Shown here: piece after piece, positions 1 to 64,000 of the stretch
How positions within the stretch are numbered: position 1 is the first letter of the stretch
How the letters are laid out: every line of letters begins with the position of its first letter
From: a virus
Reading direction: 5' to 3' (one strand)
Virus record (IMG/VR): IMGVR_UViG_3300034112_000721
Location: 32,001 to 96,000 of that record
DNA: 64,000 nt
Made by a program: the position numbers and the translations under genes
Notes under the pieces: generated by a model
What the model saw: only the letters and a program-made list of their open reading frames with translations
The model's database searches: none
What the model was told of the DNA's origin: nothing

Positions 1-2
1 AT

Positions 3-3000
3 AAATGTAGAAGCTTGTGTTAGTTTCTCAGATTGAGCTCTTGCCGTTAATTCTTGAATTGCATTTATTTTTTTCTCAGTAAATTCAGAATTTATTTTAT
101 CTATAGCAGCTTTATCTGCAACTAATTCTAATGTATATTTCTTTCCAACTTCAAAACCTTGCTTAACATTATTCTTATTGACTAGTTCACCTGTTGGACC
201 ATTATATCTTAAACCTTCTTTTGATTTGTACAAAATAAGTTCTCTTACTCTTAATCCTGATTTATATTTTACCTCCGCGTATTGTCCAACATTCATCTGA
301 AGATCTACATCATTAATTGTTGCTTTTGTCCCCTTTGGTATATTAATAGGTCCTTTTTCTACACGTTCTTCTGTTTTAGCTAAAGCATCTAATGCAGCTT
401 TTCTTTCAGCTTCCAATCTTGCCAAAGTAAGATTTAAAGCAGTATTATCTGCAGATCTCCCCTTTGGATTTAACTTTCTTACAGCAGCAGCTCTTTCAAA
501 GAATATAGCATAATTGTCATATTCTGGATGACCTTCTTTAATAACTACCTTTCTTGTGTCATCATAAAATTCAGTAGGTATAGTTGCTGTTCTTAAAAAT
601 TCTGCAGCTTCATCTTCACTAATATATACATTTCTATCTGCTAATTCATTTAGCAATGCGTTAAGCTCTATATTATCAAGTTGTTGATTAACTATATTAG
701 AGAAGTAGTCTCTTCTATTATTGTAAAGATTACTCATCCAAAGATAATTTCTTTGGACATGATCCATAAAATCTCTTGGATTATTTAATACGTTTACATA
801 GTTTGCAAGAATAGAAGATTCTTTACCCAACTTGTAATTATCTAATATCATTTCAAAAGCAGCCTCAGCCTCTTCTGATAAATAAATATCTCCTGTAGAA
901 TTTGCAATAGCTTTTAAATACTCTTTGTATGCATTTTCCAAATTAGCTTCAACTTCTAATCTATTTTCATTAGTTCTTTCACCAACTCTATTTGCTCTAT
1001 TTATTTCTTTTCTGAGTTGAACTTCTGCTTCATCTATAGAAATGTTATTTTCATCAGCTATATTTTGTAGCTCACCTGATTCTTTAAACTTTTCTATGAT
1101 TTCATTTACTTGATTATTTTCAAATTTATCATAGTTTTTATATGCCTCTGATAATGCCTCAAGTGCTTTTAACTTATTTTGTTTCTTTCTAAGTTCTTCT
1201 GGTGATAATACATTTTTTTGAGCTTCTATTTCTTCTTTTAAAATATTACGCTCATTAAACATTCTACTTGGTTCTAATAATAACTGAATCTCAGAGTCAG
1301 TCATTTTAGATAATGGTTTAGATGATTTAATTTTAGTACTAATATCCTTCATTCTCTTTACAGCATCTTGATAAGAAGACCCCATAAAGATTGCATTCAT
1401 TTTTGCTACTTCCCAAGCCTGACTAAATAACTGTGCCTGTTTATATGCATCTGTTCCTTTTTCATACTGTGAAATATCTATAGGATTAACATATTTATCA
1501 TTTATTTTATCATAGTTAGTTTTGATTTCATTCATTCTTTGAACTATACCATCTATTCTTGATTGATATTTTAATCCCTCTCCTTTGGGAATATTTTGAA
1601 CAGCATCTTCAAATTCCTCTGGCGTTAAGTCTCTAAATGATTCAATTCTTTCTTTAAACATATCAAGTGTTCCAGATCTCAATGCTGTTACAACTTGTGA
1701 TACTAAAGCAAAATCTTTAGCATCTAATACATTTTTTCTTCCACCCTCCTGAATAATCTTTGTAAGTATTTCTTGATTACCAAGATTAAATAATTTAGAA
1801 TCAAAAAATTCTCCTGGATTCTCATTATATAATTTAGTAAGTGTTTCCGCAATACTCTCACCAAATGCATTCTTTTTATTTTTATAATCTGCATAGTGTT
1901 CTGGTCTAAACATTCTGTTATAACCATTAGATGCCCAGTTTGGAAGATTATTAATTGGACTAGCAAAAGCACCCATTATAAATCCAGTAGCAAATGTTTC
2001 AAATCCTTGTTTTGTAAATGGATTTTGATTTGCCCATGCATCTTTAAAGTAAGATGCTTTACTTCTACTTGCATCTGCAATAGCACCTTTAGAATATAAA
2101 TGAGCTTTAACAGCATCTGAGTTAAAAGTATTTACATAATAATTACCTAGAGCTTCAGATATTGTTTCCTGAAAGTTTTCTTGTAAACCTTCTCCAATAT
2201 TTGCTTTAAAATATTTTCCTAAACCAACAACAGATTTTGCAGAAAGATTTTTAAAACCAGCTTTAAAACCATCCTCTCTAAGTCTTTTTATACTTCCCCT
2301 TATACCATTTTCTACATATGTAAACTCACCCTTTGCAAGTTTTTTACCTTCTTCTTTTATTGTTTTAAAAACTACCTTACCTCTTTCAAGATTTAAAATC
2401 TCTTTAGTTCTTGCACCCAAAATACTTGCTGTTCCCTTTCCACCTGCAATACTTGGAAATACAAGTTTGTTAGATAAATAAATAACTCCTGTATTCCAAC
2501 CTAAATTCTCTAGACCAGCTTTTTCAGATTGTACCATCATATCATACATCTGTTTGTTAGATGGAGCCTGCCCAGTATTTTTGTAATGCAAATTATATAA
2601 ATCATAGTAGACTTTATTTTGTTGCATACCACCTTCTAGTTTAGCTTCAGTAACAGCAGCATTTATAAATTTCATGTCTCTATAAAAGCCGCCAGCAGTC
2701 TTTGAAAGTTTTGCAAGAGATGTTAAATTACCAAAGGCTTGAGCCTTTCTAATATCATTCATTGCATCAAATGTATTACCCAATGGATTTATAAATTTTC
2801 CAATTGGTGTATTTACCGCTTTCCAAAAGTTTCTTGCTGTTTGACTTGATTCTAATGTTTTTACTGCCGTGCCAAAAGCTTTATCTAAGTTTCCAAATAG
2901 TTTTCCAACTTTAGCAATCTTTGCAACTGCAGAAGCATCAGCAGTAGCCTCAAGAGCACCTGCTGCAGGTATACCAGCTCCAGTAGCCACTAATCCAGCT

Positions 3001-3740
3001 TCTAGTGCTTTTGTTGCTGCTTGTTCAGCTATTGTTTCAATAATAATACCGGCTGATAATCCAAAAGAGTTAAGAGCATTGTTTATAAATCCAAATGCTC
3101 CTCCCTTAGTTGACATACCTATATTAGAATACTTTTCAAAGTCTTCTGCATTATTTAAATCAATAGAAGTAAAATCTCCCTGAAGCATATCAAGAGTTCC
3201 TTGTGCACCAGATTTTATTCCTAACCAAAGACCCGGTAACAATGAATGATTTACCATTCTTGTAAAATCATTCCACTTAGTGGTTCTTTCATTATATATT
3301 GCTTCATTATCTCTAAATGGTGAGAAGCCTACCTCATCCATTTTTTTAGACCCATATGCCGCATATCTTTTATAATAGTTATTACCATCTGGTCCTGCGT
3401 TATATCCAAATATTCTTGAATACTCATTTTTGTCCTGATTGGTTTGAAATATGGATCTCATATAAGAATCTGCAGCTTGAGCAGATTCTTCAAAAGACAC
3501 ATTCTTTTTTGGACCTGGTGGATTTGGAGGGTTACCTACAACATTATCTCTAATACTTCTTTGTGGATTTGTTAATGATCCATAATTAGGAATTACATTA
3601 GTTAACTTAACTTGATCTATATCTAATCTTTTAAACCCATAAGGATCTAAGTTAAGTGGATTAGTAACATCCATATTAAACTTACCAATAGATGGACCTA
3701 GTGGTGCAAGAGGGTCAAAGTTTGTATTATCTTGAGCCAT
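3..3740 (-). CDS. Giant virion cargo protein, 5' part only (possibly virion RNA polymerase polyprotein or subunit); runs off the window start
   Basis: Not in the ORF track. ATG at 3740 gives MAQDNTNFDPLAPLGPSIG..., and the same frame reads ...IQELTARAQSEKLTQASTF at the window edge. It overlaps the stop of 3727..6765 and sits where crAss-like cargo/RNAP genes usually lie. No RNAP catalytic motif was recognised in this part. Confidence 0.8.
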   Translation of the reverse strand, partial: MAQDNTNFDPLAPLGPSIGKFNMDVTNPLNLDPYGFKRLDIDQVKLTNVIPNYGSLTNPQRSIRDNVVGNPPNPPGPKKNVSFEESAQAADSYMRSIFQTNQDKNEYSRIFGYNAGPDGNNYYKRYAAYGSKKMDEVGFSPFRDNEAIYNERTTKWNDFTRMVNHSLLPGLWLGIKSGAQGTLDMLQGDFTSIDLNNAEDFEKYSNIGMSTKGGAFGFINNALNSFGLSAGIIIETIAEQAATKALEAGLVATGAGIPAAGALEATADASAVAKIAKVGKLFGNLDKAFGTAVKTLESSQTARNFWKAVNTPIGKFINPLGNTFDAMNDIRKAQAFGNLTSLAKLSKTAGGFYRDMKFINAAVTEAKLEGGMQQNKVYYDLYNLHYKNTGQAPSNKQMYDMMVQSEKAGLENLGWNTGVIYLSNKLVFPSIAGGKGTASILGARTKEILNLERGKVVFKTIKEEGKKLAKGEFTYVENGIRGSIKRLREDGFKAGFKNLSAKSVVGLGKYFKANIGEGLQENFQETISEALGNYYVNTFNSDAVKAHLYSKGAIADASRSKASYFKDAWANQNPFTKQGFETFATGFIMGAFASPINNLPNWASNGYNRMFRPEHYADYKNKKNAFGESIAETLTKLYNENPGEFFDSKLFNLGNQEILTKIIQEGGRKNVLDAKDFALVSQVVTALRSGTLDMFKERIESFRDLTPEEFEDAVQNIPKGEGLKYQSRIDGIVQRMNEIKTNYDKINDKYVNPIDISQYEKGTDAYKQAQLFSQAWEVAKMNAIFMGSSYQDAVKRMKDISTKIKSSKPLSKMTDSEIQLLLEPSRMFNERNILKEEIEAQKNVLSPEELRKKQNKLKALEALSEAYKNYDKFENNQVNEIIEKFKESGELQNIADENNISIDEAEVQLRKEINRANRVGERTNENRLEVEANLENAYKEYLKAIANSTGDIYLSEEAEAAFEMILDNYKLGKESSILANYVNVLNNPRDFMDHVQRNYLWMSNLYNNRRDYFSNIVNQQLDNIELNALLNELADRNVYISEDEAAEFLRTATIPTEFYDDTRKVVIKEGHPEYDNYAIFFERAAAVRKLNPKGRSADNTALNLTLARLEAERKAALDALAKTEERVEKGPINIPKGTKATINDVDLQMNVGQYAEVKYKSGLRVRELILYKSKEGLRYNGPTGELVNKNNVKQGFEVGKKYTLELVADKAAIDKINSEFTEKKINAIQELTARAQSEKLTQASTF

Positions 3741-6700
3741 ACTGCATTGTTTGTTCGTTCATTTTTTTTATTGCTGGCCAACCTTGTTGCAAGGCTTGAA
3801 ATCTTATATTAGTCAAATTATTTCCAGCTGTAATAGTATTATCATTAGTTGTTGCAATTCTAAAGTCTCCAATTGTAGGATCCCAAACAGGATACTTTGT
3901 TGTTATACTATAATCTCCCATACCTAAAGGATTTTTTTGAATCTCAAATTGATATCTACCATCCAATGGATCAGTATAAGTGTATGTTTGATTAGGACTA
4001 TTATCTACTCTTAATGCTAAAGGATCTTTAAAATTTTCTTGATATAAAGGATTTTGTAAATAATCACTATTTGCAATTATACTTATTCCATTTTTTAAAG
4101 CATCTTCATATTCAGTTTTATTTAATAGATTATTATTATCATCAGCATTTGTTGATTTGAATTTTTTCAAAAACTCTGCAGATGGTTTTATAATAATTGC
4201 ACCAAGATTTGCATTACCACCAGCAACTACAGCAGACGATAATTTAAACATATCTGTTTTACTAGATGGTCTTGACATTTCCCTTTGTATCTCATTTATT
4301 ATAGCTTTATATTTGCTTCCACCAACTGCATTCTCATAATCAGCTTCACTACGGCCTGTAACAGATATTCTAGCCTGTCCCATAAAATCTGAAAAATCCA
4401 ATTTATTTACATCACTCATTACACCATTCCAATAATATCTTCCTTTACTACTGTAAGGGTTTACCATGATTGATCTAATACCCATTGCTGCCATACCAGT
4501 ACCTGGGTCAGTGGTTTTTTCATAACCAACCGGAGGAGTTTTTATTAATCTTGAATCACTCCAAACCTCTTTGTCTGCAGTAGATACAAGATTCTCATAT
4601 AACGCTTTTAAATTTTCTTCTGCACTTGGTCCTTCAAGGAATGAATTAATTATTCCTGCAACTCCACCAGTAAATGCACCAAATACAGCACCAGGAGCGG
4701 CACCTACTCCAAAAAAAGCAGATCCAGCTGCTGCTCCTCCCGCAGCTCCTGCTGCTGCCCATGTTCCTGTACTAAGTGCTGCATCACCAAGAGCCTCCAA
4801 AAAACTTCTTTGGTCTCCAATTTCTATACCGGTTCTTTTAACATTTGCTGCAAAAGTTTCTGCAGACACTTGGTTACCATTATCATCATATAATAATTGA
4901 GTAATGGCTTTATCTGCAATACCTCTTCTTGCAAGTTCTGTTTCAGTTACATTTGCATAATCTTTTTTCCATTTAGTATTAGCTTTTACATAATCAATAT
5001 AATCTGTAAATTCTAAATTACTTTCTTGTAAAGCTGTCATGTTATTTTTAATAACAGAAAGATTACCATTGTTTTTTAAGAATGTATTAAAATTGGAATT
5101 AATCTTTTCTAAACCATCTGCTCCTGTTAAACTTGCAAAACCAGCTAGATTACCTTTATGTTTTTTAAGAAAATCTGAAAGAGATTCAACTGGTGCATTT
5201 GGTGTACTGAGTATTTGACCAGCTTGTTTCTCTGTCATCTGACCACTCTTTATTAATTGCTGAAGTGTATTTGTAACATTATTTATATATGGAGTAAAAT
5301 ACTGGTTAGCTTTATTTCTAAACATTTTATTAGAAAGCTCATATTGATTTGTTTCATCAGTAGAAACCTCTGAATCACTTTCTAAAAATGTAAAATCTTG
5401 ATCTTCAAATGGTACATACTCACCCTTTTCATTAAACATTCCTCTACCAAGTTTAACATTCTCTTTATCCACCATCATCTTCCTCTCAGCAGCTACTTTA
5501 ATACTTAGTATTTCTAAATCATTTTTATGTCTTTCAGCAATCTCACTTAAATTATACTGATGTTTATCAGCCATAATTGCATATGGATTTGCATCCATAT
5601 CCACTTTAGAATTTCTATAAGCGTATATATGTGCTGCTTGGTTTAAATCTCTAGCAAGTAATGAAGCAGAAACACCATTATCAACCATATATCTTAGTGT
5701 CTCAATATCCTCATATGGATTTTTAAAACCAGTTGAAGTAGTTGCAGTACTTGACTGACCACTATTCATTTTATCTAACTGCTTCTTTGATTGAGATAAT
5801 ACCTCATCATTAATAGATTTGTTTTCTATATAAGCATCTAATTGTTGCTGAAGCTGTGGATCTTTATTACCATTATCAATTTGCTTTTGAAGATCTTTGA
5901 TCTTATTATCATATGCTACAGAAGATTCATTTAACTGCTTATATCTTGACTCACTTGATCTCTTAAGAGTATTAAAGTTTTTCTCAAGATAATCCATCTC
6001 TGCAGCATTCCTATCTCCATTAAATTCACCCGCCCTGCTATATGCATAATCTTTTCTATTTACATATGCTTGCGTGCTATATATAGCTTGTACCTGTGGA
6101 TCATTACCCAGATTTGCTTCAAATAAATGTTGTAATGGTTCTTCAAGAATTTGACCATTGGTTCTTTTAATAACCCATCTTCCATCCTGACTCATCTCAA
6201 CACTTTCTATATTTCCAAATTCCTTTGCAAGTTCAAGTGCTTTATCTTGAACATTTACATAAGGTGTATATAGTACATTTTGAAAATTAAGTGCTTTTTC
6301 TGCACTAGCATCTTTAAATTCTCCCCTTCTATATTCAAGTTCTTTTAAACCGGTATCCCAAAACATTGCTCTATCTTTTTCATTTGCAGAGCCCTGGAAA
6401 CCTTGTGCTTTAAGAACTTGCATATTAAAGTTCTTAGTCCAAGCCATATCTTTCATTAAACCTTTATCTTCATAGAATGGCTTAAATACTTGTGTTGCTT
6501 GACTTACATTCTGCTGTAATGAAAGATCTAATCCCGCTAATCTACCTACATTAAAGTTAATTTGATCTACTAAATAATCTTTCTTCTGAATATTATCATC
6601 TCTTGTAAGATCTGCATAAAAATATTGACCATATACTCTATTTAGTGATTTCCAGTTACTATCATACTGATTCTGTTTATTTTGTATTAGATTAGAATAC

Positions 6701-6765
6701 AGATTAAGATCAGGTTGATAGGGCTGAAGTTGTGGTATAAAAGTGGCTGATGTAAAAGTTGCCAT
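3727..6765 (-). CDS. Virion cargo/ejection protein with glycine-zipper hydrophobic segment
   Basis: 1012-aa ORF with a coiled-coil N-half and the segment GTWAAAGAAGGAAAGSAFFGVGAAPGAVFGAFTGGVAGII; lies in the cargo block. Confidence 0.6.
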   Translation of the reverse strand: MATFTSATFIPQLQPYQPDLNLYSNLIQNKQNQYDSNWKSLNRVYGQYFYADLTRDDNIQKKDYLVDQINFNVGRLAGLDLSLQQNVSQATQVFKPFYEDKGLMKDMAWTKNFNMQVLKAQGFQGSANEKDRAMFWDTGLKELEYRRGEFKDASAEKALNFQNVLYTPYVNVQDKALELAKEFGNIESVEMSQDGRWVIKRTNGQILEEPLQHLFEANLGNDPQVQAIYSTQAYVNRKDYAYSRAGEFNGDRNAAEMDYLEKNFNTLKRSSESRYKQLNESSVAYDNKIKDLQKQIDNGNKDPQLQQQLDAYIENKSINDEVLSQSKKQLDKMNSGQSSTATTSTGFKNPYEDIETLRYMVDNGVSASLLARDLNQAAHIYAYRNSKVDMDANPYAIMADKHQYNLSEIAERHKNDLEILSIKVAAERKMMVDKENVKLGRGMFNEKGEYVPFEDQDFTFLESDSEVSTDETNQYELSNKMFRNKANQYFTPYINNVTNTLQQLIKSGQMTEKQAGQILSTPNAPVESLSDFLKKHKGNLAGFASLTGADGLEKINSNFNTFLKNNGNLSVIKNNMTALQESNLEFTDYIDYVKANTKWKKDYANVTETELARRGIADKAITQLLYDDNGNQVSAETFAANVKRTGIEIGDQRSFLEALGDAALSTGTWAAAGAAGGAAAGSAFFGVGAAPGAVFGAFTGGVAGIINSFLEGPSAEENLKALYENLVSTADKEVWSDSRLIKTPPVGYEKTTDPGTGMAAMGIRSIMVNPYSSKGRYYWNGVMSDVNKLDFSDFMGQARISVTGRSEADYENAVGGSKYKAIINEIQREMSRPSSKTDMFKLSSAVVAGGNANLGAIIIKPSAEFLKKFKSTNADDNNNLLNKTEYEDALKNGISIIANSDYLQNPLYQENFKDPLALRVDNSPNQTYTYTDPLDGRYQFEIQKNPLGMGDYSITTKYPVWDPTIGDFRIATTNDNTITAGNNLTNIRFQALQQGWPAIKKMNEQTMQYGSR

Positions 6766-6827
6766 AGTTTTTTCTTTCTATAGTATAAATATATTAAAAT
6801 ATTTTAAGTTTAATAAACCTTAAAAGT

Positions 6828-9359
6828 TTATTCATAGTAATAAAAAGGATAAACTGTGTCTCCATAAACCATCCCACCTACCTGATATACAGGTCCTCCA
6901 TATCTACTATATCTAGTTTTATATACTAATTCTTGCATATCATCTGGAAGACCACTTGCTTTTAATTGCATTGCATATTCTAAAGCATCTTCAGGTTTTT
7001 CAGGCTCTAATGGTTTACCCTGCTTAAAGATTTGCACTCCAGTTACAGGATCAATTGCATATTGCTCACTTTGAATATTGTATATATCAGCAGCATTTTT
7101 AATACCCTGATTCATCATTGCTGTTTTTAATGCATCTTTTGCATTTAATTCACCTCTATAGAAGTTTTCAGCAGCTCCAACTTTATCAATATACTGATTA
7201 AAAATATTTGCTCTATTTGCAGCTTCACTCATATCAGCTTGATAATTTAATTGTCTTTCCTGATTTTCTATACCAGTATTACCAGCCTGTGTTTGAAGTA
7301 TAGGATTTTGTATTGCACTAATAAGATCACCTTCTAATGAAGCAGCTATAGCTTGTTTTGCTGTAGATGGTGTTGCTGTTTTCCCTATTAAATCTAAATT
7401 TTTGGCAGCTGCCGCTTGTGCTGCTTGAACAGGGGCAAGCCACTCTTGTTTCTGCAAACTTATTTCAGGTGCTCTAGGAACCATTGCTGTAGGGTACTCA
7501 ATTCCAGTTCTTGTTCTCATTGCAGTGGCAAGATTTAACTTATCTTGAGTTGTCCATTCTGGCCAGTATGTTCCTCCCGGAGCCTGTACATCTGGAAACT
7601 GAACTTGTGGTTTTTGTTCCTGTTCACACTCACACTTACCATCTTTTAATGGAACTTCTTTTTCCACACCAGTTATAGGATCAGGACAAAAACATTTCTT
7701 TATTGTAGTTGGTGGAGCAAATTTAACTCTCTGTCCTAATGTAGTATTTGTATTAAATTGATCAATACCTGATACCTGTCCTTTTTTTCCTGCTATTTCT
7801 TCATCACCAACACCAACTTGGAACTGACCATATGGTTTATATTTTTCAGTTCCTAATAAATTTCTATATGCAATATATGCCGCTTGACCTTTAAAGCCAC
7901 TAGAAAAATCTAAATCACCAAGTCCATCAGGATTTTTTTGTATTAATTTATTTGCTGCAGCATTAGTACCAGTACTTCCTGATACATTTTGTTCTGTTTT
8001 AGAAGCATCTAAACCAAAAGCTTCTAGCCTTGCATTTCTTTCTTCTTGCGCTAGTAATTGATCTACAACAGATTTTTTATCAAGCTTTCTTAATTCCGGT
8101 GCATAACCGGTATATAGTTTTTCTCTTTGACTCTTAGTATAGTTTTCTTTATTTTCTATATCTTTTTGATATTGTGCATACAAGTCATTTTGAAAATCAA
8201 CATTTTCTTCTATTGCTCTTTTAGTATTTATAAAATCAATGTATGCTTGTTTCTTACCATTCCATTTTTTCTTAATTACCTCTAAGTCTTCTTTTGTTAA
8301 ATCTGCTTCAGTAATTTGTCCTCCTCCTTCAAATGTATTTAACTTACTTGTACTTCCACCATTTTGCATAATCAATGGCATATTAGTACCACCAATTATA
8401 ATGCCTTCTCTGGCCATAAATGGACCGCTTCCTAGCATTCTTTCTCTTCTTCCTAAATAGTTATTAGGATTACCTCCACCAAGAGAAATTCCATATTGTG
8501 CAAATGGCATTTCATAACCACCAACCGTCATACCATACATAGCCATAGGTGCTTCTTGCATTTGTTCTGGAGACATTTGTTGTGCACTCATCATCTGTTC
8601 TTCCATAGATGGTTGTGCAATTGGTTCTCCAGATGGCATTTGCTGTGGCATTGGTTGCTCTTCCATTTGTTCTTCTACCATTTCTTCTTGTGGCATACCT
8701 TCTTGCGGCATCATTTGTTCTTCTTCACTGATACCTTCTGGCATTAAATCTTCTTCTGTAATTCCATTAGCTTCCATGTATGGCTTAGCAATAACAGGTA
8801 TACCTTGAGGAAAACCTTTTTTAGATTCTTGTGCAAGTGCTAATGCACCAAGTTTCATGACATAATTTTTAATCATCATTTCTGCAGTTTTCTTTTCCAT
8901 TTTATTGGAGTCAGGATCTTGCAAAAGTTTTCTATATTTATTTATGTCATAAGTCTTAGATAATTCTGCTGGCGTATATCCACCTTTTTTAGGTGTTTTA
9001 CCAAACATCTTTAAGATTTCAGGATCAGTTATTTTCATTGACTGTGTGTCACTAAAAATAAATGTGTCATCTGGTAAGTTCATAGGTACTCCACCAGATG
9101 AATGTCTTGGACCTTTTATATTATAGAATGATGGAAATGTAGAACCATCTATATCTCCCACTAATGTTTCTCCACCCTCTGCTTCTATGTTAGCTTCTTC
9201 TCTAGGAACAGCTCCCATAGAATTTCTAACTCTTAAGCTTGGTTTACCAATGTATGCATTATAATCTGCACCACCAAAAGCAGGTACATCATTAGCTAAA
9301 GAACCTTGAATTTGATATCCAGTTCTTGCTCTAGGAAGTTTTTTTAGTTTTTTATCCAT
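6828..9359 (-). CDS. Virion cargo protein with crAss-type 'EAEGGE...GPRHSSGGV...IFSD' domain and xxGG motifs
   Basis: 843-aa ORF; motif I recognise from crAss-like internal proteins; acidic M/Q/E-rich linker; repeated AxYG/xxGG motifs. Confidence 0.6.
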   Translation of the reverse strand: MDKKLKKLPRARTGYQIQGSLANDVPAFGGADYNAYIGKPSLRVRNSMGAVPREEANIEAEGGETLVGDIDGSTFPSFYNIKGPRHSSGGVPMNLPDDTFIFSDTQSMKITDPEILKMFGKTPKKGGYTPAELSKTYDINKYRKLLQDPDSNKMEKKTAEMMIKNYVMKLGALALAQESKKGFPQGIPVIAKPYMEANGITEEDLMPEGISEEEQMMPQEGMPQEEMVEEQMEEQPMPQQMPSGEPIAQPSMEEQMMSAQQMSPEQMQEAPMAMYGMTVGGYEMPFAQYGISLGGGNPNNYLGRRERMLGSGPFMAREGIIIGGTNMPLIMQNGGSTSKLNTFEGGGQITEADLTKEDLEVIKKKWNGKKQAYIDFINTKRAIEENVDFQNDLYAQYQKDIENKENYTKSQREKLYTGYAPELRKLDKKSVVDQLLAQEERNARLEAFGLDASKTEQNVSGSTGTNAAANKLIQKNPDGLGDLDFSSGFKGQAAYIAYRNLLGTEKYKPYGQFQVGVGDEEIAGKKGQVSGIDQFNTNTTLGQRVKFAPPTTIKKCFCPDPITGVEKEVPLKDGKCECEQEQKPQVQFPDVQAPGGTYWPEWTTQDKLNLATAMRTRTGIEYPTAMVPRAPEISLQKQEWLAPVQAAQAAAAKNLDLIGKTATPSTAKQAIAASLEGDLISAIQNPILQTQAGNTGIENQERQLNYQADMSEAANRANIFNQYIDKVGAAENFYRGELNAKDALKTAMMNQGIKNAADIYNIQSEQYAIDPVTGVQIFKQGKPLEPEKPEDALEYAMQLKASGLPDDMQELVYKTRYSRYGGPVYQVGGMVYGDTVYPFYYYE

Positions 9360-9360
9360 C

Positions 9361-12300
9361 TTATTTTTTATTTAAACCAGCTAGTTTTATTAAATTTTGA
9401 AAGTCACTAATATCTATTTTGTGACCACCAGTTGGTGCTTTGGTTTTTTTATTCTTAATAGATCCACCTTTTTTACCTATTACACCTTCAAATCCTTGTT
9501 GATAAACATCTCTACCTGTTCTAGGATCATATCCTCCAGGATTATAATCTTGATAGGCTTTTAATTTTTCACCTCTTGCTATTTCAGTCATTTGAGGAAT
9601 ATATTTATTTACTCTATCATTTCTATAATCTCTAATATCAGCAAGAGTAGCTCCGGCATCCATCAATCCCCTTGAAATATTATCATAGTTAATGGTACCA
9701 GTTCTATTTTCTTTTAATTTTAATTGAGCTTGTGTTGGTAGTTGTTCCATTGTACGCGGACCTTGACCTGCATACATTGGATCATAACATGGACTATTAG
9801 GATCTTTTACTTCATCTTCTGTACAAGGACCTATTTTACCTTGACCAATACCACCTGGTTGCACTATGCTATTTGTAGGATATGATACTGGAGAAAAATT
9901 TATTCCTAGATCAGCCCTTACAAGACCACCATTAGCACGGCTCTGAGCAAAAGGATTTTTCTTTTCTATTTGTCTTGCTTTTTCTGCATATGTAGACATT
10001 ATGTTTTCATAAATTCTTCTTTCCGCAGCATTTTTTGGCTGACCTGAACCTATATATCTTTTTATCTGTTTATTTCTATCATCGTAAAGACTACTTAAAG
10101 CCTTATCATAAAGTTTTCTTGCCTCATCTTCTGAATAATTTTTTGAATAATCAATTTTTGGATTAAATCTATTCTTTAAATTATATATATCACGAGACCA
10201 GTATGCAGATATAGGATCAAATCTTTCTGAAGCAGGATTATATCTTGGCCCAAAGTTATTTGTTGGTTGTTGATTTCTTCTTACTCCTGCTCTTGCTCCT
10301 GCTCTTACTCCTGTTCCTGTTTGATTTTTAATAATCTGTTTTTGAACTTCAGGTGTTTGTTGAGCAAACCAATCTCTTCCTTCCATTGTATTTAAAATAG
10401 AATTTGGATTATTAATTGCTATGTCACTTGAAGAACTACTAGTTAATGGATCTACACCAAATTTATATTCTGTAGGTTGTTCATAATCTGGATTAAATGG
10501 TATCATGCTTCCATCATATGGATTAGAAGAGAAGCTTGAATTATAAAAGTCTTCATCAGCTACAGGATTGCTACCTGGTTGTTGCATGAAAACATCTCCT
10601 TGATTAAATGATCCATAATTTGGAATACCAGAGCCTGAAGTAAATTGGTTATCCGTAAATCTCTGTAAATCAGAGTTTGGTTGTTGAAAGTAATTTTGTG
10701 CTGGCTGAATATTATTAACAACAGGGTTTCCTGCAGTAACTGATGCATTTTCAGTTTCAGGAATTTCTTGTTCTGATTGTGGTTCTTCAGTTTGTGGAAC
10801 TGATGCAGGTTGATTATTTACAGCTGGAGTATTTTGCTGTGGAGTAACCATTTCTTCCTCATCATAATATTCAGGAGAATCTATATTGATAGGCTCTCCT
10901 GCAGCATTAATTACAGTAAGATTTCCTTTTGTTGCTGTAGTAGGATTATTATAAATATCTGCAGTTCTTTGTGGTGTAATATTGTTTGCTGCAGCAGCTC
11001 TTTGTTGTGCTTGAATTGCGGATGTGCTTGTAGGTGCTCCTACTGTAGGCATAGAAGTTCCAGCACCTGGAGTTGTATTTAATACACTTGTAGGAGCTAT
11101 GTTTACAGGTGTTCCAGGTGTACCAGTAACTAGATCAGCACCTTGAGTACGGGTCATACTTGAAACAGGTGTATAAGGACTTTCTACTTTAAGACTTGAT
11201 GTTGGAGTAGTTGGTTGTTGTGTATATGGTCTATCATCTTCTAAAGGTTTTCCAAATCTAATTCTTTGGATAAGATCATTAGCTCCAAGTCTTAAACCTG
11301 AAAGACCCATCCCTTTATATTTATATCCTCTAGTATCTTGTTGACCAGTTGTTCCTGCAGCTGTACCAGATAGCGCAGGTAAACCTGCAGCTATTTGTCC
11401 TGGAGTAGCATAATCTATAGTTGTAATTCTATCTTTATTAAAACCTAAGTTTCTTTCAAACCAATTACCATCTTGTTTTCTTTCTTTACTATATTTTATA
11501 CCGGTAGGAAGCATTCCAGCTTTGGTAATTGCTGCAGCTGTTGCTGCATATTGCAATGGATCACCTACTGGTGAAAATGTAGAAGCCCCTCTAGTAAATG
11601 GTCTATATAGATTAGCAGCAGTTTGAAACATTCCTCTTCCACCAAAAGATCCTGCATATGGATTACCACCAAATTGAGGATACCCCCACACTGGTTGCCA
11701 AGGTCCAGCAGAACCAAAACCACCAGGATAGTATTGTTGTTGTTGTGTTTGAGTTTGTGTATTATATTTCTTTTGTGTAGCTTCTTCTATTTTCTTTCTT
11801 TCTTCTGCTATTGCTTTATCATACTCTTCTTTAGTAGTAATAGGTTTAAAAGTATTAGATTTATCTACTTCACTGTTACCAGTTCCTTGAAACTTGTATA
11901 AACCACCATCTCTAAAATATGAATCTGTTACATCTTTAGAGTTTGTATAATCTAAGTCAGATTGATTTACTGGTGGTTGCAATATATCTGATAAGAATAC
12001 ATTATCTACTTCTGTACCATATACAAATTTTGTTAGATCAGGTCTATTAGGATCTACAAAACCACCTTGTTGAAACCAAGGAGCTATTCCAGGATTTATA
12101 AATGTAGCTCCTATTTTTAAATAATCCCAAAAATCCAGTCCACCATCTGAACTACTAACTGGTTTAGGAGCTGGTTTAGGAGCGGGTTTTGGTGCCGGTG
12201 TAATACCTGACATATTAACTTTACCAGTACTTGAAGTAACTGGTGCAGGTGGTGTCTTTAATGGAATACCCAATCCTTTTTTTGTTTGGGCAGGCTTTAC

Positions 12301-13659
12301 AGAAGTTTTAGTAGTAGATGGAGCATTTGATTTGTTAGCTGCTTTTGCTGCAGCTTCTGATCCCGTAGCTTTTGCTACTTCTTCTGTAGACTTATTATTT
12401 ACCCCTTGTGCTACTGTTTCAGTAACAAGTCTTCCTGGTGTTACTACTCTAGTGTTTTGATTAACACCATACATTCCAGGAAAAGACATTGATGGAAACA
12501 TGGACATTAACATGAGTGGATTAAACTGTATGTCAGCATTTCTTAAACCACCAAGTAATCCAAAATTATATTTTGCAGAAGTTACTCCTGGAGGAGTAAA
12601 TGGCACACCAAACATTTTTCTATTTGCTCTTGCCATTCTACCACCACCAAATAAACCTGGTCTCCGATTCATATACATATTTCTATACATTTGTTCAGCT
12701 TGTTGTCTATAGAAATTTTCTTGCGCCTGGTTTCTAATAGCTCCAACAAAATTATTATTAGTAATTGTTGGTACAGGTTGTGTAGGATTTGTTTCAGTGC
12801 CTTTTACATTAGCTGTATTTGCATCTTTTGTTTCAGTTCCAGCAGCTGGTGTTTGTTGTCCATCTTGAGCTTTTTTAAGTTGTCTGACCATCTTATTTAC
12901 AAATGATCTTTTATTAGGTATGTTTCCACCAATTGCATATTGATTAGCCATATTGTAATCATCTAAATCTAGTACATCATTAAAATTATCAACTGCACCA
13001 CCTATTTGTTTATATGACCAATTACCTCTAACCTCATTAATATCCATATAATTATCTTGCTCTTCTGGTAATTCTTCTTCCTGATCATCTGCTTCTGCTA
13101 CTTCTTCATCATCTTTAATAGCATTAAATTCTAAATCATTTATTAAATTAGAACCACCAATATTAGAATTATCTTCTCCTGCTAATTCAGCATAATAACT
13201 TGCAGAATTATTATCTGTCTCTTTTTGCTCTGGAGCTTCAGTAATTGTTTCTTCTGTTATTTCAAGTCTTTCATTTTGTTGATCTCTTGCTTCCTTTCCA
13301 AACTGAGAAAATATTCCTTCCACTAATTGATTTACATTGGGAAGTATATTTGCAAGTTGCGGATAAGCTTCCTGATATGGCTCATACTTAGCATATATGG
13401 CTTCTTTTACATCATCACTTCCACCACCTCTAGAAATCATTTCTATAATATCTTTAACTATGATATCTTCAAAATTAACTTGTTGCTGTTGTTGTGGTTG
13501 TGGTTGCATACCTTGCATCTGTTGCATAATACCTGCAGTTACAGGAGTAACTCCAGACTCTGCACCCATCTCTGCTTGTCTTAACCACTTAGCGGTTTTA
13601 TTTATATAGCCTCCTTTACCATAAGGATCTTTATAAACTATTACTTTTCTTTTTGCCAT
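9361..13659 (-). CDS. Large low-complexity internal virion protein with multiple xxGG motifs
   Basis: 1432-aa ORF rich in Q/P/T/G/N, with PAPKPAPKPAPKP and motifs YAIGG, FQQGG, FRDGG, KKGG. Confidence 0.55.
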   Translation of the reverse strand: MAKRKVIVYKDPYGKGGYINKTAKWLRQAEMGAESGVTPVTAGIMQQMQGMQPQPQQQQQVNFEDIIVKDIIEMISRGGGSDDVKEAIYAKYEPYQEAYPQLANILPNVNQLVEGIFSQFGKEARDQQNERLEITEETITEAPEQKETDNNSASYYAELAGEDNSNIGGSNLINDLEFNAIKDDEEVAEADDQEEELPEEQDNYMDINEVRGNWSYKQIGGAVDNFNDVLDLDDYNMANQYAIGGNIPNKRSFVNKMVRQLKKAQDGQQTPAAGTETKDANTANVKGTETNPTQPVPTITNNNFVGAIRNQAQENFYRQQAEQMYRNMYMNRRPGLFGGGRMARANRKMFGVPFTPPGVTSAKYNFGLLGGLRNADIQFNPLMLMSMFPSMSFPGMYGVNQNTRVVTPGRLVTETVAQGVNNKSTEEVAKATGSEAAAKAANKSNAPSTTKTSVKPAQTKKGLGIPLKTPPAPVTSSTGKVNMSGITPAPKPAPKPAPKPVSSSDGGLDFWDYLKIGATFINPGIAPWFQQGGFVDPNRPDLTKFVYGTEVDNVFLSDILQPPVNQSDLDYTNSKDVTDSYFRDGGLYKFQGTGNSEVDKSNTFKPITTKEEYDKAIAEERKKIEEATQKKYNTQTQTQQQQYYPGGFGSAGPWQPVWGYPQFGGNPYAGSFGGRGMFQTAANLYRPFTRGASTFSPVGDPLQYAATAAAITKAGMLPTGIKYSKERKQDGNWFERNLGFNKDRITTIDYATPGQIAAGLPALSGTAAGTTGQQDTRGYKYKGMGLSGLRLGANDLIQRIRFGKPLEDDRPYTQQPTTPTSSLKVESPYTPVSSMTRTQGADLVTGTPGTPVNIAPTSVLNTTPGAGTSMPTVGAPTSTSAIQAQQRAAAANNITPQRTADIYNNPTTATKGNLTVINAAGEPINIDSPEYYDEEEMVTPQQNTPAVNNQPASVPQTEEPQSEQEIPETENASVTAGNPVVNNIQPAQNYFQQPNSDLQRFTDNQFTSGSGIPNYGSFNQGDVFMQQPGSNPVADEDFYNSSFSSNPYDGSMIPFNPDYEQPTEYKFGVDPLTSSSSSDIAINNPNSILNTMEGRDWFAQQTPEVQKQIIKNQTGTGVRAGARAGVRRNQQPTNNFGPRYNPASERFDPISAYWSRDIYNLKNRFNPKIDYSKNYSEDEARKLYDKALSSLYDDRNKQIKRYIGSGQPKNAAERRIYENIMSTYAEKARQIEKKNPFAQSRANGGLVRADLGINFSPVSYPTNSIVQPGGIGQGKIGPCTEDEVKDPNSPCYDPMYAGQGPRTMEQLPTQAQLKLKENRTGTINYDNISRGLMDAGATLADIRDYRNDRVNKYIPQMTEIARGEKLKAYQDYNPGGYDPRTGRDVYQQGFEGVIGKKGGSIKNKKTKAPTGGHKIDISDFQNLIKLAGLNKK

Positions 13660-13718
13660 TATACACTATATATTACTAAATATACTAAAAATAAATTTAA
13701 TTAGTAAACCTATTAAGT

Positions 13719-16700
13719 TTAATCTATTTCTTCTACTATCCAGCCACCTTTTCTATACTGATTTATTTCTTTATCAGAAAGATCCATTATCATACCCCCA
13801 TCTTGAAACATTCTTGTGTTACCACCAAATCTTTTTTGCTGCATTGCTGCAGCATAAATGTTATTTATATTTTGAAGACTTGGTTCAATTATCTTAGTAA
13901 AAGTTTTTAGTTGTTCAATTCTTGGATCTACTTGTTCTTCTTCTTTTCTTGGTTGCCAATCATCATTTTGCATGTCTTTGATGATTGTTGTTTTTACAAC
14001 TGTTTTTTCACCAGGTGTTCTTGTTGTACTTGATTCAAACCCAGGTATTGATTGATTTGAAGATCCTACAAGTGGTCTACCAGAAAACTTAGATATTCTG
14101 CGCTTAACATCTCCTACTGTATAGTAACCTTTTTTATCTGCATCAAAAGTTTTATTTTGATTATATAAGGCATCTTGATTTATTCCAAATACTTTAATAC
14201 CGCTTCCACTAGCACCTAATACAAAATCATCTGGTTTTCCAACTGCAGCTGGAAGAAATGTATACATATATAAATCACCAATGTCTTTTGCTTTACCCAC
14301 TACTGGTTTATAAAATTTTTCTACATAATCCAATTGTTCAATAGCAGACATATTTTTTAAAGCTTCAATACTTGTACCTAAACCTTTTGCAGTATTTGGC
14401 ATAAACTGAATTAAGCCTGTTGCATTTGTATAAGGATTAACAGCAGCTGGATTTAACCCAGATTCATGATTCATAATACCAATTAAATCTTCTAGTGATA
14501 CTCCAAGATTATTAGCTACTTGTTGTGCTTTTGCTTGGAAGGCAGGATCCAATCCACTCATCTGCATACCAGTTCTTGCCTTTGTTAAACTTGGTGTAGA
14601 AAAATCTTCTACTATATATCCTTGTTTTACAAGTTTATCAATTTCTTTTTCTGTAAGTTCAGATACTATACCATTATCATTTGTTTCAATTAAACCACCA
14701 GATTTATAGTTTGCTCCATCATTAGTACCATAAGCAGCAGCTCCTACTCCAAGTCCTGTTGGTATAATATATGGTAACATGGATTTATATATATTAGGAT
14801 TAGTCATATCCAAAAGTATATTTCCTACTGCTGATTTCATCCTGTTTGAAAAAGGAACTACCATTTCAAAAGCATTTTCATTTATATTAGGATAAAACTC
14901 ATCACCTATTACAATATCTTTATCTAAGTATTGTTTAACTCCTCTATTTTTCATTTTTTCAGAAATATTTCTATGAAAATTTCGAAGTTGAGGATCTGCC
15001 AAATGTGCTCTAGCTGACTTTGGTATAGATGGATCTATAAAACTACTAGCATATAATGGTGATTTTGCGTTTACATATAAATTATATTGATTAACACCAT
15101 AGTCTTTTGAATACTCTAACGGAGTTACGTAAGTTCCTACTCCTTTATCTCCCTTATCTGTTGTGGAACCAAAATGCTCTTCTTTAAATTCCACAAATTT
15201 ATTTGGAGAACCATGCTTTACTGGTAAAACATTACCTTTTGAGTCTCTTAAAATAATAGGAAAAGCTTTTTTAAAATTACTACTTTGTTGAATTACAAAT
15301 TGTTCAGGAGTTCCTTGAAAAGGTGTACCATCAGCATTTTTCATCCATGTACCAGCTTCTTTATTAGCCTTTTCTATATCATTTAATTCTTGAATAACAT
15401 TAGGATTATTATCAAAGTCTTCTTTATATTTAACCCAGTTTCTCCAATCTATTTCTGATTGAAATTTAGAATTAGGAGAACCTGGTAGTTGTTTAGGAAC
15501 ATCTATTTTTTTATATCCCTTTAACCAGTGTTGTTTATAAATAGTAGCTTCATTTGTTGGAATAAATTTTTCTGGATTTGTATAGACAATATCACCCAAA
15601 TCTTTGCCAGATCCAAAATAAGTATTTAACGGAGTAAATCTTGAATCTTTTGCCGCATTAGAAACTTCTGTCATATAAGGACCTGGATACCCTCTATCCC
15701 AAACATGACCAAAATACTTTCTAGTATCAGATGGAACACCCATTGTATAATAAGTTTCAGGATGTACTATTTTAATATCACTACCTTGAGAACTTGGTCT
15801 AAAATATCCACTTTCTAAAGCATCCTTTAAACCAGCTTCATCTCCAATCATTCTATAAGCGGCTTCAGGATTAGGTTTAAATGCCCAAGGGTTATATTTA
15901 TAAGTATTTTTTAAAGGTGTTTTGGTAGTAATAAACTCTCCTAAATTTGAAATAGCCTTCGGTGCTGCACCAAACATATTAATAACTCCAGGAGACCCTA
16001 AAATACCCAATGCATCTAAACCAACATTTCCTACTGCATCTAATATGTTAGAAGTAGTAGGATTATTATATGCTTTTTCTAAACTCTTTCTAGACTCAGA
16101 ATCAGAATCTGCAAGATTAGCTGCACTTTGTGAACCAAAAATTAAACTTGCAATATTAAATGGAGTTACTGTACCTGCAGTAGCTGTTGTTATTCCTTCT
16201 CCAAGTGGTAGAGCTGTATTTAATGCTGGCCAAATAACATTTTTAGCATATTTAGATCCAGATTTTAGAGCATTACCAACAAGACCTGCAGCACCACCAC
16301 TAGGTCCCATAAAGAACATTTCGGGATATACCATTTGTACAGGAGCATCTCCATAGTTATTCCAAGGACCATTACCAGTAACTTGTCTTCCATTATAATA
16401 ATAAGTTTTTGGTTTAACAGGATTATAAGTAGATTTGTATGCCCTTTCAATATCTGATTCTGCACCAAATATATTTTCATTTATCCAATCTCCAAAATCT
16501 TCTAAATAAGTTTGGTTTTTATTTTTATCTTCAATGTTCATAACCCATTGCTTATATTTAGCATCAGCATCAGGATCTTTTAATTCCATTTTATCTCCAT
16601 CTATGTAAATTATTTTGTTTTTTTCTTCATATGGATCTTTTTTTGATTTGAGATCAATTTCTTTTGCGTCTTGAACAAAATCACGTACAGCAAGATTTAC

Positions 16701-18656
16701 CTCTCCAGGTTTAGTTTTAGGTGCACTAGCTAATTTTTCAACTGCAGCAAGACTTTTTGGTTTTGCTGTTGCTCTAGCAGCACTAACATTACTAGAAGGT
16801 TTAGATTTATTTTCTGATTCAGAGATTGCCTTAGTAATATAATTAGCCATATTACCAAGACCACCAGCAGCACCACTAGCAATTAATCTTGAAAGCTCAG
16901 CAGCTTTTTCTTTTTCTTGAAGTTGTTTTATTGGATTACCTCCTTTATCCATTCTAGTTAATGAAGGTATAGAAATGTCTTCTATTATATATCCACCTTT
17001 TCTGTATTCTTCTATTTGATTATCATCAAGTTCAAGTTCAATATAACTAGGTGCTCCAATCATATTTCTTAAAAAACTCTGTGCATCAGAATCTGCAATT
17101 GAAGGATTTTCAGTTGCTATATTTCTACCATAAACATTTGTAATTGGCCTATAACCAATTTTTCTATCTTCATCTACAGCATGCTGAAATGTTTCATGTG
17201 CAGGTGATTTTAAATATTCTCCTGTATTTTGATTAATACTATATGCATGATAATAACCATCACTCTCTTTGGGTTGATCATAATTAAATTTTTCTGGTCT
17301 TCCCTCAGAATCCCAATAACCCCTTATATCATATGTAGCATCATCTGTTTGAAGATTTTCAGGAAGTGTAGCATAAAATTTTTGAAATTCTATTTCTTCT
17401 TCTGGTGACAGTTTAGTAATACCACCATTTTGTTTCCTTATAAGATTACCTATAGAATGTCCATAGCTTGCTTCTGGTAATTCTACACCATCTTTAAATA
17501 TTTGTCCTGCACTTCCTAATTTATTAATAACAGATTGTTTATTATCTATATGTCTATTTATTCCCAGTTCTTTTATTTTAGCTATCTTAGCTTTATCTGA
17601 TCCTGTTGCAAATATTCTATCTTCAGATATTCCCGCAGCTCTTGCTCTTTCTATCATATCTGGTGTTACTTCAGCTCTAGCAGATATTATATATTTTTCA
17701 TTAGGCATGGATTGAGCCATTTGTAAACCTCTATCTGTGCTAAGTGTATCATCAAAGTCAAATGAAATTATTTCACCTCCTATTTTTTTATATTTTAACT
17801 TTTTAAGATTTTCTAAAATGCTTTCTATTCTTTGTTCTTCTTGTCTCGCCTCTCCTTCTATTGTAGATGGATTCATATACATTCTTTCCTGTGCTAAATT
17901 TAGTATTTTCTCTTCTGGCATATCAGGATTTTCTTGCATAATTTGATCAAAAGCTTGATCAAATTCAACACCTCTTCTATCATAATAAGCACCTATTGCT
18001 TCATCTGATGCAACATATGGATTAGGCCTAAGACCTACTGAACCGTATGTACTCATTTTACCATCCATATTTTGTTTATCATGAAAAAGTTCATGCGCCA
18101 ACCACCAAGGATTATTTATATTTTCTATTGGACTATTTGGATTATATGTTATAGTTCTAAATGCAGAATTATAACCTAATTGATGTTCAGGATTATTAGG
18201 ATCATAATTTTTTATTGGAACATATGTTATACCACCATCTTGAAAATATGGAGAATTAGGATCAAAGATTTTATTCTTTACAGATTTTGATTTTTTAAAT
18301 AACGGGTTTTTTGTAAATAATATATTCCTAGCCATTAAGCTTTTGGAATATTTTTTAGGATACTTTTTACTACCACCTTTCTTAGCTTGTGGTATTTCAT
18401 AAACCATGTCTCCTTCAAACTGATACTCATTACCTGGAGTCATGTATTGTGCATTACCTAAATTATCTATACCCAATAAGTCATCTTCTACTCCTTTCAT
18501 GGTTATCTTTCCAGTAGGTGTAGGTACTGCAGTAGGAAGACCTGGGTAATCCCATTGCCCTCTTTCAGAAACAATAAATCCTTGAGTAAATCTTTTTAAC
18601 TCATTTGGACCACCGGGTAAACCAGCTTTTTCATATTTCTTAAAAGACTTCTTCAT
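13719..18656 (-). CDS. Polyvalent multi-enzyme virion protein: zincin, HAD-like, ART-like and lytic transglycosylase domains
   Basis: 1645 aa; HELFH...EGEA (zincin), SFDFDDTL...IISAR...K...HIDN (HAD), YRMIG and HGSP...GVGTYVT (ART-like), HESGLNPAAVN...ATGLIQFMPNTA (SLT). Confidence 0.7.
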   Translation of the reverse strand: MKKSFKKYEKAGLPGGPNELKRFTQGFIVSERGQWDYPGLPTAVPTPTGKITMKGVEDDLLGIDNLGNAQYMTPGNEYQFEGDMVYEIPQAKKGGSKKYPKKYSKSLMARNILFTKNPLFKKSKSVKNKIFDPNSPYFQDGGITYVPIKNYDPNNPEHQLGYNSAFRTITYNPNSPIENINNPWWLAHELFHDKQNMDGKMSTYGSVGLRPNPYVASDEAIGAYYDRRGVEFDQAFDQIMQENPDMPEEKILNLAQERMYMNPSTIEGEARQEEQRIESILENLKKLKYKKIGGEIISFDFDDTLSTDRGLQMAQSMPNEKYIISARAEVTPDMIERARAAGISEDRIFATGSDKAKIAKIKELGINRHIDNKQSVINKLGSAGQIFKDGVELPEASYGHSIGNLIRKQNGGITKLSPEEEIEFQKFYATLPENLQTDDATYDIRGYWDSEGRPEKFNYDQPKESDGYYHAYSINQNTGEYLKSPAHETFQHAVDEDRKIGYRPITNVYGRNIATENPSIADSDAQSFLRNMIGAPSYIELELDDNQIEEYRKGGYIIEDISIPSLTRMDKGGNPIKQLQEKEKAAELSRLIASGAAGGLGNMANYITKAISESENKSKPSSNVSAARATAKPKSLAAVEKLASAPKTKPGEVNLAVRDFVQDAKEIDLKSKKDPYEEKNKIIYIDGDKMELKDPDADAKYKQWVMNIEDKNKNQTYLEDFGDWINENIFGAESDIERAYKSTYNPVKPKTYYYNGRQVTGNGPWNNYGDAPVQMVYPEMFFMGPSGGAAGLVGNALKSGSKYAKNVIWPALNTALPLGEGITTATAGTVTPFNIASLIFGSQSAANLADSDSESRKSLEKAYNNPTTSNILDAVGNVGLDALGILGSPGVINMFGAAPKAISNLGEFITTKTPLKNTYKYNPWAFKPNPEAAYRMIGDEAGLKDALESGYFRPSSQGSDIKIVHPETYYTMGVPSDTRKYFGHVWDRGYPGPYMTEVSNAAKDSRFTPLNTYFGSGKDLGDIVYTNPEKFIPTNEATIYKQHWLKGYKKIDVPKQLPGSPNSKFQSEIDWRNWVKYKEDFDNNPNVIQELNDIEKANKEAGTWMKNADGTPFQGTPEQFVIQQSSNFKKAFPIILRDSKGNVLPVKHGSPNKFVEFKEEHFGSTTDKGDKGVGTYVTPLEYSKDYGVNQYNLYVNAKSPLYASSFIDPSIPKSARAHLADPQLRNFHRNISEKMKNRGVKQYLDKDIVIGDEFYPNINENAFEMVVPFSNRMKSAVGNILLDMTNPNIYKSMLPYIIPTGLGVGAAAYGTNDGANYKSGGLIETNDNGIVSELTEKEIDKLVKQGYIVEDFSTPSLTKARTGMQMSGLDPAFQAKAQQVANNLGVSLEDLIGIMNHESGLNPAAVNPYTNATGLIQFMPNTAKGLGTSIEALKNMSAIEQLDYVEKFYKPVVGKAKDIGDLYMYTFLPAAVGKPDDFVLGASGSGIKVFGINQDALYNQNKTFDADKKGYYTVGDVKRRISKFSGRPLVGSSNQSIPGFESSTTRTPGEKTVVKTTIIKDMQNDDWQPRKEEEQVDPRIEQLKTFTKIIEPSLQNINNIYAAAMQQKRFGGNTRMFQDGGMIMDLSDKEINQYRKGGWIVEEID

Positions 18657-21600
18657 TATCTTATTGACATTTCATTTTTACTATTTACAACTTTTAATAT
18701 AAAGTTGATATCTCTTTCTTGTTCTGTAGCAAGTTTAGATAAAAATAAATAATTTAAGTAATGTCTAAACTTCTTTCTTTGAGTATCTAACTTAGCATAA
18801 TTTAAGTTTGCATTATTCAAAGTTTTAATATAACCATTTGGTTCTGTATTCCAAATAAATTGTTCAGAATAATTACCAAGAAGTTGTGTAGTTCCAGGAA
18901 CAAGAGGTCCTGTTGGAGGGTAATCTGACCCAATTGGAAATTCTCCTCTATCTTTTGTAATATCCCAATACTGATTAAACCTATACTTATTTTCTTCTTT
19001 TGAAAATAATATATCAAATGAAGATAAGTTGGATTGATTTAATTTAGGATATTGTAATGAAAGAGTAATATTATTTTTTGGGAATATGTTTAAATTAAGA
19101 TATCCAGATACTTGCTCTGTGTTAGATATAACTGCTTGACTAAAGTTTGCATCAAGAACATGAAACTGATCTACACAGTTAAATTGTGAATATCTATAAC
19201 ACTCTAAGGTATATTCTATTGATCTTACAATACTTGGAGCAGATCCTGTATTTATTGGATACTCTATTTCAAAAGGATATTGTGTACCATAAAAATTACA
19301 GAAGTCATCACATACATCATTATGTCTCCAGATTGTATTACCTTTTACAGTAAACAATGTTTCTTTAGATGAAAATACAAGATCTGGATGCCAATCATGA
19401 TAACTAATAAATACTTGTAATTTAGGGTCATAACTTACAGTCCATGATGCATCAACAAAAACATTTGGGTGCCCTAATGGATAATTTACTCCAAGATAAT
19501 TAAACTTATTTGTTTCTGGATTATAAGATACTTTACCTATATCCTTTCTTAACTGATAATCTTTCTTAGTAAAGTATAGTATAGATGATCTTGTATCATA
19601 TCCTGCTTGAACACCAATACCAGCTACTGGATTATCTTGATGTGGATAATCTGGAAAATCTTCTGTTAGCTTATATGGTAAAAATAAAGAAAACCACCAC
19701 TTCAATCCATTTTGTGAAATTTCTTTTATACCCTCACCATATGCAAAAAGTTTACCCTGATTCATTGATGCATAATATAATCCAGCTGGTGAGTATATTA
19801 CAGATCTTATATTTTGAGATGAACCATATTCAAATGGTGCATCAGCATTTACTGCAGACTGTGGAGGATTACTAAATAAACCACCATCTCCAATAGTTAC
19901 TTTTTTACCAGATAAAGTCTGTAATGTATCTATACCTTGATAGAACAAAGGTCCTGTAGTTGGGAATGTAAAGATCATACCTGTCATACCAACAGGTTTT
20001 ACCGTAGTAATTTTATCATTAAACTGTACATAGTTTAATGGTAAATAGATCAACCAATTATTATCATAGGATTGATCATCTTGGTACAATGAGTATAACG
20101 CTCTATTTGGATAATATGTAAAACATAATTCTGCAACTTGAGGATCATAATTTGCACCTTGTGTTGATCCGGCAGAAAGATACTGTGTAAAAAACTTAGT
20201 AACACTTAATGAATAATCATAGTTATAAAAGTTACCCTTAGTAATTACTTCTGGATTCATATCAAACAGCTGTCTTAAATCTGTATATTGATATGGTATA
20301 TATGGTTGTTGTGATTGTAAAGTTCCTTGTGATCTAAAGTCTACAAGTACATTACTCTCTACAAAGAAATCTCTTACACCAGAATTAGCTAAATACATGT
20401 ATGAATCCTTAACAGATAAAAATCCTGGATAGTTTCCTTCCGTATCATTTTGTCTATCATAATTATCATTATCTAAATTATAATATCCTTTTGGCATTGG
20501 ACCAGTACCAAATGTTGGCTGAGGAGTTAGTAAAGATATTATATCTGCAATTGTTGTTGCAATATTACCACCAGCAGCAATTGGATTTTCATCTTTACTG
20601 TATGGTGCAGTATTCATCCAATACCTTGCTGTAGGTATATTATTATATAATGCATAGTTCCATATAGTTCCATCAGGTAAATTATATAACCAGTTGTAAA
20701 AGAAAAGCATTGTGTTCTTTTCTGTAAATCTGTTTATATAAGTATCTCCTCCAAATATAATTTCTGATGTTGGAAGAACTTTATGAAATACTTGTCCATT
20801 CAACGGGCAGTTGCCAGATGTTGGTTGAGAAATTATATTATTAGGATCAAATTTTTGTTCACACGTTGTTGCAACAACTTGTTTAATACTATCAATTCTA
20901 CCATATTGATTTTGTACATTATATTTTAATCCAACATAATGACTTGCTATATTTCCTAAAAATTGTTTAAATAATGATTCATTTTTAAAACTCATATCAA
21001 AGCTTGGAACATCAGTTGCTTTACCAAGATTAATTAATGAGTTATCTTCTTGAAAACCAATTTGCTGTGTTGATCCAACATATGTACCAACTAACTGCGG
21101 TCCTATTGTTGGAGCAATGGTAGGTGATGTGTATGTTGTATTTGGAGCAGAAGTTCTAATAAAGACTGTCTTAGGTCTAGAAAGATTATTTATTGTAAAT
21201 CTTTGAAAATTACCAAATCCATTTAAATAATCTGGAACCTCTTGATTTCTATCACTAAGATAGAACCCGTTTTCAATTTTAAATCTTTTTAAGAAATTAG
21301 TATTAGGTGCAACAAATCTTGCATAGAATCCATGTGCTAATGATTGTAAAGCATATTGTCTAAATGGTAAAAATGCTTGAATAATTCTTAGTGTTGTATT
21401 GAACCCCTCAGTAAAATAATATGGTAACTGCACACCAATATTTATTGCGCTTGTTGCAAAAACACCAAGCCCTAAATTATTTAAAACAGTTGCTGTATTA
21501 TAATCTGTTATAAGTGTTGTTGGTGGATATAGTCCAATATTTGCATATGATTGTGCCGTTGTTTCAAAAATCTCTTCAAGCGTTAAAGATGCCGGATTAC

Positions 21601-24109
21601 CAGGTCCAGTAATTGCACCAGAAATTTGTTGAGAGGCACTATTAAAATAGTTATTAAGTTGTGTATAAAAGTTAAATGCATTACTTGCAGCAGCATTTAC
21701 TGTAAATGAATCAAGATCTCCTGGTGGTGGATTTGGTGGTGTTAAGTTATTACCATTACCACCTGCAATATTCCAATAATCATATTTTTGATAAGGGACT
21801 TGAAAATCTGGAAGAGCTGGTGATGATATCTGTTTCTTACCCAATAAGTTTAATAAAGCATTTCCAAGACCAGCTATAATTGCAATATAAACCGCAGCAT
21901 TACTCATCAACTGATTTTCAGGATGCTTATCTGGTATTACAAAAGAATGTACTGAGTTACCTTCTAAACTTCCATAGATTTTTAATTCAGTTTGGTTTAT
22001 AAAAGGATTTCTAAAGCTAGTATCTGGAGATGTAAATGTAAGAAGGTTTTTTGGTATACCTTGATTTACAAATGTTTCATTTCCATCTTTATCTATAGTG
22101 GTTGTTTTAATAAAAGGATCATTATAATAATAATCATGATCTCCAATATTTGCAGTATTATCTAATGGTATTGAACAGTTAAATGGATAGTTTGCATATA
22201 GTCCTGTTCTATTACCTTTTGATTGCCCCTGTATAGGATAAGTCCTAAAGTTATTAATCATCCCTTTAGCAACTATACTAAGATTACCTTCTCTTGAACC
22301 TCTTAGTATTTCATATCCAACTATATTAGGAATATCATTACCGTCATTATCTTTTGGGTAGATTATATTATTAAACTCTACACCCATTATTCTAATAAAC
22401 TTTTTACCATCAGAAGCATTAGCATTTTCTACTCTAAAGTGATATGTATCAGGTGTTAATGCATTATCTGGAAACTTGTGATGTCTAATAGGTTTACCAC
22501 AAAGATCATATCTTGGATCTTTAGTAGCTGTCCAACACTGTGAACTTGAATTCCATATGTTAGGTTGGTTATCAGGATATATTTCTGTAGATTGCCAGTA
22601 TCCCATTTTACCTTTAGCTAATACAACTCCTCCATCAGGTAATACTGGATAGTTAGGAAAGTATGTATCTGTCTGCCAAGCTGTATTTACAGTTTCAAAT
22701 AATAATGTGTTATCTACAAAACTATTCTTATCTGTATATGTATCAGCATCTTTTGTATTTGCAGGAACATTATCTGGATTTGGTGTTGGATAGTTTTCTT
22801 CTGGTCTTCCAGGAATGTGATAAGATGCAGATTTATCTCCAGTATTGTATACCCATCTTATAAAGAAAGCATATACCTCATCTCTAAGATAACCTACTTT
22901 AGATCCTCCAGTAATATAATAGTCTTCAGGATATTCAACTGACACCCATTTAGTATTTATCAAATTAGCAAGTGGCTGATAATTAAAATCAAATTTAGAT
23001 GTGGGAGCAATTCTAAGTAAGTACTGTCCAACATTAACTATCTGATCTGATTTCTCATATACTGGATTTAATAATGGTATAGCTGATGTTGGTATAGTTA
23101 TTAATGTCTGTGGTATATCATCTAATAAGATTGATGTTTCAGAAGTAGAATAATAACCAATCTGTTTTGCTTGAACATTTTCATTAATTGATCTAACTAT
23201 TACTAATTCAAACTGCTCAAAGTTTTCAGTGTCTAAATCTAATGTTAATAGTAATGATCCTTGTGAAACATCATTAGGATTATATACTGGTTGAAGATTA
23301 CTTGGAGAAAAATAATTAGTTACATTCTGACCCTTAATAGAATATGCTACAACGGCAAAGTAAGTTCCATTTTCTAATGTACCTGTACCAGGTGCAATTG
23401 AAAGTTGAACGCATGGTGTCTGTACTAATGATGCCAATCTTATTTTGTCACAATCTAAAAAGTTTAAATCTGTACATATTTTACAATCTCCAGGAGTACA
23501 TTTTTGTTCCCATGCAGTAATTGGCCATAATACAGTTCCACTTGATGAAATATATCTATTATAATTTATACCTGCTGTAGCTTGATTAGAGCCACCCCAT
23601 TGAAAAGATGAATCTGGCCATGTCTTTGGATCACCAATATTTAAATATCTATCAGGATTTAAACCATCTGCCCAATACACTTCCCACTTACAATCTCCCT
23701 TTTGTCTAGAAGCTCCGGTAATTAAATTATATGGACTAAAATTTAAACATGGTGCAGAAACAATTGGTCTATACAAACAATGTTCTTCTTCATATAAACC
23801 AATTTCAGAATTAACAGGTTTACCATTTACAGTAGCAACAGTAAATATAATCCACTTATCCGCATATAAATGTATAATACCAATAATAGCTTTATCACCC
23901 TGCATGGTCTCTCCACTTGTTCCGCAGAGATAGTTTGAGTCCTCATTAGATAAAGTACCTAGGTTACCCTCATCAGTATTATTGACCATGTTTCTTGCAT
24001 GTGTCCATAGTCCAGATGTTACAAATGATGGGTCTGTATCTTTATTTAGACCTTTAGAGAAACTATTTGTAATATTCTGAGTAGTATTTTGAAGACCTTT
24101 TTTAGCCAT
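18656..24109 (-). CDS. Tail stabilisation/muzzle (nozzle) protein, P22 gp10-like position
   Basis: 1817 aa; N-terminal FSKGLNKDTDP...ARNM motif, YLRDEVYAFFIRW, C-terminal WTVSYDP...SYHDWHPD; lies downstream of ring proteins as in crAss-like tails. Confidence 0.75.
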   Translation of the reverse strand: MAKKGLQNTTQNITNSFSKGLNKDTDPSFVTSGLWTHARNMVNNTDEGNLGTLSNEDSNYLCGTSGETMQGDKAIIGIIHLYADKWIIFTVATVNGKPVNSEIGLYEEEHCLYRPIVSAPCLNFSPYNLITGASRQKGDCKWEVYWADGLNPDRYLNIGDPKTWPDSSFQWGGSNQATAGINYNRYISSSGTVLWPITAWEQKCTPGDCKICTDLNFLDCDKIRLASLVQTPCVQLSIAPGTGTLENGTYFAVVAYSIKGQNVTNYFSPSNLQPVYNPNDVSQGSLLLTLDLDTENFEQFELVIVRSINENVQAKQIGYYSTSETSILLDDIPQTLITIPTSAIPLLNPVYEKSDQIVNVGQYLLRIAPTSKFDFNYQPLANLINTKWVSVEYPEDYYITGGSKVGYLRDEVYAFFIRWVYNTGDKSASYHIPGRPEENYPTPNPDNVPANTKDADTYTDKNSFVDNTLLFETVNTAWQTDTYFPNYPVLPDGGVVLAKGKMGYWQSTEIYPDNQPNIWNSSSQCWTATKDPRYDLCGKPIRHHKFPDNALTPDTYHFRVENANASDGKKFIRIMGVEFNNIIYPKDNDGNDIPNIVGYEILRGSREGNLSIVAKGMINNFRTYPIQGQSKGNRTGLYANYPFNCSIPLDNTANIGDHDYYYNDPFIKTTTIDKDGNETFVNQGIPKNLLTFTSPDTSFRNPFINQTELKIYGSLEGNSVHSFVIPDKHPENQLMSNAAVYIAIIAGLGNALLNLLGKKQISSPALPDFQVPYQKYDYWNIAGGNGNNLTPPNPPPGDLDSFTVNAAASNAFNFYTQLNNYFNSASQQISGAITGPGNPASLTLEEIFETTAQSYANIGLYPPTTLITDYNTATVLNNLGLGVFATSAINIGVQLPYYFTEGFNTTLRIIQAFLPFRQYALQSLAHGFYARFVAPNTNFLKRFKIENGFYLSDRNQEVPDYLNGFGNFQRFTINNLSRPKTVFIRTSAPNTTYTSPTIAPTIGPQLVGTYVGSTQQIGFQEDNSLINLGKATDVPSFDMSFKNESLFKQFLGNIASHYVGLKYNVQNQYGRIDSIKQVVATTCEQKFDPNNIISQPTSGNCPLNGQVFHKVLPTSEIIFGGDTYINRFTEKNTMLFFYNWLYNLPDGTIWNYALYNNIPTARYWMNTAPYSKDENPIAAGGNIATTIADIISLLTPQPTFGTGPMPKGYYNLDNDNYDRQNDTEGNYPGFLSVKDSYMYLANSGVRDFFVESNVLVDFRSQGTLQSQQPYIPYQYTDLRQLFDMNPEVITKGNFYNYDYSLSVTKFFTQYLSAGSTQGANYDPQVAELCFTYYPNRALYSLYQDDQSYDNNWLIYLPLNYVQFNDKITTVKPVGMTGMIFTFPTTGPLFYQGIDTLQTLSGKKVTIGDGGLFSNPPQSAVNADAPFEYGSSQNIRSVIYSPAGLYYASMNQGKLFAYGEGIKEISQNGLKWWFSLFLPYKLTEDFPDYPHQDNPVAGIGVQAGYDTRSSILYFTKKDYQLRKDIGKVSYNPETNKFNYLGVNYPLGHPNVFVDASWTVSYDPKLQVFISYHDWHPDLVFSSKETLFTVKGNTIWRHNDVCDDFCNFYGTQYPFEIEYPINTGSAPSIVRSIEYTLECYRYSQFNCVDQFHVLDANFSQAVISNTEQVSGYLNLNIFPKNNITLSLQYPKLNQSNLSSFDILFSKEENKYRFNQYWDITKDRGEFPIGSDYPPTGPLVPGTTQLLGNYSEQFIWNTEPNGYIKTLNNANLNYAKLDTQRKKFRHYLNYLFLSKLATEQERDINFILKVVNSKNEMSIR

Positions 24110-25155
24110 TATATTATTCTATTGCCGGTTAAGTTTCTATAATATGCTGCATTAGGAGAATAACTTTCAAACATATAGTAATACTTACCATACATTGATT
24201 TTCTATTTGTCCACCACATCTTTTCAAGTTCCTTGAAGTTTGGTGTATTAACAACACTTAATGCTTGATTTCTAGCTGCTCTTAATCTTTGTTCAATTAA
24301 CTGCATTCTTTGTGCTACATCCTCACCATTAATATATAGGTTTTCAAGTATTCTAGATTTTAAAGCATATTCATAATATTCATTTATTAGATCATGATCT
24401 GGGACCATTAAGTATCCTTGATCATTTACCATTTCACCTTGATAATTTAAATATACCTTACCAGTTTCAAATGTTGTAAATAGAAAACCACCTTTTATCC
24501 AACCTTGGTTTGCTGTATTAAAATAAAGATTTGGACAGTCACATTCTATTTCTTGACTAGCCTTCATTCTTAATGGTAATAAATCTGTGTAAACTCTTGT
24601 AGCTCCAGAATTATTCATTACTTGAACTAGTTCCCACTTTTCCCCTTTACAATTCATAAAAACTCTAGGTGCAATACAAGTATCACCATAAGGATTGTTT
24701 GGGTCATACTCTGTAGGTATTGGATCTACTATAGGAAAATTAAGATCACATGCTGCAGTTTTGTTACATGGATTAGAATTACATGTTCTGCAGTTAACTG
24801 TTGGTGGTGCACACACATCTGTAGTAGATGGAGTTTCTTGGTATCTTACTTCTTGTATATTAGTTCCTGCAGACATTGGACCATATCCAACTTGTTGAAC
24901 ATAGTTACCGCATACTAATGCAAAGTTAAATACATAAAAATCATCTGGTAGTTTTACCTTACCATGACATACATCTAGAATAACTTCTTTAGTTTGATTT
25001 ACCCTTAGACCAAGATCATAATTTAGTTTTTTAACCAGCTTAATTAATTGCTGAGGCTCTATCATGTTTTCTAGAGCAAAGGTGTTTAAATCAACTGTTA
25101 CATCTTCTAACAATTGATCAAAAGTTCTATATCTAAGAGTATAATTAAAATCCAT
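24109..25155 (-). CDS. Tail tubular/ring protein (P22 gp4-like)
   Basis: 348 aa; GKVKLPDDF and GKVYLNYQG...LMVPD motifs; directly upstream of the muzzle gene. Confidence 0.65.
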   Translation of the reverse strand: MDFNYTLRYRTFDQLLEDVTVDLNTFALENMIEPQQLIKLVKKLNYDLGLRVNQTKEVILDVCHGKVKLPDDFYVFNFALVCGNYVQQVGYGPMSAGTNIQEVRYQETPSTTDVCAPPTVNCRTCNSNPCNKTAACDLNFPIVDPIPTEYDPNNPYGDTCIAPRVFMNCKGEKWELVQVMNNSGATRVYTDLLPLRMKASQEIECDCPNLYFNTANQGWIKGGFLFTTFETGKVYLNYQGEMVNDQGYLMVPDHDLINEYYEYALKSRILENLYINGEDVAQRMQLIEQRLRAARNQALSVVNTPNFKELEKMWWTNRKSMYGKYYYMFESYSPNAAYYRNLTGNRII

Positions 25156-25820
25156 TATCTAAGTATATTTTGACCATCATCAGGACCATCTGTTGGAACC
25201 TGCATAGTCATAGTTAATTCTTTAATTACAAACTGCTCTACTTCAGAAAATAAATACTCTGGAATAGTTAATAATTTATCTTGTGCTATCTCACACTGTT
25301 GAGCAGGATCACACGGATCAGTTACTCCTTGAAAGATAGCCTCCATTCTAATTGCTTCCCAATCTATATTGGGGCAGTATAAATATCCATTTAAATACCA
25401 AAAATATTTTCTTGTATTATATTTAAATGTAGTAGTCTTTGTCATTGAAACCCATGTACCCGGATCTGTTCTAAACATTTCTATACTACCATCTATTGAA
25501 GATACTGTACGTATAACAGGACCAAATGTTCCTTCTAATATAGTTGGTAGTTTATCTTTTGTTCTTTTAAAATAACATCCAGAATAAACACCAAGACATC
25601 CAGCTTCTACTTTATCTACATCTATAAGTTCAAGATATGGTAATACCTGAAATATAGAGCTAATCTTCATTAGCTTGAATTGATTATCCTCTCTCTTTAA
25701 AAGAGTCTGGCCATATTTAATTAGAGAGCTATAGATTACTCTATCAGTTAAAAAAGAATCTTCTTTAACTGCTTTTAAAGTATTTCTAACCCGTGATATT
25801 GCTTCACCTATAGTTGTCAT
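25155..25820 (-). CDS. Tail ring protein
   Basis: 221 aa; TIGEAISRVRN...DSFLTDR, YFWYLNGYLY, C-terminal PTDGPDD; synteny. Confidence 0.6.
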   Translation of the reverse strand: MTTIGEAISRVRNTLKAVKEDSFLTDRVIYSSLIKYGQTLLKREDNQFKLMKISSIFQVLPYLELIDVDKVEAGCLGVYSGCYFKRTKDKLPTILEGTFGPVIRTVSSIDGSIEMFRTDPGTWVSMTKTTTFKYNTRKYFWYLNGYLYCPNIDWEAIRMEAIFQGVTDPCDPAQQCEIAQDKLLTIPEYLFSEVEQFVIKELTMTMQVPTDGPDDGQNILR

Positions 25821-26398
25821 AGTTCAAATTCATTATATTGTTTTAAGTCCTCCTGTAGCTTTTTTTGCATAGAGTTGACTAAAAAATTTTTAGTATGGTT
25901 AAGTTTTATTTTTGCTGTTGGTTCAACTACAAGATACATATTCCAATTTTCTGGATAAGCTTTAGAAACCGCTCTTTTAAATTCTCTACATGCAGTAAAT
26001 CCCCAAAATTCTCTATTCTTCATTTTGTGTTTTAATGCATAACTTGTAAAAAATATTTTTGCTAGTTTACCATCTGTTTCCCAATTCTTATTTGTAACAG
26101 ATACTCCATACTTCTTTGACTTTGCAAAATCAGTATTTTGTTTTTTTGGACTTTGACATGTTCCAATAAATATCCAACCTATTTGTTCAGGTAGTTGAAC
26201 ACCATCCCTTGTATCAATAACTGTTTGATAAAAAGTATTATTAAAAGATTTTATAATCTTTCTTAAGTCTTTATCATCCATCTGTTTATACTTAGGATAT
26301 TTCTTTTTAAAACTTTCAAAGAACTTCTTGTTCATAATTGTATGTACTTCAGGTCTATACCTTGGTGCATTTAAGTCTGGACTTTTAAATTCCTTCAT
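25817..26398 (-). CDS. IHF/HU-like DNA-binding protein
   Basis: 193 aa, basic; LRKIIKSFN...DGVQLPEQIGWIFIG resembles the HU/IHF core; crAss-like tail modules carry an IHF homologue here. Confidence 0.55.
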   Translation of the reverse strand: MKEFKSPDLNAPRYRPEVHTIMNKKFFESFKKKYPKYKQMDDKDLRKIIKSFNNTFYQTVIDTRDGVQLPEQIGWIFIGTCQSPKKQNTDFAKSKKYGVSVTNKNWETDGKLAKIFFTSYALKHKMKNREFWGFTACREFKRAVSKAYPENWNMYLVVEPTAKIKLNHTKNFLVNSMQKKLQEDLKQYNEFEL

Positions 26399-26448
26399 AC
26401 TATACTATTTAATATACTAAAAATAAATGACTTTAACAAATATAGCAA

Positions 26449-26481
26449 TAAAAGCAAAACCCCCGCGAGTGCAGGGGTTCT
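26449..26481 (-). terminator. Intrinsic terminator
   Basis: AGAACCCCTGC-ACTC-GCGGGGGTTTT followed by GCTTTT. Confidence 0.75.
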
Positions 26482-26514
26482 ACCAGTTGTTACAGAAACC
26501 AACAAACTGCAACT
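26449..26514 (-). ncRNA. Candidate 3'-UTR-derived sRNA with a UUGGUU-loop hairpin (copy 1)
   Basis: GTTGCAG-TTTGTTGGTTT-CTGTAAC hairpin, then ACTGGTA, then terminator; homologous to 60117..60183. Confidence 0.45.
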
Positions 26515-27516
26515 TTATATTTGTTCAACCATCATTTGAGCTTGTAATAACCAAGCTGCAGATGTTGCATCTTTTGTTTTAAATTTTAAACTAACTGTTT
26601 CACCAGCATTTAAAGTAATATAATAAAAGAAAGAAACATTAAATGGTAACTGACCATTTAAGAATCTAAACTCAACTGTATTACCTGCAGTAGTTAAAAC
26701 TTGATCAGGTGCAATAGAAGATCTATTTACAATATCTCCAACATTTGCACCATCCATTAATGATCCTGATAATAACGGTCTTCCAAAATTTTGATAAACT
26801 GGTGTATCAATAAAACCAACAGTTTTTATAATTGCTCCATCAACCCAGTTTGCAATATTAGAACTATTTGCTGATGTTGGTAATGTAACTGTATCATATG
26901 ATACCCATACTTTATAATTCTTAGCTGCACCTCCAGGATTAGTATATGATAATGCAGAATAATTTACATTTGGAAAACTATATATACTTGGTGTTGCACC
27001 AGCATTAAGATTTACTGTTTGTACATTATCATCATAGAAAAATTCTTTTGCTGTCGCATTTACAGTATATGTAGTTGTGTTACCTACTGTAGATGAAGTA
27101 ATATTAATTCCTGTTCCTGATTCAAGTTGTACAACTGGCAATTGTGTTGGATCAAAACAAATTGTATATGTAGTTACTCCTGTTACTGGGTTAGTGACTG
27201 AAGTTATATCTAAATAATCATTTGTATTACATACCTCTACAACAGATCCTAAGTCTGGGCCAGTAATATACTCACAGAAAAAACTAATAATTGCATTAAT
27301 AGCATCTGCTAAATTTGTATTAGTATCAACAACAACTTGTTGTATACATTCAATTGGTAATCCACTATATACAACACATTCTGCATCAAATACCTCAGAA
27401 CATGCAATTGGATTAGGACATCCTGCTGGAGTAGGACATGGTGCAGGTGAAATTAATCCATTATCTGAACATCCACATTTTTTACATCCACAAGAAGTAC
27501 AAGTATTATGAGCCAT
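26515..27516 (-). CDS. Cys-rich N-terminal structural (fibre/spike-like) protein
   Basis: 333 aa; CTSCGCKKCGC...ECVVYSGLPIECI N-terminus; beta-rich C-terminus. Confidence 0.5.
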   Translation of the reverse strand: MAHNTCTSCGCKKCGCSDNGLISPAPCPTPAGCPNPIACSEVFDAECVVYSGLPIECIQQVVVDTNTNLADAINAIISFFCEYITGPDLGSVVEVCNTNDYLDITSVTNPVTGVTTYTICFDPTQLPVVQLESGTGINITSSTVGNTTTYTVNATAKEFFYDDNVQTVNLNAGATPSIYSFPNVNYSALSYTNPGGAAKNYKVWVSYDTVTLPTSANSSNIANWVDGAIIKTVGFIDTPVYQNFGRPLLSGSLMDGANVGDIVNRSSIAPDQVLTTAGNTVEFRFLNGQLPFNVSFFYYITLNAGETVSLKFKTKDATSAAWLLQAQMMVEQI

Positions 27517-27527
27517 AGTTTAAATTA

Positions 27528-29207
27528 TTAAGGACAAACAATTGGTGTTGGTATATCTGTAGTACATGGATTAATATAAGCAATCAAACCATCAAGTTGA
27601 AAAATAAATCCTCCAAGATTTGTTTCATCATTTGCGTTACAGCTAAACTGATATCTTAGATTTGCATTATATTCCATGTTAAGAGGAATGGTTCCCGCAG
27701 CAGCATTACTGTTTACATTAGTATTTATATTATCAAACTTTGGAACATAATCTCCAAGACGAACATGTGAAATAATATAGTTTAAATGTGAAGTATCATA
27801 AGCAGCTGTTCCAGAAAAAATGTTTTGTTCTGCATTTTTAACTAATGCAAAGCTTAAAGTTTTATTACTTGAAATAGATAAGAATCCAACAGTTGTTAAA
27901 ATTGTACTTGTATCAGGAGCATTGTCAATCTGAGTTCTTCTATATCCTGTAGAAAATTCTTTAGTATAATTATCATCTAATAATTCTGCAACTCCCATTA
28001 CTGTAGATGGAATAACTACATTACCTTGATTAAATGTAATTAATCCAGAACCACTTGTAATAACAGACCCTGGTCCAACAGATGCAGGAGTAACAGTAGT
28101 TGATAAATAATAAGTATCAATTGGTGGAACATTTTGATATTGCCATAACAATGGTGCACCTGTTCCATCATCAATAGGTATCATTACTTGACCTTTAAAA
28201 TGCAATACATTACCAATTCTTCTTACTCTTGGTCTTAATGCATCTGTATCAGATCCAGTATAGAAACTAAAACCATCTAGGTCTACCCAACCTGTATCAA
28301 GAATCTTTGATGATACAGTATAAGCAGGTCCACCAGTTACTGTTGTAGCTATTGTGTTTGTAGTAGCTCCTGTAACTGTTACTGTTGTACCATTGTATAT
28401 ATCACATAATACAATCCATAAATTATTAATCACAGAAGCGATTGTACTTGCTGGTTGTATCCAAGTAGGATATTGTGCAGCATATGTAGCAGCAGGATTT
28501 ACTTTTGTAAAATCTGTACCCGCAATACACTGAGCAGTTACTGCACTTAGTAAAGATGCAGTTGATCCAGTTGCAGCATAGAATCCACACCAAACATCAT
28601 TTATAAACTCTTCTAGCACTACATCTATTCCATATGAGTTTCCAGAAATAAGTGAATTAATAGGACAGTTTATTGTAAATGATGGTAATGTAAATACAGG
28701 TGCAGGAGTTGTTTCTAGTGTAGTTACTCTAACATCTAGATCATTAATCTGTAAATTAATTGTGCTTATTTGTGTAATAAGATCACAAATTTTAGTACCC
28801 ATTGCCTGGGCATATTCTGCAACAGACATTACAGTTGTTGAACCTATAACAAAACATGGTGCTACAGTAACTAAAGTATCTGCTGTTGTTGTTCTTACAG
28901 TTGCGGATGGAGTTGCTACTGCAGTTGTTTGAGCAGTTTGCAGTGCACAAATCTTTTCAATTAAAAATTGAATTAATTCTTGAAAATTATTTGGTGCACA
29001 GCTTGAAAGATTAAAACAAGATAAATCATATCCATTAACATCTAGTAGGTCTAATACATTACAAAGCTCAGTTGCAAGCTTATGAATTACATTAGATACA
29101 GTGTCTCCAGTACATAATTTTATACAAGGAATATCTGGACCTTGCCATATCACACAGTTACTTGATATTGGACTACAAGGGCTATTATCTAAATTTAGAG
29201 GTTTCAT
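27528..29207 (-). CDS. Structural fibre-like protein with Cys-rich N-terminus and coiled coil
   Basis: 559 aa; SSNCVIWQGPDIPCI (related to the neighbouring gene), coiled coil, DTGWVDL...RVRRIGNVLHFKG fibre-tip-like motif. Confidence 0.55.
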   Translation of the reverse strand: MKPLNLDNSPCSPISSNCVIWQGPDIPCIKLCTGDTVSNVIHKLATELCNVLDLLDVNGYDLSCFNLSSCAPNNFQELIQFLIEKICALQTAQTTAVATPSATVRTTTADTLVTVAPCFVIGSTTVMSVAEYAQAMGTKICDLITQISTINLQINDLDVRVTTLETTPAPVFTLPSFTINCPINSLISGNSYGIDVVLEEFINDVWCGFYAATGSTASLLSAVTAQCIAGTDFTKVNPAATYAAQYPTWIQPASTIASVINNLWIVLCDIYNGTTVTVTGATTNTIATTVTGGPAYTVSSKILDTGWVDLDGFSFYTGSDTDALRPRVRRIGNVLHFKGQVMIPIDDGTGAPLLWQYQNVPPIDTYYLSTTVTPASVGPGSVITSGSGLITFNQGNVVIPSTVMGVAELLDDNYTKEFSTGYRRTQIDNAPDTSTILTTVGFLSISSNKTLSFALVKNAEQNIFSGTAAYDTSHLNYIISHVRLGDYVPKFDNINTNVNSNAAAGTIPLNMEYNANLRYQFSCNANDETNLGGFIFQLDGLIAYINPCTTDIPTPIVCP

Positions 29208-29226
29208 ATCTATAATATACTAATTA

Positions 29227-31092
29227 TTATTGAGAATTACAAGTGGTTGTTGGTGTCCCACAATTACATGGAGCATAACCACAAGATGGAGTACTTGGGC
29301 AACATGGATTAATAGAAGTACATATATAATTTGGATCTCTCAAAGCATCCAAATCTATAAGTTCTTTTTTAATTAACCATTTATCTGTATCTTCTGGACA
29401 ACAGTCAGATATTCCATATCTTAAGTATAATACTTGTTTGTAATATACTTCTGCTGATTTGCAAGATATTTTCTCATATTTTTCAATGGTACATGCCGGT
29501 GTGTTATATCCTGGTTGAACACTTCTTCTTGGATAAATAACTGGTGGACAAGACCAAATATCTTGTTGTGTATCTTCTGTACAATCACCATAAGTTTCTA
29601 TGTAGTCTGTTTCAGGATAATAAACATCCCAAACTCTCATACAGAATTTTTCAGACTGCGCTCCTGCAGCAAGTGTAAATGTTTGTACTATTAAATTACA
29701 ATCAAAATAACTATATGTTTTAGATGTAGTACTATCATTTCTTACAGTAGTACAAACACAAGGATATGTTAATAAACACTCAGTGCAGTTTGTATATTCT
29801 ATTTCTGGAAATACTATACCGGCATTTGTAGGATCATTAGTTTGTTGTACAGTCCAACATGTTTCTGGACAATACTTTATTTTGATAACTGATCCTATAT
29901 ATTGACTTAGATCTGTATATGTTATAATTGGATCTTTAAATCCTGTACAGTCAAAAAGCTTGTAATACTCTCTTGCACATGCAATGCAATCTGTGTAAGC
30001 TGCAGTAACTGTAACTATTGTATCAGAGGGTATATCTTGTATCTCTTCTATATACCAACATCCTGGACAATCCCCTCTAAGAATTACTTGACCTACAAAA
30101 GGACTTAAGTCTGAACTTGTGTAAACTATTGTGTTTGGATCATCACAATTTGTGAGCTTATACTTACTTGGATTTTTACAAGTAGGACAATCATCATATG
30201 CTTGAACTACAACTACATCTATTGCACAATCACAATTTGCAGTTGAATTAACTATCCAACATGTATCTGGATAATTTTCAATTTTTACTATTTGGCCAAG
30301 TATTGCATATAATCCTAGTGATAGTTTATTAGTAACAATAGGATCTTGAATACCATCACAGTCTACTAGTTCATAACACTCATCTGGGCAATTACCATTT
30401 ACACATGGTCCTATATTCACAATATTAATTGGACTAGGAAATTCATTACCAATTACTGCAGGATATGTAGAGGAACATGATATTTGCTCAAGTGTTCCAG
30501 TAAGTGGTCCAGTATTTTGAACATTACCATCACAGTCTATATATAAACAATCCTTAGAATTTGCAATTATATTATAACAATTACATGGACATTCACAGTC
30601 TTCTACATACGATAATGTTTCTGTTGTTGAATTACAGAATAAACTTGCATTAGGTGATAAAGCTACCTGATAACATGTTGCTGGTAAATCTGTTCCTTGA
30701 AGTACTACTGACTGTCCAACATAGGCTGATAAATCTTGTGTGGTAGTAAATGGTGGTATTGAACCATCACATGAAACTAATAAATAACAAGGATCACATT
30801 CTGCACACTCTCCAAACAATACAGAACAATCTGTATATCCAGGACCAGTTGTTGACATCCAATTACTACCTATATTTGGATATGCAGATCCGTCTCCTAC
30901 AACTTGAGTAAATAAATAACACTGGCCAGATATTAAACCATAGTAATCTCCATGAATTCCTGATGCATCATAGACTAGTTGCTGTGGAAAAGTAAAACCA
31001 TAAATTGGTGAATTATTTGCAATTGGAGGTTGAAAATATAATATTTCACCTGTGCAACATGATTCAAGTCTATAATAGTAAGGAGCAGACAT
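29227..31092 (-). CDS. Cys-rich repeat structural protein
   Basis: 621 aa; at least four repeats of YxLxxCxG/D...DLSxY/FVGQ...CW/Y. Confidence 0.6.
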   Translation of the reverse strand: MSAPYYYRLESCCTGEILYFQPPIANNSPIYGFTFPQQLVYDASGIHGDYYGLISGQCYLFTQVVGDGSAYPNIGSNWMSTTGPGYTDCSVLFGECAECDPCYLLVSCDGSIPPFTTTQDLSAYVGQSVVLQGTDLPATCYQVALSPNASLFCNSTTETLSYVEDCECPCNCYNIIANSKDCLYIDCDGNVQNTGPLTGTLEQISCSSTYPAVIGNEFPSPINIVNIGPCVNGNCPDECYELVDCDGIQDPIVTNKLSLGLYAILGQIVKIENYPDTCWIVNSTANCDCAIDVVVVQAYDDCPTCKNPSKYKLTNCDDPNTIVYTSSDLSPFVGQVILRGDCPGCWYIEEIQDIPSDTIVTVTAAYTDCIACAREYYKLFDCTGFKDPIITYTDLSQYIGSVIKIKYCPETCWTVQQTNDPTNAGIVFPEIEYTNCTECLLTYPCVCTTVRNDSTTSKTYSYFDCNLIVQTFTLAAGAQSEKFCMRVWDVYYPETDYIETYGDCTEDTQQDIWSCPPVIYPRRSVQPGYNTPACTIEKYEKISCKSAEVYYKQVLYLRYGISDCCPEDTDKWLIKKELIDLDALRDPNYICTSINPCCPSTPSCGYAPCNCGTPTTTCNSQ

Positions 31093-31250
31093 TACTTAGT
31101 GTATTTTTGTAGATCTTGTTTATTTTTACCTAATTTAAGTTGTGCTTCATATTTTCCAATACAATTAGAACACACCTGTTGTCCGTTTGATGCTTTTCTT
31201 CTCTGACATCCACAAGACAATTTTGTTTTACAATTTGCACATACTGACAT
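31092..31250 (-). CDS. 52-aa Cys-rich zinc-finger/metallothionein-like protein
   Basis: Translated by hand: MSVCANCKTKLSCGCQRRKASNGQQVCSNCIGKYEAQLKLGKNKQDLQKYTK; TAATG-coupled to the next gene; AACCAATAAT leader. Confidence 0.75.
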   Translation of the reverse strand: MSVCANCKTKLSCGCQRRKASNGQQVCSNCIGKYEAQLKLGKNKQDLQKYTK

Positions 31251-31270
31251 ATTATTGGTTTTTAGTTAGT

Positions 31271-31831
31271 TTAACAATTTGTACAAGACAATTTATTTAA
31301 AAGCTTTAAAGCATAGTTGTATAAAGCCATTCCTTTCTGTGGCTCATGACAAAACTCTACTTTAGATTTTGCAGCTTGAAGATACATAAATATTAATCTA
31401 AGCTCCTCTAGCTTCTGTTGTATTTTAAATGGTGGTTCACATGCTGCTACATCAACATCACAAAGTATTTTGTAATATTTATTTAGGGCATGTGTTACCC
31501 TTAAATGATTATATTCTACATAAACTGTTTCATTAGGTGAAACACTATATTTTATAATATAAATACCATCTGGTAAATTATAATATGAAGTTCCACAGTC
31601 TACAGTTTGTAGTTGTAAATCACAAGCAGTTATGGTAGCAGATCCTGTAGTATAAAAATTTGTAGCATCTATTTGATTAGAATATCCAAATCCTGGAACA
31701 GTAATGTTCAAGGTAGGACATACTACAGGTATTGCAGGATTTGCTGTTTGATACACACTTGTGTCAAGTAATTTAAGAACACATTCATTCATTACTTGAG
31801 GCACCTCTAAACTTAATACATGATTTGCCAT
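31271..31831 (-). CDS. Structural protein (tail hub-like)
   Basis: 186 aa; DTSVY...LNITVPGF...LPDGIYIIKYSVSP; synteny. Confidence 0.5.
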   Translation of the reverse strand: MANHVLSLEVPQVMNECVLKLLDTSVYQTANPAIPVVCPTLNITVPGFGYSNQIDATNFYTTGSATITACDLQLQTVDCGTSYYNLPDGIYIIKYSVSPNETVYVEYNHLRVTHALNKYYKILCDVDVAACEPPFKIQQKLEELRLIFMYLQAAKSKVEFCHEPQKGMALYNYALKLLNKLSCTNC

Positions 31832-31844
31832 AACTATGTTTTAT

Positions 31845-31878
31845 AAAAAAGGGAGAGGAGTATAAACTCTCTCTCCCC
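31845..31878 (-). terminator. Intrinsic terminator after the auxiliary capsid gene
   Basis: GGGAGAGAGAG-TTTATA-CTCCTCTCCC followed by TTTTTT. Confidence 0.8.
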
Positions 31879-31903
31879 TTATATATTTATTAACGTTTAA
31901 CTA

Positions 31904-33547
31904 TTAGATTCCACACTGAGCTGGAAGAGCTGGAAACTCAATAGCTGAGCATGTAGACTCACAACTAAATGTTTCAATCTCACAAACTCCACAGTTATTT
32001 AACCAATCAGTAGTAGCAGTAACAAATGCAGCACCACTTGCAGGAGAAGTAAAGATAACTTCTAACAAGTATTGGTCATTGTCAAATGTACCGGTAGGAT
32101 TGTTAAATCTTGGAACACTGTGTTGCAAGTAAGTTTTGTAATAAAGTGCTTGTCTGTTGATAGCATTTACTATTTGGTTACCTTGTGTAATCTCTCTGAT
32201 ACGGAAATCTGAAGAGAAGAAGTTTTGTCTGTAAGACTCAGAAAGAATCACATCTCTAAGAACTGTTTCTCCAAGACCCATAGCTTGGCTACCAAGACAC
32301 TCATTAACTACACAAAGACCTTCAAACTGACAAGGATCTCCATTAAGATCTACTTCACTTGGATACAAGTTAATTGGTTGTTTCTCATAGAAGTCAGAAA
32401 TTTGGAAAGTACAATCTCCAAATCTTGTATCTACATAAGCACCATTAAGAATTAAACCTGCACATGCACCAGCAGTATGTCCTGGAGATACATAGTTATT
32501 CCAAGTATCAGCACCAACTGAAGCTAAGAAAGCTGCATCTGTTCCTGGAGCATACCAGATAACACCTGCCTCATCCTGAATAGCAATTTGGAAGAATGGA
32601 GATACAATTGGAGAGTTTAATAGATCATTAGCCCAAAGGATCATAACTTCAGTAGAATCTACTGCAGTTGGAGCAATAGCTCCTGCTGGACAGCATCCTG
32701 TATAAGCAGATGCAGTATAGTATGCATTGTGATCTAAGAATCTTAGAGCAGGAGAACCTTTAACATCTAAACGAAGATAGTAAGTCTCACCACATAAGAA
32801 TTCTTTACAACAGTTAGTTCCAGAAATAACTGGAGCAATTGCAGTTGTAACAGTTAATACATCAATAGTAGCATCATTGTTACCTGCATCAATAGTTAAT
32901 GTATCACCAATTGTATATCCTTTACCAGGAGAAAGAAGTGCAACAGCAGTTACTACACCAAGACCATTTGCATTAAATTCTACAATTGCACCTGTACCTG
33001 TACCACCAGTTACACCAGCAGTAGAAGTACCAGCTGGATATCCAGTACCACCAACTAATGATCCTGCATCAAGAGTAAGAACACCACCACCTGCACTAGC
33101 ATAAGTAGAACCAACGTGTACTACATTGTTAGTAGGAGTACAAGGCTCTACATCATAAAATCTAGATACATACTTAGGGTTAACAACTTTAGACTTATTA
33201 GTCTCTTGATAACCACCAATGAATGGACTAACTTTATCTTTACAATAGATAGTAGATCCTGCAAGATAAAGAGGACAACATTCAGTTGCTGTACTAGGAA
33301 CAACAGAAAGATTAGTTTTAGTATCAAACCAACCAACATAGTTATTCTCAAGACTACCAAATGAAGAAGTTGCTGCAACTGCCAACTGATTTAATGCATA
33401 AGTTGGGCGACTTGCAGTTGATAAAAATCCACCAGTAGCAGATGCATTACCTAATGCACCTCCACTTGGATTAGTGATAGCTACAGGACCAATTGTGGCT
33501 CCTGTTGCCAAAAACGTTTTTCTAAACGCGTGATTAAAATAAGCCAT
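31904..33547 (-). CDS. Abundant structural protein, probably auxiliary capsid protein
   Basis: 547 aa; own promoter and terminator; position after MCP and ring genes; internal GGTGY...GGTGTGA...GKGYTIGDTLTI module. Confidence 0.5.
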   Translation of the reverse strand: MAYFNHAFRKTFLATGATIGPVAITNPSGGALGNASATGGFLSTASRPTYALNQLAVAATSSFGSLENNYVGWFDTKTNLSVVPSTATECCPLYLAGSTIYCKDKVSPFIGGYQETNKSKVVNPKYVSRFYDVEPCTPTNNVVHVGSTYASAGGGVLTLDAGSLVGGTGYPAGTSTAGVTGGTGTGAIVEFNANGLGVVTAVALLSPGKGYTIGDTLTIDAGNNDATIDVLTVTTAIAPVISGTNCCKEFLCGETYYLRLDVKGSPALRFLDHNAYYTASAYTGCCPAGAIAPTAVDSTEVMILWANDLLNSPIVSPFFQIAIQDEAGVIWYAPGTDAAFLASVGADTWNNYVSPGHTAGACAGLILNGAYVDTRFGDCTFQISDFYEKQPINLYPSEVDLNGDPCQFEGLCVVNECLGSQAMGLGETVLRDVILSESYRQNFFSSDFRIREITQGNQIVNAINRQALYYKTYLQHSVPRFNNPTGTFDNDQYLLEVIFTSPASGAAFVTATTDWLNNCGVCEIETFSCESTCSAIEFPALPAQCGI

Positions 33548-33625
33548 TTTTTTTATAATTTAATTAAACAAAGAATATACTATAATATAGTAAAAAATTT
33601 TATAATAACAAAAAAAGCTAGAAAA

Positions 33626-34255
33626 TTATCCAGCTACTTCTGCCATATCATTATCTAATAGTCTTAAAGCTAATGGATCTGTACCAAATGTTCTTAGTTT
33701 ATCCATCCAAGTTTGCATCTTATCATGCTCTTCAACTTGTTCTTTTAAGTATCCTAAACATAATTCATAAAGAATATGATCCTTATTTGACATTGCAAAA
33801 TCTGCCATTTTTTTAATTTGAGTAGATACTTCTATCTCATGCTCATAAGATAACCTTACAATTTCTGGAAGACTTCCTGAAAAATCTTGTTGTGGTTGAT
33901 CTAATCTTGGAGTTAATGGTTGTACTCCAAATGATAATAAATACTTACGTGCAATATCAGCATGAGTTAATTCTTCATCTGAATACTTTCTCCATAGAGC
34001 AGCAGCACCTTTGAATCCTTTTTCATCTAACCACATTGTCATTGACATATAAATTCTAGAAGAATACTCTTCTTGTTGAATTCTATAATTTAAATAGTCA
34101 ACAGCATTATCTGTAATTAATGGGTTCATAGTAGCTACATCTGGAACTTCTTTTGATGCACCAGAACTTGGTTTATCAATACTAGGAATTCCTGTAGATG
34201 GCGGAAGTTTTACTACACTTGTATCTAATCTTTTTAATAATCTTTTCTGTTCCAT
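33626..34255 (-). CDS. ftn: Ferritin (FtnA-like) with an N-terminal extension
   Basis: Four-helix ferritin pattern QQEEYSSRIY...DEELTHA...EHE...EQVEE with ferroxidase ligands. Confidence 0.9.
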   Translation of the reverse strand: MEQKRLLKRLDTSVVKLPPSTGIPSIDKPSSGASKEVPDVATMNPLITDNAVDYLNYRIQQEEYSSRIYMSMTMWLDEKGFKGAAALWRKYSDEELTHADIARKYLLSFGVQPLTPRLDQPQQDFSGSLPEIVRLSYEHEIEVSTQIKKMADFAMSNKDHILYELCLGYLKEQVEEHDKMQTWMDKLRTFGTDPLALRLLDNDMAEVAG

Positions 34256-34261
34256 TTTATA

Positions 34262-34963
34262 TTAGTTGTTTCTTTCAGCAGTTTCTGTACCTCTAGAGAA
34301 TTGGTTTCCAGATTCAATATCTCCAGCTATAATACTAACTGCCTCATCTATTATTACTTCTATTATATCATCTTTAAATTCACACTCTACATTTGCAGTA
34401 GACTGAACCCCTGTATATGGATCTACACAACCATCAATTTGTATCTTTCTAGGTTGTCTATAGTATGTAAGATCTACTTCAGAGATATTAAAGTCATTAT
34501 TTGTGTAGACATTAATTCTGTCATCTATAAGTGTAGCAAATGTTTCCGCCCATTCAAAACTTGGTTGTTTTAATTTATCTCTTAAAAGTACAGATACATT
34601 ACCTTCTTCTGCAAGATATACTACCATCCTTCTTTTATCACAGCAATCCTTTTGTGCATATACATCTACTCTTTTCCATTGTAAATAATCTTGAGGAATG
34701 CTTAAGAATGAATAGTCTCCTTTATCAGTTAATCCACCAATAGTAGTTTTATAAAGAAGAACTTGTAAGTCATCCTTTCTCCGGGTAGATTGCTCATCAC
34801 CTTCTTTAACAATATTAATACCGTGCAACTGCCTTCTAGACCATTCTACTTGGGCTTTATTAAATGCCTCTACTACCTGCCAACATTCTATGTTGTCGTA
34901 GTCTTGGCTATCTAATTTATTTAGCCTTTGCTTAATCTTTACAGTTATAGTACTATTTAACAT
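34262..34963 (-). CDS. Head-tail ring/adaptor protein
   Basis: 233 aa; LNKLDSQDYDN...FNKAQ...EQSTRRKDDLQVL...YYRQP; synteny. Confidence 0.65.
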   Translation of the reverse strand: MLNSTITVKIKQRLNKLDSQDYDNIECWQVVEAFNKAQVEWSRRQLHGINIVKEGDEQSTRRKDDLQVLLYKTTIGGLTDKGDYSFLSIPQDYLQWKRVDVYAQKDCCDKRRMVVYLAEEGNVSVLLRDKLKQPSFEWAETFATLIDDRINVYTNNDFNISEVDLTYYRQPRKIQIDGCVDPYTGVQSTANVECEFKDDIIEVIIDEAVSIIAGDIESGNQFSRGTETAERNN

Positions 34964-34965
34964 TA

Positions 34966-35460
34966 CTATCTATTTTTAGCAATTTTCTTTAAAGTCTTTG
35001 CAAGAGCTTTTCTCTTAGGAGTACAAGTAGGTTTAGTCATTGGAGTACAATATCCTTTGTGCGCAGGATTAATTGCCTTTTGAATCCACTTCTTATCAGT
35101 TGACCCACCTTTTTTAGCTTTAAACATTGGTTTATCTTCAACAGGTGCTGGGGGCGTAGAAGTTTTTGGAACTCCTCTTAAAACTCCTTTTAAAGTTCTT
35201 GTTTCCTTAGCTCTTTCAGGCTCACCATAATTTTTTTTAACTACTGTTTTATAGTTACCATCTGGAGAATAAAACTTCATCTTTGCTTCTTTTGGTGCTT
35301 TATCACTTAAAGCTCCTCCATTATCAAATTTAGTTCTTGCAGGTTCTCTTTTACCTATAGGAGTATAGCCTTGATCTTTAGCAGATCTAATCTTACCAGG
35401 ATATCCTCTCTGTACTTTTACAGATGCTCCAAACTTTGCAGTAGTCTTTTTAGTTGCCAT
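34966..35460 (-). CDS. Small basic protein (FDNGG, AKKGG; KKWIQKAINP...CTP motif)
   Basis: 164 aa, Lys-rich. Confidence 0.75.
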   Translation of the reverse strand: MATKKTTAKFGASVKVQRGYPGKIRSAKDQGYTPIGKREPARTKFDNGGALSDKAPKEAKMKFYSPDGNYKTVVKKNYGEPERAKETRTLKGVLRGVPKTSTPPAPVEDKPMFKAKKGGSTDKKWIQKAINPAHKGYCTPMTKPTCTPKRKALAKTLKKIAKNR

Positions 35461-35505
35461 GACTTTACTTTTTTACTTTACCTTTATTTCTACAGCTACA
35501 CATGA

Positions 35506-35844
35506 TTATTTCTTTTTAGAGCCACCTTTTTTCATGTAACCCATTTTATTTCTAACAGCTGTTGGTAATTTAGACAATCCAACTTTTCCTGCAGGAACTG
35601 GTTTAAGTGATCCACCAGTAGCCATTTTTTTAACAGCACCACCTTTCTTCATAGTAGGGTTAGTTCCCATTTGATTCTTAGAAATATCTGTGTTACCATT
35701 AGTAGGGCGCATTGGTAGGCCATTTAATGGAATACCGTAGTTATAATCTGTAGCTCCACCTTTAGCCATCTTTTTTACTTTCTTAACAGGACCACCAGCT
35801 TTCATTTTGCCGCAACCCATTTTACAAGTTTTCATAGTTTTCAT
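35506..35844 (-). CDS. Small basic protein with five MxxGG motifs
   Basis: MKAGG, MAKGG, MKKGG, MATGG, MKKGG in 112 aa. Confidence 0.75.
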   Translation of the reverse strand: MKTMKTCKMGCGKMKAGGPVKKVKKMAKGGATDYNYGIPLNGLPMRPTNGNTDISKNQMGTNPTMKKGGAVKKMATGGSLKPVPAGKVGLSKLPTAVRNKMGYMKKGGSKKK

Positions 35845-35862
35845 AGTAATATATATAATAAG

Positions 35863-36252
35863 TTAACAATTCCACTTTCTTAAAGACTTGTTGATTCTAG
35901 AGTTAGGATCATTAGCAGTCTTTGAGCTTGTTAGTTTTTTCTTCATACCAGACATTCTAGCACAAAAGCTTTTTCTTCTATTGGCATCTTTACTTCCAGC
36001 TTTTAGTTTAGAAGGTTTAGTAGTTACTGCTGTCTGAAGTTTACTTCCTGGATTTTCTCTTCTATAAGAAGCAACTCCTTTAGCATTAAGACCTCCTTCT
36101 GGATTCTTACCTTCTTTTCTTTGCCATGCTGGAGTAGAGCCACCTTTCTTCATTTTATGATCTGAGTCTCTCATTATAGAGCCATCAGGCATTACATGAT
36201 AACCTTTTGGTATATTAAGAGCAGCTTTCATTAATTTTGAATTCCTTGCCAT
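35863..36252 (-). CDS. Small basic protein, DUF6321-like
   Basis: AWQRKEGKNPEGGLNAKG...RRKSFCARMSG...SRINKSLRKWNC following MKKGG; N-terminal GYHVMPDG motif. Confidence 0.75.
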   Translation of the reverse strand: MARNSKLMKAALNIPKGYHVMPDGSIMRDSDHKMKKGGSTPAWQRKEGKNPEGGLNAKGVASYRRENPGSKLQTAVTTKPSKLKAGSKDANRRKSFCARMSGMKKKLTSSKTANDPNSRINKSLRKWNC

Positions 36253-36254
36253 GA

Positions 36255-36425
36255 CTATTTTTTTACACAGTTATTATATGTTTTACCATACATCTTTTTA
36301 GTACCTTTCTTTTCATAACCTGGCCAACAACTCTTTGCACTTCCACCAGCTTTCATCTTAGGCTTCTTACCAGCTATCTTCATTGAGATAGCTATTGCTG
36401 CTTGTTGTGCCCTACTTTTTGCCAT
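36255..36425 (-). CDS. 56-aa basic protein (AQQAAIAISMK / MKAGG / CWPGY...NCVKK)
   Basis: Translated by hand: MAKSRAQQAAIAISMKIAGKKPKMKAGGSAKSCWPGYEKKGTKKMYGKTYNNCVKK; fills the gap between neighbouring genes. Confidence 0.8.
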   Translation of the reverse strand: MAKSRAQQAAIAISMKIAGKKPKMKAGGSAKSCWPGYEKKGTKKMYGKTYNNCVKK

Positions 36426-36684
36426 TACTTTTTCCTTTACCTTTATACTTATAATCAGGGTTATCTCTATGCCATTTCTTTGTAGCAGCTACACCCTGCG
36501 CAACTGTTTTGGCTCTACCTATTTTAGTAAGATCAATTGTGTCCCATTGACCTTTATCTTTAGTAGGATGGTTGACCATAATATGACCAACCTTTCCTTC
36601 TCCTTTTTTTGTAGTCTTCTTATATACTACATGTTTTTCACCACCGGCAGTAACTTTTACTTTCTTAGTTTTTGCCTTTGCCAT
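36412..36684 (-). CDS. Small basic protein
   Basis: 90 aa, Lys-rich, in the operon. Confidence 0.7.
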   Translation of the reverse strand: MAKAKTKKVKVTAGGEKHVVYKKTTKKGEGKVGHIMVNHPTKDKGQWDTIDLTKIGRAKTVAQGVAATKKWHRDNPDYKYKGKGKSNGKK

Positions 36685-36686
36685 TA

Positions 36687-36932
36687 TTAAATCTTTTTAC
36701 CAGAAGCAATACTGTTAAATTCTTTTGCTTTCTCAGCTGCCATCTTTTTTACATCTGCCATTAACTTTGCATTCTTTTGTATTTCAGAAGCTCTTTGTAA
36801 TGTAGACATAGCAGATTCAACTTCCCATTTTCTCATTTCTGCTTTGTTACCACCAAAAATAGAAATACCAACTGAAGAATTTGCTTTCTTAGCTGGTGTG
36901 GATTTTTTAGTTGTTGTTCTTTTAATTGCCAT
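36687..36932 (-). CDS. Small basic protein
   Basis: 81 aa; KWEVESAMSTLQRASEIQK helix. Confidence 0.7.
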   Translation of the reverse strand: MAIKRTTTKKSTPAKKANSSVGISIFGGNKAEMRKWEVESAMSTLQRASEIQKNAKLMADVKKMAAEKAKEFNSIASGKKI

Positions 36933-36934
36933 AA

Positions 36935-37201
36935 CTATCTAAATCTTGCTGCCTTTTGGGCTATGCCCTTGGGCTGTTTAACAAATTGTTTTCCTTTACT
37001 ATTACCTTTAGCCTTTGCTTTATTTGTTGCAGCTTTCTCTCCTGCTGATAAAGAACCCCAAGCAGCTTCAGGTAAATATCTTTTTTTACCTTTTGACTTT
37101 ACCTCTTTAGAAGAACCTTTCTTCTTATTTGCATAAGTTCCAGATGTCATCCATTTTTGTGCTGACCAATCTCTTAAACTTTGCTGAGGATCTTTAGCCA
37201 T
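36935..37201 (-). CDS. Small basic protein, C-terminal half of a DUF5872-like family
   Basis: QQSLRDWSAQKW...RYLPEAAW...GKQFVKQP. Confidence 0.7.
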   Translation of the reverse strand: MAKDPQQSLRDWSAQKWMTSGTYANKKKGSSKEVKSKGKKRYLPEAAWGSLSAGEKAATNKAKAKGNSKGKQFVKQPKGIAQKAARFR

Positions 37202-37401
37202 TACTTCTTGGTTTTATAACCACCACCTTTAGACTTATATTCTTTAGCTAAAAGTTGTGCTTTTCTTGCAGACCATTCTCCAGGATCTCCACCCTTAGAA
37301 CCAGCTTTAATTCTTTCAAACAAAGACTTACGCATACCAGGCTTAGTGTAAACACCAGCCTGGTTAACGCGACTTTTAGTAGTAGATTTCTTTAGTGGCA
37401 T
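37201..37401 (-). CDS. Small basic protein, N-terminal half of a DUF5872-like family
   Basis: YTKP...IKAGSKGGDPGEWSARKAQLLAKEYKSKGGGY. Confidence 0.7.
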   Translation of the reverse strand: MPLKKSTTKSRVNQAGVYTKPGMRKSLFERIKAGSKGGDPGEWSARKAQLLAKEYKSKGGGYKTKK

Positions 37402-37775
37402 TATTTCATTTTTTTAGCACCACCTTTTTTCATCATAGAAGCACCATACATAGCTTTAGGAACTGCAGTTTTAGGAGCTTTAGAAGTTCCACCTGAACGT
37501 CCTTTAGCTATTTTAGATGCAGAAACTTTAGCATTCTCTCCAGAGATTACACCTTTAGAGCCAGCTACTTTAGAAGCAGTTACACTTTTATTAGCATTAG
37601 TCATTCCACCAGTTTTCATTTTTTTACCAGCTGTAGCACCTACCGGACTTTTTGCAGCTTTGCCAGCCATAGCACCAAATGTAGCACCTGCTGCACCTCC
37701 AGCAAGTTTACCAGCTTCATAACCATAATTCATGGCTGAAGTTCCTTTTTTAGATTTTTTCTTTGGAGTTAACAT
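37401..37775 (-). CDS. Small basic Ala/Gly/Lys-rich protein with MxxGG motifs
   Basis: MKTGG, AMYG, MKKGG; histone H1-like composition. Confidence 0.7.
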   Translation of the reverse strand: MLTPKKKSKKGTSAMNYGYEAGKLAGGAAGATFGAMAGKAAKSPVGATAGKKMKTGGMTNANKSVTASKVAGSKGVISGENAKVSASKIAKGRSGGTSKAPKTAVPKAMYGASMMKKGGAKKMK

Positions 37776-37787
37776 TTTATATAATTT

Positions 37788-38813
37788 TTAAGAGTTCCAT
37801 AATTTTTCAACAGAAGCTGTAACATCTTTAAGAATATCTTCATTTAAAGGATTCTTAAAGTATTCTACAACATCTGATACATTTCTACCAAGTAAGCTGT
37901 TAGACTTAGCATGATAAATATGACCATCTGCCTTACTTATAATATACTTAAAAAATACGGAATCTCTAACAATTGATTTAATTTTTAGTGTTTCCATATC
38001 CATATTTACTGCATCAATGAAAGATTTAGCTGCTCTTTCTTTATTAGTCTCACCACCCTCTCCATTAATGTACATATCCATATTCTCATAGATAATGTCA
38101 TTTGGTGTTGATTTTCTGTACTGTGTACTATTAAGATCAACAACTTTTGCAATGTAGAATAGTTTAGTACTATTCTTATCAAATAATTTCTGAAGTTCAG
38201 AAAGTGCTTTGTTACGCATTTTCTTGTACTCAGTTCTAACCATCACAGTTTCTTCTTCTTTATCTAGATAAAACTTAGGTGGTTTTGCTTTTGATCTTGC
38301 ATCTTCATAACTCTTTGCTATAATTGAAAATGCCCCAGCTTCAATAGCATAAATCTTAATTCTATCAAAAGGATCTTTTGGATCTAAAAATACTGGCTCA
38401 TTACCACATTTAATATCAATCTTATTCCAGAAATCTTTATTGTCTGGTTTAAGTAATTTAACTTTGTTCCAAAAATCCTTATCCTCAATATCTAAAACAT
38501 TAGCTGCAAGTTCTCTTTCAAGTTCTGCAACTGCTGTTCTTATTTCTCTAATTTTTGCTTCTCTTTGATCTGATGGTAATGTTTTAATTTCTGGAGCAAA
38601 TTCATTAAGCCCAGTAATATATCTTGTTACACCATTTACTTCAAGACAAGCTAATTGTTCTTGGTGCTTTACACCATCAAACAAAACTTGTTGGTAATTT
38701 TCTAATCCCATGTTTGACATTCTGCTGTCAAAGTATGGTCTAATAGCAATAGCTGTTTTTCTTGCGGTGGCAGCTTTGTTAATTTCCACCATTGTAAATT
38801 CTGCGTTTTCCAT
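37788..38813 (-). CDS. Conserved head-module protein downstream of the MCP gene
   Basis: 341 aa; YITGL...FWNK...LDPKDPFD; synteny with the crAss-like head module. Confidence 0.55.
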   Translation of the reverse strand: MENAEFTMVEINKAATARKTAIAIRPYFDSRMSNMGLENYQQVLFDGVKHQEQLACLEVNGVTRYITGLNEFAPEIKTLPSDQREAKIREIRTAVAELERELAANVLDIEDKDFWNKVKLLKPDNKDFWNKIDIKCGNEPVFLDPKDPFDRIKIYAIEAGAFSIIAKSYEDARSKAKPPKFYLDKEEETVMVRTEYKKMRNKALSELQKLFDKNSTKLFYIAKVVDLNSTQYRKSTPNDIIYENMDMYINGEGGETNKERAAKSFIDAVNMDMETLKIKSIVRDSVFFKYIISKADGHIYHAKSNSLLGRNVSDVVEYFKNPLNEDILKDVTASVEKLWNS

Positions 38814-38847
38814 TTTTGTTGGTTTTAAATGTTAATTAAAAATAAGT

Positions 38848-38875
38848 AAAAAGAGGGAGATTTTACTCTCCCTCT
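38848..38875 (-). terminator. Intrinsic terminator after MCP
   Basis: AGAGGGAG-AGTAAAAT-CTCCCTCT followed by TTTT. Confidence 0.8.
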
Positions 38876-38889
38876 CATACTCTGATCTA

Positions 38890-40509
38890 TTATAGAGAGC
38901 CACCAGTGATTGGGTTTCTCATAACAATTTTCAAGACTTTTGTAGGGTCTTTTACCCAGATAGCTGGCATTGTTTGAGACATCATCACACGGTACCCGTT
39001 GAATTGTCCAGAAGACTGGAATCCTTGAGTTCTTCCCATGTAGTCCATAGTACCATTTTGGTACCACCACTTCAATTGGTTATCCCAAGAAAGTTTCAAC
39101 ATAAAGATGTTATCATTAGTGTTATCAGTGATATCAAAGATGATAAAGCTGTAAGAAGATAATGGGAAACCATCAATGATTGGGTTCTCAATATCATTTG
39201 TATGAACATTGTCAAATGCTGGGTTAAGAACAAACTTAACATTTGCCAAGAATGGAATTACATATGAAGTATAAGCAAATCCAAAGTTCAAGTCCATACC
39301 TTTACCAGTGATAGCACCAATATCAGCAGCCTGAATTAACAAACCTGAAGAGATAGCTTCTTGCTTGATGGCCTCATTAACCATACGCATACCACCCATA
39401 CCAGTTTGTACAATAAGAGATCTTTTTGGATCTGGTCCTTGGAACTCAACCTTACCATTGAAGAAGTTATAGATTTCTCCACGGAATAAGTCAAGAGTAA
39501 AGTTATTTTTGTTGTATACTCTTTTGAACGCATTGTTCAATTGTTGCCAAAGTCCAACAGATAATCTGATATCATCTGGACCATCTTGCTTAACTTTACC
39601 TCCTTGTCCCCACATTAAGTAAGTCTCAATGTCAGTTGCAATTTTAGAAAGGTGAGCTGCTTCCATGTTTGTCAAGAAAGTTCTAGACAAATCTCCGTTA
39701 TCAAATGCTTTTTTAACAGCATCTTTACCCATAACTTTTACCATATCCTCTAAAGATGTGATAGATGGATCAGTAACATTTTTGTCAAATGTTCTCCAGA
39801 TCTCTGTTACAGGAATAGTACCATCTGCATTCATACCACCTTTGATCATTAAGTCTGCTCTAGAAGAGATAGAATAATGTACGTGAGCTTCAGCACCACC
39901 AACAAAGTTGTAGTATTCACGGAAACCAGCTTGTGTAATGATGTCAGAAAATCTTTCACCATACTCACCTCTTGCAGAACCTTTTCTGAAGAATCTAGTT
40001 CCATTAGCTAAATATGCATTGTCTAAGAATCTAGTGTTGTCATTATTTACAAGTTGAACAGTGTAAATAAATCCATCACCAATTGGAAGAATGTCTTCAT
40101 CTGTGATGTACAATTCCACACCATTATACTTGTCATAAGTAATAATGTCACCGTGACCAAATTCTCTACGGCTTAATTTAATTCTGAAGGTTGTTCCATC
40201 AATACCTTTGAAAGTATTTGTTGGTTCAATATCTTCAATTACATATGGAAGATCTGTAGAGACAGGAGTCTGCCACTTATACTCTCCACGAGCATTATCA
40301 ACCATAATTACATTTTTGCCACCAAAGCTAGAAAGCTGATAAAGGGGCATTTCTACTTTTTGAGCCATAGCCCAAAGGTCTACTGGACCTAAATCCATAG
40401 GTTCAGCATCTTTTAACATATTCACTAAGTGATAAGAGTCTACATGCGATGAAGCTTGGTAGGCTGTATCTCTCAGGAATATCCCATTGTTTAAAATTGG
40501 AGTTGCCAT
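38890..40509 (-). CDS. Major capsid protein (crAss-like HK97 fold)
   Basis: 539 aa; follows portal and scaffold; YLMWG...GLWQQL, TGMGGM, FGFAYTSY, IWVKDPTK; followed by a terminator. Confidence 0.85.
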   Translation of the reverse strand: MATPILNNGIFLRDTAYQASSHVDSYHLVNMLKDAEPMDLGPVDLWAMAQKVEMPLYQLSSFGGKNVIMVDNARGEYKWQTPVSTDLPYVIEDIEPTNTFKGIDGTTFRIKLSRREFGHGDIITYDKYNGVELYITDEDILPIGDGFIYTVQLVNNDNTRFLDNAYLANGTRFFRKGSARGEYGERFSDIITQAGFREYYNFVGGAEAHVHYSISSRADLMIKGGMNADGTIPVTEIWRTFDKNVTDPSITSLEDMVKVMGKDAVKKAFDNGDLSRTFLTNMEAAHLSKIATDIETYLMWGQGGKVKQDGPDDIRLSVGLWQQLNNAFKRVYNKNNFTLDLFRGEIYNFFNGKVEFQGPDPKRSLIVQTGMGGMRMVNEAIKQEAISSGLLIQAADIGAITGKGMDLNFGFAYTSYVIPFLANVKFVLNPAFDNVHTNDIENPIIDGFPLSSYSFIIFDITDNTNDNIFMLKLSWDNQLKWWYQNGTMDYMGRTQGFQSSGQFNGYRVMMSQTMPAIWVKDPTKVLKIVMRNPITGGSL

Positions 40510-40537
40510 TTTTATATTTGTTTTATTTGTTACTTAA

Positions 40538-41779
40538 TTAAAATCTCTTGAAGAATCCACCTCTTGAGATAGTTTTTTGCGGTTTGCTAGTTCTTGTTTT
40601 TGAATCATATTCTCTATCATCATTTACAGAAGAAGTAATTTTTCTAGCTTGTTCTGTCTTTAATTGTCTTACAACTTTTTCTGTAGCTTGCTTACCACCT
40701 TGCTCTTTTATCTTTGACTTATATCCATTTGGATCTGCAAGTAACCAAAGTGCCTCAGCAATTAAATCATGTCTTGGTTCTACAAACTGATATTTCTCTA
40801 ATAAGTGGCCTAGTAAGTTTGTAGGTTTACCAGATATAGATGGATAATTAGGTTGTACTAATCCGGAGTATAACATACTTTGTACTTTCTTATCTAATCT
40901 TATTCCACCTATCTCACCATTAACAAGAGTACTATATACATTATCTGTATAAGCTCTAGCTGCTTCTTCTTGCTGTTGCCTTTTTAATTCTTGTTCAGCA
41001 AGTTGTCTAGCAACTATTTCTTCTTGCATTCTATCTAACTTTGGTTTAAACTGATTAGCCTTTTGTTCAAGTCTATTCATATCTTTCCAGTCATTGATTT
41101 CTTCTTCAATTTCTTCTGGAGTACCAAAGCTTGTAGCATATAAATACTGACGTGCAATTTCTGCTTGATCATATTCATCAGATGGATCTAGTTGTCTCAT
41201 CTCTTCTACTTGAGCAAGAGTTCTAAAGAGACCTTTAAGATCTGTACCACCATCTGCTACATACTTAGCTGCATACTGAAGTTCTTCTGGAAGTGCATTA
41301 AAAAACTCTTTTGGAGTATTTTCTCTTACTGCATTTTCTCTTTCCTGGAAGTTTGCTTCAAATAGTTCACGGAAATCTTTTGTAGTATATTCTTCTAATG
41401 GTTTGTCATCATCAAAAGGTACTAAAGATCCTTCCTCAATCATTTTTTGTGCTAATTCAGCAAGACCAGATTTATCAATTTTTGGTCTACCTTTATTACC
41501 AGCATCTTCTTCTTGAGTAATTAAACTATCTAGCTCAGCTATAGTTTCTTCTACTTCTTCTTTCTTTGCTACTTCTTCTTTAGAAGCAGGCTTGTCAAGG
41601 AACGAGGTATCTGTAGTTTCCTTTGAAAATACAGATTTTGGTTTTTCTTCTTCTACTGGTAGCATTACATTTTCTGCTCCCGGCATTCCAAACATCTCAT
41701 CAATATTTACATCTACATTCCCTACCAGTGTAGAGTCCTGTACCTGACCTTTGTCAGATTTGTTTTCTAATTCTTCCAT
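40538..41779 (-). CDS. Scaffold-like acidic protein
   Basis: 413 aa, acidic and coiled-coil, between portal and MCP. Confidence 0.65.
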   Translation of the reverse strand: MEELENKSDKGQVQDSTLVGNVDVNIDEMFGMPGAENVMLPVEEEKPKSVFSKETTDTSFLDKPASKEEVAKKEEVEETIAELDSLITQEEDAGNKGRPKIDKSGLAELAQKMIEEGSLVPFDDDKPLEEYTTKDFRELFEANFQERENAVRENTPKEFFNALPEELQYAAKYVADGGTDLKGLFRTLAQVEEMRQLDPSDEYDQAEIARQYLYATSFGTPEEIEEEINDWKDMNRLEQKANQFKPKLDRMQEEIVARQLAEQELKRQQQEEAARAYTDNVYSTLVNGEIGGIRLDKKVQSMLYSGLVQPNYPSISGKPTNLLGHLLEKYQFVEPRHDLIAEALWLLADPNGYKSKIKEQGGKQATEKVVRQLKTEQARKITSSVNDDREYDSKTRTSKPQKTISRGGFFKRF

Positions 41780-41870
41780 ATGTGTTGGTTTTGTTTATAA
41801 TTTAATATAAGAAATAAACTTCAAAAATTTATGATAATAAAATTTATTTTTCGCACTATATAGCTAAGTA

Positions 41871-44621
41871 CTATTCTTTTTCTTTATTTTTATTTTTATT
41901 ATCGTATTTATTTTTGTTTTCTCTGGCTATTTGTAGCTGTTTATCTGCTATTTCTTTCTGTGCCATGATCTTTTCTCTCTCTATATCCATCTTCTGAGAC
42001 TGTCTTAAGTTTTCATTAGATTGCTTTTCAATCTGTAAACTTGTTTGTTGCTCATAAGCTTCTGACTGTCTTATCTCTTTCATAGCATCTGCATAATCAG
42101 ATATTTGATTTTTATTTACATCTGCCATAGAGCCATAACCTGCTGCTTTAATTTCAGCAACCAAGATATCTCTTTGTCTATCTTTTTCTTTTTCAGCAGC
42201 TTGTGCATCAAGTTTCATCTTCTCAGTTTGCTGCATTGACTGTAATTGCTGTTGTTGCATTTGCTGTTGTTGCTGTAGTTCTTGTTGTTTTTGTGATGAT
42301 ATTTTTTCTTCAGAAGCTTTAAGAACATTATTAAGCTCTGCAATTGAATCAGATTGTACTATTCTTCCAAGATCATAAATACTTGCTCCAGTAGTATTAT
42401 TTTGAATAGCCATTTGTTTTAACTGTTCTAATACAGATCTATGATTAGCAGTTGTAGAACAATAAATATTTAAATCTCTCATTAAGAGATCTGTACCATT
42501 TACTTCAAAGTTTACTTTCTCATCTGCAGAAGTTGTATATGTAAGTCTTGCAGATGGTTTTGTAGAGTTATAGTATTGTGCCAAGTCAGTTCTCATTTGA
42601 TGAACTCTTGGCATTAGATAATCACAGTGCTGAATAAAGAATACTTCTGTCTGTGCATATGACGCTTGTAAAGCTTGTTCTACTCCGGTAGCTGTAGTTT
42701 GAGATAACTGTTGACCCATTCTTTGTGGGTTAACACCTATTACTTCATATGCTTGTTGCTTAAAGTGATTAGCTAAACTAATTCTTGACATTAATCTTTC
42801 TGTCTGAGAAAGATCTAGTTTTTGAAAATGCTGGAAGTTTAATGCATTCTCTGTATTTGTAATAGATGTATCCAAAGGTAACATCTGGAAGTTCTTCATT
42901 GCAACATATGCTTTAGCATAGTTTCCTTTACCCCAGTCTTCTCCAAGAGAATGTTTAGGTAGAGTATTCTGATCAAGCATGATAATAGTACCTAGTTCAT
43001 CTACTAAGATATCTGCAATCTGATTGTTTACAATGTTATATCCAATCTGATATGGCTTCATTAGATCTATAAGTGCAGTAGACTTAGTATTTCTATCTGA
43101 GAACACAGAACCTTCTACTGGTAACTTACAACCATATAAACTTTGATCTCCTTTAAATTGGAACTTTAATGCTCCAATTTTATTTTTTTGTACACCAATA
43201 TATATTGGAGAGAATCCTCCTGGATTATTCATACCCCAGAAAGAAGGAATGTTTGGACCAATTTTAATACCACCCCAAACTTCATTAATCCAAATCCAAT
43301 CTATATGCTCACCTTGTACAAGAGTATCTTTAGTTTTGTTTTTGAATAATCTATTATCATATATTGGTTTGTCTGTTACTTCATAATCTTCTGTAACAAT
43401 TTCATTTGCAACTTCTCCAGTTTCTGAAATCTTTGTAAGGTGACCAACTTTTCTTTGTGACTTCCAATATGCTGTAGTTACTCTTAATAGATATGCAGTA
43501 CCTTGATCAAAGTAATCTTCACCTTGTGAAAGTATTTGATTTATAATATCGCCACCATCTGTAATTGAGTTTGCAACTGCAGTTGTATACTGTCTATATG
43601 CAAGAGAAGGCATATTAACATTCCATTCATGAGATTTTGTGCCGTCATAATATGTACCATCATTTTGATATCCACCAACTATATAACCACCAGATCTAAT
43701 AGGATAGATTGCTTCTAATGCCTTTAATTGTTCTTCAGACATAATATATCCAAACTTGTCTATTACATCTGATACAGTAAACATATCTATCTTACCTACC
43801 CAGTTACCTTGTGATATATATCTTGCATCTGGAGATTTGTGATAGAATGTAACTACTGGATTCCAGAGTTCTACCTCATAGTCATCTTCCATCATGTGGA
43901 AGTGCCAGAACTCTCTATCTGTAATAAGCATGTCTCTAAAGGCTCTTTCCTCTAGCTCATCCATTCTAAATCTTTCAACATCTACTTTATGCTGATGATA
44001 TGCCCACTGCTCTATCATAGATCTATAATCTTTCTTAAAGAAAGATTCTATCTCTGGTAATGTTTTAAGATTTTCTGGTGATACTTGCTCTTGTACTTCA
44101 GGTGCTTGAGGATCTATTCCCTGCTCTATTAATGCAGTAACAATTTTTAACTGTGCATCTGCTAAAAGAGTTTCTTCTACCATCTGTCTTTTTTCTTCTA
44201 GCATCTCATTATATGAGAACTCATCTACCGCTCTATATGTCAGTTTAGTTGATCTTTTAGCAAACTCTGCTACTAACACATTAATTACGTTTGGAATAAT
44301 TGGATAGAACTTTAACTCAAGAGCTGTTGCTTCTTCTCTGGTTAATATTTCTACTATATCTCTATATTCATTATTCTCCTCAATTATATAATCTGTTCTA
44401 TCTATAATTCCCTTTGCAAGTTTATAGTTCTTCATTAGTCTTCTTGCATTTCTTCTGATTTGCTTAAGACCATTCCATTCTAACCAGTCTAAGTTCCAAG
44501 CTGCCCATTCTTCATCTTTATCTTTCTTAGATAAAAACTGTAGAGGCTGGGTAATACTACCCATCCTATTTTGTTCTGTTTTAGCTCCTTTTTTTAACTG
44601 TAATGCGTTATATACCTGCAT
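41871..44621 (-). CDS. Portal protein
   Basis: 916 aa; FYPIIPNVINVL, WINEVWGG, LIDLMKPYQIGYNIVNNQI, GVNPQRMG; Q-rich coiled-coil C-terminus; follows TerL. Confidence 0.9.
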   Translation of the reverse strand: MQVYNALQLKKGAKTEQNRMGSITQPLQFLSKKDKDEEWAAWNLDWLEWNGLKQIRRNARRLMKNYKLAKGIIDRTDYIIEENNEYRDIVEILTREEATALELKFYPIIPNVINVLVAEFAKRSTKLTYRAVDEFSYNEMLEEKRQMVEETLLADAQLKIVTALIEQGIDPQAPEVQEQVSPENLKTLPEIESFFKKDYRSMIEQWAYHQHKVDVERFRMDELEERAFRDMLITDREFWHFHMMEDDYEVELWNPVVTFYHKSPDARYISQGNWVGKIDMFTVSDVIDKFGYIMSEEQLKALEAIYPIRSGGYIVGGYQNDGTYYDGTKSHEWNVNMPSLAYRQYTTAVANSITDGGDIINQILSQGEDYFDQGTAYLLRVTTAYWKSQRKVGHLTKISETGEVANEIVTEDYEVTDKPIYDNRLFKNKTKDTLVQGEHIDWIWINEVWGGIKIGPNIPSFWGMNNPGGFSPIYIGVQKNKIGALKFQFKGDQSLYGCKLPVEGSVFSDRNTKSTALIDLMKPYQIGYNIVNNQIADILVDELGTIIMLDQNTLPKHSLGEDWGKGNYAKAYVAMKNFQMLPLDTSITNTENALNFQHFQKLDLSQTERLMSRISLANHFKQQAYEVIGVNPQRMGQQLSQTTATGVEQALQASYAQTEVFFIQHCDYLMPRVHQMRTDLAQYYNSTKPSARLTYTTSADEKVNFEVNGTDLLMRDLNIYCSTTANHRSVLEQLKQMAIQNNTTGASIYDLGRIVQSDSIAELNNVLKASEEKISSQKQQELQQQQQMQQQQLQSMQQTEKMKLDAQAAEKEKDRQRDILVAEIKAAGYGSMADVNKNQISDYADAMKEIRQSEAYEQQTSLQIEKQSNENLRQSQKMDIEREKIMAQKEIADKQLQIARENKNKYDNKNKNKEKE

Positions 44622-44623
44622 AG

Positions 44624-46825
44624 TTATTTTATATTTTTAAATGGTGATTTTTTAAATACCGAACCATTTGTTAATCTACCGTTATTACCCATGTGCCTAA
44701 ATGGACTACTATTTAATTTAAACAAATTTTCTGACTTTTGCAAGTTTTTAGCGGCATCATCCATTATAGTTCTTCTTGCATATCCCCTATTAGATTGTTG
44801 CACTCTCATAAATGCAACTAATGCTGTAAATGCTACAAGTCTATCCACGTTCAGACCATCTGTATATTCTTGCATCTCTTTGAGTAACATTGGATCTGGA
44901 ATTCTTTCTATACCATATTTAGTCTTAACAATTGTACCATCCGGTTTTGTAACTGTATCTAACTCCTCCTTACAATATTCAATAGCATAACTTAATAAGT
45001 GACCTTTAAATAAATTACCAGTATTTCTCCAACCATACTCTTGGTATACGTTAGTATTAGCACCTAGATCCTTTAAAAACATGATCTGACTCTTTGGTAC
45101 AAGATACCTTTGTTTTTTCTTAGATATCATGTATTGTATAAATAAAGAGATGTTACTTTCTATTAGTGCCCAGGCATTATACCATTCTATTATTAGCTCT
45201 AACTTCTGATGTGTTTTATTTATATCATCATATCTACCACACCATGATGCAACAATTTTATCTTGTTCTATATATGTTTCTGTTTCTACACCCGTATGTC
45301 TAGTTACTTGTATAGGGGCTTTCATTACAAATATAGAACACAATGAATCTGATGTAGTTGTCTTACCTTCTGATACAGGGTCAATAGAAGCATAATACTG
45401 TCCGAACTCTGGATCCTTAACCGGTCTTTCCCATACAACAAGAGTACCTGTTTTATCTTCTAATTTTTTAGATACGGGAAACTGCATGATGGGCAGCTTA
45501 TTAGTTTCCTTAACTTTTGGCTTTCCATTCTCATCATAGAATATATCTAAGAATTCATATGCATATTCTTTCTCATCTATTCTTCTCTGCTGTGCTGCTA
45601 CCAGATGTGTTGGGAATACAGAGACTGATCTATGTGCAAATGCTTCTTCAATATTTCTAGGGTGCTGAGATATTCTTAACTGGTAGTCTTCTGGAGATAA
45701 ATCTTTCTTCCACTGTTCAAATTGATTCTCAAGTGCAACTAATGCTTCTTCTACAAGTGAATTACCATATTGATCTATATGTGGTGGCATAGACCATTGC
45801 TCAGGAATAAACAATCCTGAGAGACCTTCTGTTCCTTTGCTATCTATCAAGTTTGTTTCTACCGCATAGATATCTTTAGATGTAGGGTTTAGAATCATAT
45901 CCTTAAGGGGATTACACTGAGATAAATCTCCTACTGATCCTGCAGCTATAAACATACCAGTAGTAATTAAACCAGATCTCATTGCTGGCCTCATATACTC
46001 ATATGTTTGATCCATCTTTGGTGCAATACCAGCCTCCTCATGGAAGAAGAATTTTACTGGACCCCCTACACCATTTGTAGGATCTTTCTCAAATGACATG
46101 CCCTGCATTGTACCTTTGAGACCTACTTCATTTTTTCTATCTCCCTTTCTTACTTCAATCTTTTGCTGCCACATCATTACCTTATGTGGTGTCATTGGTC
46201 TATACCATGCGGTATGCTCATTTAAGAAAGCAGCATATTCATCTAAGAACTTCCATGAACCTTTCTCATTTATATAGTCTTTAAGACTTGCTCCTATCTT
46301 TAAAGTAACCCCAGATTCAAACCAAATCTGATTTAATAGTTTGGCCATGTGAAAATAAGAAGATGCTATCTGTCTTTTTTTTAGAATAGCTACATGCTTA
46401 TAGTTGAGCTCTGCCAATAGTTCATAGAGGGCCATGTGATACTGGGCGTCACGTATTTTAGCAAAGTCAAAAATTTGTTGTTCTTTATCAAATATTGGTA
46501 AGAAGTTAAGCCACATGTAGTAATCTCTTGTAAGGTACCAGGTGTTTTCTCCTGACTTATAGATAACTCCTCTTCTACATCTAAGTTTTTGATCATCCCA
46601 GTAATTGATAAAATCTTTGGATTTAAAGGGTGCGTCACAATAGTATCCATTGTCTCTAAACTTTCTTGATTCTGTATTAAATAGTAAGCTAGTTTCATCA
46701 AATTTATATTTACCGGGTTCATCAAAAATATCTCTTACAAACTTAGAAAATTCCTCTCTTGAGGAAAAGTCTGTAATAGTCCAATTTCCATTATCATAGG
46801 TTGGTATATTTTCAAATATTTCCAT
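44624..46825 (-). CDS. terL: Terminase large subunit
   Basis: LKKRQIASSY (Walker A variant), FFHEEAG (Walker B), SIDPVSEG nuclease Asp, NVDRLVA. Confidence 0.92.
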   Translation of the reverse strand: MEIFENIPTYDNGNWTITDFSSREEFSKFVRDIFDEPGKYKFDETSLLFNTESRKFRDNGYYCDAPFKSKDFINYWDDQKLRCRRGVIYKSGENTWYLTRDYYMWLNFLPIFDKEQQIFDFAKIRDAQYHMALYELLAELNYKHVAILKKRQIASSYFHMAKLLNQIWFESGVTLKIGASLKDYINEKGSWKFLDEYAAFLNEHTAWYRPMTPHKVMMWQQKIEVRKGDRKNEVGLKGTMQGMSFEKDPTNGVGGPVKFFFHEEAGIAPKMDQTYEYMRPAMRSGLITTGMFIAAGSVGDLSQCNPLKDMILNPTSKDIYAVETNLIDSKGTEGLSGLFIPEQWSMPPHIDQYGNSLVEEALVALENQFEQWKKDLSPEDYQLRISQHPRNIEEAFAHRSVSVFPTHLVAAQQRRIDEKEYAYEFLDIFYDENGKPKVKETNKLPIMQFPVSKKLEDKTGTLVVWERPVKDPEFGQYYASIDPVSEGKTTTSDSLCSIFVMKAPIQVTRHTGVETETYIEQDKIVASWCGRYDDINKTHQKLELIIEWYNAWALIESNISLFIQYMISKKKQRYLVPKSQIMFLKDLGANTNVYQEYGWRNTGNLFKGHLLSYAIEYCKEELDTVTKPDGTIVKTKYGIERIPDPMLLKEMQEYTDGLNVDRLVAFTALVAFMRVQQSNRGYARRTIMDDAAKNLQKSENLFKLNSSPFRHMGNNGRLTNGSVFKKSPFKNIK

Positions 46826-47340
46826 TACTGATCATATGCCATTCCAATACCACCTCTTACTCTACTAGATTGTTCTTCCTGTAGATCTTTATATGCACCT
46901 TTAAATGATGCTCTAATCTGTTCAAAGTTTTTAGCTGCAGCTACCAGAGAGTTAATATTACCATCTCTACCATGTGAGATAGGTGTAGTCTCCATATACT
47001 TAGCTAATCTGTCTAACATGGATGCAATACCTTTATATGCTCTAGATGTAGGTGTTTCATACATTCTTTGGCAAAACTGTAAGGCTATAAATATATCCTG
47101 ATCTTCTGTAGAGAACTCAGCATCTATCTGTTCAAGTATAAGTGACTCTTTATCTACTTCTGGTGTATAAAAGAATGGGTTCAAGTCTGGGTTAGGGCAA
47201 GTCATATAAAACAAGTATTGATATATCTTGATATAATTATCAGGATAATTATCCATAACATCTTTTAATGCCTTTAATGTATAGCAATGTTCTGTTGGAA
47301 TTACTTTACCATTCTGTATGTCAAATAGTTTTACAATCAT
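46825..47340 (-). CDS. Conserved protein upstream of TerL (small terminase candidate)
   Basis: 171 aa, helical, translationally coupled to TerL. Confidence 0.45.
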   Translation of the reverse strand: MIVKLFDIQNGKVIPTEHCYTLKALKDVMDNYPDNYIKIYQYLFYMTCPNPDLNPFFYTPEVDKESLILEQIDAEFSTEDQDIFIALQFCQRMYETPTSRAYKGIASMLDRLAKYMETTPISHGRDGNINSLVAAAKNFEQIRASFKGAYKDLQEEQSSRVRGGIGMAYDQ

Positions 47341-48170
47341 TTCTTTTTAATATTGTTTCTATTATCATGTAAATAATGCATAATAGCTGTTACTTCATCT
47401 TTTAAATATGGTATTTCCATTTGAACTACATCTTTAACAATTGGATCACCATTATCATCATAGCTTGTTAAAGGATACCCATATCTATCTTCCCCCTCTG
47501 TTTCAAATAGTATATGATGAATAAACATTCTTCCGGGTTGCAATTTAGGATTATGTTTTAGTATCATATACATGTAGATACTTAACTGTAAGCTGTAGTG
47601 ATTAAAATTACAATCATCTAAGTTAGATATAGGAGGGAGTAATTTTTCAGAAACTCCCTCCCAATCTTTGTAAGATTCAGTCTTAATCTCTTTATTAGTT
47701 TTGTAATCAATAATATTTACTCTACCATTAACTACTTCTACGAGATCTGACTGACCACAGATGCCTGCTGATTTAAGATAAACCATATGCTCTGGATACA
47801 CGCCTGGTTCTAATTTTTGTGAAGGTGCTGTCTTAATTCCATTTGCTAAATCATTAGGTTTAAACACTGGAACTGTAACACCTTCTCTTTCTATTGAAGC
47901 TAAAGAACATAAGTCAGCCTCTCTTTGATTATGATAAAATGTACCAAGAGTAACTGCTCTTTCTGATTCTGCATTCCAAATAGATATAATATCTTTTGGT
48001 GAAAAACCAAACCACTTAGATCTCTTATTCTTACAAACCTTTTTTGCTACTTTTTCAGCATCAAAAGGTTTTTTAAAATGAGATACAAGTGTAGTAACAC
48101 TTATCCAATTAATCTCTGAGCCGTCATTGCTTTTATAGCTATGATCCTTGGCATTAAATACTATACTCAT
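47337..48170 (-). CDS. PD-(D/E)XK exonuclease
   Basis: H-SY...SVTT, GTFYH, E...GQSDLV...IIDYKTNK, YSLQLSIY. Confidence 0.85.
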   Translation of the reverse strand: MSIVFNAKDHSYKSNDGSEINWISVTTLVSHFKKPFDAEKVAKKVCKNKRSKWFGFSPKDIISIWNAESERAVTLGTFYHNQREADLCSLASIEREGVTVPVFKPNDLANGIKTAPSQKLEPGVYPEHMVYLKSAGICGQSDLVEVVNGRVNIIDYKTNKEIKTESYKDWEGVSEKLLPPISNLDDCNFNHYSLQLSIYMYMILKHNPKLQPGRMFIHHILFETEGEDRYGYPLTSYDDNGDPIVKDVVQMEIPYLKDEVTAIMHYLHDNRNNIKKK

Positions 48171-48460
48171 AGTTTTTCTAATTCTTCTTCTTGTTCTTCA
48201 GTAATAATAGCTTGCCATTTACCTAATGGACATTCTGATGATAAAGATCTAGTTTTAAAGGCTAGTGAACATCCACACTCATTACAGCATGGAGCCGTTC
48301 CTTTTACAGCACACTTTTTACCTTTATGTTGACATTCATCACAAATATCATATCTGAGTCTAGATATTTCTTCTACTGTCTCATCTCTAATAACAGAGTT
48401 TTTAATACCCTCAAATATTTGTGATCTATTTTGCCAGATTAGATTAAGTACATTTTTCAT
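48167..48460 (-). CDS. Cys-rich zinc-binding protein
   Basis: RYDICDEC...CNECGC...K...CPLGKW. Confidence 0.7.
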   Translation of the reverse strand: MKNVLNLIWQNRSQIFEGIKNSVIRDETVEEISRLRYDICDECQHKGKKCAVKGTAPCCNECGCSLAFKTRSLSSECPLGKWQAIITEEQEEELEKL

Positions 48461-48819
48461 TTATTCTTGTTTTTAAAAAAAGCTTCTCTTTTTTCTGTTT
48501 GATCTTGAATCTTAAGATTTAATTTCAATAGTAGTTCTAATTTATTTTCTAGTGCTTTCTTATTATGATAAGCTTTAAATGTAGATGTGTCATGTTCTTT
48601 TAATATTCTTGATATCTTTTCTATTGATCCATATACCATCTTTGGTTTTGAAACAAAATGACCAAGACCCTCTATGTTTATTCTAGGATATTCTAAATTA
48701 GATAATAAACTTCTGACATCTTTGTAATAAAACTCTACTAAGTCTTCTACTAAATCCTTATCAATATTTAATTCTTCTGCAACTTCTTGATATATTCTTT
48801 TAGGCTTTCTGGGATTCAT
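48457..48819 (-). CDS. HU/IHF-like protein
   Basis: IYQEVAEELNIDKDLVEDLVEFYY...RINIEGLGHF. Confidence 0.65.
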   Translation of the reverse strand: MNPRKPKRIYQEVAEELNIDKDLVEDLVEFYYKDVRSLLSNLEYPRINIEGLGHFVSKPKMVYGSIEKISRILKEHDTSTFKAYHNKKALENKLELLLKLNLKIQDQTEKREAFFKNKNK

Positions 48820-49177
48820 CTCCTAAAAATTTATAGTCTAATAAAATAGTACCTGTTGTCTGAATTTTTAAACTTGGATTTATCCGAATTAATTTTTTGT
48901 TTTCCTCATCTTTAACAACTAAGTTTGTTTTCTCAGCTTTATTTATACAGTTTCTCACAGTTTGTGGAGACTTGAAAATAGGCTCTTCTTCTGAAGATGC
49001 ATCATAACAAAAATGTGTTAATTCTATTGGCTCATTAAAACTTAGTAAGGTCAAGCAGTTAAGGTCAGAGTCACTTAAGTTGATTCTATTAATATAGCAG
49101 TGGGTAAGTATTTGAAACTTAACCACATCCCACTTAGGCATTCTTACACGCTTCTGTACTTGATTTACTATAGCCAT
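48800..49177 (-). CDS. Putative winged-HTH DNA-binding protein
   Basis: LSDSDLNCLTLL...SPQTVRNCINKAEKTNLVVK...INP. Confidence 0.45.
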   Translation of the reverse strand: MAIVNQVQKRVRMPKWDVVKFQILTHCYINRINLSDSDLNCLTLLSFNEPIELTHFCYDASSEEEPIFKSPQTVRNCINKAEKTNLVVKDEENKKLIRINPSLKIQTTGTILLDYKFLGDESQKA

Positions 49178-49179
49178 GA

Positions 49180-49479
49180 CTAGCCTCTTTTAAGCTTTCT
49201 CTTTCCTTGATCTGCTGTATTAGACTCTTTATCAATATCAAAATCTGAACCTCTTTCTTCATCTGCTTCTTCTTGTTGAGGAGCCATCATCATAGCATAC
49301 TGATATTGAATACTAGATCTTTTAAATCTTGCTTCATCAATTTTTAAAAGCATTTCTTCATAATCTAATTGTGCTCTTAAATAAGGCATAGAAGTTTGAT
49401 AAAACTCTAGCATTTTTTCTTTTTGCTCTTCTAACTGTTCAGGAGTTAGTTGCATTTCTGGTTGTTGGTTTGTTTCCAT
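49180..49479 (-). CDS. Hypothetical coiled-coil protein
   Basis: 99-aa ORF downstream of a TATATTTG promoter. Confidence 0.7.
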   Translation of the reverse strand: METNQQPEMQLTPEQLEEQKEKMLEFYQTSMPYLRAQLDYEEMLLKIDEARFKRSSIQYQYAMMMAPQQEEADEERGSDFDIDKESNTADQGKRKLKRG

Positions 49480-49546
49480 AAGACTTTAATTTATATTAGT
49501 TTACACAAATATATATATAAAAAGTTTAAATAAAACAAGTTTAAAT

Positions 49547-49578
49547 AAAAAAATCCAGGCATACTATATACCTGGATC
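49547..49578 (-). terminator. Intrinsic terminator after the lysis cassette
   Basis: ATCCAGGTAT-ATAGT-ATGCCTGGAT followed by TTTTTT. Confidence 0.75.
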
Positions 49579-49605
49579 ACCTTACTTAGAGAAGTTTAAG
49601 TAATA

Positions 49606-49764
49606 TTATCTATTCTTAATGGTAAGATTTAATATAGTAAGTAAGTAAAAGTTTCTAGATATATCCATTTCAAAAGAAAAAATATCTAATGATGATAATC
49701 TTATTCTTATCATTATTTTATCCCACTGTTTTGTGGATGATTTCCAAGAGTTTCTAAATTTCAT
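49606..49764 (-). CDS. 52-aa hypothetical protein
   Basis: Translated by hand: MKFRNSWKSSTKQWDKIMIRIRLSSLDIFSFEMDISRNFYLLTILNLTIKNR; abuts the amidase stop. Confidence 0.65.
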   Translation of the reverse strand: MKFRNSWKSSTKQWDKIMIRIRLSSLDIFSFEMDISRNFYLLTILNLTIKNR

Positions 49765-49765
49765 T

Positions 49766-50413
49766 TTATAGGTTTTTTAACATTTCTATTACTTTAGGAT
49801 CTGGATACATATCACTCTTATCCTTTCTTACTGAATTATGTGTATATATTCCAGGAACCCCCTTAAAGGCTTCTCTATCTATTGCCCAGATTTCTGATCT
49901 GTAAGTCTTAGGAATATCATATGTTTCACATAAGTATTCTACTAATTGTCTTAAAGATTCAATCTGTGCATCTGAATATTTGTACCAATATTTGGTACCT
50001 TTAAATGGTGTCTCAAGAGTTGTTACATTCTCTGGTTTAACCACACCATTTACATAGTTATAGTATTTACCATTGCGGAATTTTAATGGTCCCCAATTAC
50101 AAACTTCTATACCTACAGAAAGTTTATTTAAGTTTTGATATTTTGCACCGTTCTTAGTAAAGTCTTCTGAATCTATTCCTAAATGCCATGCCCAATGTTT
50201 AGATGAGAAGCATTGTACAATATCTCCATTTTCACCAATAACAAATGCAGTTGCTATTCTTGTATCATTACTATTCCAGTACCGTGATACAGCTACTGCA
50301 TTGCCTCCACCCGCTGTATGATGCAGATAGATTTGTGTCTTTTTAGACTCTTCAGCATAGAACTGATCTTTATCTAATCTTGCTTGAACAATTTTACTAA
50401 TATCTAGTTTCAT
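49766..50413 (-). CDS. N-acetylmuramoyl-L-alanine amidase endolysin (Amidase_2)
   Basis: IYLHHTAG, AWHLG, SVGIEVC, QIESL, THNSVRKDKSD. Confidence 0.9.
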   Translation of the reverse strand: MKLDISKIVQARLDKDQFYAEESKKTQIYLHHTAGGGNAVAVSRYWNSNDTRIATAFVIGENGDIVQCFSSKHWAWHLGIDSEDFTKNGAKYQNLNKLSVGIEVCNWGPLKFRNGKYYNYVNGVVKPENVTTLETPFKGTKYWYKYSDAQIESLRQLVEYLCETYDIPKTYRSEIWAIDREAFKGVPGIYTHNSVRKDKSDMYPDPKVIEMLKNL

Positions 50414-50910
50414 TAGTTCTTGATGTCTTTATAAGTGTCTGATGCGTCTTTTAGACCTTTTCTTAATTTCTTTACAGTATCACATGTTTTTTTAAGAACA
50501 TTGTTACCTGTAATATCAAACCAGTTTTCATTAATAGATGCAAGTTCTATAATTGAGAATATACCAAGTAAAATATTAGTAAGAATAGCAGGCACTCCTA
50601 TAACAAAATCAAAATTTAAAAACTTTAGCAGTCCATTGATAAATGGAGTTAATGCATAATAGTCCAAAGGAAAAACTACTCCTGCAGTAATATAATATCC
50701 TAAAGCTTTATATACATATCCTTGTCTAAGTATTCTTGACTTAAATACCTCTCTATATTTTCTATTAGTTTCTTTAGCAATTTTCTTAAGAGAAATTAAT
50801 TTAACTACAGTATCTACAAAGATAATTAGCATTAGAACAAGAGCCATTAGCTCTATTGGTGCAAAGAATGATGTGATTGACAAGGTTACAAGAGTTAATT
50901 TTGTTTTCAT
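50413..50910 (-). CDS. Holin
   Basis: Three hydrophobic segments, ELASINENW motif, charged C-terminal tail; adjacent to the endolysin. Confidence 0.75.
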   Translation of the reverse strand: MKTKLTLVTLSITSFFAPIELMALVLMLIIFVDTVVKLISLKKIAKETNRKYREVFKSRILRQGYVYKALGYYITAGVVFPLDYYALTPFINGLLKFLNFDFVIGVPAILTNILLGIFSIIELASINENWFDITGNNVLKKTCDTVKKLRKGLKDASDTYKDIKN

Positions 50911-51395
50911 ATTGCAGGTATTTGAGCTTTAATCAGACGATATATAATATATAATATAATAATTATTAACCATATACCGCCAATCCATGCCAGGAAGTTT
51001 ACCCAACCCGGGATATATTTTATCTTTTCAGGCTTTAATGTTTTAGTTACTACTTGTGTTTTATAAACTGTATTACCAGGTACAAGTTTATAAATAGTAT
51101 CTGTCTTAGCAATTACTTTGTATTTATTGTTCTTTATTCTAGCTTGGAGCTTAAGTATTGTTCCATCTTTTTCAGATAGTCTAGAAGCATAAACATTACC
51201 AAGAGAATCACAAAATAAAGTATCTTCTATAAATACAGTTTCTCCTGGGATTTCTATTGTGGTATCTTTATATTGTATTACTGTAACTGTACTATCTTTT
51301 TGAGTACATAGTGGACAGTATTTAGCTAGTCTTTTTTCTAATGAACAAGAAGTAATAAATACTAATAGTAAAGAAACTACAAATAAATTTTTCAT
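50907..51395 (-). CDS. Unimolecular spanin-like lipoprotein
   Basis: Signal peptide with lipobox FITSC and a C-terminal TM helix (WVNFLAWIGGIWLIIIILYIIY); in the lysis cassette. Confidence 0.65.
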   Translation of the reverse strand: MKNLFVVSLLLVFITSCSLEKRLAKYCPLCTQKDSTVTVIQYKDTTIEIPGETVFIEDTLFCDSLGNVYASRLSEKDGTILKLQARIKNNKYKVIAKTDTIYKLVPGNTVYKTQVVTKTLKPEKIKYIPGWVNFLAWIGGIWLIIIILYIIYRLIKAQIPAI

Positions 51396-51655
51396 TATAA
51401 TGTTGCTACCGTTAAATGTGCCACATATGCTTGATCAACAGTGTTCCAAACCATTGTTTTAGATACAAGGTATTTATCAGGATTAGCAGTAAAATATGCA
51501 TCAATTTGATCTTTCATATTTGTTGCATTTAAATCTGAAAATACAATCTCATCACAATTGCTTAATTGTGATAGTGCTAGTCCTTGTAAAACTTTTAGTT
51601 GATATGGAAAGTTATTTCCTTTATTTCCATAATCTTTTAAATTTCCTACTGACAT
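51395..51655 (-). CDS. Small structural protein sharing its N-terminus with 51674..52993
   Basis: MSVGNLKDYGNKGNNFPYQLKVLQGL. Confidence 0.65.
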   Translation of the reverse strand: MSVGNLKDYGNKGNNFPYQLKVLQGLALSQLSNCDEIVFSDLNATNMKDQIDAYFTANPDKYLVSKTMVWNTVDQAYVAHLTVATL

Positions 51656-51673
51656 AATTTCTATTTATTTTAA

Positions 51674-52993
51674 TTATCTACTTACTTCTTCCCAGTCTAT
51701 TGATGCAAACACACTTTCACCACCTGATGTAGTTCCTACAGCAACTTCAATTACTAATTCATAAGCAGTGCTTGTAAATGAGTTTCTTTCTAACTGCGTT
51801 GCAAAAAGAGCTTCTTTTAAAATGTTTATGGTTGGAGATCCTTGATTAGAAGAATTTAAATATCCTTGTGCTAATACTCTACCACCCGCAGTAGATGTTC
51901 CTGTAAGATTATACTCTACAGCTGAATCAGCACCTGCAGAAACCCAAGCACCACCAGTTATAGTAGCTGATTGCACAATTCTCCATGCATAGTTTTTACC
52001 ATTACCAGTACCAAGTATTGATATTGCTGTTGCAATTACAACAGCATCTAGTTTACTTGCTGTTAATTTAATTCCTACTATAGGATAAAATGTTCCTGCA
52101 ACAGCAAATGTTCTAGGTGTTGTAATTGGTGTACCAACAGCTTGTTGTCCACCTCTAAGTTCATATCCCCCTTCTGAAATTGCTGTAGAGCAAACTTGTT
52201 TTAATGTGCTACTATTTGCTGTAACTCCAGTATTTGTTATTTCATATCTAATTGGAAGAGATGCTGTAGTAATATAAGTTGATGTAACAAGATTGGCATG
52301 GTTAAACTTATGACATAATAAAAATACACCATCTATAATAAACCCAACTCTTACTGTTCCTTCACCTAACCACTCAATATCCATAAATAATATTTGAGCT
52401 TTAGTAATATCTAGAACTACACCAGAGGGACCATTACCATCTAAAGTATCTACATTCCATGCAGATTGATTTACTACAGTTTCAGTAACTACTCCAGTAA
52501 CTAAACTTCTTTCTACAAAACTTAGTGTTTGGTTATTTAATTGAAGATATATTCCGTTACTAGTTCCAAAATAACCAACTCTTTGTCTTAAGTTAGTTTG
52601 AGCAGGAGCCATCACAAATGTATTAAAAACTAAAAGTGATTTTCCAGGTTGATAGGAAAATACTTTAAGGGTTTCTCTTAATACTTGTGAGCCACTTGTA
52701 GTATTTACATTTAAGTTTACTAGTCCTTCATTTGCACTAAATACAGCAGCACCTCCACTAGCAGTAGATGTTGCCCATAAACCATTATCTTTATATCTAT
52801 GAGATGAATCAAATAATGTCAAAGGACTAGAAACTCTTTGCCTTCCAAAGGCATCAATAGCCATTGAATTGGCATTTGTAATGTTACCGGTTACTATACT
52901 ACTATTAATAGTATCTAACCCTTGCAACATTTTCAATTGCCAAGGAAAATTATTCCCTTTATTCCCGTAATCTTTTAGGTTGCCTACTGACAT
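51674..52993 (-). CDS. Virion structural/adsorption protein
   Basis: 439 aa, beta-rich; DAFGRQRVS...YQPGKS...DIEWLGEGTVRVGF. Confidence 0.6.
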   Translation of the reverse strand: MSVGNLKDYGNKGNNFPWQLKMLQGLDTINSSIVTGNITNANSMAIDAFGRQRVSSPLTLFDSSHRYKDNGLWATSTASGGAAVFSANEGLVNLNVNTTSGSQVLRETLKVFSYQPGKSLLVFNTFVMAPAQTNLRQRVGYFGTSNGIYLQLNNQTLSFVERSLVTGVVTETVVNQSAWNVDTLDGNGPSGVVLDITKAQILFMDIEWLGEGTVRVGFIIDGVFLLCHKFNHANLVTSTYITTASLPIRYEITNTGVTANSSTLKQVCSTAISEGGYELRGGQQAVGTPITTPRTFAVAGTFYPIVGIKLTASKLDAVVIATAISILGTGNGKNYAWRIVQSATITGGAWVSAGADSAVEYNLTGTSTAGGRVLAQGYLNSSNQGSPTINILKEALFATQLERNSFTSTAYELVIEVAVGTTSGGESVFASIDWEEVSR

Positions 52994-53068
52994 GATTATG
53001 TGTTTTTATAGATTATTAAATATATTGCCGGGACAATAAATGCCCCGACAAAAGTATTTTAACATCTA

Positions 53069-53539
53069 TTAGTTAATAATCATAAAGTGTACTTTAACTA
53101 TATTGTTTAATGCAGCATTTCCACCATTTGCTATAACAACCTTGAATGATCCAGCAGCAATATCAGATACACCAACTACAGGAATTCCTGTTGCAGCTTC
53201 ATCATATTGCACACTTACTAAAATGCGTGATGTAGCAGTTATGTTTGAGTTGTTTACTGTAAAAAATGTTTTAGCATTTGCAGCTAATGTAGAAGATACA
53301 GTAGTTATTACACCGTTTAATGTATCCAATGTTACAGCCGTTGTAATAGAAGTTAACTGAGTTACAGTACCTGTATTATACAAAGATTGTAAAGGTCCTG
53401 CATTTACTGCTAATGGTAACCAAGCATCATCTCTAGTTACATCTTTTGATCCAATTGCCAATAGATTAGGAACATCTGTTGGAAGAGTTTCTCTATAGTT
53501 TCCTGCTTTAATCCAGGAGATAAAATTTAAAACATCCAT
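53069..53539 (-). CDS. Short fibre/decoration protein
   Basis: MDVLNFISWIK anchor; GTVTQLTSITTAVTL...GVITT domain. Confidence 0.6.
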   Translation of the reverse strand: MDVLNFISWIKAGNYRETLPTDVPNLLAIGSKDVTRDDAWLPLAVNAGPLQSLYNTGTVTQLTSITTAVTLDTLNGVITTVSSTLAANAKTFFTVNNSNITATSRILVSVQYDEAATGIPVVGVSDIAAGSFKVVIANGGNAALNNIVKVHFMIIN

Positions 53540-53564
53540 GACTTTTTGTTTTTATATATTATTA

Positions 53565-54548
53565 TTAAATTCTTACAACTGATAAATATCTAGCTCCAAT
53601 TTGGTCTGTTGCACTTGATTGAACTGTAACTACAACATATATGTTTTGAGTCCAATCAATTGTTCCAACTGACATACCATTATCAAATATACTTGAATTA
53701 TATGTAGCTGCATTTGCTCCAATTCCAGAATCTGAAAAGCCATCACTTGGAAGACCCAATGGTAAAAATTGTAAAGTTGATCCTGAAAAGAAAATATCTT
53801 TTTCAATTTTTACAATTTTTTGACCTGAGCCATTAGTTGCTGTATCAACTTCAGCAATTAATGTTGCTCCTGCAGTAAAATAATCAATTCCTTGAAAAGG
53901 AACATTATTTGAAACATACACTCTTACAACCATAGTGTTTGCAGATGCTATTTTTTGTAAAGCAGTTTTAATTGCAAAAATTGGTCTAATAGAATTATTA
54001 AAAGTATTAGCCGGTATTGTTGAAAAAGAAACAACTGTATTAAATGGTGAAGATGCTGAAACTAATCCTGATGGTACTGCGCTAAAATTAGGATTTGAAC
54101 TTCCTGCAGGTCCAACAGGACCTTGGATTCCTTGAGGACCTTGGGGACCAGTGGCTCCTTGAGAAGCTAATAAAGCCCAATTTAAAGGATCTGTAGCAGG
54201 GTTTGTAGGAGATGGTCCAACAGGATTAATACAAAAATATGATGCTCCACCAAAACCTACTGCATCATTTAATACATAAACTCCAGCTGCTGACCATGAT
54301 CCTTGCCAGTTAAGCCCTGCTGGTCCTACTGGTCCTGGTACACCTTGAGGTCCAATTGGTCCTTGTGCACCAGCTGGTATATTTGCTGCAACTTGTGTTG
54401 TAAAATTTTGTACAGAAATTGCACCTGTTAAATATTCATCATCTCTTCTATCATCTTGAAGAGCTACAGGTAGTAATGTTTTATTAGGATCAACAGAGTT
54501 AACCACTCTACGTCCTCTAATCCAAGAGATAAAATTTAAAATGTCCAT
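53565..54548 (-). CDS. Collagen-like fibre protein with a CBM5/12-like module
   Basis: MDILNFISWIR anchor; GxY triplets flanking WQGSWS...Y...DAV...GASY. Confidence 0.7.
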   Translation of the reverse strand: MDILNFISWIRGRRVVNSVDPNKTLLPVALQDDRRDDEYLTGAISVQNFTTQVAANIPAGAQGPIGPQGVPGPVGPAGLNWQGSWSAAGVYVLNDAVGFGGASYFCINPVGPSPTNPATDPLNWALLASQGATGPQGPQGIQGPVGPAGSSNPNFSAVPSGLVSASSPFNTVVSFSTIPANTFNNSIRPIFAIKTALQKIASANTMVVRVYVSNNVPFQGIDYFTAGATLIAEVDTATNGSGQKIVKIEKDIFFSGSTLQFLPLGLPSDGFSDSGIGANAATYNSSIFDNGMSVGTIDWTQNIYVVVTVQSSATDQIGARYLSVVRI

Positions 54549-54610
54549 TTCTAAATAATTATATACATTATATCTATAATATAATGAAAATTATTTAGAT
54601 AACAAATTAA

Positions 54611-54745
54611 TTAAGATATTATATCCCCAATTTCTAATATGTCAGAAATGATATAAGTTGTTTCTGAAAGCATGTATAGATTTTCTTCTTCTATACTTAT
54701 AATATTTTCTACCTTATTATCTACTATTATTGCTACTCTTAACAT
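54611..54745 (-). CDS. 44-aa fibre-associated protein
   Basis: Translated by hand: MLRVAIIVDNKVENIISIEEENLYMLSETTYIISDILEIGDIIS; TAATG-coupled to the Gly-rich fibre gene. Confidence 0.65.
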   Translation of the reverse strand: MLRVAIIVDNKVENIISIEEENLYMLSETTYIISDILEIGDIIS

Positions 54746-56550
54746 TAGAAGTAAGTTATAATTATACAAAACCCATTTCCTCCAGTTCCTCCACCACCTG
54801 AGTTTGCACCATTTGTAGATGCACCACCACCAGCACCACCAGCACCAGGTCCACCGTTACCACCTTTTCCACCAGCTATTGTGCCCGCAGCATCTCCTGA
54901 ATTTCCACCACTACCACCAGTTGAGAAAAACAATCCGGAAGGGCTATTAGTTATTAAACTGCCATTATTACCACTTGCACCTACAGTTCCAGATACAGTA
55001 ACACTTGCTATTATTTGAGCTGTAGCAAGACCTGTTAAGTTCATACCTCCACCAGTATTAGTAGCATTTACTGTGCTAAGACCTCCTCCTTGTCCACCAG
55101 CCATTAATGGTCTAGATATATAAGTTGTTGTACCTCCAGAAAAGTTAGCTGGTCCAACAGAACCAGTACCAAAAATTGATGTAGTATAAATTACACCAAA
55201 CATTATTGAGTTACCAATACCAGAGCTACCTTGTGATGCTGCAGTTCCACCTAATCCACCAAATCCATTTCCAGTACTAAGTTTTGCTGTAGTAGAAACA
55301 CCTGTTCCTCCAAAGAAAGATGGTGCTCCTGTTCCTCCTGCTGCACCATTAGTATCATTGACTCCTATAGCTGAAGCACCTGTTCCACCAACACCAATCC
55401 AAACATTTTCTGTAGACCCTAAGTTGTTTGCATTTATTTTAGCAATGTTAAAAGAACCAGAAGACCCACCCCCACCGCCATATCTAGCTGTACTTGCTGC
55501 ACCTCTTCTACCTGAAGCACCTCCACCACCTCCTCCAACTAAATAAATTTCAACATATTTTGCATTAGCAGGTTTTGTCCATACACCACTAGATAAGAAA
55601 ATTTGAGTATCTATTAGTGATTCTGTTGATGTATAATTAGGAATATTTAAAGTAGAACCTGTAAGTGTAGCTGCACCTGACGTACCTGTAGTAGTTAAAC
55701 TAAGTATTGGCTGATATGTGCTTGCTGCTGTTGCTGATGTAAGATAAGGTAATAAAGCAGATGATGTTATATAACCAGCAGGGTTAGCATTATCATAGGG
55801 TGTATAACCAAGAGCAGTAGTAATATCAAAAGCTGTAATTCCTGAAATATAACCTGAAGGGTTGCTGCTATCATAGGGAACATACCCTAAAGCACTAGTA
55901 ACCATTGATCCTGATATGGCATTTAAGTAACCAGCTGGGTTACTAGAATCATATGGTGTGTATCCTAGTGCAGTTGTTACATCTAAACTTGTTATACCTG
56001 TGATATATCCATTAGGATTTGTAAGTGGATAATAAGTACTAGCTGCTACAGCAGAAGTTAAATAACCTGAGAGAGCTGCACTTGTAATGTATCCAGCTGG
56101 ATTAGTACTGTTATATGGTGTAAACCCTAATGCGGTTGTTACCATTAAACTAGTTATTCCAGAAATATATCCAGAAGGATTAGTTAAAGGATAGTATGTA
56201 CTTGCTGCAGTAGCAGAAGTTAAATATGGTGTTAGTGCAGTAGAATTAATATATCCCGCTGGATTGGCTGAGTCATATGGTGTATATCCAAGAGCACTGG
56301 TAACCATAGACCCAGATATAGCGTTTAAATAACCTGCAGGATTTGAACTTAATGGATAATAGTACATATTATATGTAGATACTCCTAAATTCCAATCTAC
56401 TCCTGGGTTAGGATAAGTACCATAAAGGTCCCCACCTGCTGGTCCAGTAGGAGATCCACCACCTCCACCAGTAGTTTTTGGTTTACCATCAGGACCAGTT
56501 ATCTCAATCCCACCACCAAATACATTACCATTACTATCTATTACTTGCAT
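54745..56550 (-). CDS. Tail fibre with NPxGY/ALGYTPY repeats and a Gly-rich receptor-binding domain
   Basis: Eight NPxGY and five ALG(Y/F)xPY repeats; C-terminal FLSSGVWTKP...VGGGGGG Gly-rich domain. Confidence 0.8.
   Translation of the reverse strand: MQVIDSNGNVFGGGIEITGPDGKPKTTGGGGGSPTGPAGGDLYGTYPNPGVDWNLGVSTYNMYYYPLSSNPAGYLNAISGSMVTSALGYTPYDSANPAGYINSTALTPYLTSATAASTYYPLTNPSGYISGITSLMVTTALGFTPYNSTNPAGYITSAALSGYLTSAVAASTYYPLTNPNGYITGITSLDVTTALGYTPYDSSNPAGYLNAISGSMVTSALGYVPYDSSNPSGYISGITAFDITTALGYTPYDNANPAGYITSSALLPYLTSATAASTYQPILSLTTTGTSGAATLTGSTLNIPNYTSTESLIDTQIFLSSGVWTKPANAKYVEIYLVGGGGGGASGRRGAASTARYGGGGGSSGSFNIAKINANNLGSTENVWIGVGGTGASAIGVNDTNGAAGGTGAPSFFGGTGVSTTAKLSTGNGFGGLGGTAASQGSSGIGNSIMFGVIYTTSIFGTGSVGPANFSGGTTTYISRPLMAGGQGGGLSTVNATNTGGGMNLTGLATAQIIASVTVSGTVGASGNNGSLITNSPSGLFFSTGGSGGNSGDAAGTIAGGKGGNGGPGAGGAGGGASTNGANSGGGGTGGNGFCIIITYF
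55690..56365 (-). repeat. Degenerate tandem coding repeats in the fibre shaft
   Basis: Protein-level repeats with synonymous DNA divergence. Confidence 0.75.
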
Positions 56551-56552
56551 AT

Positions 56553-56861
56553 CTATTGAGCATAATCTGTACCGTAAACATAGTATGATGTTCCTACTAT
56601 ATCACTATATACAATTAATTGATCTCCTGGGTTTAGGGCATATATGGTATTATCAGTAACTGAATCCCCAGCAGATAGATTAAATTCATATATTGTTTCA
56701 GTAGATGCTGTTAAAGCATCATATCTAGTTAAGGTAAGTATGTAAGCTGCTGGATTATAAAACTTTAATAATGTTATTTTAGTAGATAAGGGTCCGGCTA
56801 TACCAGTATATATTACTGTACCTAAAACACTTACTTGACCCTGATTTATAATTTCTGCCAT
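56553..56861 (-). CDS. Small beta-rich structural protein
   Basis: 102 aa; LNPGDQLIV motif; overlaps the fibre start region. Confidence 0.6.
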   Translation of the reverse strand: MAEIINQGQVSVLGTVIYTGIAGPLSTKITLLKFYNPAAYILTLTRYDALTASTETIYEFNLSAGDSVTDNTIYALNPGDQLIVYSDIVGTSYYVYGTDYAQ

Positions 56862-56873
56862 AAACTAATATAC

Positions 56874-56906
56874 AAAAAAATCCCCAGCTTTGCAACTGGG
56901 GATTAT
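56874..56906 (-). terminator. Intrinsic terminator
   Basis: ATCCCCAG-TTGCAAAG-CTGGGGAT followed by TTTTTT. Confidence 0.8.
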
Positions 56907-56941
56907 AGCCTGAAGTAAACCATTGGAAAGAAGAGAACAGG

Positions 56942-57133
56942 CTAAAGTAGTAGGCCAATGGTAAATGCAAAAAACAACATAAAGAATACACAGACTATTG
57001 CCAGTTTAATACTATCTTCATCTGATACATATTCTTTTTTGAGTTTGTCATATGCAGGTTTATACATCACATGTGCAACCATCCATAATATTGCTATTGC
57101 AGATAATAACATTATGATAGATAAAACCTTCAT
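56942..57133 (-). CDS. Small two-TM membrane protein
   Basis: 63 aa with two hydrophobic helices. Confidence 0.65.
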   Translation of the reverse strand: MKVLSIIMLLSAIAILWMVAHVMYKPAYDKLKKEYVSDEDSIKLAIVCVFFMLFFAFTIGLLL

Positions 57134-57387
57134 TACTTCATATTTAATAGCTTCTCAACAATTAATTGAGCAGCTGTAATTTGGCCAATTGCTTGATCAA
57201 ATAATAAACTCTTTACTGGAGATTTAGATTGGTTATAATTTTCTTTTAACATCTCAGCTATCTTAGAAATTGATCTTCTTATTTCTAAAATTTCTTCTGT
57301 CTCTGTAAATTCTTCTTTATCTAAACCAACTAAGATATCTCCAAAAGAATAGATCTTAGTTTCTTTAAAAGCTACTTGCTCACTCAT
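57133..57387 (-). CDS. Acb2/Tad1-like helical-hairpin protein (candidate nucleotide sponge)
   Basis: SFGDILVGL...SLLFDQAIGQITAAQLIVEKLL resembles the FG-VG...S-AIT-Q-AQM-AVK pattern as I recall it. Confidence 0.4.
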   Translation of the reverse strand: MSEQVAFKETKIYSFGDILVGLDKEEFTETEEILEIRRSISKIAEMLKENYNQSKSPVKSLLFDQAIGQITAAQLIVEKLLNMK

Positions 57388-57692
57388 AATCTATCAATTC
57401 TTCTTTGTAAATATACTAAAGCTTTTTGTAAATCCTCTTTCTTACTAGAAGTTTTTTTACCCGCTCTTGCTAAATATTTTATAACATTCCCCAGATAGAA
57501 ATCTTCATCTAAACCCCAAGCTTCTAATACATTAAATACTTCATAAGTATTCCCTGCACCACCATAATACTTAGGCCTATCAAGATTTATAATTCTATCT
57601 TTTAATGGTATCTCTTTAGATATTATTCTATCAAAAGGTGTACTCATTTTACTTTGATAGAGATCTTCTGATTCTTGTGTAAAGTTTACCAT
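57384..57692 (-). CDS. DUF3310 (SaV-like) protein
   Basis: PKYY...FYLGNVIKYLARAGKK...EDLQKALVYL. Confidence 0.85.
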   Translation of the reverse strand: MVNFTQESEDLYQSKMSTPFDRIISKEIPLKDRIINLDRPKYYGGAGNTYEVFNVLEAWGLDEDFYLGNVIKYLARAGKKTSSKKEDLQKALVYLQRRIDRL

Positions 57693-58060
57693 ACAATTGC
57701 AATATCTCTTTCAGCAACCATTAACTTCATTCCATCCTCAAGCTCTACTGCTTCAGATGCTTGTAACCCGGTAATTCCCATGTACACTTTATCCCCCACC
57801 TTTACACTTGATACTTCATCCCCTACTGCATAAACTTCTAGTTTAGTCCATGTCTTTCTCATATCCATTTCAAGTGCAAGCTTGTCAGCTTCACTTAATT
57901 CAAATGGAGATTCTTTTACTTCTGGTTTATTTAATAAAACCCTTTTTCCTTTTAGTTGCATTGTATTGGTTTTTAATTTTTCAAATAATTCTCTAGCTTG
58001 CAAGTTGTCTTCTGCAAGAGTAGTAGCCTTTTCCCAAAGTACTTTTTCTTCTAGAGTCAC
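57686..58060 (-). CDS. groES: GroES-like co-chaperonin (start either GTG 58060 or ATG 57961)
   Basis: MQLKGKRVLL...EVYAVGDEV..VKVGDKVY...VAERDI. Confidence 0.7.
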   Translation of the reverse strand: MTLEEKVLWEKATTLAEDNLQARELFEKLKTNTMQLKGKRVLLNKPEVKESPFELSEADKLALEMDMRKTWTKLEVYAVGDEVSSVKVGDKVYMGITGLQASEAVELEDGMKLMVAERDIAIVW

Positions 58061-58081
58061 AGACAAATATAAATAAAAAAT

Positions 58082-58219
58082 TTATTTACCTTGTCCTCTA
58101 TATAACTTTTTATAATTCTTGCTTGCTTTAAGTTTGCTAATTTTAGTTTTAGCATGTACTCCTGGACGGGATACTTTTACTGCAACTATTTTTTTTGGAG
58201 CTTCTTTTATTTTTGCCAT
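58082..58219 (-). CDS. 45-aa basic protein ending in YRGQGK
   Basis: Translated by hand: MAKIKEAPKKIVAVKVSRPGVHAKTKISKLKASKNYKKLYRGQGK. Confidence 0.75.
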   Translation of the reverse strand: MAKIKEAPKKIVAVKVSRPGVHAKTKISKLKASKNYKKLYRGQGK

Positions 58220-58254
58220 GATATAAATAATTAAGTACTATATAATATACTCAA

Positions 58255-58887
58255 TTATTCGTTATCATAAAACATTCTTTCTGAATCTTCTGTATGCCAC
58301 TTATCAAATCCCTCACAGTTATAGTAATCTTTATTAACTAAGTAATCTGGTTTTTCAGGGAATGGTTTAGTTACAAAACTTGGTTCAGACCACTTGATTC
58401 TATTATTTGGTTGAAGAGCTATTTGTCCGTTGTCAAGTAAAATCACATGATGACTCTTGTGTTCTAGTGGGTCTTCTGCTAAAGATATGTCAGTATTAAT
58501 ATCTCCGCTACCCCAGTTTATTGTTGCATAGTAACTACCTGGGTAGAACTTGTGATCTTTCATATATACTTCTACAGGAGTATCATACAAATATGATAGA
58601 TGTAACAAAGTAAAGTTATAAGAGAAACAATTCCATATCTGTAGAAAGTGAAATGGTAGATCTGGATCTGGTAACTCAGGCTTAGTCAGTAGGGCATGGC
58701 TTGGTAACTTGTCTCTAAGTACGCCATTCTCTAACAATACCTGGAACAATGCTGCTTGTCCTGGTAGACATCTTACAGATATAATTACCCCCGGGGTAAA
58801 TTCTCCATGACCTTTTGTACCTTGGTACATGTACTCATTCCTAACAAATACCTTGAGAGGAAAGAAGTTGTGTTCTATGTATGCCAT
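58255..58887 (-). CDS. Conserved phage protein of unknown function
   Basis: VRNEY...GHGEF...QIWNCFSY...EHKSHH...NGQIALQPNNR motifs, widespread in aquatic phages. Confidence 0.7.
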   Translation of the reverse strand: MAYIEHNFFPLKVFVRNEYMYQGTKGHGEFTPGVIISVRCLPGQAALFQVLLENGVLRDKLPSHALLTKPELPDPDLPFHFLQIWNCFSYNFTLLHLSYLYDTPVEVYMKDHKFYPGSYYATINWGSGDINTDISLAEDPLEHKSHHVILLDNGQIALQPNNRIKWSEPSFVTKPFPEKPDYLVNKDYYNCEGFDKWHTEDSERMFYDNE

Positions 58888-59330
58888 TATTTCTTAAAGA
58901 AGTTTTTCTTTGGTTGTTCCTTTGTACTAAATCCTAGCTTTTCAATTATCTTGTTTGCTTCATCTTCAGCAAAGGTAATAGCTTCTTCTTCTTTATCCTT
59001 GATATTCCAGTTATTTAATAAAAGACTCATATGCATAGTTTCATGCATAACAGCTGTGGCTTTCTCTGTAAGAGAGTATTTCTTAAATGTCCCTAGATTA
59101 ATAAATAGAAATGGTTTGTATGGGGCTTTTGCTGTTAGCTTTTTATCAGCGGGATCATAGTTAGTAAAACCATAAATATAAACCCCATTGCCAACAGTCT
59201 TATCTACTTCTTCTGCCTTGGCATCTTTACGGTTTAACCCGTGCATTTCTGTAACGTCATAGTAATCAAATATCTCAGTAGCATTATTACCAGCTATTAA
59301 GATATATTTACCCATATCATACTCTTTCAT
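58887..59330 (-). CDS. HEXXH zincin-like metallopeptidase
   Basis: AVMHETMH...EEEAIT. Confidence 0.6.
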   Translation of the reverse strand: MKEYDMGKYILIAGNNATEIFDYYDVTEMHGLNRKDAKAEEVDKTVGNGVYIYGFTNYDPADKKLTAKAPYKPFLFINLGTFKKYSLTEKATAVMHETMHMSLLLNNWNIKDKEEEAITFAEDEANKIIEKLGFSTKEQPKKNFFKK

Positions 59331-59340
59331 AACACTAGTT

Positions 59341-59946
59341 TTAGATATCTGTAGATTCTAGCAAAGTATAAGAAAACTTATTGCCATGTATCTTAGCTGC
59401 CCTTTTACATATGGACATAAACTCATTAAAGTCTTTTACTCTTTTAAACACTTGACATCCCTCACTCCAATTCTCTACCCATGTGCTGTCAGTACCTGCT
59501 TTGTGAATATTAATTCCAAATATGCCGGTATCTTTTACCTTTTCATCAAACACTAAATCTTTATTAGCATCTCTCCATACAGTAACATTACCTAGTCTCT
59601 GGCATAATGCATCATATTTGCCCTGGTGTTTATCAACCATCCATGTTGATCTATACTGCCCAGGTACTAGTCTTGCTACACCCTTGGCATTGTGGAATTG
59701 TTGTACTCCCTTTTTGCCCGGGTCAGTAGTTGCATTCCAGCAGAAAAAGTTCCAGTTACCTAAGCTATCCTTAAATGTAATGGTAATACAATCATCAAAT
59801 ACATTGGTTACTTTTCTATAAACTGCTGGAGAATTATTGCGGACACCCACAACATTAACATCATACCCTTTATTAGCAGCATCTTCAAACCACTTATAAC
59901 CTTTAGCTTTTACAGCACGTTCTATTTGCTCTCTAGTATAACACAT
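59341..59946 (-). CDS. L,D-transpeptidase-like (YkuD-type) peptidoglycan enzyme
   Basis: ATTDPG...GQY...GINIHKAG...NWSEGCQV (His...SxGC). Confidence 0.7.
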   Translation of the reverse strand: MCYTREQIERAVKAKGYKWFEDAANKGYDVNVVGVRNNSPAVYRKVTNVFDDCITITFKDSLGNWNFFCWNATTDPGKKGVQQFHNAKGVARLVPGQYRSTWMVDKHQGKYDALCQRLGNVTVWRDANKDLVFDEKVKDTGIFGINIHKAGTDSTWVENWSEGCQVFKRVKDFNEFMSICKRAAKIHGNKFSYTLLESTDI

Positions 59947-59969
59947 ATCCTTTTACTTTAATATACAAA

Positions 59970-60101
59970 TTATTTCCGGATACTAGTCTTACTATAAGCA
60001 TCACACTTTTGAGTAGACTTACATCCCGTCATAAGATACCCTATAGCCAAACCTATGCATATACCAAATACACATAAGCAAAATACTTTCCATTTTTCCA
60101 T
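59970..60101 (-). CDS. 43-aa lipoprotein (CKS...CDAY family)
   Basis: Translated by hand: MEKWKVFCLCVFGICIGLAIGYLMTGCKSTQKCDAYSKTSIRK. Confidence 0.7.
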   Translation of the reverse strand: MEKWKVFCLCVFGICIGLAIGYLMTGCKSTQKCDAYSKTSIRK

Positions 60102-60105
60102 ACAA

Positions 60106-60113
60106 CAAATATA
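60106..60113 (-). promoter_or_regulatory. Bacteroidota-type -7 promoter element TATATTTG (also at 26437, 49506, 58064, 60185)
   Basis: Exact TAnnTTTG matches in five intergenic gaps, oriented with the downstream genes. Confidence 0.7.
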
Positions 60114-60116
60114 ATA

Positions 60117-60183
60117 AAATAACAAAGGCCCGGGCTTTCAACTCCAGACCTTTGTACCAGTATTAACCAAATAATATAGCATG
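60117..60183 (-). ncRNA. Candidate stand-alone sRNA with a UUGGUU-loop hairpin (copy 2)
   Basis: Own TATATTTG promoter (60185-60192), hairpin TATTA-TTTGGT-TAATA, ACTGGTA, terminator ACAAAGGTCTGG...CCGGGCCTTTGT. Confidence 0.55.
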
Positions 60184-60410
60184 ACAAATATACAACTGTA
60201 TTTTAATATTCCAAACCGGTGGTAAAAATATTTTGTTTTAGAGATTGTTAGGGACCCCTAGTAGCCAGACCCCCCCACCTGCCGCGCTTGGTGCTACCCC
60301 CTACTTCTTTCTACTAGACATGTTGAATTGTAGAATAATTTGTAAATGTTTTACAGCTGGAAGTTTCTGGTACTTCTTTCTACAGATGTTGAATCATTAA
60401 AATTTTTATC

Positions 60411-60641
60411 ATGAAAAAGTTACTTGTTACTGTTATGTTCTTTGCTGTTTTGTTTGGTGTACCAATGATGTTTTATTGGGTAGTGTTCTATATATTATAT
60501 ATGGGCTTTGCGGTAGATATTGTTATTAGCTTCTTGATATCTCTTATGGGTAGTGTGACCATGTTTCTTGGACTTGTTAAGGTTGCTGAGAAGTTAGTTA
60601 ATAAGGGTTTGGATATATACATTATTGATATGAGAAGATAA
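60411..60641 (+). CDS. Early small membrane protein
   Basis: 76 aa with two hydrophobic segments; preceded by the motif and followed by a hairpin. Confidence 0.7.
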   Translation: MKKLLVTVMFFAVLFGVPMMFYWVVFYILYMGFAVDIVISFLISLMGSVTMFLGLVKVAEKLVNKGLDIYIIDMRR

Positions 60642-60683
60642 GGGCTTTGCCCTTTCTTCTTGTACTTCTTCTTACTTGTTTAG

Positions 60684-60786
60684 AATATAACAAGGAATGT
60701 TTCCTGGGGGAGCAAGGCCAGCCGTGGCTACTGCTTAATATACCTACGAGAGGAAGTCCTACGGAAACACTTGTTATATTTTTTTT
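60684..60786 (+). ncRNA. Structured ncRNA A
   Basis: AATATAACAAG/CTTGTTATATT and TGTTTCC/GGAAACA close a three-way junction; U-tract at the end; no ORF. Confidence 0.65.
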
Positions 60787-60828
60787 ATACTTCTTCTTAC
60801 TTGTGTTAAACTATTAAAATTATTTATT

Positions 60829-60978
60829 ATGAAAGATTTTGTTAACTATTTGATTGCTGTTGTATCTATGGGTTGTATAACAGGTTTACTTGTTTCTATG
60901 GGATCTCAGATCTTATTAGCTATGGGAATTATGTCTTTATTTTGGGCAGGTATGTTTGCGCCAATGTTAAGGGGATAA
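60829..60978 (+). CDS. 49-aa two-TM early protein
   Basis: MKDFVNYLIAVVSMGCITGLLVSMGSQILLAMGIMSLFWAGMFAPMLRG. Confidence 0.7.
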   Translation: MKDFVNYLIAVVSMGCITGLLVSMGSQILLAMGIMSLFWAGMFAPMLRG

Positions 60979-61030
60979 TTCCCCTTTTATACTTCTTTGT
61001 ACTTATTAAGAACCAATAAAATTTTATGCT

Positions 61031-61105
61031 ATGGGAACTGTAACTTATGTTATTATCAATGGAGTTTTAACTGTTAAGTCTTGGGTAAAGAACCCCAATG
61101 CTTAA
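61031..61105 (+). CDS. 24-aa early peptide
   Basis: MGTVTYVIINGVLTVKSWVKNPNA; AACCAATAAA leader; own motif and terminator. Confidence 0.55.
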   Translation: MGTVTYVIINGVLTVKSWVKNPNA

Positions 61106-61185
61106 TGGTTTAAGTTAAGGGAGAGCAATCTCCCTTTTCTTTTGTACTTATTTATACATATTAGAAACCAATAAATTATTTACTT

Positions 61186-61353
61186 ATGGAAGAGACCAGA
61201 TTAGTTATGACTTGGGAAGAATACAAGTTACTATTAGATGTATTAAACCATGTATATCACCAGACAGATTACAAACCAATAAATGATTTGTATGTCAAGT
61301 TATACATGCAGATGAATGCGCGTAAAGTAGAAGATATAGAGTTACCCTTTTAA
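61186..61353 (+). CDS. 55-aa early protein ending in DIELPF
   Basis: MEETRLVMTWEEYKLLLDVLNHVYHQTDYKPINDLYVKLYMQMNARKVEDIELPF. Confidence 0.75.
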   Translation: MEETRLVMTWEEYKLLLDVLNHVYHQTDYKPINDLYVKLYMQMNARKVEDIELPF

Positions 61354-61380
61354 TAGGGTAATTCTTTCTACTTATTTAAT

Positions 61381-61506
61381 AAAAGTTAGCCAAGGAATGT
61401 AAAGTGTTTTACCGGTGGAGAAAGTAGACTTTGGTGCTGATAATCAAGCACTTACAAAAAGCAAGTTTTTACACAAATTAATACCGCACAAAGCCTTGCT
61501 TATTTT
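61381..61506 (+). ncRNA. Structured ncRNA B
   Basis: CAAGG/CCTTG closing stem, TGTAAAG/TTTTACA stem, GGTGCT/AGCACT hairpin; shares CAAGGAATGT with ncRNA A. Confidence 0.5.
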
Positions 61507-61575
61507 GTCCTTCGGACAGCTTTTATTATACTTCTTTTTACTGTTTTAGATTATTAACCTTTTAATTTATTTATT

Positions 61576-61911
61576 ATGTCTAAAATTAATTTTAGTGAAA
61601 CAAAGTCCTTGGTTGAATTCTTTGGTCAAATATCTGCTACTGATTTGCAGATTTGTCAAAGTAAAAGAACAGGTGGGTTATATGTAGTATTCAAATGTGC
61701 TGATGGTACAGAACAGAATGCTATGTTGGCAAAGTCTATATCTAATATAGATGCTAACAATGCTGCTGATTTGCAAGTATCTTGGATAGAAGGTACTACA
61801 GAAACAGGTAACCCATTGGAAGGTTTTATGATTCATCCAACAGGTGAGCGTAAAGTTGTATCCAACTTTAGCCTTGCAGACCTTACTGCAAAGGTTGGTG
61901 CTATTGGTTAA
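61576..61911 (+). CDS. Early hypothetical protein
   Basis: 111 aa; preceded by the motif and followed by a strong terminator. Confidence 0.8.
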   Translation: MSKINFSETKSLVEFFGQISATDLQICQSKRTGGLYVVFKCADGTEQNAMLAKSISNIDANNAADLQVSWIEGTTETGNPLEGFMIHPTGERKVVSNFSLADLTAKVGAIG

Positions 61912-61920
61912 TAGTACAAC

Positions 61921-61957
61921 AAGAGATAGTGTCAGAAATGACACTATCTTTTTTTTA
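61921..61957 (+). terminator. Intrinsic terminator (others at about 60640, 60969, 61117, 61339)
   Basis: AGATAGTGTCA-GAAA-TGACACTATCT followed by a T-tract. Confidence 0.85.
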
Positions 61958-62247
61958 TATTGCCTTCGGCAGCTTTTGTTTTACTTCTTTCTACTTAGTG
62001 TGGTAGGATATGTGTAGAGACAAGAACCTGTTATATGTATAATTTTTTTTATTTGGCTGTTACTAACCCAAGTTACTGTCAAAATATCTCTTACGCGCGT
62101 GTATGTTTGTTTAAATAAGTGATAGTATCTTGTTTATAGTAAACCTATTACACTATTCTCTACCACTAATAACTCTCTATATTCTATATATAATACTTTA
62201 GTATTATAACAAGATTTTATATAGCTAACCCTTTAATCTTATTACCT

Positions 62248-62475
62248 ATGCTTAGAACTACTTACTTCCTAATAGGAATGTTATTCTCTTCCTTAGTATA
62301 TGCTCTATTACTCTCTATAGAAGAAACACAGAGAGAGCTTCCGGTTAAAGGTATAGACCGGGAATATTATTTAGAAGTTACCGGTGATAGTATCTTCTTA
62401 GAATCTAGACAAGGACAAATCTACCGTGGTAAGTACTCAGACTTAGACAGTCTTATTAATGTAGATAACTTGTAA
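62248..62475 (+). CDS. Small protein with N-terminal TM
   Basis: 75 aa. Confidence 0.7.
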   Translation: MLRTTYFLIGMLFSSLVYALLLSIEETQRELPVKGIDREYYLEVTGDSIFLESRQGQIYRGKYSDLDSLINVDNL

Positions 62476-62590
62476 CAACTATGAACCACAGTATGAGTAT
62501 TCTCTACTAACACATCTAGCGGACTGTGGTTTCCCGTTAAACTAATTACCTCTATATATATTTTATTAACCCGTTTAAATTTTATTTACT

Positions 62591-62731
62591 ATGAAAACAA
62601 TTAGCATTGTTCTATTATGGTTTGCCTTTATTGGTGCCGTTGCTTTTCTTACCGCTTGTAAGAGTGCTCATGTACACTGTGATGCCTATGGTAAGACAGA
62701 ACAAGTTTCCCGAGATGATTCTGCCAAATGA
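62591..62731 (+). CDS. 46-aa lipoprotein (CKS...CDAY family)
   Basis: Translated by hand: MKTISIVLLWFAFIGAVAFLTACKSAHVHCDAYGKTEQVSRDDSAK; ATGA-coupled to the next gene. Confidence 0.75.
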   Translation: MKTISIVLLWFAFIGAVAFLTACKSAHVHCDAYGKTEQVSRDDSAK

Positions 62732-62970
62732 TATTTGACAGATATAAAACACTTGTAGAAGAAAGAGCAGATAATATCCTAATTCTAGATGCTCTTAAAA
62801 ACTCAAATCAAGATCCAGAGATTGTATCTATTGAGATCAGTGATCTTATCTATGAAATAAATTCATTAGATAAAAAGATTAACCAAGAGATAGCCGCAAT
62901 ATCTCTAAAGCTTATAGGGTCAGCCCTAATATTATTTACAATTACATTAACATTAATTAAATTACTATGA
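62728..62970 (+). CDS. Coiled-coil protein with C-terminal TM
   Basis: 80 aa. Confidence 0.7.
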   Translation: MIFDRYKTLVEERADNILILDALKNSNQDPEIVSIEISDLIYEINSLDKKINQEIAAISLKLIGSALILFTITLTLIKLL

Positions 62971-63245
62971 TTAAAACTATTATCTTAGCAAGTACATTAC
63001 TGTTCTCAGTTATTACTGATGACAAGTATGAAGGTTTAACAAAAGAAGAGAAGAAATTTGTAAAGAACATTGAACTAATTGAATTAGAGGTTCTACAAAA
63101 GGTTTACAGAGCTTCCGAAAACACTCTTATGGTAGAGTTTGGTAGTATTAAATATCTCCTTAATTCTGAGACAGGTCATGTTGACAATGTCTGGGTTCTT
63201 GGAGATGATGATATAACCTGGGAAGAATTAGGTCCAGAATACTAG
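62967..63245 (+). CDS. Exported or membrane-anchored small protein
   Basis: 92 aa; signal-peptide-like N-terminus. Confidence 0.7.
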   Translation: MIKTIILASTLLFSVITDDKYEGLTKEEKKFVKNIELIELEVLQKVYRASENTLMVEFGSIKYLLNSETGHVDNVWVLGDDDITWEELGPEY

Positions 63246-63253
63246 AAAGGTAT

Positions 63254-63327
63254 AGTCCCATAGCTCAACTGGATAGAGCAACACACTTCTAATGTGTAGG
63301 TTACAGGTTCGACTCCTGTTGGGACTA
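63254..63327 (+). tRNA. trnR: tRNA-Arg (anticodon TCT), no encoded CCA
   Basis: AGTCCCA/TGGGACT acceptor stem, TAGCTCAACTGGATAGAGC D-arm, ACACA-CTTCTAA-TGTGT anticodon arm, GGTTCGACTCC T-arm. Confidence 0.95.
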
Positions 63328-63351
63328 CTTCTATTCACTAAAATTAATTAC

Positions 63352-63570
63352 ATGAAAGACAATAAGCTTATAACATCAGTAATGGGATTTGATCTTGAAT
63401 GCAAAGTTCTAGATGAAAACAATCAACCAGTAAAACAAGGATTTACCACTGTTTACAAATTTAAAGGCGGACCAAACTTTAAAAACAGAATGATTAACAG
63501 AAAGTTTTGGACTAATTACAATGAGGGTCTATTGAACAAGATTCTAGATTACAGAAGAAATAATGATTAA
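63352..63570 (+). CDS. Hypothetical protein (start corrected to ATG 63352)
   Basis: The track start lies inside the tRNA; MKDNKL... follows an A-rich leader. Confidence 0.7.
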   Translation: MKDNKLITSVMGFDLECKVLDENNQPVKQGFTTVYKFKGGPNFKNRMINRKFWTNYNEGLLNKILDYRRNND

Positions 63571-63985
63571 GACACACATACAATTTGATGAAACAGATGT
63601 TGCCAAGATACTTGAGAAAGTAATTACTGGTGATAACAAAGAAGAGATGATTAAGTTATTGACTCCAATAATATGTGAGGATAATAACAGTGTTGAGCTA
63701 CTTACAAAAGTATACATTGGTCATCCACTTCCTAAAGTAATACCAGAGGGTTCCTTCTGTCATGTAAACTATGATAATCTTGGATACATATCTAACAATA
63801 AACAACAACTCTATCTAGATAACAGAGATGAGAATAACATGCTGGTTGGAATGGTTGGAGATTTCCGCGGTTATCATAAGGACATGTATAAGGTTACATT
63901 TAGACTTAAAGATGATAATGGTAATGTAGTTGAGGATTACAGCTACATAAGATCATATGAAATTGAAGTAATCAAGGAGTTTTAA
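63563..63985 (+). CDS. Hypothetical protein
   Basis: 140 aa, overlaps the previous stop. Confidence 0.75.
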   Translation: MIKTHIQFDETDVAKILEKVITGDNKEEMIKLLTPIICEDNNSVELLTKVYIGHPLPKVIPEGSFCHVNYDNLGYISNNKQQLYLDNRDENNMLVGMVGDFRGYHKDMYKVTFRLKDDNGNVVEDYSYIRSYEIEVIKEF

Positions 63986-64000
63986 GATAGTGTATTCTGT

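Follow-up and report, generated by a model that had tools for sequence, protein, structure and literature searches.

A five-residue motif, [Met/Tyr/Phe]-x-x-Gly-Gly ([YFM]xxGG), is over-represented 5- to 9-fold in two protein sets of an uncultured aquatic crAss-like phage with a 112.5-kb genome. The excess is confined to these sets: three mosaic cargo proteins whose genes follow that of the muzzle, and nine small lysine-rich proteins whose genes follow that of the capsid (Table 1). The reading we tentatively favor is that the motif is a conserved joint, closing connector pieces and marking the start of the next exchangeable module. Its anchor residue and Gly-Gly turn would work as an uncut boundary or hinge, one that would let modules swap by recombination and fold independently, and would let them dock or thread one after another as cargo exits through the tail. 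The motif may also be recognized by a partner. Crassviruses load, order, and expel cargo proteins amounting to megadaltons by a mechanism still to be worked out (PMC10172136), and a five-residue mark of module boundaries in these very proteins provides a handle that predicts domain starts, payload-swap recombination points, and where to seek cleavage or docking.

Table 1. Features in the window, the 64,000-nucleotide stretch of viral DNA that was analyzed.
Feature	Coordinates	Strand	Remarks
Cargo protein, 843 aa	6828..9359	(-)	12 GG sites, 3 of them [YFM]xxGG
Cargo protein, 1432 aa	9361..13659	(-)	18 GG sites, 6 of them [YFM]xxGG; basic N-terminus MAKRKVIVYKDPYGKGGY
Cargo/polyvalent protein, 1645 aa	13719..18656	(-)	13 GG sites, 6 of them [YFM]xxGG
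C-terminal junction module	13722..13808	(-)	FQDGG-MIMDLSDKEINQ-YRKGG-WIVEEID, then stop codon
Variant junction module	14571..14708	(-)	Residues 1317-1362 of 1645-aa protein; YKSGG...SELTEKEIDKLVKQGYIVEDFSTPSLTK-ARTG, directly before SLT domain
Internal junction module	16938..17021	(-)	Residues 546-573 of 1645-aa protein; YIELELDDNQIEE-YRKGG-YIIEDISIPSLTR-MDKGG
HELFH zincin-like module of 1645-aa protein	17787..18230	(-)	Protease candidate of the earlier note
Muzzle protein	18656..24109	(-)	Pfam crAss_MUZ; context; motif not enriched
Lys-rich protein, 164 aa	34966..35460	(-)	FDNGG and AKKGG
Lys/Gly-rich protein, 112 aa	35506..35844	(-)	Five MxxGG; predicted disordered
129-aa protein	35863..36252	(-)	Hairpin module, MKKGG, then DUF6321 domain (Pfam PF19846)
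56-aa ORF	36255..36425	(-)	Leader-like module AISMKIAGKKPK-MKAGG-S
Lys-rich mini-protein, 90 aa	36412..36684	(-)	Fused upstream of DUF6321 in relatives
Basic mini-protein, 81 aa	36687..36932	(-)	SIFGG only
Lys-rich mini-protein, 88 aa	36935..37201	(-)	Without motif; resembles HMO-2011 gp59
Lys-rich mini-protein, 66 aa	37201..37401	(-)	Without [YFM]xxGG; common to HMO-2011-type podophages
Lys-rich protein, 124 aa	37401..37775	(-)	MKTGG and, 6 residues from the C-terminus, MKKGG
Major capsid protein	38890..40509	(-)	Context; anchor for finding relatives
147-aa HETMH protein	58887..59330	(-)	Other protease candidate of the earlier note

Two motif-rich protein sets and their genes

The crAss_MUZ gene is followed by the 1645-, 1432-, and 843-aa genes, in an order kept in relatives and at the position expected of Crassvirales cargo genes. 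The 1645-aa protein strings several unrelated effector domains together in one polypeptide, as polyvalent proteins do: an SLT domain (34.9 bits), an ART-PolyVal-like domain (28.9 bits, below the 31.2-bit cut-off), the HExxH-containing HELFH module, and a HAD-like domain with a DFDDT motif. Relatives keep two sites of the 843-aa protein, MYGMTVGGYEMPFA and, at the C-terminus, YQVGGMVYGD.

The small proteins are disordered and contain 21-28% Lys+Arg. They are encoded in an array between a 341-aa and a 233-aa gene whose content differs in nearly all of 45 related loci, where the array proteins contain 20-30% Lys+Arg; the array is a variable basic-protein locus beside the head genes. One member, the 56-aa ORF, falls below the 60-aa threshold of the ORF list. 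The Atlas model of the 112-aa protein has a pLDDT of 0.37, and its motifs form runs spaced 9-12 residues apart. Neither this protein nor the 164-aa protein matched cultured phages in tblastn searches. KKMKKGGS and EEYRKGGYIVEEID are example peptides carrying the motif. Both protein sets are probably internal or ejected, a location suggested by gene position and by comparison with crAss001, whose cargo was found in virions by mass spectrometry and cryo-EM (PMC10172136).

Counts of [YFM]xxGG were tested against 5000 composition-preserving shuffles. The small basic proteins contain 10 motifs (1.16 expected) and the three cargo proteins 16 (3.40 expected), numbers that no shuffle reached in either set, and the remaining proteins of the genome show no excess (14 observed vs 13.65 expected). 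The enrichment over the rest of the proteome that an earlier note on this DNA had anticipated is thus present, and every pentapeptide it quoted occurs in the gene it named. Terminase, portal, and the acidic 413-aa putative scaffold protein, in which it had noted no similar repetition of the motif, contain 0, 1, and 0 copies and are not enriched. Tyr, Phe, or Met stands at -3 of 10/18 GG sites in the small proteins (background 0.09, p=8e-7) and 15/43 in the cargo proteins (p=4e-5), as against 9/91 in the rest of the genome and 3/29 in four giant RNAP-like proteins. When 200 residue-by-position combinations were tested in an unbiased way, Met at -3 was still significant after Bonferroni correction (1.5e-4).

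The motif class of the earlier note, [YFMA], holds for Tyr, Phe, and Met; Ala accounts for just one or two extra sites at -3 and is barely enriched. The AxxG variant it listed occurs at chance frequency overall (10 vs 11.5; 27 vs 26.7; 110 vs 109.7) and was rejected as part of the code; one ARTG is a positional variant of the motif within a junction module. A nucleotide-level signal, such as internal Shine-Dalgarno or start sites, was also rejected. Selection on the motif acts at the protein rather than the DNA level, because the GG codon pairs match those of the rest of the genome, gene leaders are A/T-rich and lack Shine-Dalgarno sequences, and Tyr and Phe alternate with Met. GGAGG is not enriched, occurring at 4/25 motif sites vs 31/156 other sites.

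The clade to which this phage belongs is very abundant in aquatic metagenomes. Relatives of the capsid gene occur in more than 597 viral contigs, the best 80 being at least 89% identical; 3830 protein clusters match the gene neighboring the capsid gene, and the family with the junction module has 781 matching representative clusters. The motif is kept in the 45 related loci, where the -3 residue among 581 GG contexts is Met in 197, Tyr in 51, and Phe in 29, with Leu (17), Ile (8), and Val (12) rare. Cargo proteins of 10 relatives keep it; their muzzle and RNAP-like proteins do not. Among 150 diverse family representatives, 706/1444 GG sites fit the motif (p about 1e-292). The motif was rejected as a general Crassvirales feature, since neither crAss001 nor Leptolyngbya phage Lbo-JY46 has it, and literature searches for the pentapeptides, DUF6321, and di-glycine phage maturation found nothing on it.

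That the motif arose by chance, or merely reflects proteins rich in Gly and Lys, has a practically negligible probability. The proteins are Gly-rich and the motif was defined after the data had been seen, but the shuffles, the corrected Met signal, and replication in independent relatives, both the 45 loci and the 150 family representatives, refute it.

Position of the motif at module boundaries

Sequence comparisons place the motif at homology and fusion boundaries. Alignments of the 1645-aa protein to other cargo proteins break off precisely at FQDGG (residues 142-144, 65 internal HSP ends) and at MDKGG (residues 572-574, 33 internal HSP ends). The HAD domain begins 2-6 residues after a GG. 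DUF6321 occurs both alone and fused: stand-alone proteins of 90-95 aa have the motif in 0/15 cases and fused forms in 11/11, always 4 residues before an anchor Trp and irrespective of the upstream part, and the stand-alone genes begin where the fused forms carry [M/Y]KxGG. Single-module mini-proteins seldom carry the motif; its frequency rises from 10% of ORFs of 30-60 aa to 91% of ORFs over 220 aa. N-termini of stand-alone ORFs lie 1-3 residues after the GG position in 17% of cases vs 5% at random, and the motif also closes leader-like N-terminal pieces about 14-38 residues long, although all of these boundary statistics rest on related, non-independent sequences.

The junction module is predicted to be a mini-fold of about 30 residues, in which one copy of the motif would cap a helix and turn the chain into an acidic terminal strand. 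AF2 places the end of this helix at the GG of YRKGG, with a pLDDT of 82-88; all the models are short, come from shallow alignments, and reach no more than moderate confidence. The conserved 7-residue C-terminal strand is the end of the protein in 110/150 family representatives. Searches of solved structures and Pfam with the junction module returned nothing significant. An assignment to DUF7210 was discarded, as it was sub-threshold in one relative and was not reproduced in the genomes.

A plain hinge leaves several features of the motif unexplained. The anchor is Met, Tyr, or Phe and almost never Leu, Ile, or Val, a preference that looks like recognition by a protein pocket. Some motifs lie 4-7 residues from a C-terminus, the 112-aa protein has its closely spaced runs, and use of the motif is limited to two sets of proteins.

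Possible alternatives: cleavage, docking, and convergence

Maturation cleavage, in which an unrecognized phage or host protease would cut after GG and free payload domains and small basic peptides from connectors or leaders, is possible though unlikely. Where internal proteins of viruses have conserved xGG motifs at boundaries, a protease usually cuts there, and this counts in favor of cleavage. So do the exact placement of the motif at module boundaries, the stand-alone genes that begin at the predicted new N-terminus, and the leader-like pieces ending in the motif. P5, P2, and P1 are conserved, P1' is small in the basic proteins, and the MKKGG of the 129-aa protein sits in a disordered linker, modeled with a pLDDT below 50. 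Processing has also been proposed for polyvalent proteins (PMC5512222).

The search for a protease argues against cleavage. Five genomes were covered, one of them 91% complete and the other four at least 99%. Peptidase_C5 and Peptidase_C48 had no Pfam match at E<=0.1 in the query genome and four relatives, a test that a very divergent fold could escape; in the five genomes, C39 (PF03412) and MPTase-PolyVal (PF18818) were absent and Peptidase_S77, S78, and ClpP had no match, the S77 test being weak because its control matched nowhere. The two protease candidates of the earlier note were rejected as a dedicated protease. The HELFH module occurs in 1/5 complete relatives and has a weak Peptidase_M91 hint (E=0.018); the HETMH (HExxH) protein occurs in 3/5 and matches no family in Pfam or PHROG. 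Another candidate, the 341-aa gene that separates the capsid gene from the array, was considered as a clade-specific protease and rejected: it belongs to no family and weakly resembles crAss001 gp33, and is therefore not clade-specific. Self-cleavage by Ser or Thr at GG-S/T was dropped as well, these two residues making up only about 45% of P1'.

The sites themselves also speak against processing. A cut at the predicted helix cap would only remove the conserved 7-residue strand, 0/150 family representatives end in GG, and where cargo chains are naturally broken, the break comes 7-8 residues after GG or about 30 before it, not at GG. Small-protein flanks are basic, whereas those of the cargo set have an acidic or hydrophobic P1' followed by a strand, so that P1' differs between the two sets. 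Similar motif-bearing mini-proteins are present in T7-like pelagiphages, a group for which we know of no head protease. Of the di-glycine code put forward in the earlier note, a conserved boundary motif in probable internal proteins stands; maturation cleavage found no support, with none of the protease domains sought detectable in the five genomes and one motif class a predicted helix cap. A more ambitious proposal is that aquatic crAss-like phages run an undescribed Gly-Gly-specific maturation system in which a protease of unrecognized fold cuts [M/Y/F]xxGG, releasing payload enzymes from connector modules and chopping lysine-rich precursors into small DNA-associated peptides. We consider it rather unlikely; if true, it would be the tailed-phage counterpart of adenovirus core-protein processing, and cleavage at the motif would make this the first tailed phage with a Gly-Gly maturation code.

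The motif could instead be a docking or packaging signal that binds a repeated site (procapsid, portal, tail barrel, scaffold, or the acidic junction fold) and recruits or tethers many copies, an improbable account. Its multivalency, confinement to probable internal proteins, presence at extreme C-termini, and pocket-like anchor preference are compatible with docking, and short segments of crAss001 cargo are bound to portal, ring proteins, and muzzle (PMC10172136). The crAss001 cargo proteins C1 and C2 (gp45 and gp46) resemble the proteins described here in that their genes come immediately after that of the muzzle, docking of short segments in the portal and tail is expected, and ejection is believed to proceed in a partly unfolded state. 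In contrast, [YFM]xxGG is not enriched in gp45 or gp46, which weighs against docking; crAss001 also lacks a lysine-rich array, and the cargo proteins share no Pfam family. The motif is unlikely to be a universal packaging tag: it is missing from the giant RNAP-like proteins, although their counterparts in crAss001 are packaged, from stand-alone modules such as DUF6321, and from most short mini-proteins. The capsid-loading role suggested earlier is weakened accordingly.

The two protein sets might also carry unrelated look-alikes, KK-M-KK-GG being a DNA-binding or condensing repeat and the aromatic-xx-GG of cargo proteins a structural turn only. The sharply different flanks, the disorder and high Lys+Arg content of the small proteins, and the presence of the same mini-modules in unrelated marine phages would fit this idea. 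It is nonetheless highly improbable: within a single clade, the two sets share identical words (MQDGG, YQDGG, YKKGG, MKKGG, and FKKGG), both sets place the motif at module boundaries, and its joint restriction to two sets of one genome would then be a coincidence. The uncut boundary motif remains the tentatively favored reading.

Comparison with known systems

Adenain, a clan CE protease, cuts (M/I/L)XGG-X in basic core-protein precursors, and GG-X sites are also cut by ASFV pS273R and a mavirus cysteine protease (PMC4246237, PMC6048507). The phage sites are similar in having a hydrophobic residue followed by Gly-Gly and in recurring, including near termini, in Lys/Arg-rich structural-module proteins and other probable internal proteins. 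The adenovirus-like site of the earlier note does not hold in detail: the phage anchor is at P5 rather than the P4 of adenain, and is Met, Tyr, or Phe, with the Leu and Ile of adenain sites rare. The phage also has no detectable clan CE domain, and cleavage at its sites is hypothetical.

Double-glycine leader peptides, cut by C39 peptidases, follow the pattern LSxxELxxIxGG, with hydrophobic residues at -4, -7, and -12. The phage junction LSDKEINQYRKGG likewise has an amphipathic helix that runs up to GG and in which the hydrophobic residues are spaced by 5 and 3. It differs in having one extra residue before GG, which shifts the register by one, in lying at an internal or C-terminal site rather than in an export leader, and in the lack of a C39 domain.

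The T4 internal proteins IPI-III are encoded at a variable ip locus and carry a capsid-targeting sequence that is removed by gp21 at L/I-x-E. As in T4, a hypervariable locus for small basic proteins adjoins the head genes, and a short conserved signal is placed on unrelated payloads, with leader-like N-terminal pieces. Unlike in T4, the motif is a different one, is present in multiple copies in each protein, C-termini included, and is missing from stand-alone modules; no S77 protease was matched here.

Polymorphic toxins carry short demarcation motifs, VENN in CdiA and DPxGL in Rhs. By analogy, these are the closest functional parallel to the phage motif, although they concern other proteins and another motif, and the phage motif recurs within one protein and also occurs in tiny basic proteins. 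Polyvalent proteins likewise string unrelated enzyme domains together, presumably for delivery with the DNA (Iyer et al. 2017, PMC5512222), but neither a junction module nor a punctuation motif has been described for that class, and its MPTase-PolyVal domain was undetected here. In the phage as in polymorphic toxins, a short motif ends the conserved part, the variable payload starts at once, and homology breakpoints map to the motif.

Enrichment and conservation of the motif

The [YFM]xxGG motif, in which Met, Tyr or Phe lies three residues before a Gly-Gly pair (position -3), is genuine and conserved in the cargo and lysine-rich proteins of this clade. All pentapeptides quoted in the earlier note are present in their genes, and the enrichment it anticipated is borne out by composition-preserving shuffles (n=5000). 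The small basic proteins contain 10 motifs against 1.16 expected and the three cargo proteins (1645, 1432 and 843 aa) 16 against 3.40, counts reached in 0/5000 shuffles for either set; all other proteins show no excess (14 observed, 13.65 expected). Y, F or M occupies -3 at 56% of GG sites in the small proteins, 35% in the cargo proteins and 10% elsewhere in the genome, RNAP-like giants included. Met at -3 also stays significant after Bonferroni correction when 200 residue-by-position tests are run blind. Alanine, proposed earlier as a further anchor, contributes almost nothing, and the AxxG variant occurs exactly at chance frequency in the shuffle test. GG codon use in motif sites is ordinary, indicating selection at the protein level.

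Relatives were found via the capsid gene, which has related copies on >597 viral contigs, the best 80 being at least 89% identical. In 45 loci, the stretch after this gene is hypervariable in gene content, yet all its proteins are basic. Their 581 distinct GG contexts have Met 197, Tyr 51 and Phe 29 times at -3 (backgrounds 3.9%, 2.5% and 1.4%) and seldom Leu, Ile or Val, with the small-protein consensus KK-[MYF]-[KQA]-[KT]-GG-[SAT]-[TVK]-K. In 10 relatives, the motif is enriched in the two to four proteins that come after the muzzle, with no enrichment in the muzzle, the 1012-aa homologue or RNAP-like proteins. The pattern was not found in crAss001 or in Leptolyngbya phage Lbo-JY46, which by its capsid protein is the nearest cultured relative (28% identity), and nothing on the motif was found in the literature.

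Module boundaries in cargo and small basic proteins

The motif is a boundary element of both protein sets. Many cargo sites lie in a junction of recurrent layout: hxxGG - strand (YIELEL) - T/SDxEIxx helix - hxxGG - acidic strand (YIVEDIS) - IPSLTR - hxxGG. Its C-terminal version halts after ...YRKGGWIVEEID. Motif spacings peak at 17-19 and 13 residues. A profile search with the module retrieved 781 representative clusters, whose proteins span roughly 100-2500 aa and mostly carry 2-5 copies of it; in the best 150 of these 781, Y/F/M occupies -3 at 706/1444 GG sites (p about 1e-292). Homology of the 1645-aa protein with family members halts exactly at two GG pairs: that of FQDGG (residues 142-144, 65 HSPs) and that of MDKGG (residues 572-574, 33 HSPs). 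Two related loci, L087 and L088, lack the FQDGG-to-KQNGG stretch, so that FQDGG runs straight into ITKLSPEEEIEF, which in the window's protein comes after KQNGG. The absent stretch carries the HELFH and HAD-like DFDDT motifs, the latter starting a few residues after a GG.

Among the small proteins, motif frequency rises with ORF size, from 10% at 30-60 aa to 91% above 220 aa. Stand-alone DUF6321 proteins (90-95 aa) carry it in 0/15 cases, and their start, MAKSPAW, aligns exactly with [M/Y]KxGG-STPAW in 11/11 fused forms, whatever the upstream module. The 90-aa, 56-aa and DUF6321 genes, adjacent in the window, are merged into one 257-aa protein in one relative. The 56-aa ORF is probably a real gene, since it is kept in 17 related loci and fused with neighbouring modules in others.

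Several mini-proteins have matches in other phages. At 55-70% identity, DUF6321 aligns with the C-terminal end of the cyanomyovirus 'T4-GC119 structural protein'. For the 66-aa protein the matches are HMO-2011-type, Roseobacter, Pelagibacter and Methylophilales phage proteins (64-79% identity), and by eye the 88-aa protein looks similar to HMO-2011 gp59. Such sharing among unrelated marine phages suggests that tiny basic modules are exchanged between phages of different hosts. A hairpin in the 129-aa protein may bind metal, being rich in His and Met.

Candidate readings: cleavage, docking or an uncut joint

Comparable motifs in viral internal proteins are, as a general rule, protease sites, suggesting that an unrecognised protease could cut here. 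The position of the motif at module boundaries fits this reading, as do leader-like N-terminal pieces and stand-alone N-termini that coincide with predicted new N-termini; stand-alone ORFs begin 1-3 residues past a GG at three times random expectation. However, cleavage at the YRKGG-type junction site would merely remove a conserved terminal strand, and natural chain breaks of cargo proteins fall away from GG: the C-terminal end is the acidic strand in 110 of the best 150 representatives and GG in 0/150. Related motif-bearing mini-proteins also occur in pelagiphage and HMO-2011-type podoviruses. Neither protease candidate named earlier is well conserved, which argues against a dedicated role: the 147-aa HETMH protein is missing from two complete or near-complete relatives, and the HELFH module is found in only 1/5 relatives. 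No C5, C48, C39, MPTase-PolyVal, S78, S77 or ClpP domain was found in five genomes, the S77 control being uninformative. Cleavage is less likely than an uncut joint but keeps an appreciable probability.

The best reading, a tentative one, is that the motif would form an uncut joint or demarcation element between modules, possibly recognised by a partner. In an AlphaFold2 junction model (11-sequence alignment), a helix (residues 18-26 of the segment) stops at the GG of YRKGG with pLDDT 82-88, and the next motif, MDKGG, has low confidence. The MKKGG segment of the 129-aa protein (pLDDT below 50) connects a small hairpin to the helical DUF6321 domain, and in the Atlas model the 112-aa protein is disordered (pLDDT 0.37). 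From these models, the motif appears to occur both as a mini-fold turn and within exposed linkers. The main fact that a hinge reading leaves unexplained is the strict Met/Tyr/Phe anchor. A docking signal is less probable than cleavage, and a universal packaging tag is unlikely because RNAP-like giants and single-module mini-proteins lack the motif. Acidic C-termini followed by basic N-termini of consecutive cargo proteins recur in relatives, a pairing that would fit end-to-end docking.

Genome setting and neighbouring features

The window's source is a crAss-like podovirus genome, a 112.5-kb record with direct terminal repeats, of which the window covers bases 32001-96000. The 1817-aa protein matches Pfam crAss_MUZ, and major capsid protein, portal and large terminase were assigned through PHROG families. 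The 1645-, 1432- and 843-aa proteins, then those of 1012, 2870, 4143 and 1123 aa, follow the muzzle and are, judging by gene order, putative counterparts of crAss001 cargo C1/C2 and RNA-polymerase-associated giants. After the capsid gene come a 341-aa gene and then nine small ORFs (56-164 aa, 21-28% Lys+Arg). Gene leaders are A/T-rich and lack a Shine-Dalgarno sequence.

Coordinates of features within and beside the window
Feature	Position	Strand	Observation
Giant RNAP-like proteins	window 3-3740 and upstream; genome 11324-35740		terminal cysteines: ...NKKIC, MAITC...NKNLC, MSC...
392-aa protein	genome 1821-2999 (outside window)	+	HELLHIAFGH motif; possible metallopeptidase
MAKRKVIVYK	window 13560-13659	-	basic N-terminal strand of next cargo protein
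WIVEEID	window 13722-13808	-	acidic C-terminal strand of 1645-aa protein, preceding that basic strand
Ferritin-like protein	window 33626-34255	-	Pfam Ferritin 3.5e-26; 47-residue N-terminal extension; within virion gene module
Mini-protein modules	window 35863-36252, 36935-37201, 37201-37401	-	common to unrelated marine phage groups
Hairpin PKGYHVMPDGSIM	window 36150-36210	-	residues 15-34 of 129-aa protein; similar to Prochlorococcus phage P-SSM4 PSSM4_160 N-terminus PKGYKVMHDGYLV
56-aa ORF	window 36255-36425	-	under usual length threshold; 14-base overlap with end of 90-aa gene
601-aa protein	window 54745-56550	-	20% glycine, Gly runs up to seven, very few charged residues; among probable tail-fibre genes

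The ferritin-like gene, which adjoins HK97-fold capsid genes and so recalls encapsulin cargo, has a homologue at the same place in only 1/80 related loci.

Follow-up and report, generated by a model that had tools for sequence, protein, structure and literature searches.

The open reading frame at positions 13719–18656, on the minus strand of the window (the 64,000-nucleotide stretch of phage DNA analysed here), encodes a single protein of 1645 residues with no cysteine, within the limits that a sequence-only reading had given it. It lies directly after the muzzle gene in the complete, 112.5-kb genome of a crAss-like phage from lake water, and is a hypervariable polyvalent protein. A conserved N-terminal region of ∼142 residues is followed by a variable string of cassettes and by a conserved C-terminal repeat, the R module. 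Almost every cassette ends in a short joint peptide, [Y/F/M]-[Q/K/A]-[D/K/E]-G-G, and in the relatives cassettes are gained, lost and reordered at these joints; at the level of sequence comparison, module exchange at the joints is established. The joint grammar has apparently not been described so far.

Genomic context

The genes upstream form a block of muzzle, ring 1 and ring 2, with the muzzle gene adjoining the open reading frame, and the order of muzzle and polyvalent gene is kept in all 14 relatives that were fetched. The same position, directly downstream of the muzzle gene gp44, is occupied in ΦcrAss001 by the gene for gp45, crassvirus cargo protein 1 (Pfam crAss_CARG1; Bayfield et al. 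2023, PMC10172136). The portal itself is encoded at 41874–44621 of the window. The portal-binding crAss_CARG1 domain (PF25725) has no match in the present genome at E≤10, so that position and shared modules are the basis for linking the protein to cargo protein 1. The homologue P0028 joins the two, as it carries crAss_CARG1 at residues 1257–1379 together with the same joints and an ADP-ribosyltransferase (ART) module 52% identical to the one described below. Among cultured phages, matches were found to the lytic transglycosylase (SLT) part only, and P0028 had none.

From this synteny we infer that the protein is probably a packaged virion component that is ejected before the DNA, as is ΦcrAss001 cargo protein 1. 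The injected toolkit envisaged in the sequence-only reading thereby gains indirect support, both from the post-muzzle position in 14 of 14 relatives and from the CARG1 domain of the ART-sharing homologue.

Organisation of the chain

All features are on the minus strand and are given from the N- to the C-terminus. The conserved N-terminal region (residues 1–142; 18231–18656), a putative delivery or anchoring element, comprises three sub-modules, each ending in Gly-Gly: residues 1–16 (…GLPGG), 17–95 (GQWDYPG…QAKKGG) and 96–142 (…PNSPYFQDGG), the last of which is very basic. The region is 81–100% identical across nine IMG/VR relatives, and fragment clustering places sub-module 96–142 in 105, and sub-module 17–95 in 94, of 135 family proteins. 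A Pfam search with residues 1–142 gave no match.

The zincin-like metallopeptidase module that follows (residues 143–294; 17775–18230) contains the HELFH motif, at residues 188–192 (18081–18095), and a conserved …EGEA… at 267–270. In the zincin alignment His192 and Glu267 are invariant, and His188 and Glu189 are kept in at least 90% of rows. The family is narrow, with 54 representatives among 1.84 billion proteins, and its leads to known families are weak (Pfam M91, E 0.02; Atlas 'SprT-like', 0.89). The predicted model, with pLDDT of 75–86, has a strand-strand-strand-helix order that fits a zincin. Two fold-search lists, both filled by the HAD domain, contained no match to this part, and profile and single-sequence searches of the PDB with it gave none. 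The proposed link to MPTase peptidases holds only in its broader form: zincin-like modules are common in the family, whereas MPTase-PolyVal itself (PF18818) had no match at E≤10 in a six-frame search of the genome. DUF6782 also gave no match in the genome search, and a related-locus search for stand-alone zincins returned no locus with this zincin.

The next module (residues 295–389; 17490–17774) is a predicted cap-less phosphatase of the HAD type. Its DFDDT motif (residues 300–304; 17745–17759) corresponds to DxDxT, and the model (pLDDT >90) places it on the Rossmannoid core of the HAD superfamily, in keeping with what the motif had suggested. The module superimposes on the 3′-phosphatase of T4 Pnkp (5uj0_B) with a VIA Z of 10.8 and an rmsd of 2.2 over 96 residues, and Foldseek returns KdsC/YrbI phosphatases with a probability of ∼1. 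A linker peptide ending in SYGHSIGNLIRKQNGG (residues 390–412; 17421–17489) comes next. Its pLDDT is below 50, and the same peptide appears in other contexts in two relatives (L011 and L012). The domain behind it, 'YDIRGYW…LKSPAHETF' (residues 413–540; 17037–17420), has no assigned function and no match in Pfam, the PDB or the Atlas, and is among the commonest swappable modules, being present in 46 proteins.

The first copy of the R module (residues 541–573; 16938–17036) consists of ELELDDNQIEEYRKGG and YIIEDISIPSLTRMDKGG, each ending at a joint. A helical low-complexity stretch (residues 574–780) and a Gly/Ala-rich stretch (residues 781–905) then occupy 15942–16937. The latter had been described as a hydrophobic region, and the description applies in a weak form, with a peak Kyte-Doolittle value of ∼1.0. 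The AF2 model of residues 574–1366 is poor (mean pLDDT 44), and a Foldseek search with it gave no meaningful match.

Two ART-like domains had been proposed, near 15850 and 15210, of which the second is upheld. The first corresponds to a conserved module without assigned function (residues 906–1060; 15477–15941), 97–99% identical in L005 and L008. It has no similarity to the real ART and no match in Pfam or, by profile and single-sequence searches, in the PDB, and its assignment as a second ART is not supported. The ART-PolyVal module itself (residues 1061–1290; 14787–15476) carries His1148 (HGS), Tyr1176 (GTYVTP) and Glu1264. The match to PF18760 spans residues 1138–1279 and is borderline, its 31.1 bits lying just under the cut-off of 31.2 (E 4.8e-7 for the isolated segment). 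The module aligns with that of the relative P0072, which itself scores 50 bits, with HGS, GxYxTP and the Glu conserved, and its residues are consistent with membership of the PolyVal H-Y-D/E clade.

A Gly-rich hydrophobic tail with the YKSGG joint (residues 1291–1321; 14694–14786) leads into the second R module (residues 1322–1366; 14559–14693), which ends in …PSLTKARTG with a single Gly. The SLT lytic transglycosylase (residues 1367–1525; 14082–14558) was found as predicted; it scores 34.9 bits against a cut-off of 21.3 (PF01464; Pfam E 1.2e-8), matches PDB 9udh with an E of 5.6e-27, and contains a catalytic-type Glu in HES 1397–1399. A conserved tail (residues 1526–1621; 13794–14081; …MFQDGG) accompanies such wall-hydrolase cassettes and in relatives is found behind SLT and VanY alike. 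The third R module (residues 1622–1645; 13722–13793) forms the extreme C-terminus, …KGGWIVEEID. With at least two unrelated effector domains in one open reading frame (zincin-like, HAD, ART-PolyVal and SLT), the protein is polyvalent in the accepted sense.

The R module measures 22–33 residues, and its pattern, starting at residues 543, 1334 and 1626, bears out the threefold occurrence of a ∼22-residue module noted earlier; it is absent from all other six-frame open reading frames of at least 50 residues in the window. An R-module HMM finds a C-terminal copy in 63 of 121 scanned proteins (the query and 120 database homologues), and many of the remaining homologues end in an R-like …LGYTFEEI. 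Among complete locus proteins, 10 of 12 have an R or R-like C-terminus. We infer that the C-terminal R module may be a signal for virion incorporation or anchoring.

Exchange of cassettes at Gly-Gly joints

Every xxGG motif that had been listed for the protein is present: AKKGG (residues 91–95), FQDGG (138–142 and 1617–1621), KKIGG (290–294), KQNGG (408–412), YRKGG (551–555 and 1634–1638), MDKGG (569–573) and YKSGG (1317–1321). Across the family set of ∼135 relatives, similarity stops on the second Gly of such joints. Of 1959 distinct alignment ends, 249 fall exactly on this residue, compared with 48 and 25 on the two preceding positions, and 640 lie within three residues of a Gly-Gly, compared with 112 for random positions. 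Explicit junctions, with the break at the hyphen, include PYFQDGG-ITYVP, PYFASGG-EIISFDFDDT and PYFQDGG-ITKLSPEEE. The clearest single case is the relative L005, the DNA of which is 99.1% and 97.5% identical to the window on either side of a clean 810-nucleotide indel. The indel comprises the zincin and HAD modules (residues 143–412), between the two GGTGGTAT sites. The notion of exchangeable modules with domain gain or loss at Gly-Gly sites is thus strongly supported, by the pile-up of breakpoints and by a two-module indel in a near-identical relative.

The joints are also conspicuous in conservation. The pairs Gly411-Gly412, Gly554-Gly555 and Gly1320-Gly1321 stand out in alignments A2 and A3, where few other columns are invariant or nearly so (Gly1320 is invariant; Gly411, Gly412 and Gly1321 nearly so), and in A1 Gly94 is the sole column of this kind. 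Conservation is confined to the N-terminal side: positions P5, P4 and P3 hold 1.6, 1.8 and 0.8 bits of information, whereas P1′–P6′ hold 0.3–0.5 bits. The linkers at the joints sit in stretches of low pLDDT, and the next domain begins directly behind the Gly-Gly with no spacer; the catalytic Asp of the HAD module is at +6. Some breakpoints lie away from Gly-Gly: the ART is swapped after …SEIDW, at about residue 1072. Fragment clustering of the 135 relatives gives 262 fragment families, of which 57 recur, and the protein varies from 606 to 1877 residues among phages with muzzle proteins 72–96% identical. A minimal form of 357 residues, P0122, consists of N-terminal region, zincin and R module.

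Two trivial origins of this pattern may be considered together. Gly-Gly dipeptides are common, and their number in the open reading frame (13) is close to the 11.6 expected from composition, as it would be if the rule arose by chance, from alignment edge effects or from fused, mis-called open reading frames. Because the count matches composition, the signal of the joints lies in position and context. The breakpoints form a sharp peak at offset zero, the junctions can be read explicitly, the indel is clean within DNA 97–99% identical, and the reading frame is uninterrupted with the same architecture in 14 contigs; these observations refute chance as the source of the exchange rule, and such an artefact is hardly conceivable. 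The sites might instead act as DNA, for instance by favouring recombination or by providing a GGAGG for internal ribosome binding, with the protein motif as by-product, and the 810-nucleotide indel does end in a 10-nucleotide microhomology, ATGGTGGTAT. The joint codons, however, are a mixture (GGTGGT, GGTGGA, GGAGGA, GGAGGT and others) that matches the GGT/GGA usage of all Gly codons, and P5–P3 are conserved as amino-acid classes in unrelated contexts. Because the codons vary, the joint must be constrained as protein, and we reject the DNA-level reading as very improbable.

The joint motif in other proteins

The joint motif is enriched in further proteins of the phage, with 9 copies against 2.9 expected in a cargo protein of 1432 residues, 6 against 2.1 in a cargo protein of 843 residues and 5 against 0.7 in a Lys-rich protein of 112 residues. 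Both cargo genes are neighbours of the polyvalent gene, and the tiny, motif-bearing Lys-rich proteins are encoded behind the capsid gene. In Cellulophaga phage phi17:2 the virion protein gp041 has 6 copies against 1.6 expected, and gp042, encoded at the position of the polyvalent gene, is annotated 'tail protein'. The gp041 of Cellulophaga phage phi4:1 likewise carries the motif.

Comparison with known systems

The protein most closely recalls the polyvalent proteins of phages and conjugative elements (Iyer, Burroughs, Anand, de Souza and Aravind 2017, PMC5512222), with which it shares unrelated effector domains in one virion-associated chain, an ART of the H-Y-D/E type and a lysozyme or transglycosylase. 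Zincin-like peptidase modules are frequent in those proteins and have been proposed to process them; the zincin here is without an MPTase-PolyVal match. Further differences are its explicit [YFM]-x-x-G-G grammar, its conserved N-terminus, the R module at its C-terminus and a gene position, after the muzzle, that is specific to crassviruses. By word search, 'linker' is absent from PMC5512222, and the passages returned for 'cleavage' and 'processing' name no defined joint or cleavage motif.

With ΦcrAss001 gp45 the protein has in common its post-muzzle gene and a Gly-rich, weakly hydrophobic segment (in gp45, a predicted membrane segment), and gp45 also has aromatic-Gly-Gly motifs (AYGG and AFGG) flanking its structured segments 214–245 and 425–552. 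Unlike gp45, the protein (P0001) and its genome lack CARG1, and sequence comparison detects no similarity between the two proteins. Further, gp45 is half the size and has no enzymatic domains, and processing has not been reported for it. The packing of an SLT in the virion to open the wall is a feature of muralytic ejection proteins such as T7 gp16, those of N4-like phages and other podovirus internal proteins, and the SLT part has a PDB match to an 'internal protein' (9k2v_E). In T4, according to the summary in PMC5512222, the injected ART Alt modifies host proteins. These ejection proteins are fixed, with one activity each, unlike the shuffled cassettes seen here, with at least 57 recurring fragment families.

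Short peptides at junctions are known elsewhere. The adenovirus protease cuts (M/L/I)XGG-X, with sites also in small basic core proteins, the African swine fever virus protease pS273R cuts GG-X, and C39 peptidases cut double-glycine leaders. As at those sites, a hydrophobic residue precedes the Gly-Gly by a few positions; here it is at P5, and not at P4. The clan-CE and C39 proteases of these systems have no match in the genome. In its first half (LSxxEIxxYxKGG) the R module resembles the double-glycine leader LSxxELxxIxGG, in a register that differs by one residue. Polymorphic toxins offer another parallel, since a short conserved peptide marks the recombination point of their variable enzymatic cassettes (VENN in CdiA, PxxxxDPxGL in Rhs, where the junction is also a self-cleavage site). 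Those toxins are secreted bacterial proteins with immunity genes and a single variable C-terminal tip, in contrast to the many joints and cassettes in series of this phage virion protein.

Possible processing of the joints

The joints may be endoproteolytic sites, cut after the Gly-Gly to release the modules, a reading that we hold to be the likeliest for the joints and nearly as probable as its negation. The uneven information across the joint, high at P5–P3 and low at P1′–P6′, resembles the asymmetry of a protease site. A single chain combines enzymes for the wall with enzymes for the cytoplasm, and the SLT is near its C-terminal end. Once ejected, it would bring in enzymes that cut the wall (an SLT here, and VanY, an amidase or YkuD in relatives) and enzymes that modify the host (ART and HAD here; SET in relatives), and cleavage would part enzymes that must act in different compartments. 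The zincin-like modules would be the prime candidate for the protease, acting in cis or in trans; their substrates would also include the motif-bearing small Lys-rich proteins and the two cargo proteins encoded nearby. HExxH motifs other than that of VanY are present in 90 of 135 family members (67%), compared with 1.5% of shuffled sequences. No HExxH is found in 28 of the 135, and in some relatives none occurs within 10 kb. Absence of the query-type zincin from L005 and L007 was dropped as an argument against processing by zincins, as both have other HExxH cassettes. The complete genome yielded no match at E≤10 to Peptidase_C5 (PF00770), C48 (PF02902) or C39 (PF03412), and its Pfam census contains no prohead-protease family. 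The other peptidase-like Pfam matches, a DUF2201_N+VWA protein and a 'PhageMetallopep' in the early region, have no link to the joints.

Some observations tell against cutting. The R module holds a Gly-Gly in mid-module, so that cutting at every Gly-Gly would give 17-residue peptides, and Pro is at P1′ in 8 of 272 junction contexts. In ΦcrAss001 the modelled domain 425–552 of gp45 runs through AFGG, and gp45 is regarded by the authors as a single chain that extends across tail and capsid (PMC10172136); the gel and mass spectrometry supplements do not give its apparent size. It is quite possible, if short of probable, that the protein is ejected uncleaved, like beads on a string. In that case the [YFM]xxGG peptides would be short linear motifs located in disordered hinges. 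They would either help to pack the protein by attaching it to a virion component (the capsid interior, the portal or the tail barrel) or let the chain unfold and pass through the tail, and exchange would take place at them only because breaks in frame are tolerated there. The genome searches found no dedicated protease, the linkers are predicted to be disordered, avidity would follow from the several copies of the motif in each protein, and the motif recurs in small basic, probably internal proteins. Moreover, gp45 has been modelled as a single chain with short helices bound to the ring proteins and portal, one AFGG lying within a modelled domain (PMC10172136). Hinges of this kind fit poorly with conservation on the N-terminal side alone, with the lack of a spacer before the next domain, whose catalytic Asp in the HAD case is only six residues away, and with the retention of zincin-like modules in two-thirds of the family; and an SLT near the C-terminus would meet the wall last if the N-terminus leaves first. 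That the extra enzymes act on the cell surface seems to us improbable. The gene lies within the tail block, phi17:2 gp042 carries its 'tail protein' annotation, and in PHROGs the SLT part matches 'baseplate hub' and 'lytic tail protein' families, but the substrates that the ART, SET and HAD/Pnkp-like domains require, NAD+ among them, are cytoplasmic. The cargo protein 1 position, the homologue with portal-binding CARG1, the absence of cysteines and the very basic N-terminal region likewise speak against a surface role.

To return to cleavage, we tentatively advance a wider proposal, which we think possible but rather less than probable. [Y/F/M]-x-x-Gly-Gly may be the site of a virion-associated protease, zincin or other, that processes the internal proteins of environmental crAss-like phages, namely the polyvalent protein, the two cargo proteins and the small Lys-rich proteins. 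Such a system would be convergent with the GG-X sites of adenovirus and ASFV, and its sites would double as plug-in points for cassettes.

Implications

Crassviruses are among the most abundant phages, and what they inject before their DNA is poorly understood. The post-muzzle gene emerges as a fast-evolving plug-in rack of enzymes with a simple joint grammar. The joint rule offers a practical way to split giant polyvalent proteins into domains, and so helps to find anti-defence and host-takeover enzymes among cassettes such as YDIRGYW, residues 906–1060, SET, ART and HAD. Even without cleavage, the motif would remain a sequence-specific signal common to internal virion proteins, with a bearing on cargo packing or ejection. 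If the joints are cleaved, they would supply a defined sequence motif for the processing step proposed for polyvalent proteins, and would add to the crassvirus order a maturation system of which we found no report in the literature searched; were the protease reading true, a system for polyprotein maturation would exist in a tailed phage.

Domain organisation of P0001

The ORF at 13719-18656(-) encodes a single protein of 1645 residues, P0001, and every motif listed by the sequence-only reading is found at its assigned place. The proposed lytic transglycosylase is firm, as an SLT domain with a Pfam score of 34.9 bits, a match to PDB entry 9udh (E 5.6e-27) and an HES motif. The second of two suggested ART-like domains is identified as ART-PolyVal at a borderline Pfam score (31.1 vs 31.2 bits); it can be aligned with relatives scoring up to 50 bits, keeping the HGS, GxYxTP and Glu residues that define the H-Y-D/E clade (PMC5512222). 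The first (residues 906-1060) is unsupported by domain or similarity comparisons. A HAD-like domain is supported by its DFDDT motif and by a confident model (pLDDT >90); this model resembles both KdsC phosphatases and the 3′-phosphatase of T4 Pnkp, the latter with Z 10.8 and an rmsd of 2.2 over 96 residues. The putative zincin has the HELFH motif and a conserved Glu in EGEA, but searches gave no confirmation of the fold; its family is narrow (54 representatives) and has no match to MPTase-PolyVal. The short R module, 'L..xxxIxxxxKxG[YW]I[IV]E', occurs three times, as had been noticed, and nowhere else in the window.

P0001 contains no cysteine in its 1645 residues. None is present in the 1012-aa ORF 3727-6765(-) either; there are two in the 1432-aa ORF and four in the 843-aa ORF, in CxC pairs. 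This cysteine poverty of P0001 and the cargo ORFs fits proteins obliged to unfold and thread.

Genomic context and family architecture

The record, of which the window is bases 32001-96000, is complete at 112,531 bp with direct terminal repeats. Directly upstream of the P0001 gene, Pfam identifies a crassvirus muzzle protein (18656-24109, minus strand), with ring proteins 1 and 2 beside it; it also recognises a crassvirus capsid protein. Farther upstream is a homologue of the ΦcrAss001 portal, gp20. Downstream are ORFs of 1432, 843 and 1012 aa, followed by giant ORFs of 2870 and 4143 aa. The phage is crAss-like, and this region is its cargo and RNA-polymerase block; the closest cultured homologues of the muzzle are those of Cellulophaga phages phi17:2 and phi4:1 (∼27% identity).

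The gene directly follows the muzzle gene in 14 of 14 related contigs, in which the muzzle is 69-96% identical to that of the window in 11 and only 36-49% in three. Complete copies (n = 12) range from 606 to 1877 aa. What stays constant is the N-terminal region, whose sub-modules occur in 105 and 94 of 135 family proteins, and the fragments between GG sites form 262 clusters, 57 of them recurring. Pfam domains in the relatives are SET, VanY, SLT, ART-PolyVal, YkuD, amidase_2, LysM, CBM_14 and, once, crAss_CARG1. The R module has 226 copies across 113 of 121 proteins; at least 63 of the 121 terminate in one, and many others have an R-like ending. Together with a conserved ∼90-aa tail the module accompanies wall-hydrolase cassettes. 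There are also minimal members, one of which (357 aa) consists of N-region, zincin and two R modules.

Cassette exchange at Gly-Gly joints

Among the best 120 of 210 homologues from a database search, a typical protein covers 7-64% of P0001, often at 80-98% identity in the matched part, which is a mosaic pattern. HSP ends against P0001 pile up at residues 95, 142, 294, 412, 541, 573, 1321, 1351 and 1621. An all-against-all comparison gave 1959 distinct C-terminal HSP ends; 249 of them coincide exactly with the second Gly of a GG pair, compared with 48 and 25 at the two preceding positions, and 640 fall within three residues of a GG, where random positions would give 112. The starts of HSPs are most frequent 4-6 residues N-terminal of the second Gly because the joint peptides resemble one another. 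After a shared …PNSPYF(QD/AS)GG, P0001 continues into the zincin, its homologue P0007 into a HAD domain and another, P0003, into the YDIRGYW domain.

The clearest case of exchange is a near-identical relative, the IMG/VR contig L005, which matches the window at the DNA level with 99.1% identity in the N-terminal region and 97.5% over residues 413-905 (L005:10001-14962 vs window 13719-18656). It lacks residues 143-412, the zincin and HAD cassettes, through a clean 810-nt indel bounded by the sites GATGGTGGTATAAC and AATGGTGGTATTAC; in L005 the two are fused into a chimeric junction, and the microhomology ATGGTGGTAT is present at both ends. The 3′ end of the adjoining muzzle gene is only 81% identical between the two, and a different HExxH cassette (HEIEH) occupies the ART position in L005. 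The ART swap point, after …SEIDW (∼residue 1072), has no GG. Homologue comparison bears out the proposal of modules gained or lost exactly at GG sites, in both the HSP-end peak and the L005 indel; these alignments make the rule strong, not absolute. What stands of the GG motif in P0001 is the positional rule, but not an excess, as the GG count equals the expectation from composition.

The joint peptide and its recurrence

Over 272 distinct junction contexts the joint has the consensus [Y/F/M/K]-[Q/K/A]-[D/K/E]-G-G, with an information content of 1.6 bits at P5, 1.8 at P4 and 0.8 at P3 (P1 being the second Gly) and only 0.3-0.5 bits at each of the six positions that follow. The next domain begins directly; GG followed by EIISFDFDDT puts the HAD catalytic Asp at +6. 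Two module alignments have few columns that are invariant or nearly so, and these include the joint pairs G411/G412, G554/G555 and G1320/G1321; G94 is the sole such column in the family-wide alignment. Since the joint Gly codons vary in step with general Gly usage, the joint is constrained as protein. The linkers are low-confidence stretches of the predicted model and are probably disordered. By analogy, the joints may be likened to adenovirus and ASFV GG-X processing sites, to double-glycine leaders or to the motifs found at polymorphic-toxin junctions.

Outside P0001, observed and expected counts of [hydrophobic]xxGG were compared. The motif is significantly enriched in the 1432-aa ORF 9361-13659(-) (9 vs 2.9 expected) and the 843-aa ORF 6828-9359(-) (6 vs 2.1); copies in these two cargo ORFs include APWFQQGG, DSYFRDGG and LIMQNGG. 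Behind the capsid gene, a 112-aa Lys-rich ORF (35506-35844) has five (KMKAGG, KMAKGG, TMKKGG, KMATGG and YMKKGG) against 0.7 expected, and M-[KA]-x-G-G is frequent in the run of small Lys-rich ORFs at 34966-37775(-). These look like internal or DNA-associated proteins with the cargo joint motif. P0170, a 307-aa database protein, links a homologue of the small basic ORF 36412-36684(-) to the zincin cassette via GG joints. The 601-aa ORF 54745-56550(-), with 39 GG dipeptides and a Pfam collagen-repeat match in its ORF set, is probably a collagen-like fibre; it has eight joint motifs against 6.5 expected, and its GG pairs bear no relation to the joint.

In the cultured phage phi17:2 the virion structural protein gp041 (L019 22737-25424), whose gene lies two positions beyond that of the muzzle homologue gp043, has six [F/Y/M/L]xxGG motifs against 1.6 expected, mostly FQxGG; they include FQAGG, YQNGG, FQIGG and FQSGG. 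ΦcrAss001 gp45 (L020 3988-6516) has 21 GG dipeptides, and AYGG/AFGG at 210, 333, 428 and 563 bracket its two cryo-EM segments, 214-245 and 425-552 (PMC10172136).

Are the joints cleaved?

The sequence-only reading had the modules released by cleavage, a possibility that we place just short of even. It is favoured by the confinement of joint conservation to the N-terminal side, the exact coincidence of joints with domain starts, the recurrence of the motif in unrelated internal proteins, and the combination of wall and cytoplasm enzymes in one chain with the SLT far C-terminal. Of the 135 members, 90 have a zincin-like HExxH cassette, of one or another of several sequence types, compared with 1.5% of shuffled sequences; this is consistent with the processing role proposed for the peptidases of polyvalent proteins (PMC5512222).

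Counted against cleavage, HExxH is absent from 28 of the 135 (a fifth), a GG lies inside the R module, and Pro occupies P1′ in eight of the 272 contexts. The complete genome gave no match to a clan-CE or C39 protease, nor its Pfam census a prohead-protease family. The published account of ΦcrAss001 gp45 treats it as a single chain (PMC10172136), and the gp45 model passes through one such motif. Alternatively, the joints may stay uncut and serve as a hinge or packing motif, a substantial possibility though somewhat less likely than cleavage. A DNA-level signal as their origin is effectively excluded, the joint codons being variable, and so in effect is chance, given the HSP-end peak at the second Gly and the L005 indel.

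Other possible peptidase-like genes lie elsewhere in the genome. The polymerase-associated 4143-aa protein (L002:3399-15827(-), genome 14698-27126) has no Pfam match whatsoever; its two HExxH motifs, YHEAWH and IHEAAH, are possible zincin modules. Pfam matches to DUF2201_N (a putative metallopeptidase) and a VWA-like domain come from the early-region ORF set and are provisionally assigned, by the motif HELLH, to a 392-aa protein (L001:1821-2996(+)); a separate 'PhageMetallopep' match falls somewhere in the same region. Beyond these early-region matches and the P0001 zincin, no further peptidase-like family was found in the genome.

Relationship to known systems

In the searchable literature, which is incomplete, we found neither a Gly-Gly rule for joints nor the R module described, and no account of cassettes turning over at this crassvirus locus. 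Functionally, P0001 is one of the polyvalent proteins as Iyer et al. use the term (PMC5512222); by position, it is crassvirus cargo protein 1. The defining domains of both narrow families, MPTase-PolyVal and crAss_CARG1, are missing from it, and we therefore conclude that P0001 is a variant rather than a member of either.

Follow-up and report, generated by a model that had tools for sequence, protein, structure and literature searches.

A conserved 3'-end hairpin of crAss-like phages whose loop complements a tag in the leaders of other phage genes

The 64,000-nucleotide stretch analysed here (the window) belongs to a 112.5-kb crAss-like phage genome whose promoter boxes, TAnnTTTG, suggest that it infects Bacteroidota. 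On the minus strand, at 26449-26513, it carries a hairpin followed by an intrinsic terminator (element 1). The hairpin loop is the exact complement of a tag, AAAACCAAYAA, whose Y faces a G of the loop, and the core of this tag is enriched and positioned ahead of start codons in the same phage. We give an even chance to the explanation that element 1 is a single-copy 3'-UTR "anti-leader" RNA pairing with tagged leaders in a group of uncultured crAss-like phages. A sequence-only reading had proposed a phage sRNA family antisense to AACCAA leaders; for element 1 this is supported by comparative evidence, while the proposed family of two did not hold, and the case rests on one element rather than on two members. 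How translation starts are signalled in Bacteroidota, and in the phages that infect them, is poorly understood. A conserved loop mirroring a positioned leader tag of non-Shine-Dalgarno (non-SD) type is a concrete, testable pair of elements, and it opens the question of how crAss-like phages mark a subset of mRNAs and control it.

The element 1 hairpin (26489-26513) folds with a 7-bp stem, the 5' arm GUUGCAG (26513-26507) pairing with the 3' arm CUGUAAC (26495-26489) around the loop UUUGUUGGUUU (26506-26496; TTTGTTGGTTT as DNA). It begins 2 nt past the TAA stop codon (26517-26515) of ORF 26515-27516. The terminator (26449-26484) has an extended stem, GGUAGAACCCCUGC/GCGGGGGUUUUGCU, with the loop ACUC and a U-tract behind it; the GGTA of an ACTGGTA string noted in the sequence-only reading falls within this terminator. 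Behind it, at 26399-26444 on the same strand, comes the conserved promoter/leader cassette that serves the next gene (25817-26398), with a TATATTTG box at 26444-26437 and an invariant AUUUUUAGUAUAUUA at 26424-26410. Element 1 lies in the late/tail module, immediately behind a stop codon and with its terminator within about 10-15 nt, and because the upstream gene varies there is no space for a conserved promoter upstream of it. The best reading of this placement is that element 1 would form the 3' end of the late (tail-module) transcript. Searching element 1 against Rfam 15 gave nothing at gathering or permissive thresholds, the best sub-threshold match being terminator-driven (32.5 bits, with a cut-off of 55); a tRNA is the sole match in the window that passes the gathering score.

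The relatives of the window phage were all drawn from IMG/VR, GenBank phages having given tRNA matches only, or none, in DNA and protein searches. Element 1 is present in every relative examined, in several clades, with stems that are wholly different and yet always pair. Its loop core is invariant across the window's clade and four further clades. The unrelated stems of the further clades (GUGGUAG/CUAUCAC, GUGAUGG/CUAUUAC, GGCAAUAA/UUAUUGCU, GUCACG/CGUGAC and GUAGAG/CUCUAC) retain the same loop core and a terminator. For loci of the window's clade that have the downstream gene, 56 distinct upstream regions were collected; contig ends truncate two of them, and the element is kept in each of the remaining 54. 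Within this clade the hairpin, its terminator and the cassette behind them are near-identical where the flanking proteins share only 62-89% identity, and the region is kept even where the C-terminus of the upstream gene was swapped.

The covariance analysis that the sequence-only reading had called for showed a covarying stem around a loop invariant in several clades. With distant clades included, 98.6% of the alignment cells in the hairpin pair and four of its seven pairs change on both sides, values that none of 500 shuffles reached; 7/8 core pairs of the terminator also change on both sides. The alignment behind these pair counts had been fitted to the structure in the model. Many pairs of the stem are G.U, so the fold works only as RNA of the minus strand. 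The family (model R1) was defined by a 6-9-bp stem and a loop containing UUGUUGGUU, both of which element 1 has. Element 1 scores 85 bits with the covariance model and the distant clades 18-47 bits; generic terminators score about 20-28 bits, so the weakest family match is not diagnostic by score alone. There is one copy per genome, and no further copy was found in the rest of this genome. The next-best match in the window, at 61894-61954 on the plus strand (20 bits), was rejected as a second copy: it scores like generic terminators elsewhere, and only a single close relative retains that region.

The hexamer AACCAA occurs at positions -25 to -1 of 11 of the 115 genes, with 1.1-1.5 expected, and in nine of the 11 leaders the tag lies at -12 to -8, about 10 nt before the ATG. 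The base after AACCAA is Y in 9/11 leaders and the following base is A in all 11. AACCAA, which the sequence-only reading had linked to translation leaders, is thereby confirmed to be enriched and positioned there. The longest match is the tag AAACCAACAAA (38825-38815, minus strand), which complements the loop TTTGTTGGTTT exactly over 11 nt and ends 1 nt from the ATG of a 341-aa gene (37788-38813), the next gene after the major capsid gene (38890-40509). The leader of a 413-aa gene (40538-41779), which sits between the portal and capsid genes, has the tag AAACCAACA at 41791-41783 (minus strand), a 9-nt match. A 10-nt match, AAACCAACAA, lies at 49471-49462 (minus strand) in the first codons of ORF 49180-49479; should translation really start at the second ATG, it would be a leader tag at -14 to -5. 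These three matches had been proposed earlier and were reproduced. The tag AAACCAAUAA (31252-31261, minus strand) precedes a 52-aa ORF (31092-31250) and pairs with the loop including one G.U, and an AACCAA tag (57966-57971, minus strand) lies at -10 of ORF 57686-57961. No tag was found in the major capsid gene's own leader. The position of the tags resembles that of an SD element, and they could aid ribosome binding independently of the hairpin.

The best-conserved tags are those of two orthologous head-module genes, one on either side of the major capsid gene. Before the 341-aa gene the tag is kept in 29/29 clade-A relatives, often as two tandem copies, and AAAACCAA is retained in 44 of the 45 distant leaders. 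In those distant clades this 8-nt core is all that is constant before the 341-aa gene, so pairing there would be weak. The leader of the 413-aa gene retains AAAACCAACA(A) in 29/30 genomes of both clades. The tag of the distant clades lies about 30 nt downstream of the TAnnTTTG promoter box, which places it in the RNA leader. Element 1 thus has a conserved seed, and the sites that it complements around translation starts are conserved as well. Since the loop and the tag core are both invariant in every clade examined, compensatory loop/tag changes do not occur and covariation between the two is not possible.

The strongest alternative is that element 1 acts in cis at the 3' end, as a target of an RNA-binding protein from phage or host, a determinant of RNase processing or stability, or a partner of the terminator; the loop would then be kept for protein recognition and its complementarity to the tag would be functionless. 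This is less probable and still a serious contender. Element 1 always lies between a stop codon and a terminator, and an invariant loop of 11-12 nt carried by a variable stem also resembles a protein operator. In the window's clade, a flanking CAACAA allows an alternative fold in which it pairs with the loop (L216). An H-type pseudoknot between the loop's UUGUUG and this CAACAA was rejected for that clade, the linker being 0 nt; by our reading of the alignments, the CAACAA flank is not conserved between clades. Permuted U-rich loops, moreover, often match A-rich leaders. When Watson-Crick matches of at least 8 nt were counted around start codons, the real loop was equalled by 33 of 200 permuted ones. 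In comparisons that allowed G.U, permuted loops were equal or better in 177/200 and 129/200. Contiguous-match statistics have little power here, a U-rich loop readily matching A-rich leaders. The best duplex of the loop with the translation start regions reaches -12.4 kcal/mol, equalled by 2/100 composition-matched shuffles. Against a cis-acting role stands the exact complementarity of two independently conserved 9-11-nt noncoding strings, the loop on the one side and the tags of two orthologous genes on the other. The tag consensus fits the loop over its length, the Y opposite the G included, and by a rough estimate such complementarity is unlikely to arise by chance.

In the anti-leader explanation, the element 1 hairpin would display its U/G-rich loop UUUGUUGGUUU(U) at the 3' end of the tail-module transcript. 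We infer that it is transcribed and that in vivo the loop would base-pair in trans with short unstructured leaders bearing the A/C-rich tag about 10 nt before the start codon. The acting form could be the mRNA 3'-UTR itself or a processed RNA of about 60 nt. Pairing would alter ribosome access, with repression as the simplest outcome and protection of the mRNA 5' end as an alternative one. A bolder version, which we offer as speculation, takes AAAACCAAYAA for a phage-private ribosome-loading tag in hosts that ignore SD signals and the hairpin RNA for its dedicated master switch, the two together making an RNA-only post-transcriptional regulon. If true, this would couple transcription of the tail operon to translation of head-assembly and some early genes in a large crAss-like clade. 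No regulatory RNA with an assigned function in crAss-like phages was found in the literature searched, and string searches for the motif returned primers only. Abundant non-coding RNAs, their role unknown, were described in a study of phi14:2 (10.1101/2020.03.07.982082).

The second member of the proposed family, element 2 (60117-60192, minus strand), consists of a TATATTTG promoter box (60192-60185), a weak A/U hairpin (60180-60156) with the loop UUUGGU, and a terminator (60155-60117). Many of the features first noticed in it are real. Folding gave, for both elements, a minus-strand hairpin with a strong intrinsic terminator behind it, TTGGTT and ACTGGTA occur in both, and element 2 does have a promoter box of its own. 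Its loop region, with UUUGGUU, pairs as expected with the leader of ORF 31092-31250, over 12 bp interrupted by one bulge (-9.9 kcal/mol). It is nevertheless unlikely that elements 1 and 2 are homologues within a single sRNA family and both act on AACCAA leaders. The covariance model of element 1 does not match element 2 even when filters are switched off and E<=10 is accepted, while family members with unrelated stems score 18-47 bits. The 5-bp A/U stem falls outside the definition of the R1 family, and the invariant GUUGG of element 1 is lacking. ACTGGTA is not a family feature: it is not conserved among the 48 distinct copies of element 1 in the within-family alignment, and it lies in the extended terminator stem of element 1 but in the stem of the first hairpin of element 2. 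By our estimate, with 15-20 terminators in the window, TTGGTT would be expected near a second one fairly often by chance.

The distribution of element 2 also speaks against homology. It is absent from four relatives (L020, L021, L022 and L024) whose flanking protein is 96-99% identical, one of them being the same contig that retains element 1. A 21-mer of element 2 was found in just one other IMG/VR contig, L019; this fragment is 4.5 kb long, and its flanking protein and that of the window phage are 100% identical. Element 2 follows no ORF and lies in the divergent early/late control region; a Rfam 15 search with it found nothing. Downstream come a second TATATTTG box (60113-60106) and a 43-aa lipoprotein-like ORF (60101-59970). 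On the best reading, element 2 is an unrelated, lineage-specific promoter-hairpin-terminator insertion before a lipoprotein/endolysin-like gene block.

Slightly less probable again is the reading of the shared 9-mer as a double-stranded DNA site, functional in either orientation, for a phage DNA-binding regulator, with operators just past promoters and one site in element 1. Tags do lie close to promoters, and some leaders have two tandem copies. They are always sense-oriented, however, and placed relative to the ATG, also inside operons, and the distance separating tandem copies ranges between 12 and 15 nt. Moreover, a covarying G.U-rich stem frames the element 1 site, and such a stem is sensible only as minus-strand RNA. 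Least probable of all is that the tag recruits ribosomes through a putative host component which the loop mimics, acting as a decoy that titrates tagged mRNAs; the SD-like position of the tag and the promoter boxes suggesting Bacteroidota hosts, which do not use SD pairing (PMC7797042), are in keeping with it. This still needs loop-tag pairing and is therefore a variant of the anti-leader explanation.

Several known systems resemble the arrangement proposed for element 1. CpxQ, SroC and DapZ are 3'-UTR-derived base-pairing sRNAs of enterobacteria. Like element 1, they lie at an mRNA 3' end, share its terminator and have a short conserved seed, and their targets, as the candidate ones here, are start regions of several genes encoded elsewhere. 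In contrast to them, element 1 is encoded by a crAss-like phage apparently infecting Bacteroidota, has its putative seed in a hairpin loop and is expected to use no Hfq-type chaperone. RsaE/RoxS are C-rich-loop sRNAs of Firmicutes, and the Staphylococcus aureus icaR 3'-UTR carries an anti-SD motif. With these, element 1 shares a hairpin or 3'-UTR motif complementing the signal by which several mRNAs bind ribosomes; its signal, however, is the non-SD, A/C-rich AAAACCAAYAA, and its loop is U/G-rich. The c4 antisense RNA of phages P1 and P7 has one downstream target in its own operon and serves immunity. Its loops pair with a ribosome-binding region for translational control, as is proposed for element 1, which differs in that a single loop would serve several scattered candidate targets, in a context of late structural genes.

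For element 2 alone, the closest likeness is lambda PR'-tR', a short terminated transcript. Both have a promoter, a transcript of about 60 nt (predicted for element 2) and a terminator just upstream of lysis-type genes, here those of the small lipoprotein and of a protein that weakly matches an endolysin PHROG. Unlike the lambda arrangement, element 2 is missing from close relatives and has a second, identical promoter box behind its terminator.

A strand-specific, conserved hairpin-terminator with an invariant loop lies at an mRNA 3' end of this phage, and a conserved tag complementary to that loop is positioned in front of start codons. The window covers bases 32001-96000 of a 112,531-bp IMG/VR virus record with direct terminal repeats; GC content is 33%. 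Several lines of evidence mark the phage as crAss-like, namely crAss tail ring proteins 1 and 2 (24109-25820), a crAss-type major capsid protein (38890-40509), portal and large terminase genes, and giant ORFs to the left. No related phage was found in GenBank by DNA or protein comparison; therefore all relatives considered here are IMG/VR contigs.

Both RNA elements of the sequence-only reading exist as described, with their folds and terminators on the minus strand. Element 1 (26449-26513, minus) starts 2 nt past the TAA stop of ORF 26515-27516. It comprises a hairpin, GUUGCAG / UUUGUUGGUUU / CUGUAAC (26513-26489), and a 14-bp terminator with a U-tract (26484-26453), the stem base of which is GGUAGAA paired with UUUUGCU. 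The fold energy is -30.6 kcal/mol (z = -5.3). The intergenic cassette of hairpin, terminator, TATATTTG and leader AUUUUUAGUAUAUUA is almost unchanged in relatives though the flanking proteins are 62-89% identical, even where the C-terminus of the upstream gene has been replaced. The 80 loci with the downstream 193-aa gene (25817-26398) gave 56 distinct upstream regions, two of them cut by contig ends, and the hairpin is kept in all 54 complete ones. It occurs once per genome. No Rfam family matched the motif, and the literature searched for it yielded no paper describing it.

Within the window's clade, the stem differs by pair-preserving changes only (GUUGCAG/CUGUAAC, GUUACAG/CUGUGAC, GUCGCAG/CUGUGGC), and it is re-registered at locus L171. 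In distant clades, whose post-capsid protein homologue shows 56-59% identity, no hairpin stands at the orthologous site; the same motif is found roughly one gene upstream, at a distance of about 1.4 kb in G038. Its stems there are entirely different (GUGGUAG/CUAUCAC, UUGUGAUGG/CUAUUACAA, GUGGUGG/CUACUAC, GGCAAUAA/UUAUUGCU; in clades further out, GUCACG/CGUGAC and GUAGAG/CUCUAC). The loop core UUUGUUGGUUUU stays the same, and the terminator behind it is unrelated. The distant clades settle the question of what element 1 is. Helix 1 is 98.6% paired with both sides changed in 4 of 7 pairs, values reached by none of 500 shuffles; the count covers 31 copies (30 distinct) in a model-fitted alignment, which leans towards the structure of R1, the covariance model of element 1. 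Frequent G.U pairs mean that the fold exists on this RNA strand only, a point against any element at the DNA level or on the opposite strand. At eight distant-clade loci (L242, L328, L336, L339, L343, L346, L347, L356), a second (U)GUUGGAG stands in the hairpin-terminator spacer directly before the terminator stem, partly repeating the loop's GUUGG.

The complementarity of the loop to AACCAA sites, also claimed earlier, is exact over 11 nt at 38825-38815, 9 nt at 41791-41783 and 10 nt at 49471-49462. AACCAA occurs within -25 to -1 of 11 of the 115 ORFs of the genome, versus 1.1-1.5 expected, and at -12 to -8 in nine of the 11. A pyrimidine (C or U) comes next in nine, and the base after it is A in all 11; the consensus AAAACCAAYAA therefore complements the entire loop, its Y facing the loop's G. 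Two orthologous genes, one on either side of the capsid gene, have kept the tag; the leader of the capsid gene itself has none. Before the 341-aa gene (37788-38813), it reads AACCAACA(A) in 29/29 relatives of the window's clade, many of them with two tandem copies 12-15 nt apart, and 44 of 45 distinct distant-clade leaders have it as AAAACCAA. In these leaders the tag follows a TAnnTTTG box at a distance of about 30 nt, which places it inside the 5'-UTR. The leader of the 413-aa gene (40538-41779), between portal and capsid, carries AAAACCAACA(A) in 29 of 30 genomes, both clades included. Distant clades (L247-L326, L387-L466) also have a perfect palindrome, TGTACATAATTATGTACA, about 30-50 nt ahead of the 341-aa gene homologue; it overlaps the TACTTTTG promoter box of that gene, and a phage regulator is a candidate to bind it as an operator.

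Element 1 is classed, from sequence, as a putative regulatory RNA of the base-pairing type, its loop directed against ribosome sites. The 3'-UTR, or a processed RNA of about 60 nt, would pair in trans with tagged leaders and alter ribosome access; repression would be the simplest outcome, and protection of short 5'-UTRs an alternative one. Abundant non-coding RNAs of unknown function occur in phi14:2 (10.1101/2020.03.07.982082), which makes a late-expressed regulatory RNA plausible. The best loop/start-region duplex in the scan, -12.4 kcal/mol at 37788-38813, was equalled by 2 of 100 composition-matched shuffles. A rival is that element 1 is a protein-binding or processing element and the complementarity is coincidental: A-rich leaders are easily matched by U-rich loops, and a cruder measure, the number of Watson-Crick matches of at least 8 nt, is not significant, as 33 of 200 permuted loops do as well. 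The real argument for the loop-tag link is that two independently invariant noncoding strings of 9-11 nt are exact complements, one displayed in a covarying hairpin and the others at a fixed position before the start codons of orthologous genes. Loop and tag are invariant in every clade reached, so there is no compensatory change to show. The hairpin could alternatively act as a decoy, capturing some host partner of the tag. A DNA operator is disfavoured by the strand-specific G.U pairs and the fixed distance of the tag from the ATG.

The proposed homology of the two elements was not supported by alignment, structure, R1 or relatives. Among 48 distinct aligned copies of element 1, the spacer varies (ACTGGTAGA, ACGGGTAGA, ACAAGGCAAAG, ACAACGGCAAAG among others), so ACTGGTA, taken as a common feature, is no family trait. 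In element 2, ACUGGU belongs to the stem of the first hairpin, and GGUAGAA in element 1 to the terminator stem base. The covariance search across related phages recovered the element 1 family without element 2, which R1 did not report even at E<=10 with filters off. Element 1 scores 85 bits and distant-clade members with unrelated stems 18-47 bits; at unrelated loci, generic terminators score up to about 20-28 bits, so the weakest distant-clade match is not diagnostic by score alone. The second-best R1 match (61894-61954, plus) scores 20 bits, typical of generic terminators; its hairpin, GUGCUAU-UGGUUA-AUAGUAC, ends ORF 61576-61911 with the stop codon within the loop, and ACAACAAG and a terminator follow.

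Element 2 is made up of a TATATTTG box (60192-60185, minus), a weak A/U hairpin with loop UUUGGU and a terminator that reaches to 60117; its fold has z = -3.5. A 21-mer from it recurs in one other IMG/VR contig only, a fragment of 4.5 kb with a flanking protein 100% identical to that of this phage. Loci L020, L021, L022 and L024 lack it despite a 96-99% identical neighbouring 201-aa protein, and L022 is on the same contig as L001, where element 1 is kept. In its place, orthologous to about 60110-60250, are 2-4 tandem AACAATGTCTAACACAAAA-type repeats, which look like iterons or operators in the divergent control region. By this comparison, element 2 is an insertion specific to the lineage. It copies the TATATTTG box of the promoter downstream and adds a terminator; it may yield a short terminated transcript or serve as an insulator. 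The 5' part of element 2 (60150-60183, minus) is predicted to pair over 25 bp (-23.1 kcal/mol; one bulge, several G.U pairs) with 26395-26425 (minus), the leader and AUG of gene 25817-26398 directly after element 1. This energy is equalled by 1.6% of 548 intergenic 34-mers used as an empirical null, and both sequences are quasi-palindromic TA-rich promoter/leader motifs; the predicted pairing is a weak lead only.

Genes up to about 60100 are nearly all on the minus strand, and plus-strand genes begin at 60411. Downstream of element 2 are a 43-aa ORF with lipobox LMTGC (59970-60101, minus) and the 201-aa protein (59341-59946, minus), which has a weak endolysin PHROG match and is shared by about 385 IMG/VR contigs at more than 80% identity; together they are a possible lysis cassette heading the leftward block. 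Between them and the rightward genes, a GC-rich block (60200-60410) kept in close relatives repeats GTAGAAAGAAGTA on the minus strand (TACTTCTTTCTAC on plus), which fits the proposal that the virion RNA polymerase uses hairpin plus TACTTCTTYYTAC cassettes as its early promoters. Other genes include a ferritin-like protein within the structural module (33626-34255, minus; PF00210, 3.5e-26), a protein near 58.5 kb in the leftward block (58255-58887, minus) that matches a ferredoxin-annotated PHROG (phrog_3704, 5.9e-62) and a tRNA-Arg with anticodon TCT (63254-63328, plus). The motif TTTTnAGTATATTA stands shortly before several minus-strand genes, often directly after a terminator (26410-26424, 13678-13691, 29213-29226, 33583-33596, 54577-54590 and 56866-56879, all minus). 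Before the 193-aa gene it is invariant as AUUUUUAGUAUAUUA in all relatives seen, and in relatives the 413-aa gene has a similar TTTTGTATATTA in front of it; the motif is a candidate middle/late promoter or leader element.

Follow-up and report, generated by a model that had tools for sequence, protein, structure and literature searches.

The prohead RNA (pRNA) of phi29-like phages is made from an early promoter, is essential for packaging and, as far as is known, is found in every member of its phage group; its sequence is poorly conserved, and two of its loops pair intermolecularly. Other viral RNAs are decoys, including adenovirus VA RNA I, the EBV EBERs, the phage RNA anti-CRISPRs (solitary repeat mimics) and the pseudo-ToxI of PhiTE. 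Phage T4 makes two small stable RNAs, species 1 and 2 (rnaC and rnaD), that are dispensable for laboratory growth. Among crAss-like phages, the Cellulophaga phage phi14:2 produces abundant early non-coding RNAs from its g004-g005 and g005-g006 intergenic regions, and the early transcripts of its virion polymerase have no common upstream motif (bioRxiv 10.1101/2020.03.07.982082).

Here we analyze a short non-coding element in an uncultured phage known from an IMG/VR virus record. The record spans 112.5 kb and carries direct terminal repeats; the window, by which we mean the whole stretch of 64,000 nucleotides that was analyzed, corresponds to its bases 32001-96000. Judged from its proteins, the phage is crAss-related: one protein has the Pfam crAss muzzle domain, the relatives of its capsid protein include crAss-like phages, Cellulophaga phages and Leptolyngbya phage Lbo-JY46, and a 4143-aa ORF upstream of the window (G000:C1:14695-27126, minus strand; the same as L146:96-12527) carries a single DFDVD at residue 2494. 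The motif DFDxD is the catalytic motif of the crAss-like phage virion RNA polymerase (bioRxiv 10.1101/2020.03.07.982082). The 4143-aa protein matched no PDB chain (phmmer) and no PHROG, and if it is a virion RNA polymerase, it would be a very divergent one. Elsewhere in the window, a 210-aa protein (58255-58887, minus strand) falls in PHROG 3704, annotated as a ferredoxin under ‘moron/host takeover’. This protein has 475 relatives in IMG/VR, the best 80 of them at 90-100% identity, which suggests that the phage group is very abundant in the sampled environments.

A structured RNA of about 100 nt outside Rfam

The element at 60684-60786 on the plus strand (Table 1) encodes a stand-alone small RNA, structured and about 100 nt long, of a family outside Rfam. 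An earlier note, made from the letters of the window, had read here perfect 11-bp and 7-bp stems around a GAA bulge, followed by a three-way junction, and this reading is exact. The minimum free energy and centroid structures from RNAfold both reproduce it (−35 kcal/mol, z −4.49), and none of 200 dinucleotide shuffles folded as well as the element; the minus strand folds more weakly (−28.4 kcal/mol). Overall, the closing helix comprises about 23 bp and ties the 5′ end to the 3′ end, and six bases form the junction segment between the P2 and P3 arms. The element is also richer in GC than its surroundings, as the earlier note had said (0.42-0.43 vs. 0.23-0.38 in the flanks). The 5′ end of the RNA is predicted at or near 60684, and because a U-run comes right after the closing helix, this helix appears to double as an intrinsic terminator in the window phage.

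Table 1. Features of the element and its immediate surroundings, in window coordinates.
Feature	Sequence or pairing	Position	Strand	Basis
Left edge of the RNA unit: intrinsic terminator hairpin, belonging to the 76-aa micro-gene before it	AAGGGCTTTGCCCTT + T-rich tail	60640-60662	+	terminator scan
Phage-type promoter motif	TACTTCTTCTTACT, then TTAGAAT	60663-60687	+	motif listing
Closing helix, 5′ strand (P0, GAA bulge, P0′)		60684-60704	+	RNAfold
P0, 11 bp	AATATAACAAG with CTTGTTATATT	60684-60694 with 60770-60780	+	sequence reading, RNAfold
Bulge between P0 and P0′	GAA	60695-60697	+	
P0′, 7 bp	TGTTTCC with GGAAACA	60698-60704 with 60763-60769	+	sequence reading, RNAfold
P1, with two G-U pairs	UGGGG with UCCUA	60705-60709 with 60757-60761	+	RNAfold, homologues
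P2 arm	GAGCA-A-GGCCA-GCCG loop-UGGCU-AC-UGCUU	60710-60736	+	nearly invariant in consensus
Junction AAU, then P3 arm and variable link to P1		60737-60756	+	homologues
P3 hairpin	CCU-ACGAG-AGG	60743-60753	+	homologues
3′ strands of P1, P0′ and P0		60757-60780	+	RNAfold
U-run behind the closing helix; cassette end		60781-60787	+	sequence reading
Following copy of the motif, heading the 49-aa micro-gene at 60829-60978; right boundary of the RNA unit	TACTTCTTCTTACT	60788-60828	+	

Homologues were collected from protein-anchored loci, by blastn and by three DNA-pattern scans, and then with a covariance model. The model recovers 50 copies, 28 of them distinct, in IMG/VR and JGI metagenome contigs; one contig bearing the RNA is a Tara Oceans scaffold. 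Covariation across these homologues backs the closed-stem three-way junction that had been claimed from the single sequence. In the 28 distinct copies, 92.8% of cells pair and 16 of the 32 pairs show double changes, whereas pairing falls to 37-50% (about 45%) when the 3′ partners are slid, and none of 500 shuffles reached any observed measure of pairing or covariation. All seven scored pairs of the outer helix have changes on both sides, and 7 of the 12 pairs of the middle helix covary. Two pairs of P2 carry compensatory changes, one from C-G to U-A (six sequences) and the other from G-C to A-U (three). The pair 60741-60754 covaries as well (U-A in 15, C-G in 5), which extends P3 and leaves A60742 bulged. 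Four G-U pairs in the core are conserved, and their minus-strand equivalents are C-A mismatches; these conserved G-U pairs point to the plus strand only.

Conservation is strongest in the interior. Across copies, P2, the junction AAU and all eleven P3 bases show little or no change, and P3 is invariant both in all 28 distinct copies and in 21 of 21 copies found by a pattern that did not contain P3. The near-invariant module is about 45 nt long and runs from P2, which includes an A/AC internal loop and a GYCG tetraloop, through the AAU of the junction to P3. The outer stems, P1 and the promoters turn over among copies, the closing helix being the least conserved part of the RNA, and the proteins at RNA-bearing loci are only about 50% identical to those of the window phage. 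Since the letters of P2 and P3 are held while all of these diverge, selection seems to act on sequence, beyond pairing. P1 is of another sequence in three loci (L109, L124 and L136). In two of them (L124:1290-1500, minus strand; L136:1565-1775, plus strand), the invariant P2-P3 module stands beside this different P1 and conservation between the two copies runs well past the module, which, in a two-sequence consensus fold, apparently lies inside a longer RNA.

An optional cassette of promoter, RNA and terminator

The earlier note had credited the RNA with its own expression unit, and the surroundings bear this out: a copy of a repeated phage promoter motif lies immediately before the RNA, and the closing helix and its U-run form a putative terminator. 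The motif TACTTCTTnnTACT...TTAGAA occurs in nine same-sense copies, all confined to 1.7 kb of the window (60302-61982). Every copy comes after a hairpin, and a terminator scan found 10 terminator-like sites in this region against 0.8 expected. Behind each copy stands either a micro-gene or a non-coding unit; the element is the third unit of the series, and the array adjoins a strand switch at which the leftward structural and lysis genes stop (about 59946). The motif copy of the element ends 7 nt ahead of the first paired base, and the next copy begins straight after the U-run; because motif copies directly flank the element, we take the RNA unit to be 125 nt long (60663-60787). Two other motif-headed units, 61369-61530 and 61982-62050, are without a convincing ORF, and the former has the 5′ words AAGGAAUGU in common with the element. 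Compared with shuffles, the non-coding units 61385-61530 and 61995-62050 had no significant fold (z −0.74 and −0.25).

A similar layout recurs in other lineages. In at least six, the closing helix starts 6-8 nt past the lineage's own repeated motif (TACTTCTTCTTACT, AACATCTTATTACT, ATACAACTCATTACT, CAGCTTTATACT, TACATCTTAATACT or TTAAGAAACTTTTATAAT), which also heads the adjoining micro-genes, and in a group of four loci (L085, L097, L091 and L120) a near-consensus sigma70-type promoter, TTTACG-17-TATAAT, lies upstream. Of the evidence available, this constant motif-helix spacing under unrelated promoter types argues best for a transcript that begins at the helix base. Promoter specificity seems to drift together with lineage, and the repeated lineage motifs are candidate early promoters of the crAss-type virion polymerase. 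Homologues of the crAss-type lineages likewise finish in T-runs. The module is present without a following U-run in L085, L092 and L138; in L085-type phages no terminator lies behind the RNA and further non-coding sequence comes next, so the RNA there may be one domain of a longer transcript.

Further conserved elements accompany the RNA in some of these phages. A second structured RNA (L085:5930-6020, minus strand; also in L091, L120 with two copies, L100/L131 and L125) occurs behind or alongside the element in L085-type phages. Its closing stem is AGAGAGU/ACUCUCU, with a U-run; its hairpin reads UUGGYUAGUGCACAURRCCACCA, and the sequence AAUACAGARAUA is also conserved. This second RNA had no Rfam match and is absent from the genome of the window phage. 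A larger RNA in L085 was considered and set aside, as its 426-nt fold was not significant (z −1.85). Directly behind the RNA in another group (L088:532-650, plus strand; L097:~1620-1737, minus strand; L110) lies a third conserved non-coding element, which is apparently closed by UUGCGGA...UUCCGCAA and contains GGGCCAUAAGCCAGUCAAACGCG.

The unit of promoter, RNA and terminator is a modular, optional cassette. In three relatives (L017, L014 and L011), the lysin, the switch region and the downstream micro-genes are about 90% identical to the window, and the RNA unit is missing exactly: these phages have only the terminator, the promoter and the orf49 homologue, where the window, after terminator and promoter, has the RNA and a second promoter before orf49. 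An indel between two promoter repeats accounts for the difference. Among 24 relatives with a recognizable switch region, a single one (L002, 100% identical) carries the RNA. Two pattern scans of 185,579 bacterial genomes gave no true copy; the first returned zero matches, and two Pseudomonas matches in the second were dismissed as chance, being inside coding sequence and covering 27 nt of P2 only. GenBank phages had no blastn match to the 1.2 kb around the element. The family is known so far only from uncultured crAss-related and similar aquatic phages.

A short variant of the RNA occurs at three loci (L036:4215-4291, minus strand; L142:9877-9941; L143:1438-1502), in the same promoter context as in the window. 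This variant keeps the 11-bp and 7-bp outer helix with its GAA bulge, and a single hairpin replaces the three-way junction. The hairpin covaries (ACUC-UUGC-GGAGU vs. ACUCU-UGCUUGC-AGAGU), and the whole folds with a z score of −5.2. Because the outer helix is kept here around a plain hairpin, the scaffold may have a role of its own.

Known families, cellular RNAs and the proposed role

The earlier note recognized no Rfam family, and a scan with Rfam 15 agrees, finding nothing at the element at the gathering score or at E ≤ 10. The gathering-score scan of the window found only a tRNA-Arg at 63254, and the E ≤ 10 scan of 60400-61100 gave two chance matches, both outside the element. Eight homologous loci had no matches to Rfam, and the L085 region had one chance match to a snoRNA. 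No equivalent RNA is described in the literature searched. Two of the roles that the earlier note had suggested gained no support. A tRNA mimic, or any tRNA, tmRNA or tRNA-like RNA, finds none in ARAGORN or Rfam, both empty at the locus, or in the structure, which has no T-arm and, with loops of 4 nt (P2) and 5 nt (P3), no 7-nt anticodon-type loop. The sole tRNA in the window, an Arg-TCT at 63254-63328 found by ARAGORN and matching the Rfam tRNA-Arg, lies 2.5 kb from the element, and most RNA-bearing loci have no tRNA by ARAGORN. An antitoxin is likewise unsupported, since the locus has neither a repeat array nor an adjacent toxin gene.

Other known classes fared no better. A phi29-type pRNA is excluded both by distribution, as the RNA is missing from L017, L014 and L011 and from 23 of the 24 switch-region relatives, and by structure, as there is no RF00044 match and the GYCG and ACGAG loops allow only 2-3 pairs; the Y of the GYCG loop varies without a compensating change in the ACGAG loop. 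The existence of close relatives that do without the RNA also speaks against a packaging RNA, a replication primer or any other essential machine part. For self-cleaving ribozymes (hammerhead, twister, pistol, hatchet, HDV-like), Rfam gave no match and the junction has no CUGAUGA or GAAA hammerhead core. A cis riboswitch does not suit the window, where the RNA ends in what appears to be its own terminator and a separate promoter copy heads the next gene. Bacterial Y RNA (YrlA) was rejected because conservation is lowest in the closing helix, a T-arm is absent and Rfam gives no match, and bacterial RNase P RNA of type A because a search of the phage genome with RF00010 at E ≤ 10 came back empty. 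Neither Rfam nor conservation gave support to group II domain 5, the SRP Alu domain, the end of the tmRNA tag frame, 5S loop E, a CsrA site or mini-ykkC.

Coding potential was equally poor. Inside the RNA, a 13-codon ATG...TAA frame, MFPGGARPAVATA, runs from 60696 to 60737 of the window. This frame is found in 10 of the 28 distinct copies, the others having no ATG or being frameshifted by 1-nt indels, and its start codon is buried in a helix. No single frame is open across all copies, and we therefore rejected a protein-coding micro-gene; we judge the 13-codon frame to be a probable by-product of RNA conservation. A 56-aa TTG ORF at 60647-60817 is not conserved.

The element has a few words in common with cellular RNAs. 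The comparison covered the 16S, 23S, 5S and RNase P RNAs of E. coli, and the host of the phage may differ. Twelve nucleotides, GGAGCAAGGCCA, equal E. coli rnpB 243-254 in the P5/J5-15/P15 region; ten, UACGAGAGGA, equal 23S 2656-2665 in the sarcin-ricin loop; and nine, GGGGAGCAA, occur in 16S. Three sense words of at least 9 nt compare with 1.2 expected, a 12-mer was reached in 8 of 500 shuffles, and antisense words against the same four RNAs were 8 nt at most. The 12-mer is not kept letter for letter among homologues. For a sarcin-ricin mimic, we take the criteria to be a C-G-closed GAGA tetraloop and the bulged-G motif (G2655, U2656-A2665). The equivalent of G2655 is C, and that of A2665 varies (A/U/C/G); moreover, the covariation of 60741-60754 sets P3 in the register CCU/AGG with a five-base loop, not in the GAGA-tetraloop fold, and this mimic is disfavored. 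The RNase P, sarcin-ricin and 16S words are at or near chance level, of marginal significance and picked out post hoc, and they serve as leads only.

Our overall reading, to which we give a tentative probability of about 45%, is that the element encodes a trans-acting, stable binding or decoy RNA for host takeover or counter-defence. Transcription of the RNA would fall in the first moments of infection and would probably be the work of the virion RNA polymerase, which would use the repeated motif. With both ends buried in a helix, the RNA would accumulate, and it would act in trans and stoichiometrically, the invariant P2-junction-P3 face binding and titrating a conserved partner, for which a host protein or enzyme is the likeliest candidate. 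The early timing is drawn by analogy from phi14:2, and the ends and abundance of the RNA are likewise presumptive; giving the motif TACTTCTT to the virion polymerase is a guess, because the early transcripts of phi14:2 have no common upstream motif. Of the classes named in the earlier note, a decoy or anti-defence RNA is the most plausible, and we favor it on indirect evidence, namely the optional nature of the cassette, the extreme conservation of its core and its place in an array of micro-units that each have a promoter at their head. Letter-level conservation within helices points to protein recognition or to mimicry of a fixed cellular RNA rather than to a small-molecule pocket. The patchy distribution of the cassette resembles the pattern of phage accessory and counter-defence genes. 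A narrower proposal, possible but on balance doubtful, is that P2-junction-P3 is a counter-defence device, either a mimic of a conserved host RNA site that would draw off a defence nuclease or toxin or a sponge for an immune signalling molecule, and that many aquatic crAss-related phages would carry this device in the form of a swappable cassette.

Protein recognition would fit the sequence-level invariance also if the partner came from the phage itself, with the RNA as subunit or scaffold of a phage-encoded ribonucleoprotein whose module binds a phage protein, such as a polymerase, a nuclease or an early micro-protein. The unit does lie among early micro-genes, and phi29 pRNA is a precedent for a three-way-junction RNA that works with phage proteins. 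However, no gene adjoins or co-occurs with the RNA across all loci, the neighbor clusters being lineage-specific and without a Pfam or PHROG family, and the close relatives without the RNA show that it is not part of an essential machine; we regard this arrangement as unlikely. A free-standing small-molecule aptamer, which would sponge up an immune or stress nucleotide or sense a metabolite without an expression platform, is improbable. Riboswitch aptamers likewise combine a three-way junction, a variable P1 and a conserved core, and many copies of the RNA would suit titration, but the invariance runs through the paired parts of P2 and P3, where aptamers usually covary. Moreover, no riboswitch family matches, and with a terminator at the end of the RNA and a separate promoter for the next gene, nothing would be controlled in cis in the window.

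The hairpin before every motif copy, the likeness of closing helix and U-run to a terminator and the short variant, which keeps the scaffold only, around a simple hairpin, could all be accommodated by an element that acts mainly on transcription, whether as a strong terminator, as an insulator or as a hairpin preceding or belonging to the next promoter, with an incidental junction. We consider this very unlikely, because it is the inner module and not the scaffold that is conserved across lineages, and the module also occurs without a U-run (L085, L092 and L138). The preceding gene, moreover, already has a terminator, and relatives without the unit keep terminator and promoter intact. Less probable again is a mimic of a conserved cellular RNA site, either the P5/J5-15/P15 core of RNase P or the 23S sarcin-ricin loop, that draws off an enzyme or toxin. 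The exact E. coli words of 12, 10 and 9 nt favor it, but their significance is marginal and was judged after the fact in a comparison limited to E. coli RNAs. RF00010 and the all-family Rfam scan were empty at E ≤ 10, the 12-mer is not conserved, and the P3 register and the C at the bulged-G position contradict a sarcin-ricin loop. We give least credence to catalysis by the RNA, through self-cleavage or otherwise, and to a role as mRNA for the micro-ORF MFPGGARPAVATA. A junction with invariant unpaired bases would be compatible with a ribozyme and the 13-codon frame does exist in the window, yet no ribozyme family matches, hammerhead core motifs are absent, and the frame is confined to 10 of the 28 distinct copies, with its start codon inside a helix.

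Comparison with known systems

The element, at about 100 nt and with a structure backed by covariation, is an unusually tractable case of what would be an early non-coding RNA in a crAss-like phage. Its invariant module of about 45 nt must be recognized by something, and natural strains with and without the cassette are ready-made comparisons. If the partner proved to be a host defence or part of the core machinery, the RNA would be an RNA-based addition to the takeover and anti-defence repertoire of Bacteroidota-type phages. The upstream lineage motifs, in turn, supply candidate early promoters of the crAss type, which were left undefined in the work on phi14:2 (bioRxiv 10.1101/2020.03.07.982082).

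With phi29 pRNA (RF00044), the element has in common that it is a phage RNA of similar size (about 100-170 nt for this type) with a three-way junction and a long, bulged helix that joins the ends. In contrast to pRNA, it is optional, has a near-invariant core and carries loops that permit only 2-3 mutual pairs. The likeness to viral decoy RNAs lies in the proposed mode of action, in which a small and stable structured RNA, strongly expressed and closed by a terminal stem, would titrate a host protein or defence. There is no sequence or structural homology to these RNAs, and the element has no CRISPR-repeat-like or ToxI-like repeat unit; the tie would thus be one of resemblance in likely action rather than of membership. 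T4 species 1 and 2 are small, stable and dispensable phage RNAs, as the element would be, but they lie in a tRNA cluster and are processed with the tRNAs, whereas the element is 2.5 kb away from the only tRNA of the window. Three-way-junction riboswitch aptamers, the purine class among them, also have a variable P1 that closes a conserved junction with two arms, but the element has no expression platform, no gene under cis control in the window and no Rfam match, and its helices are conserved by sequence instead of covarying.

The RNAs of phi14:2 resemble the element in being non-coding and in their origin from the early region (presumptive in the window phage) of a crAss-type phage that carries a giant virion RNA polymerase. 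The covariance model of the element had no match in the first 9 kb of phi14:2 (best 14.8 bits, E 0.08). Unlike the element, with its roughly 100 nt, the phi14:2 RNAs are long and intergenic, and no shared early promoter motif was found in phi14:2, whereas in the window array a motif heads every unit.
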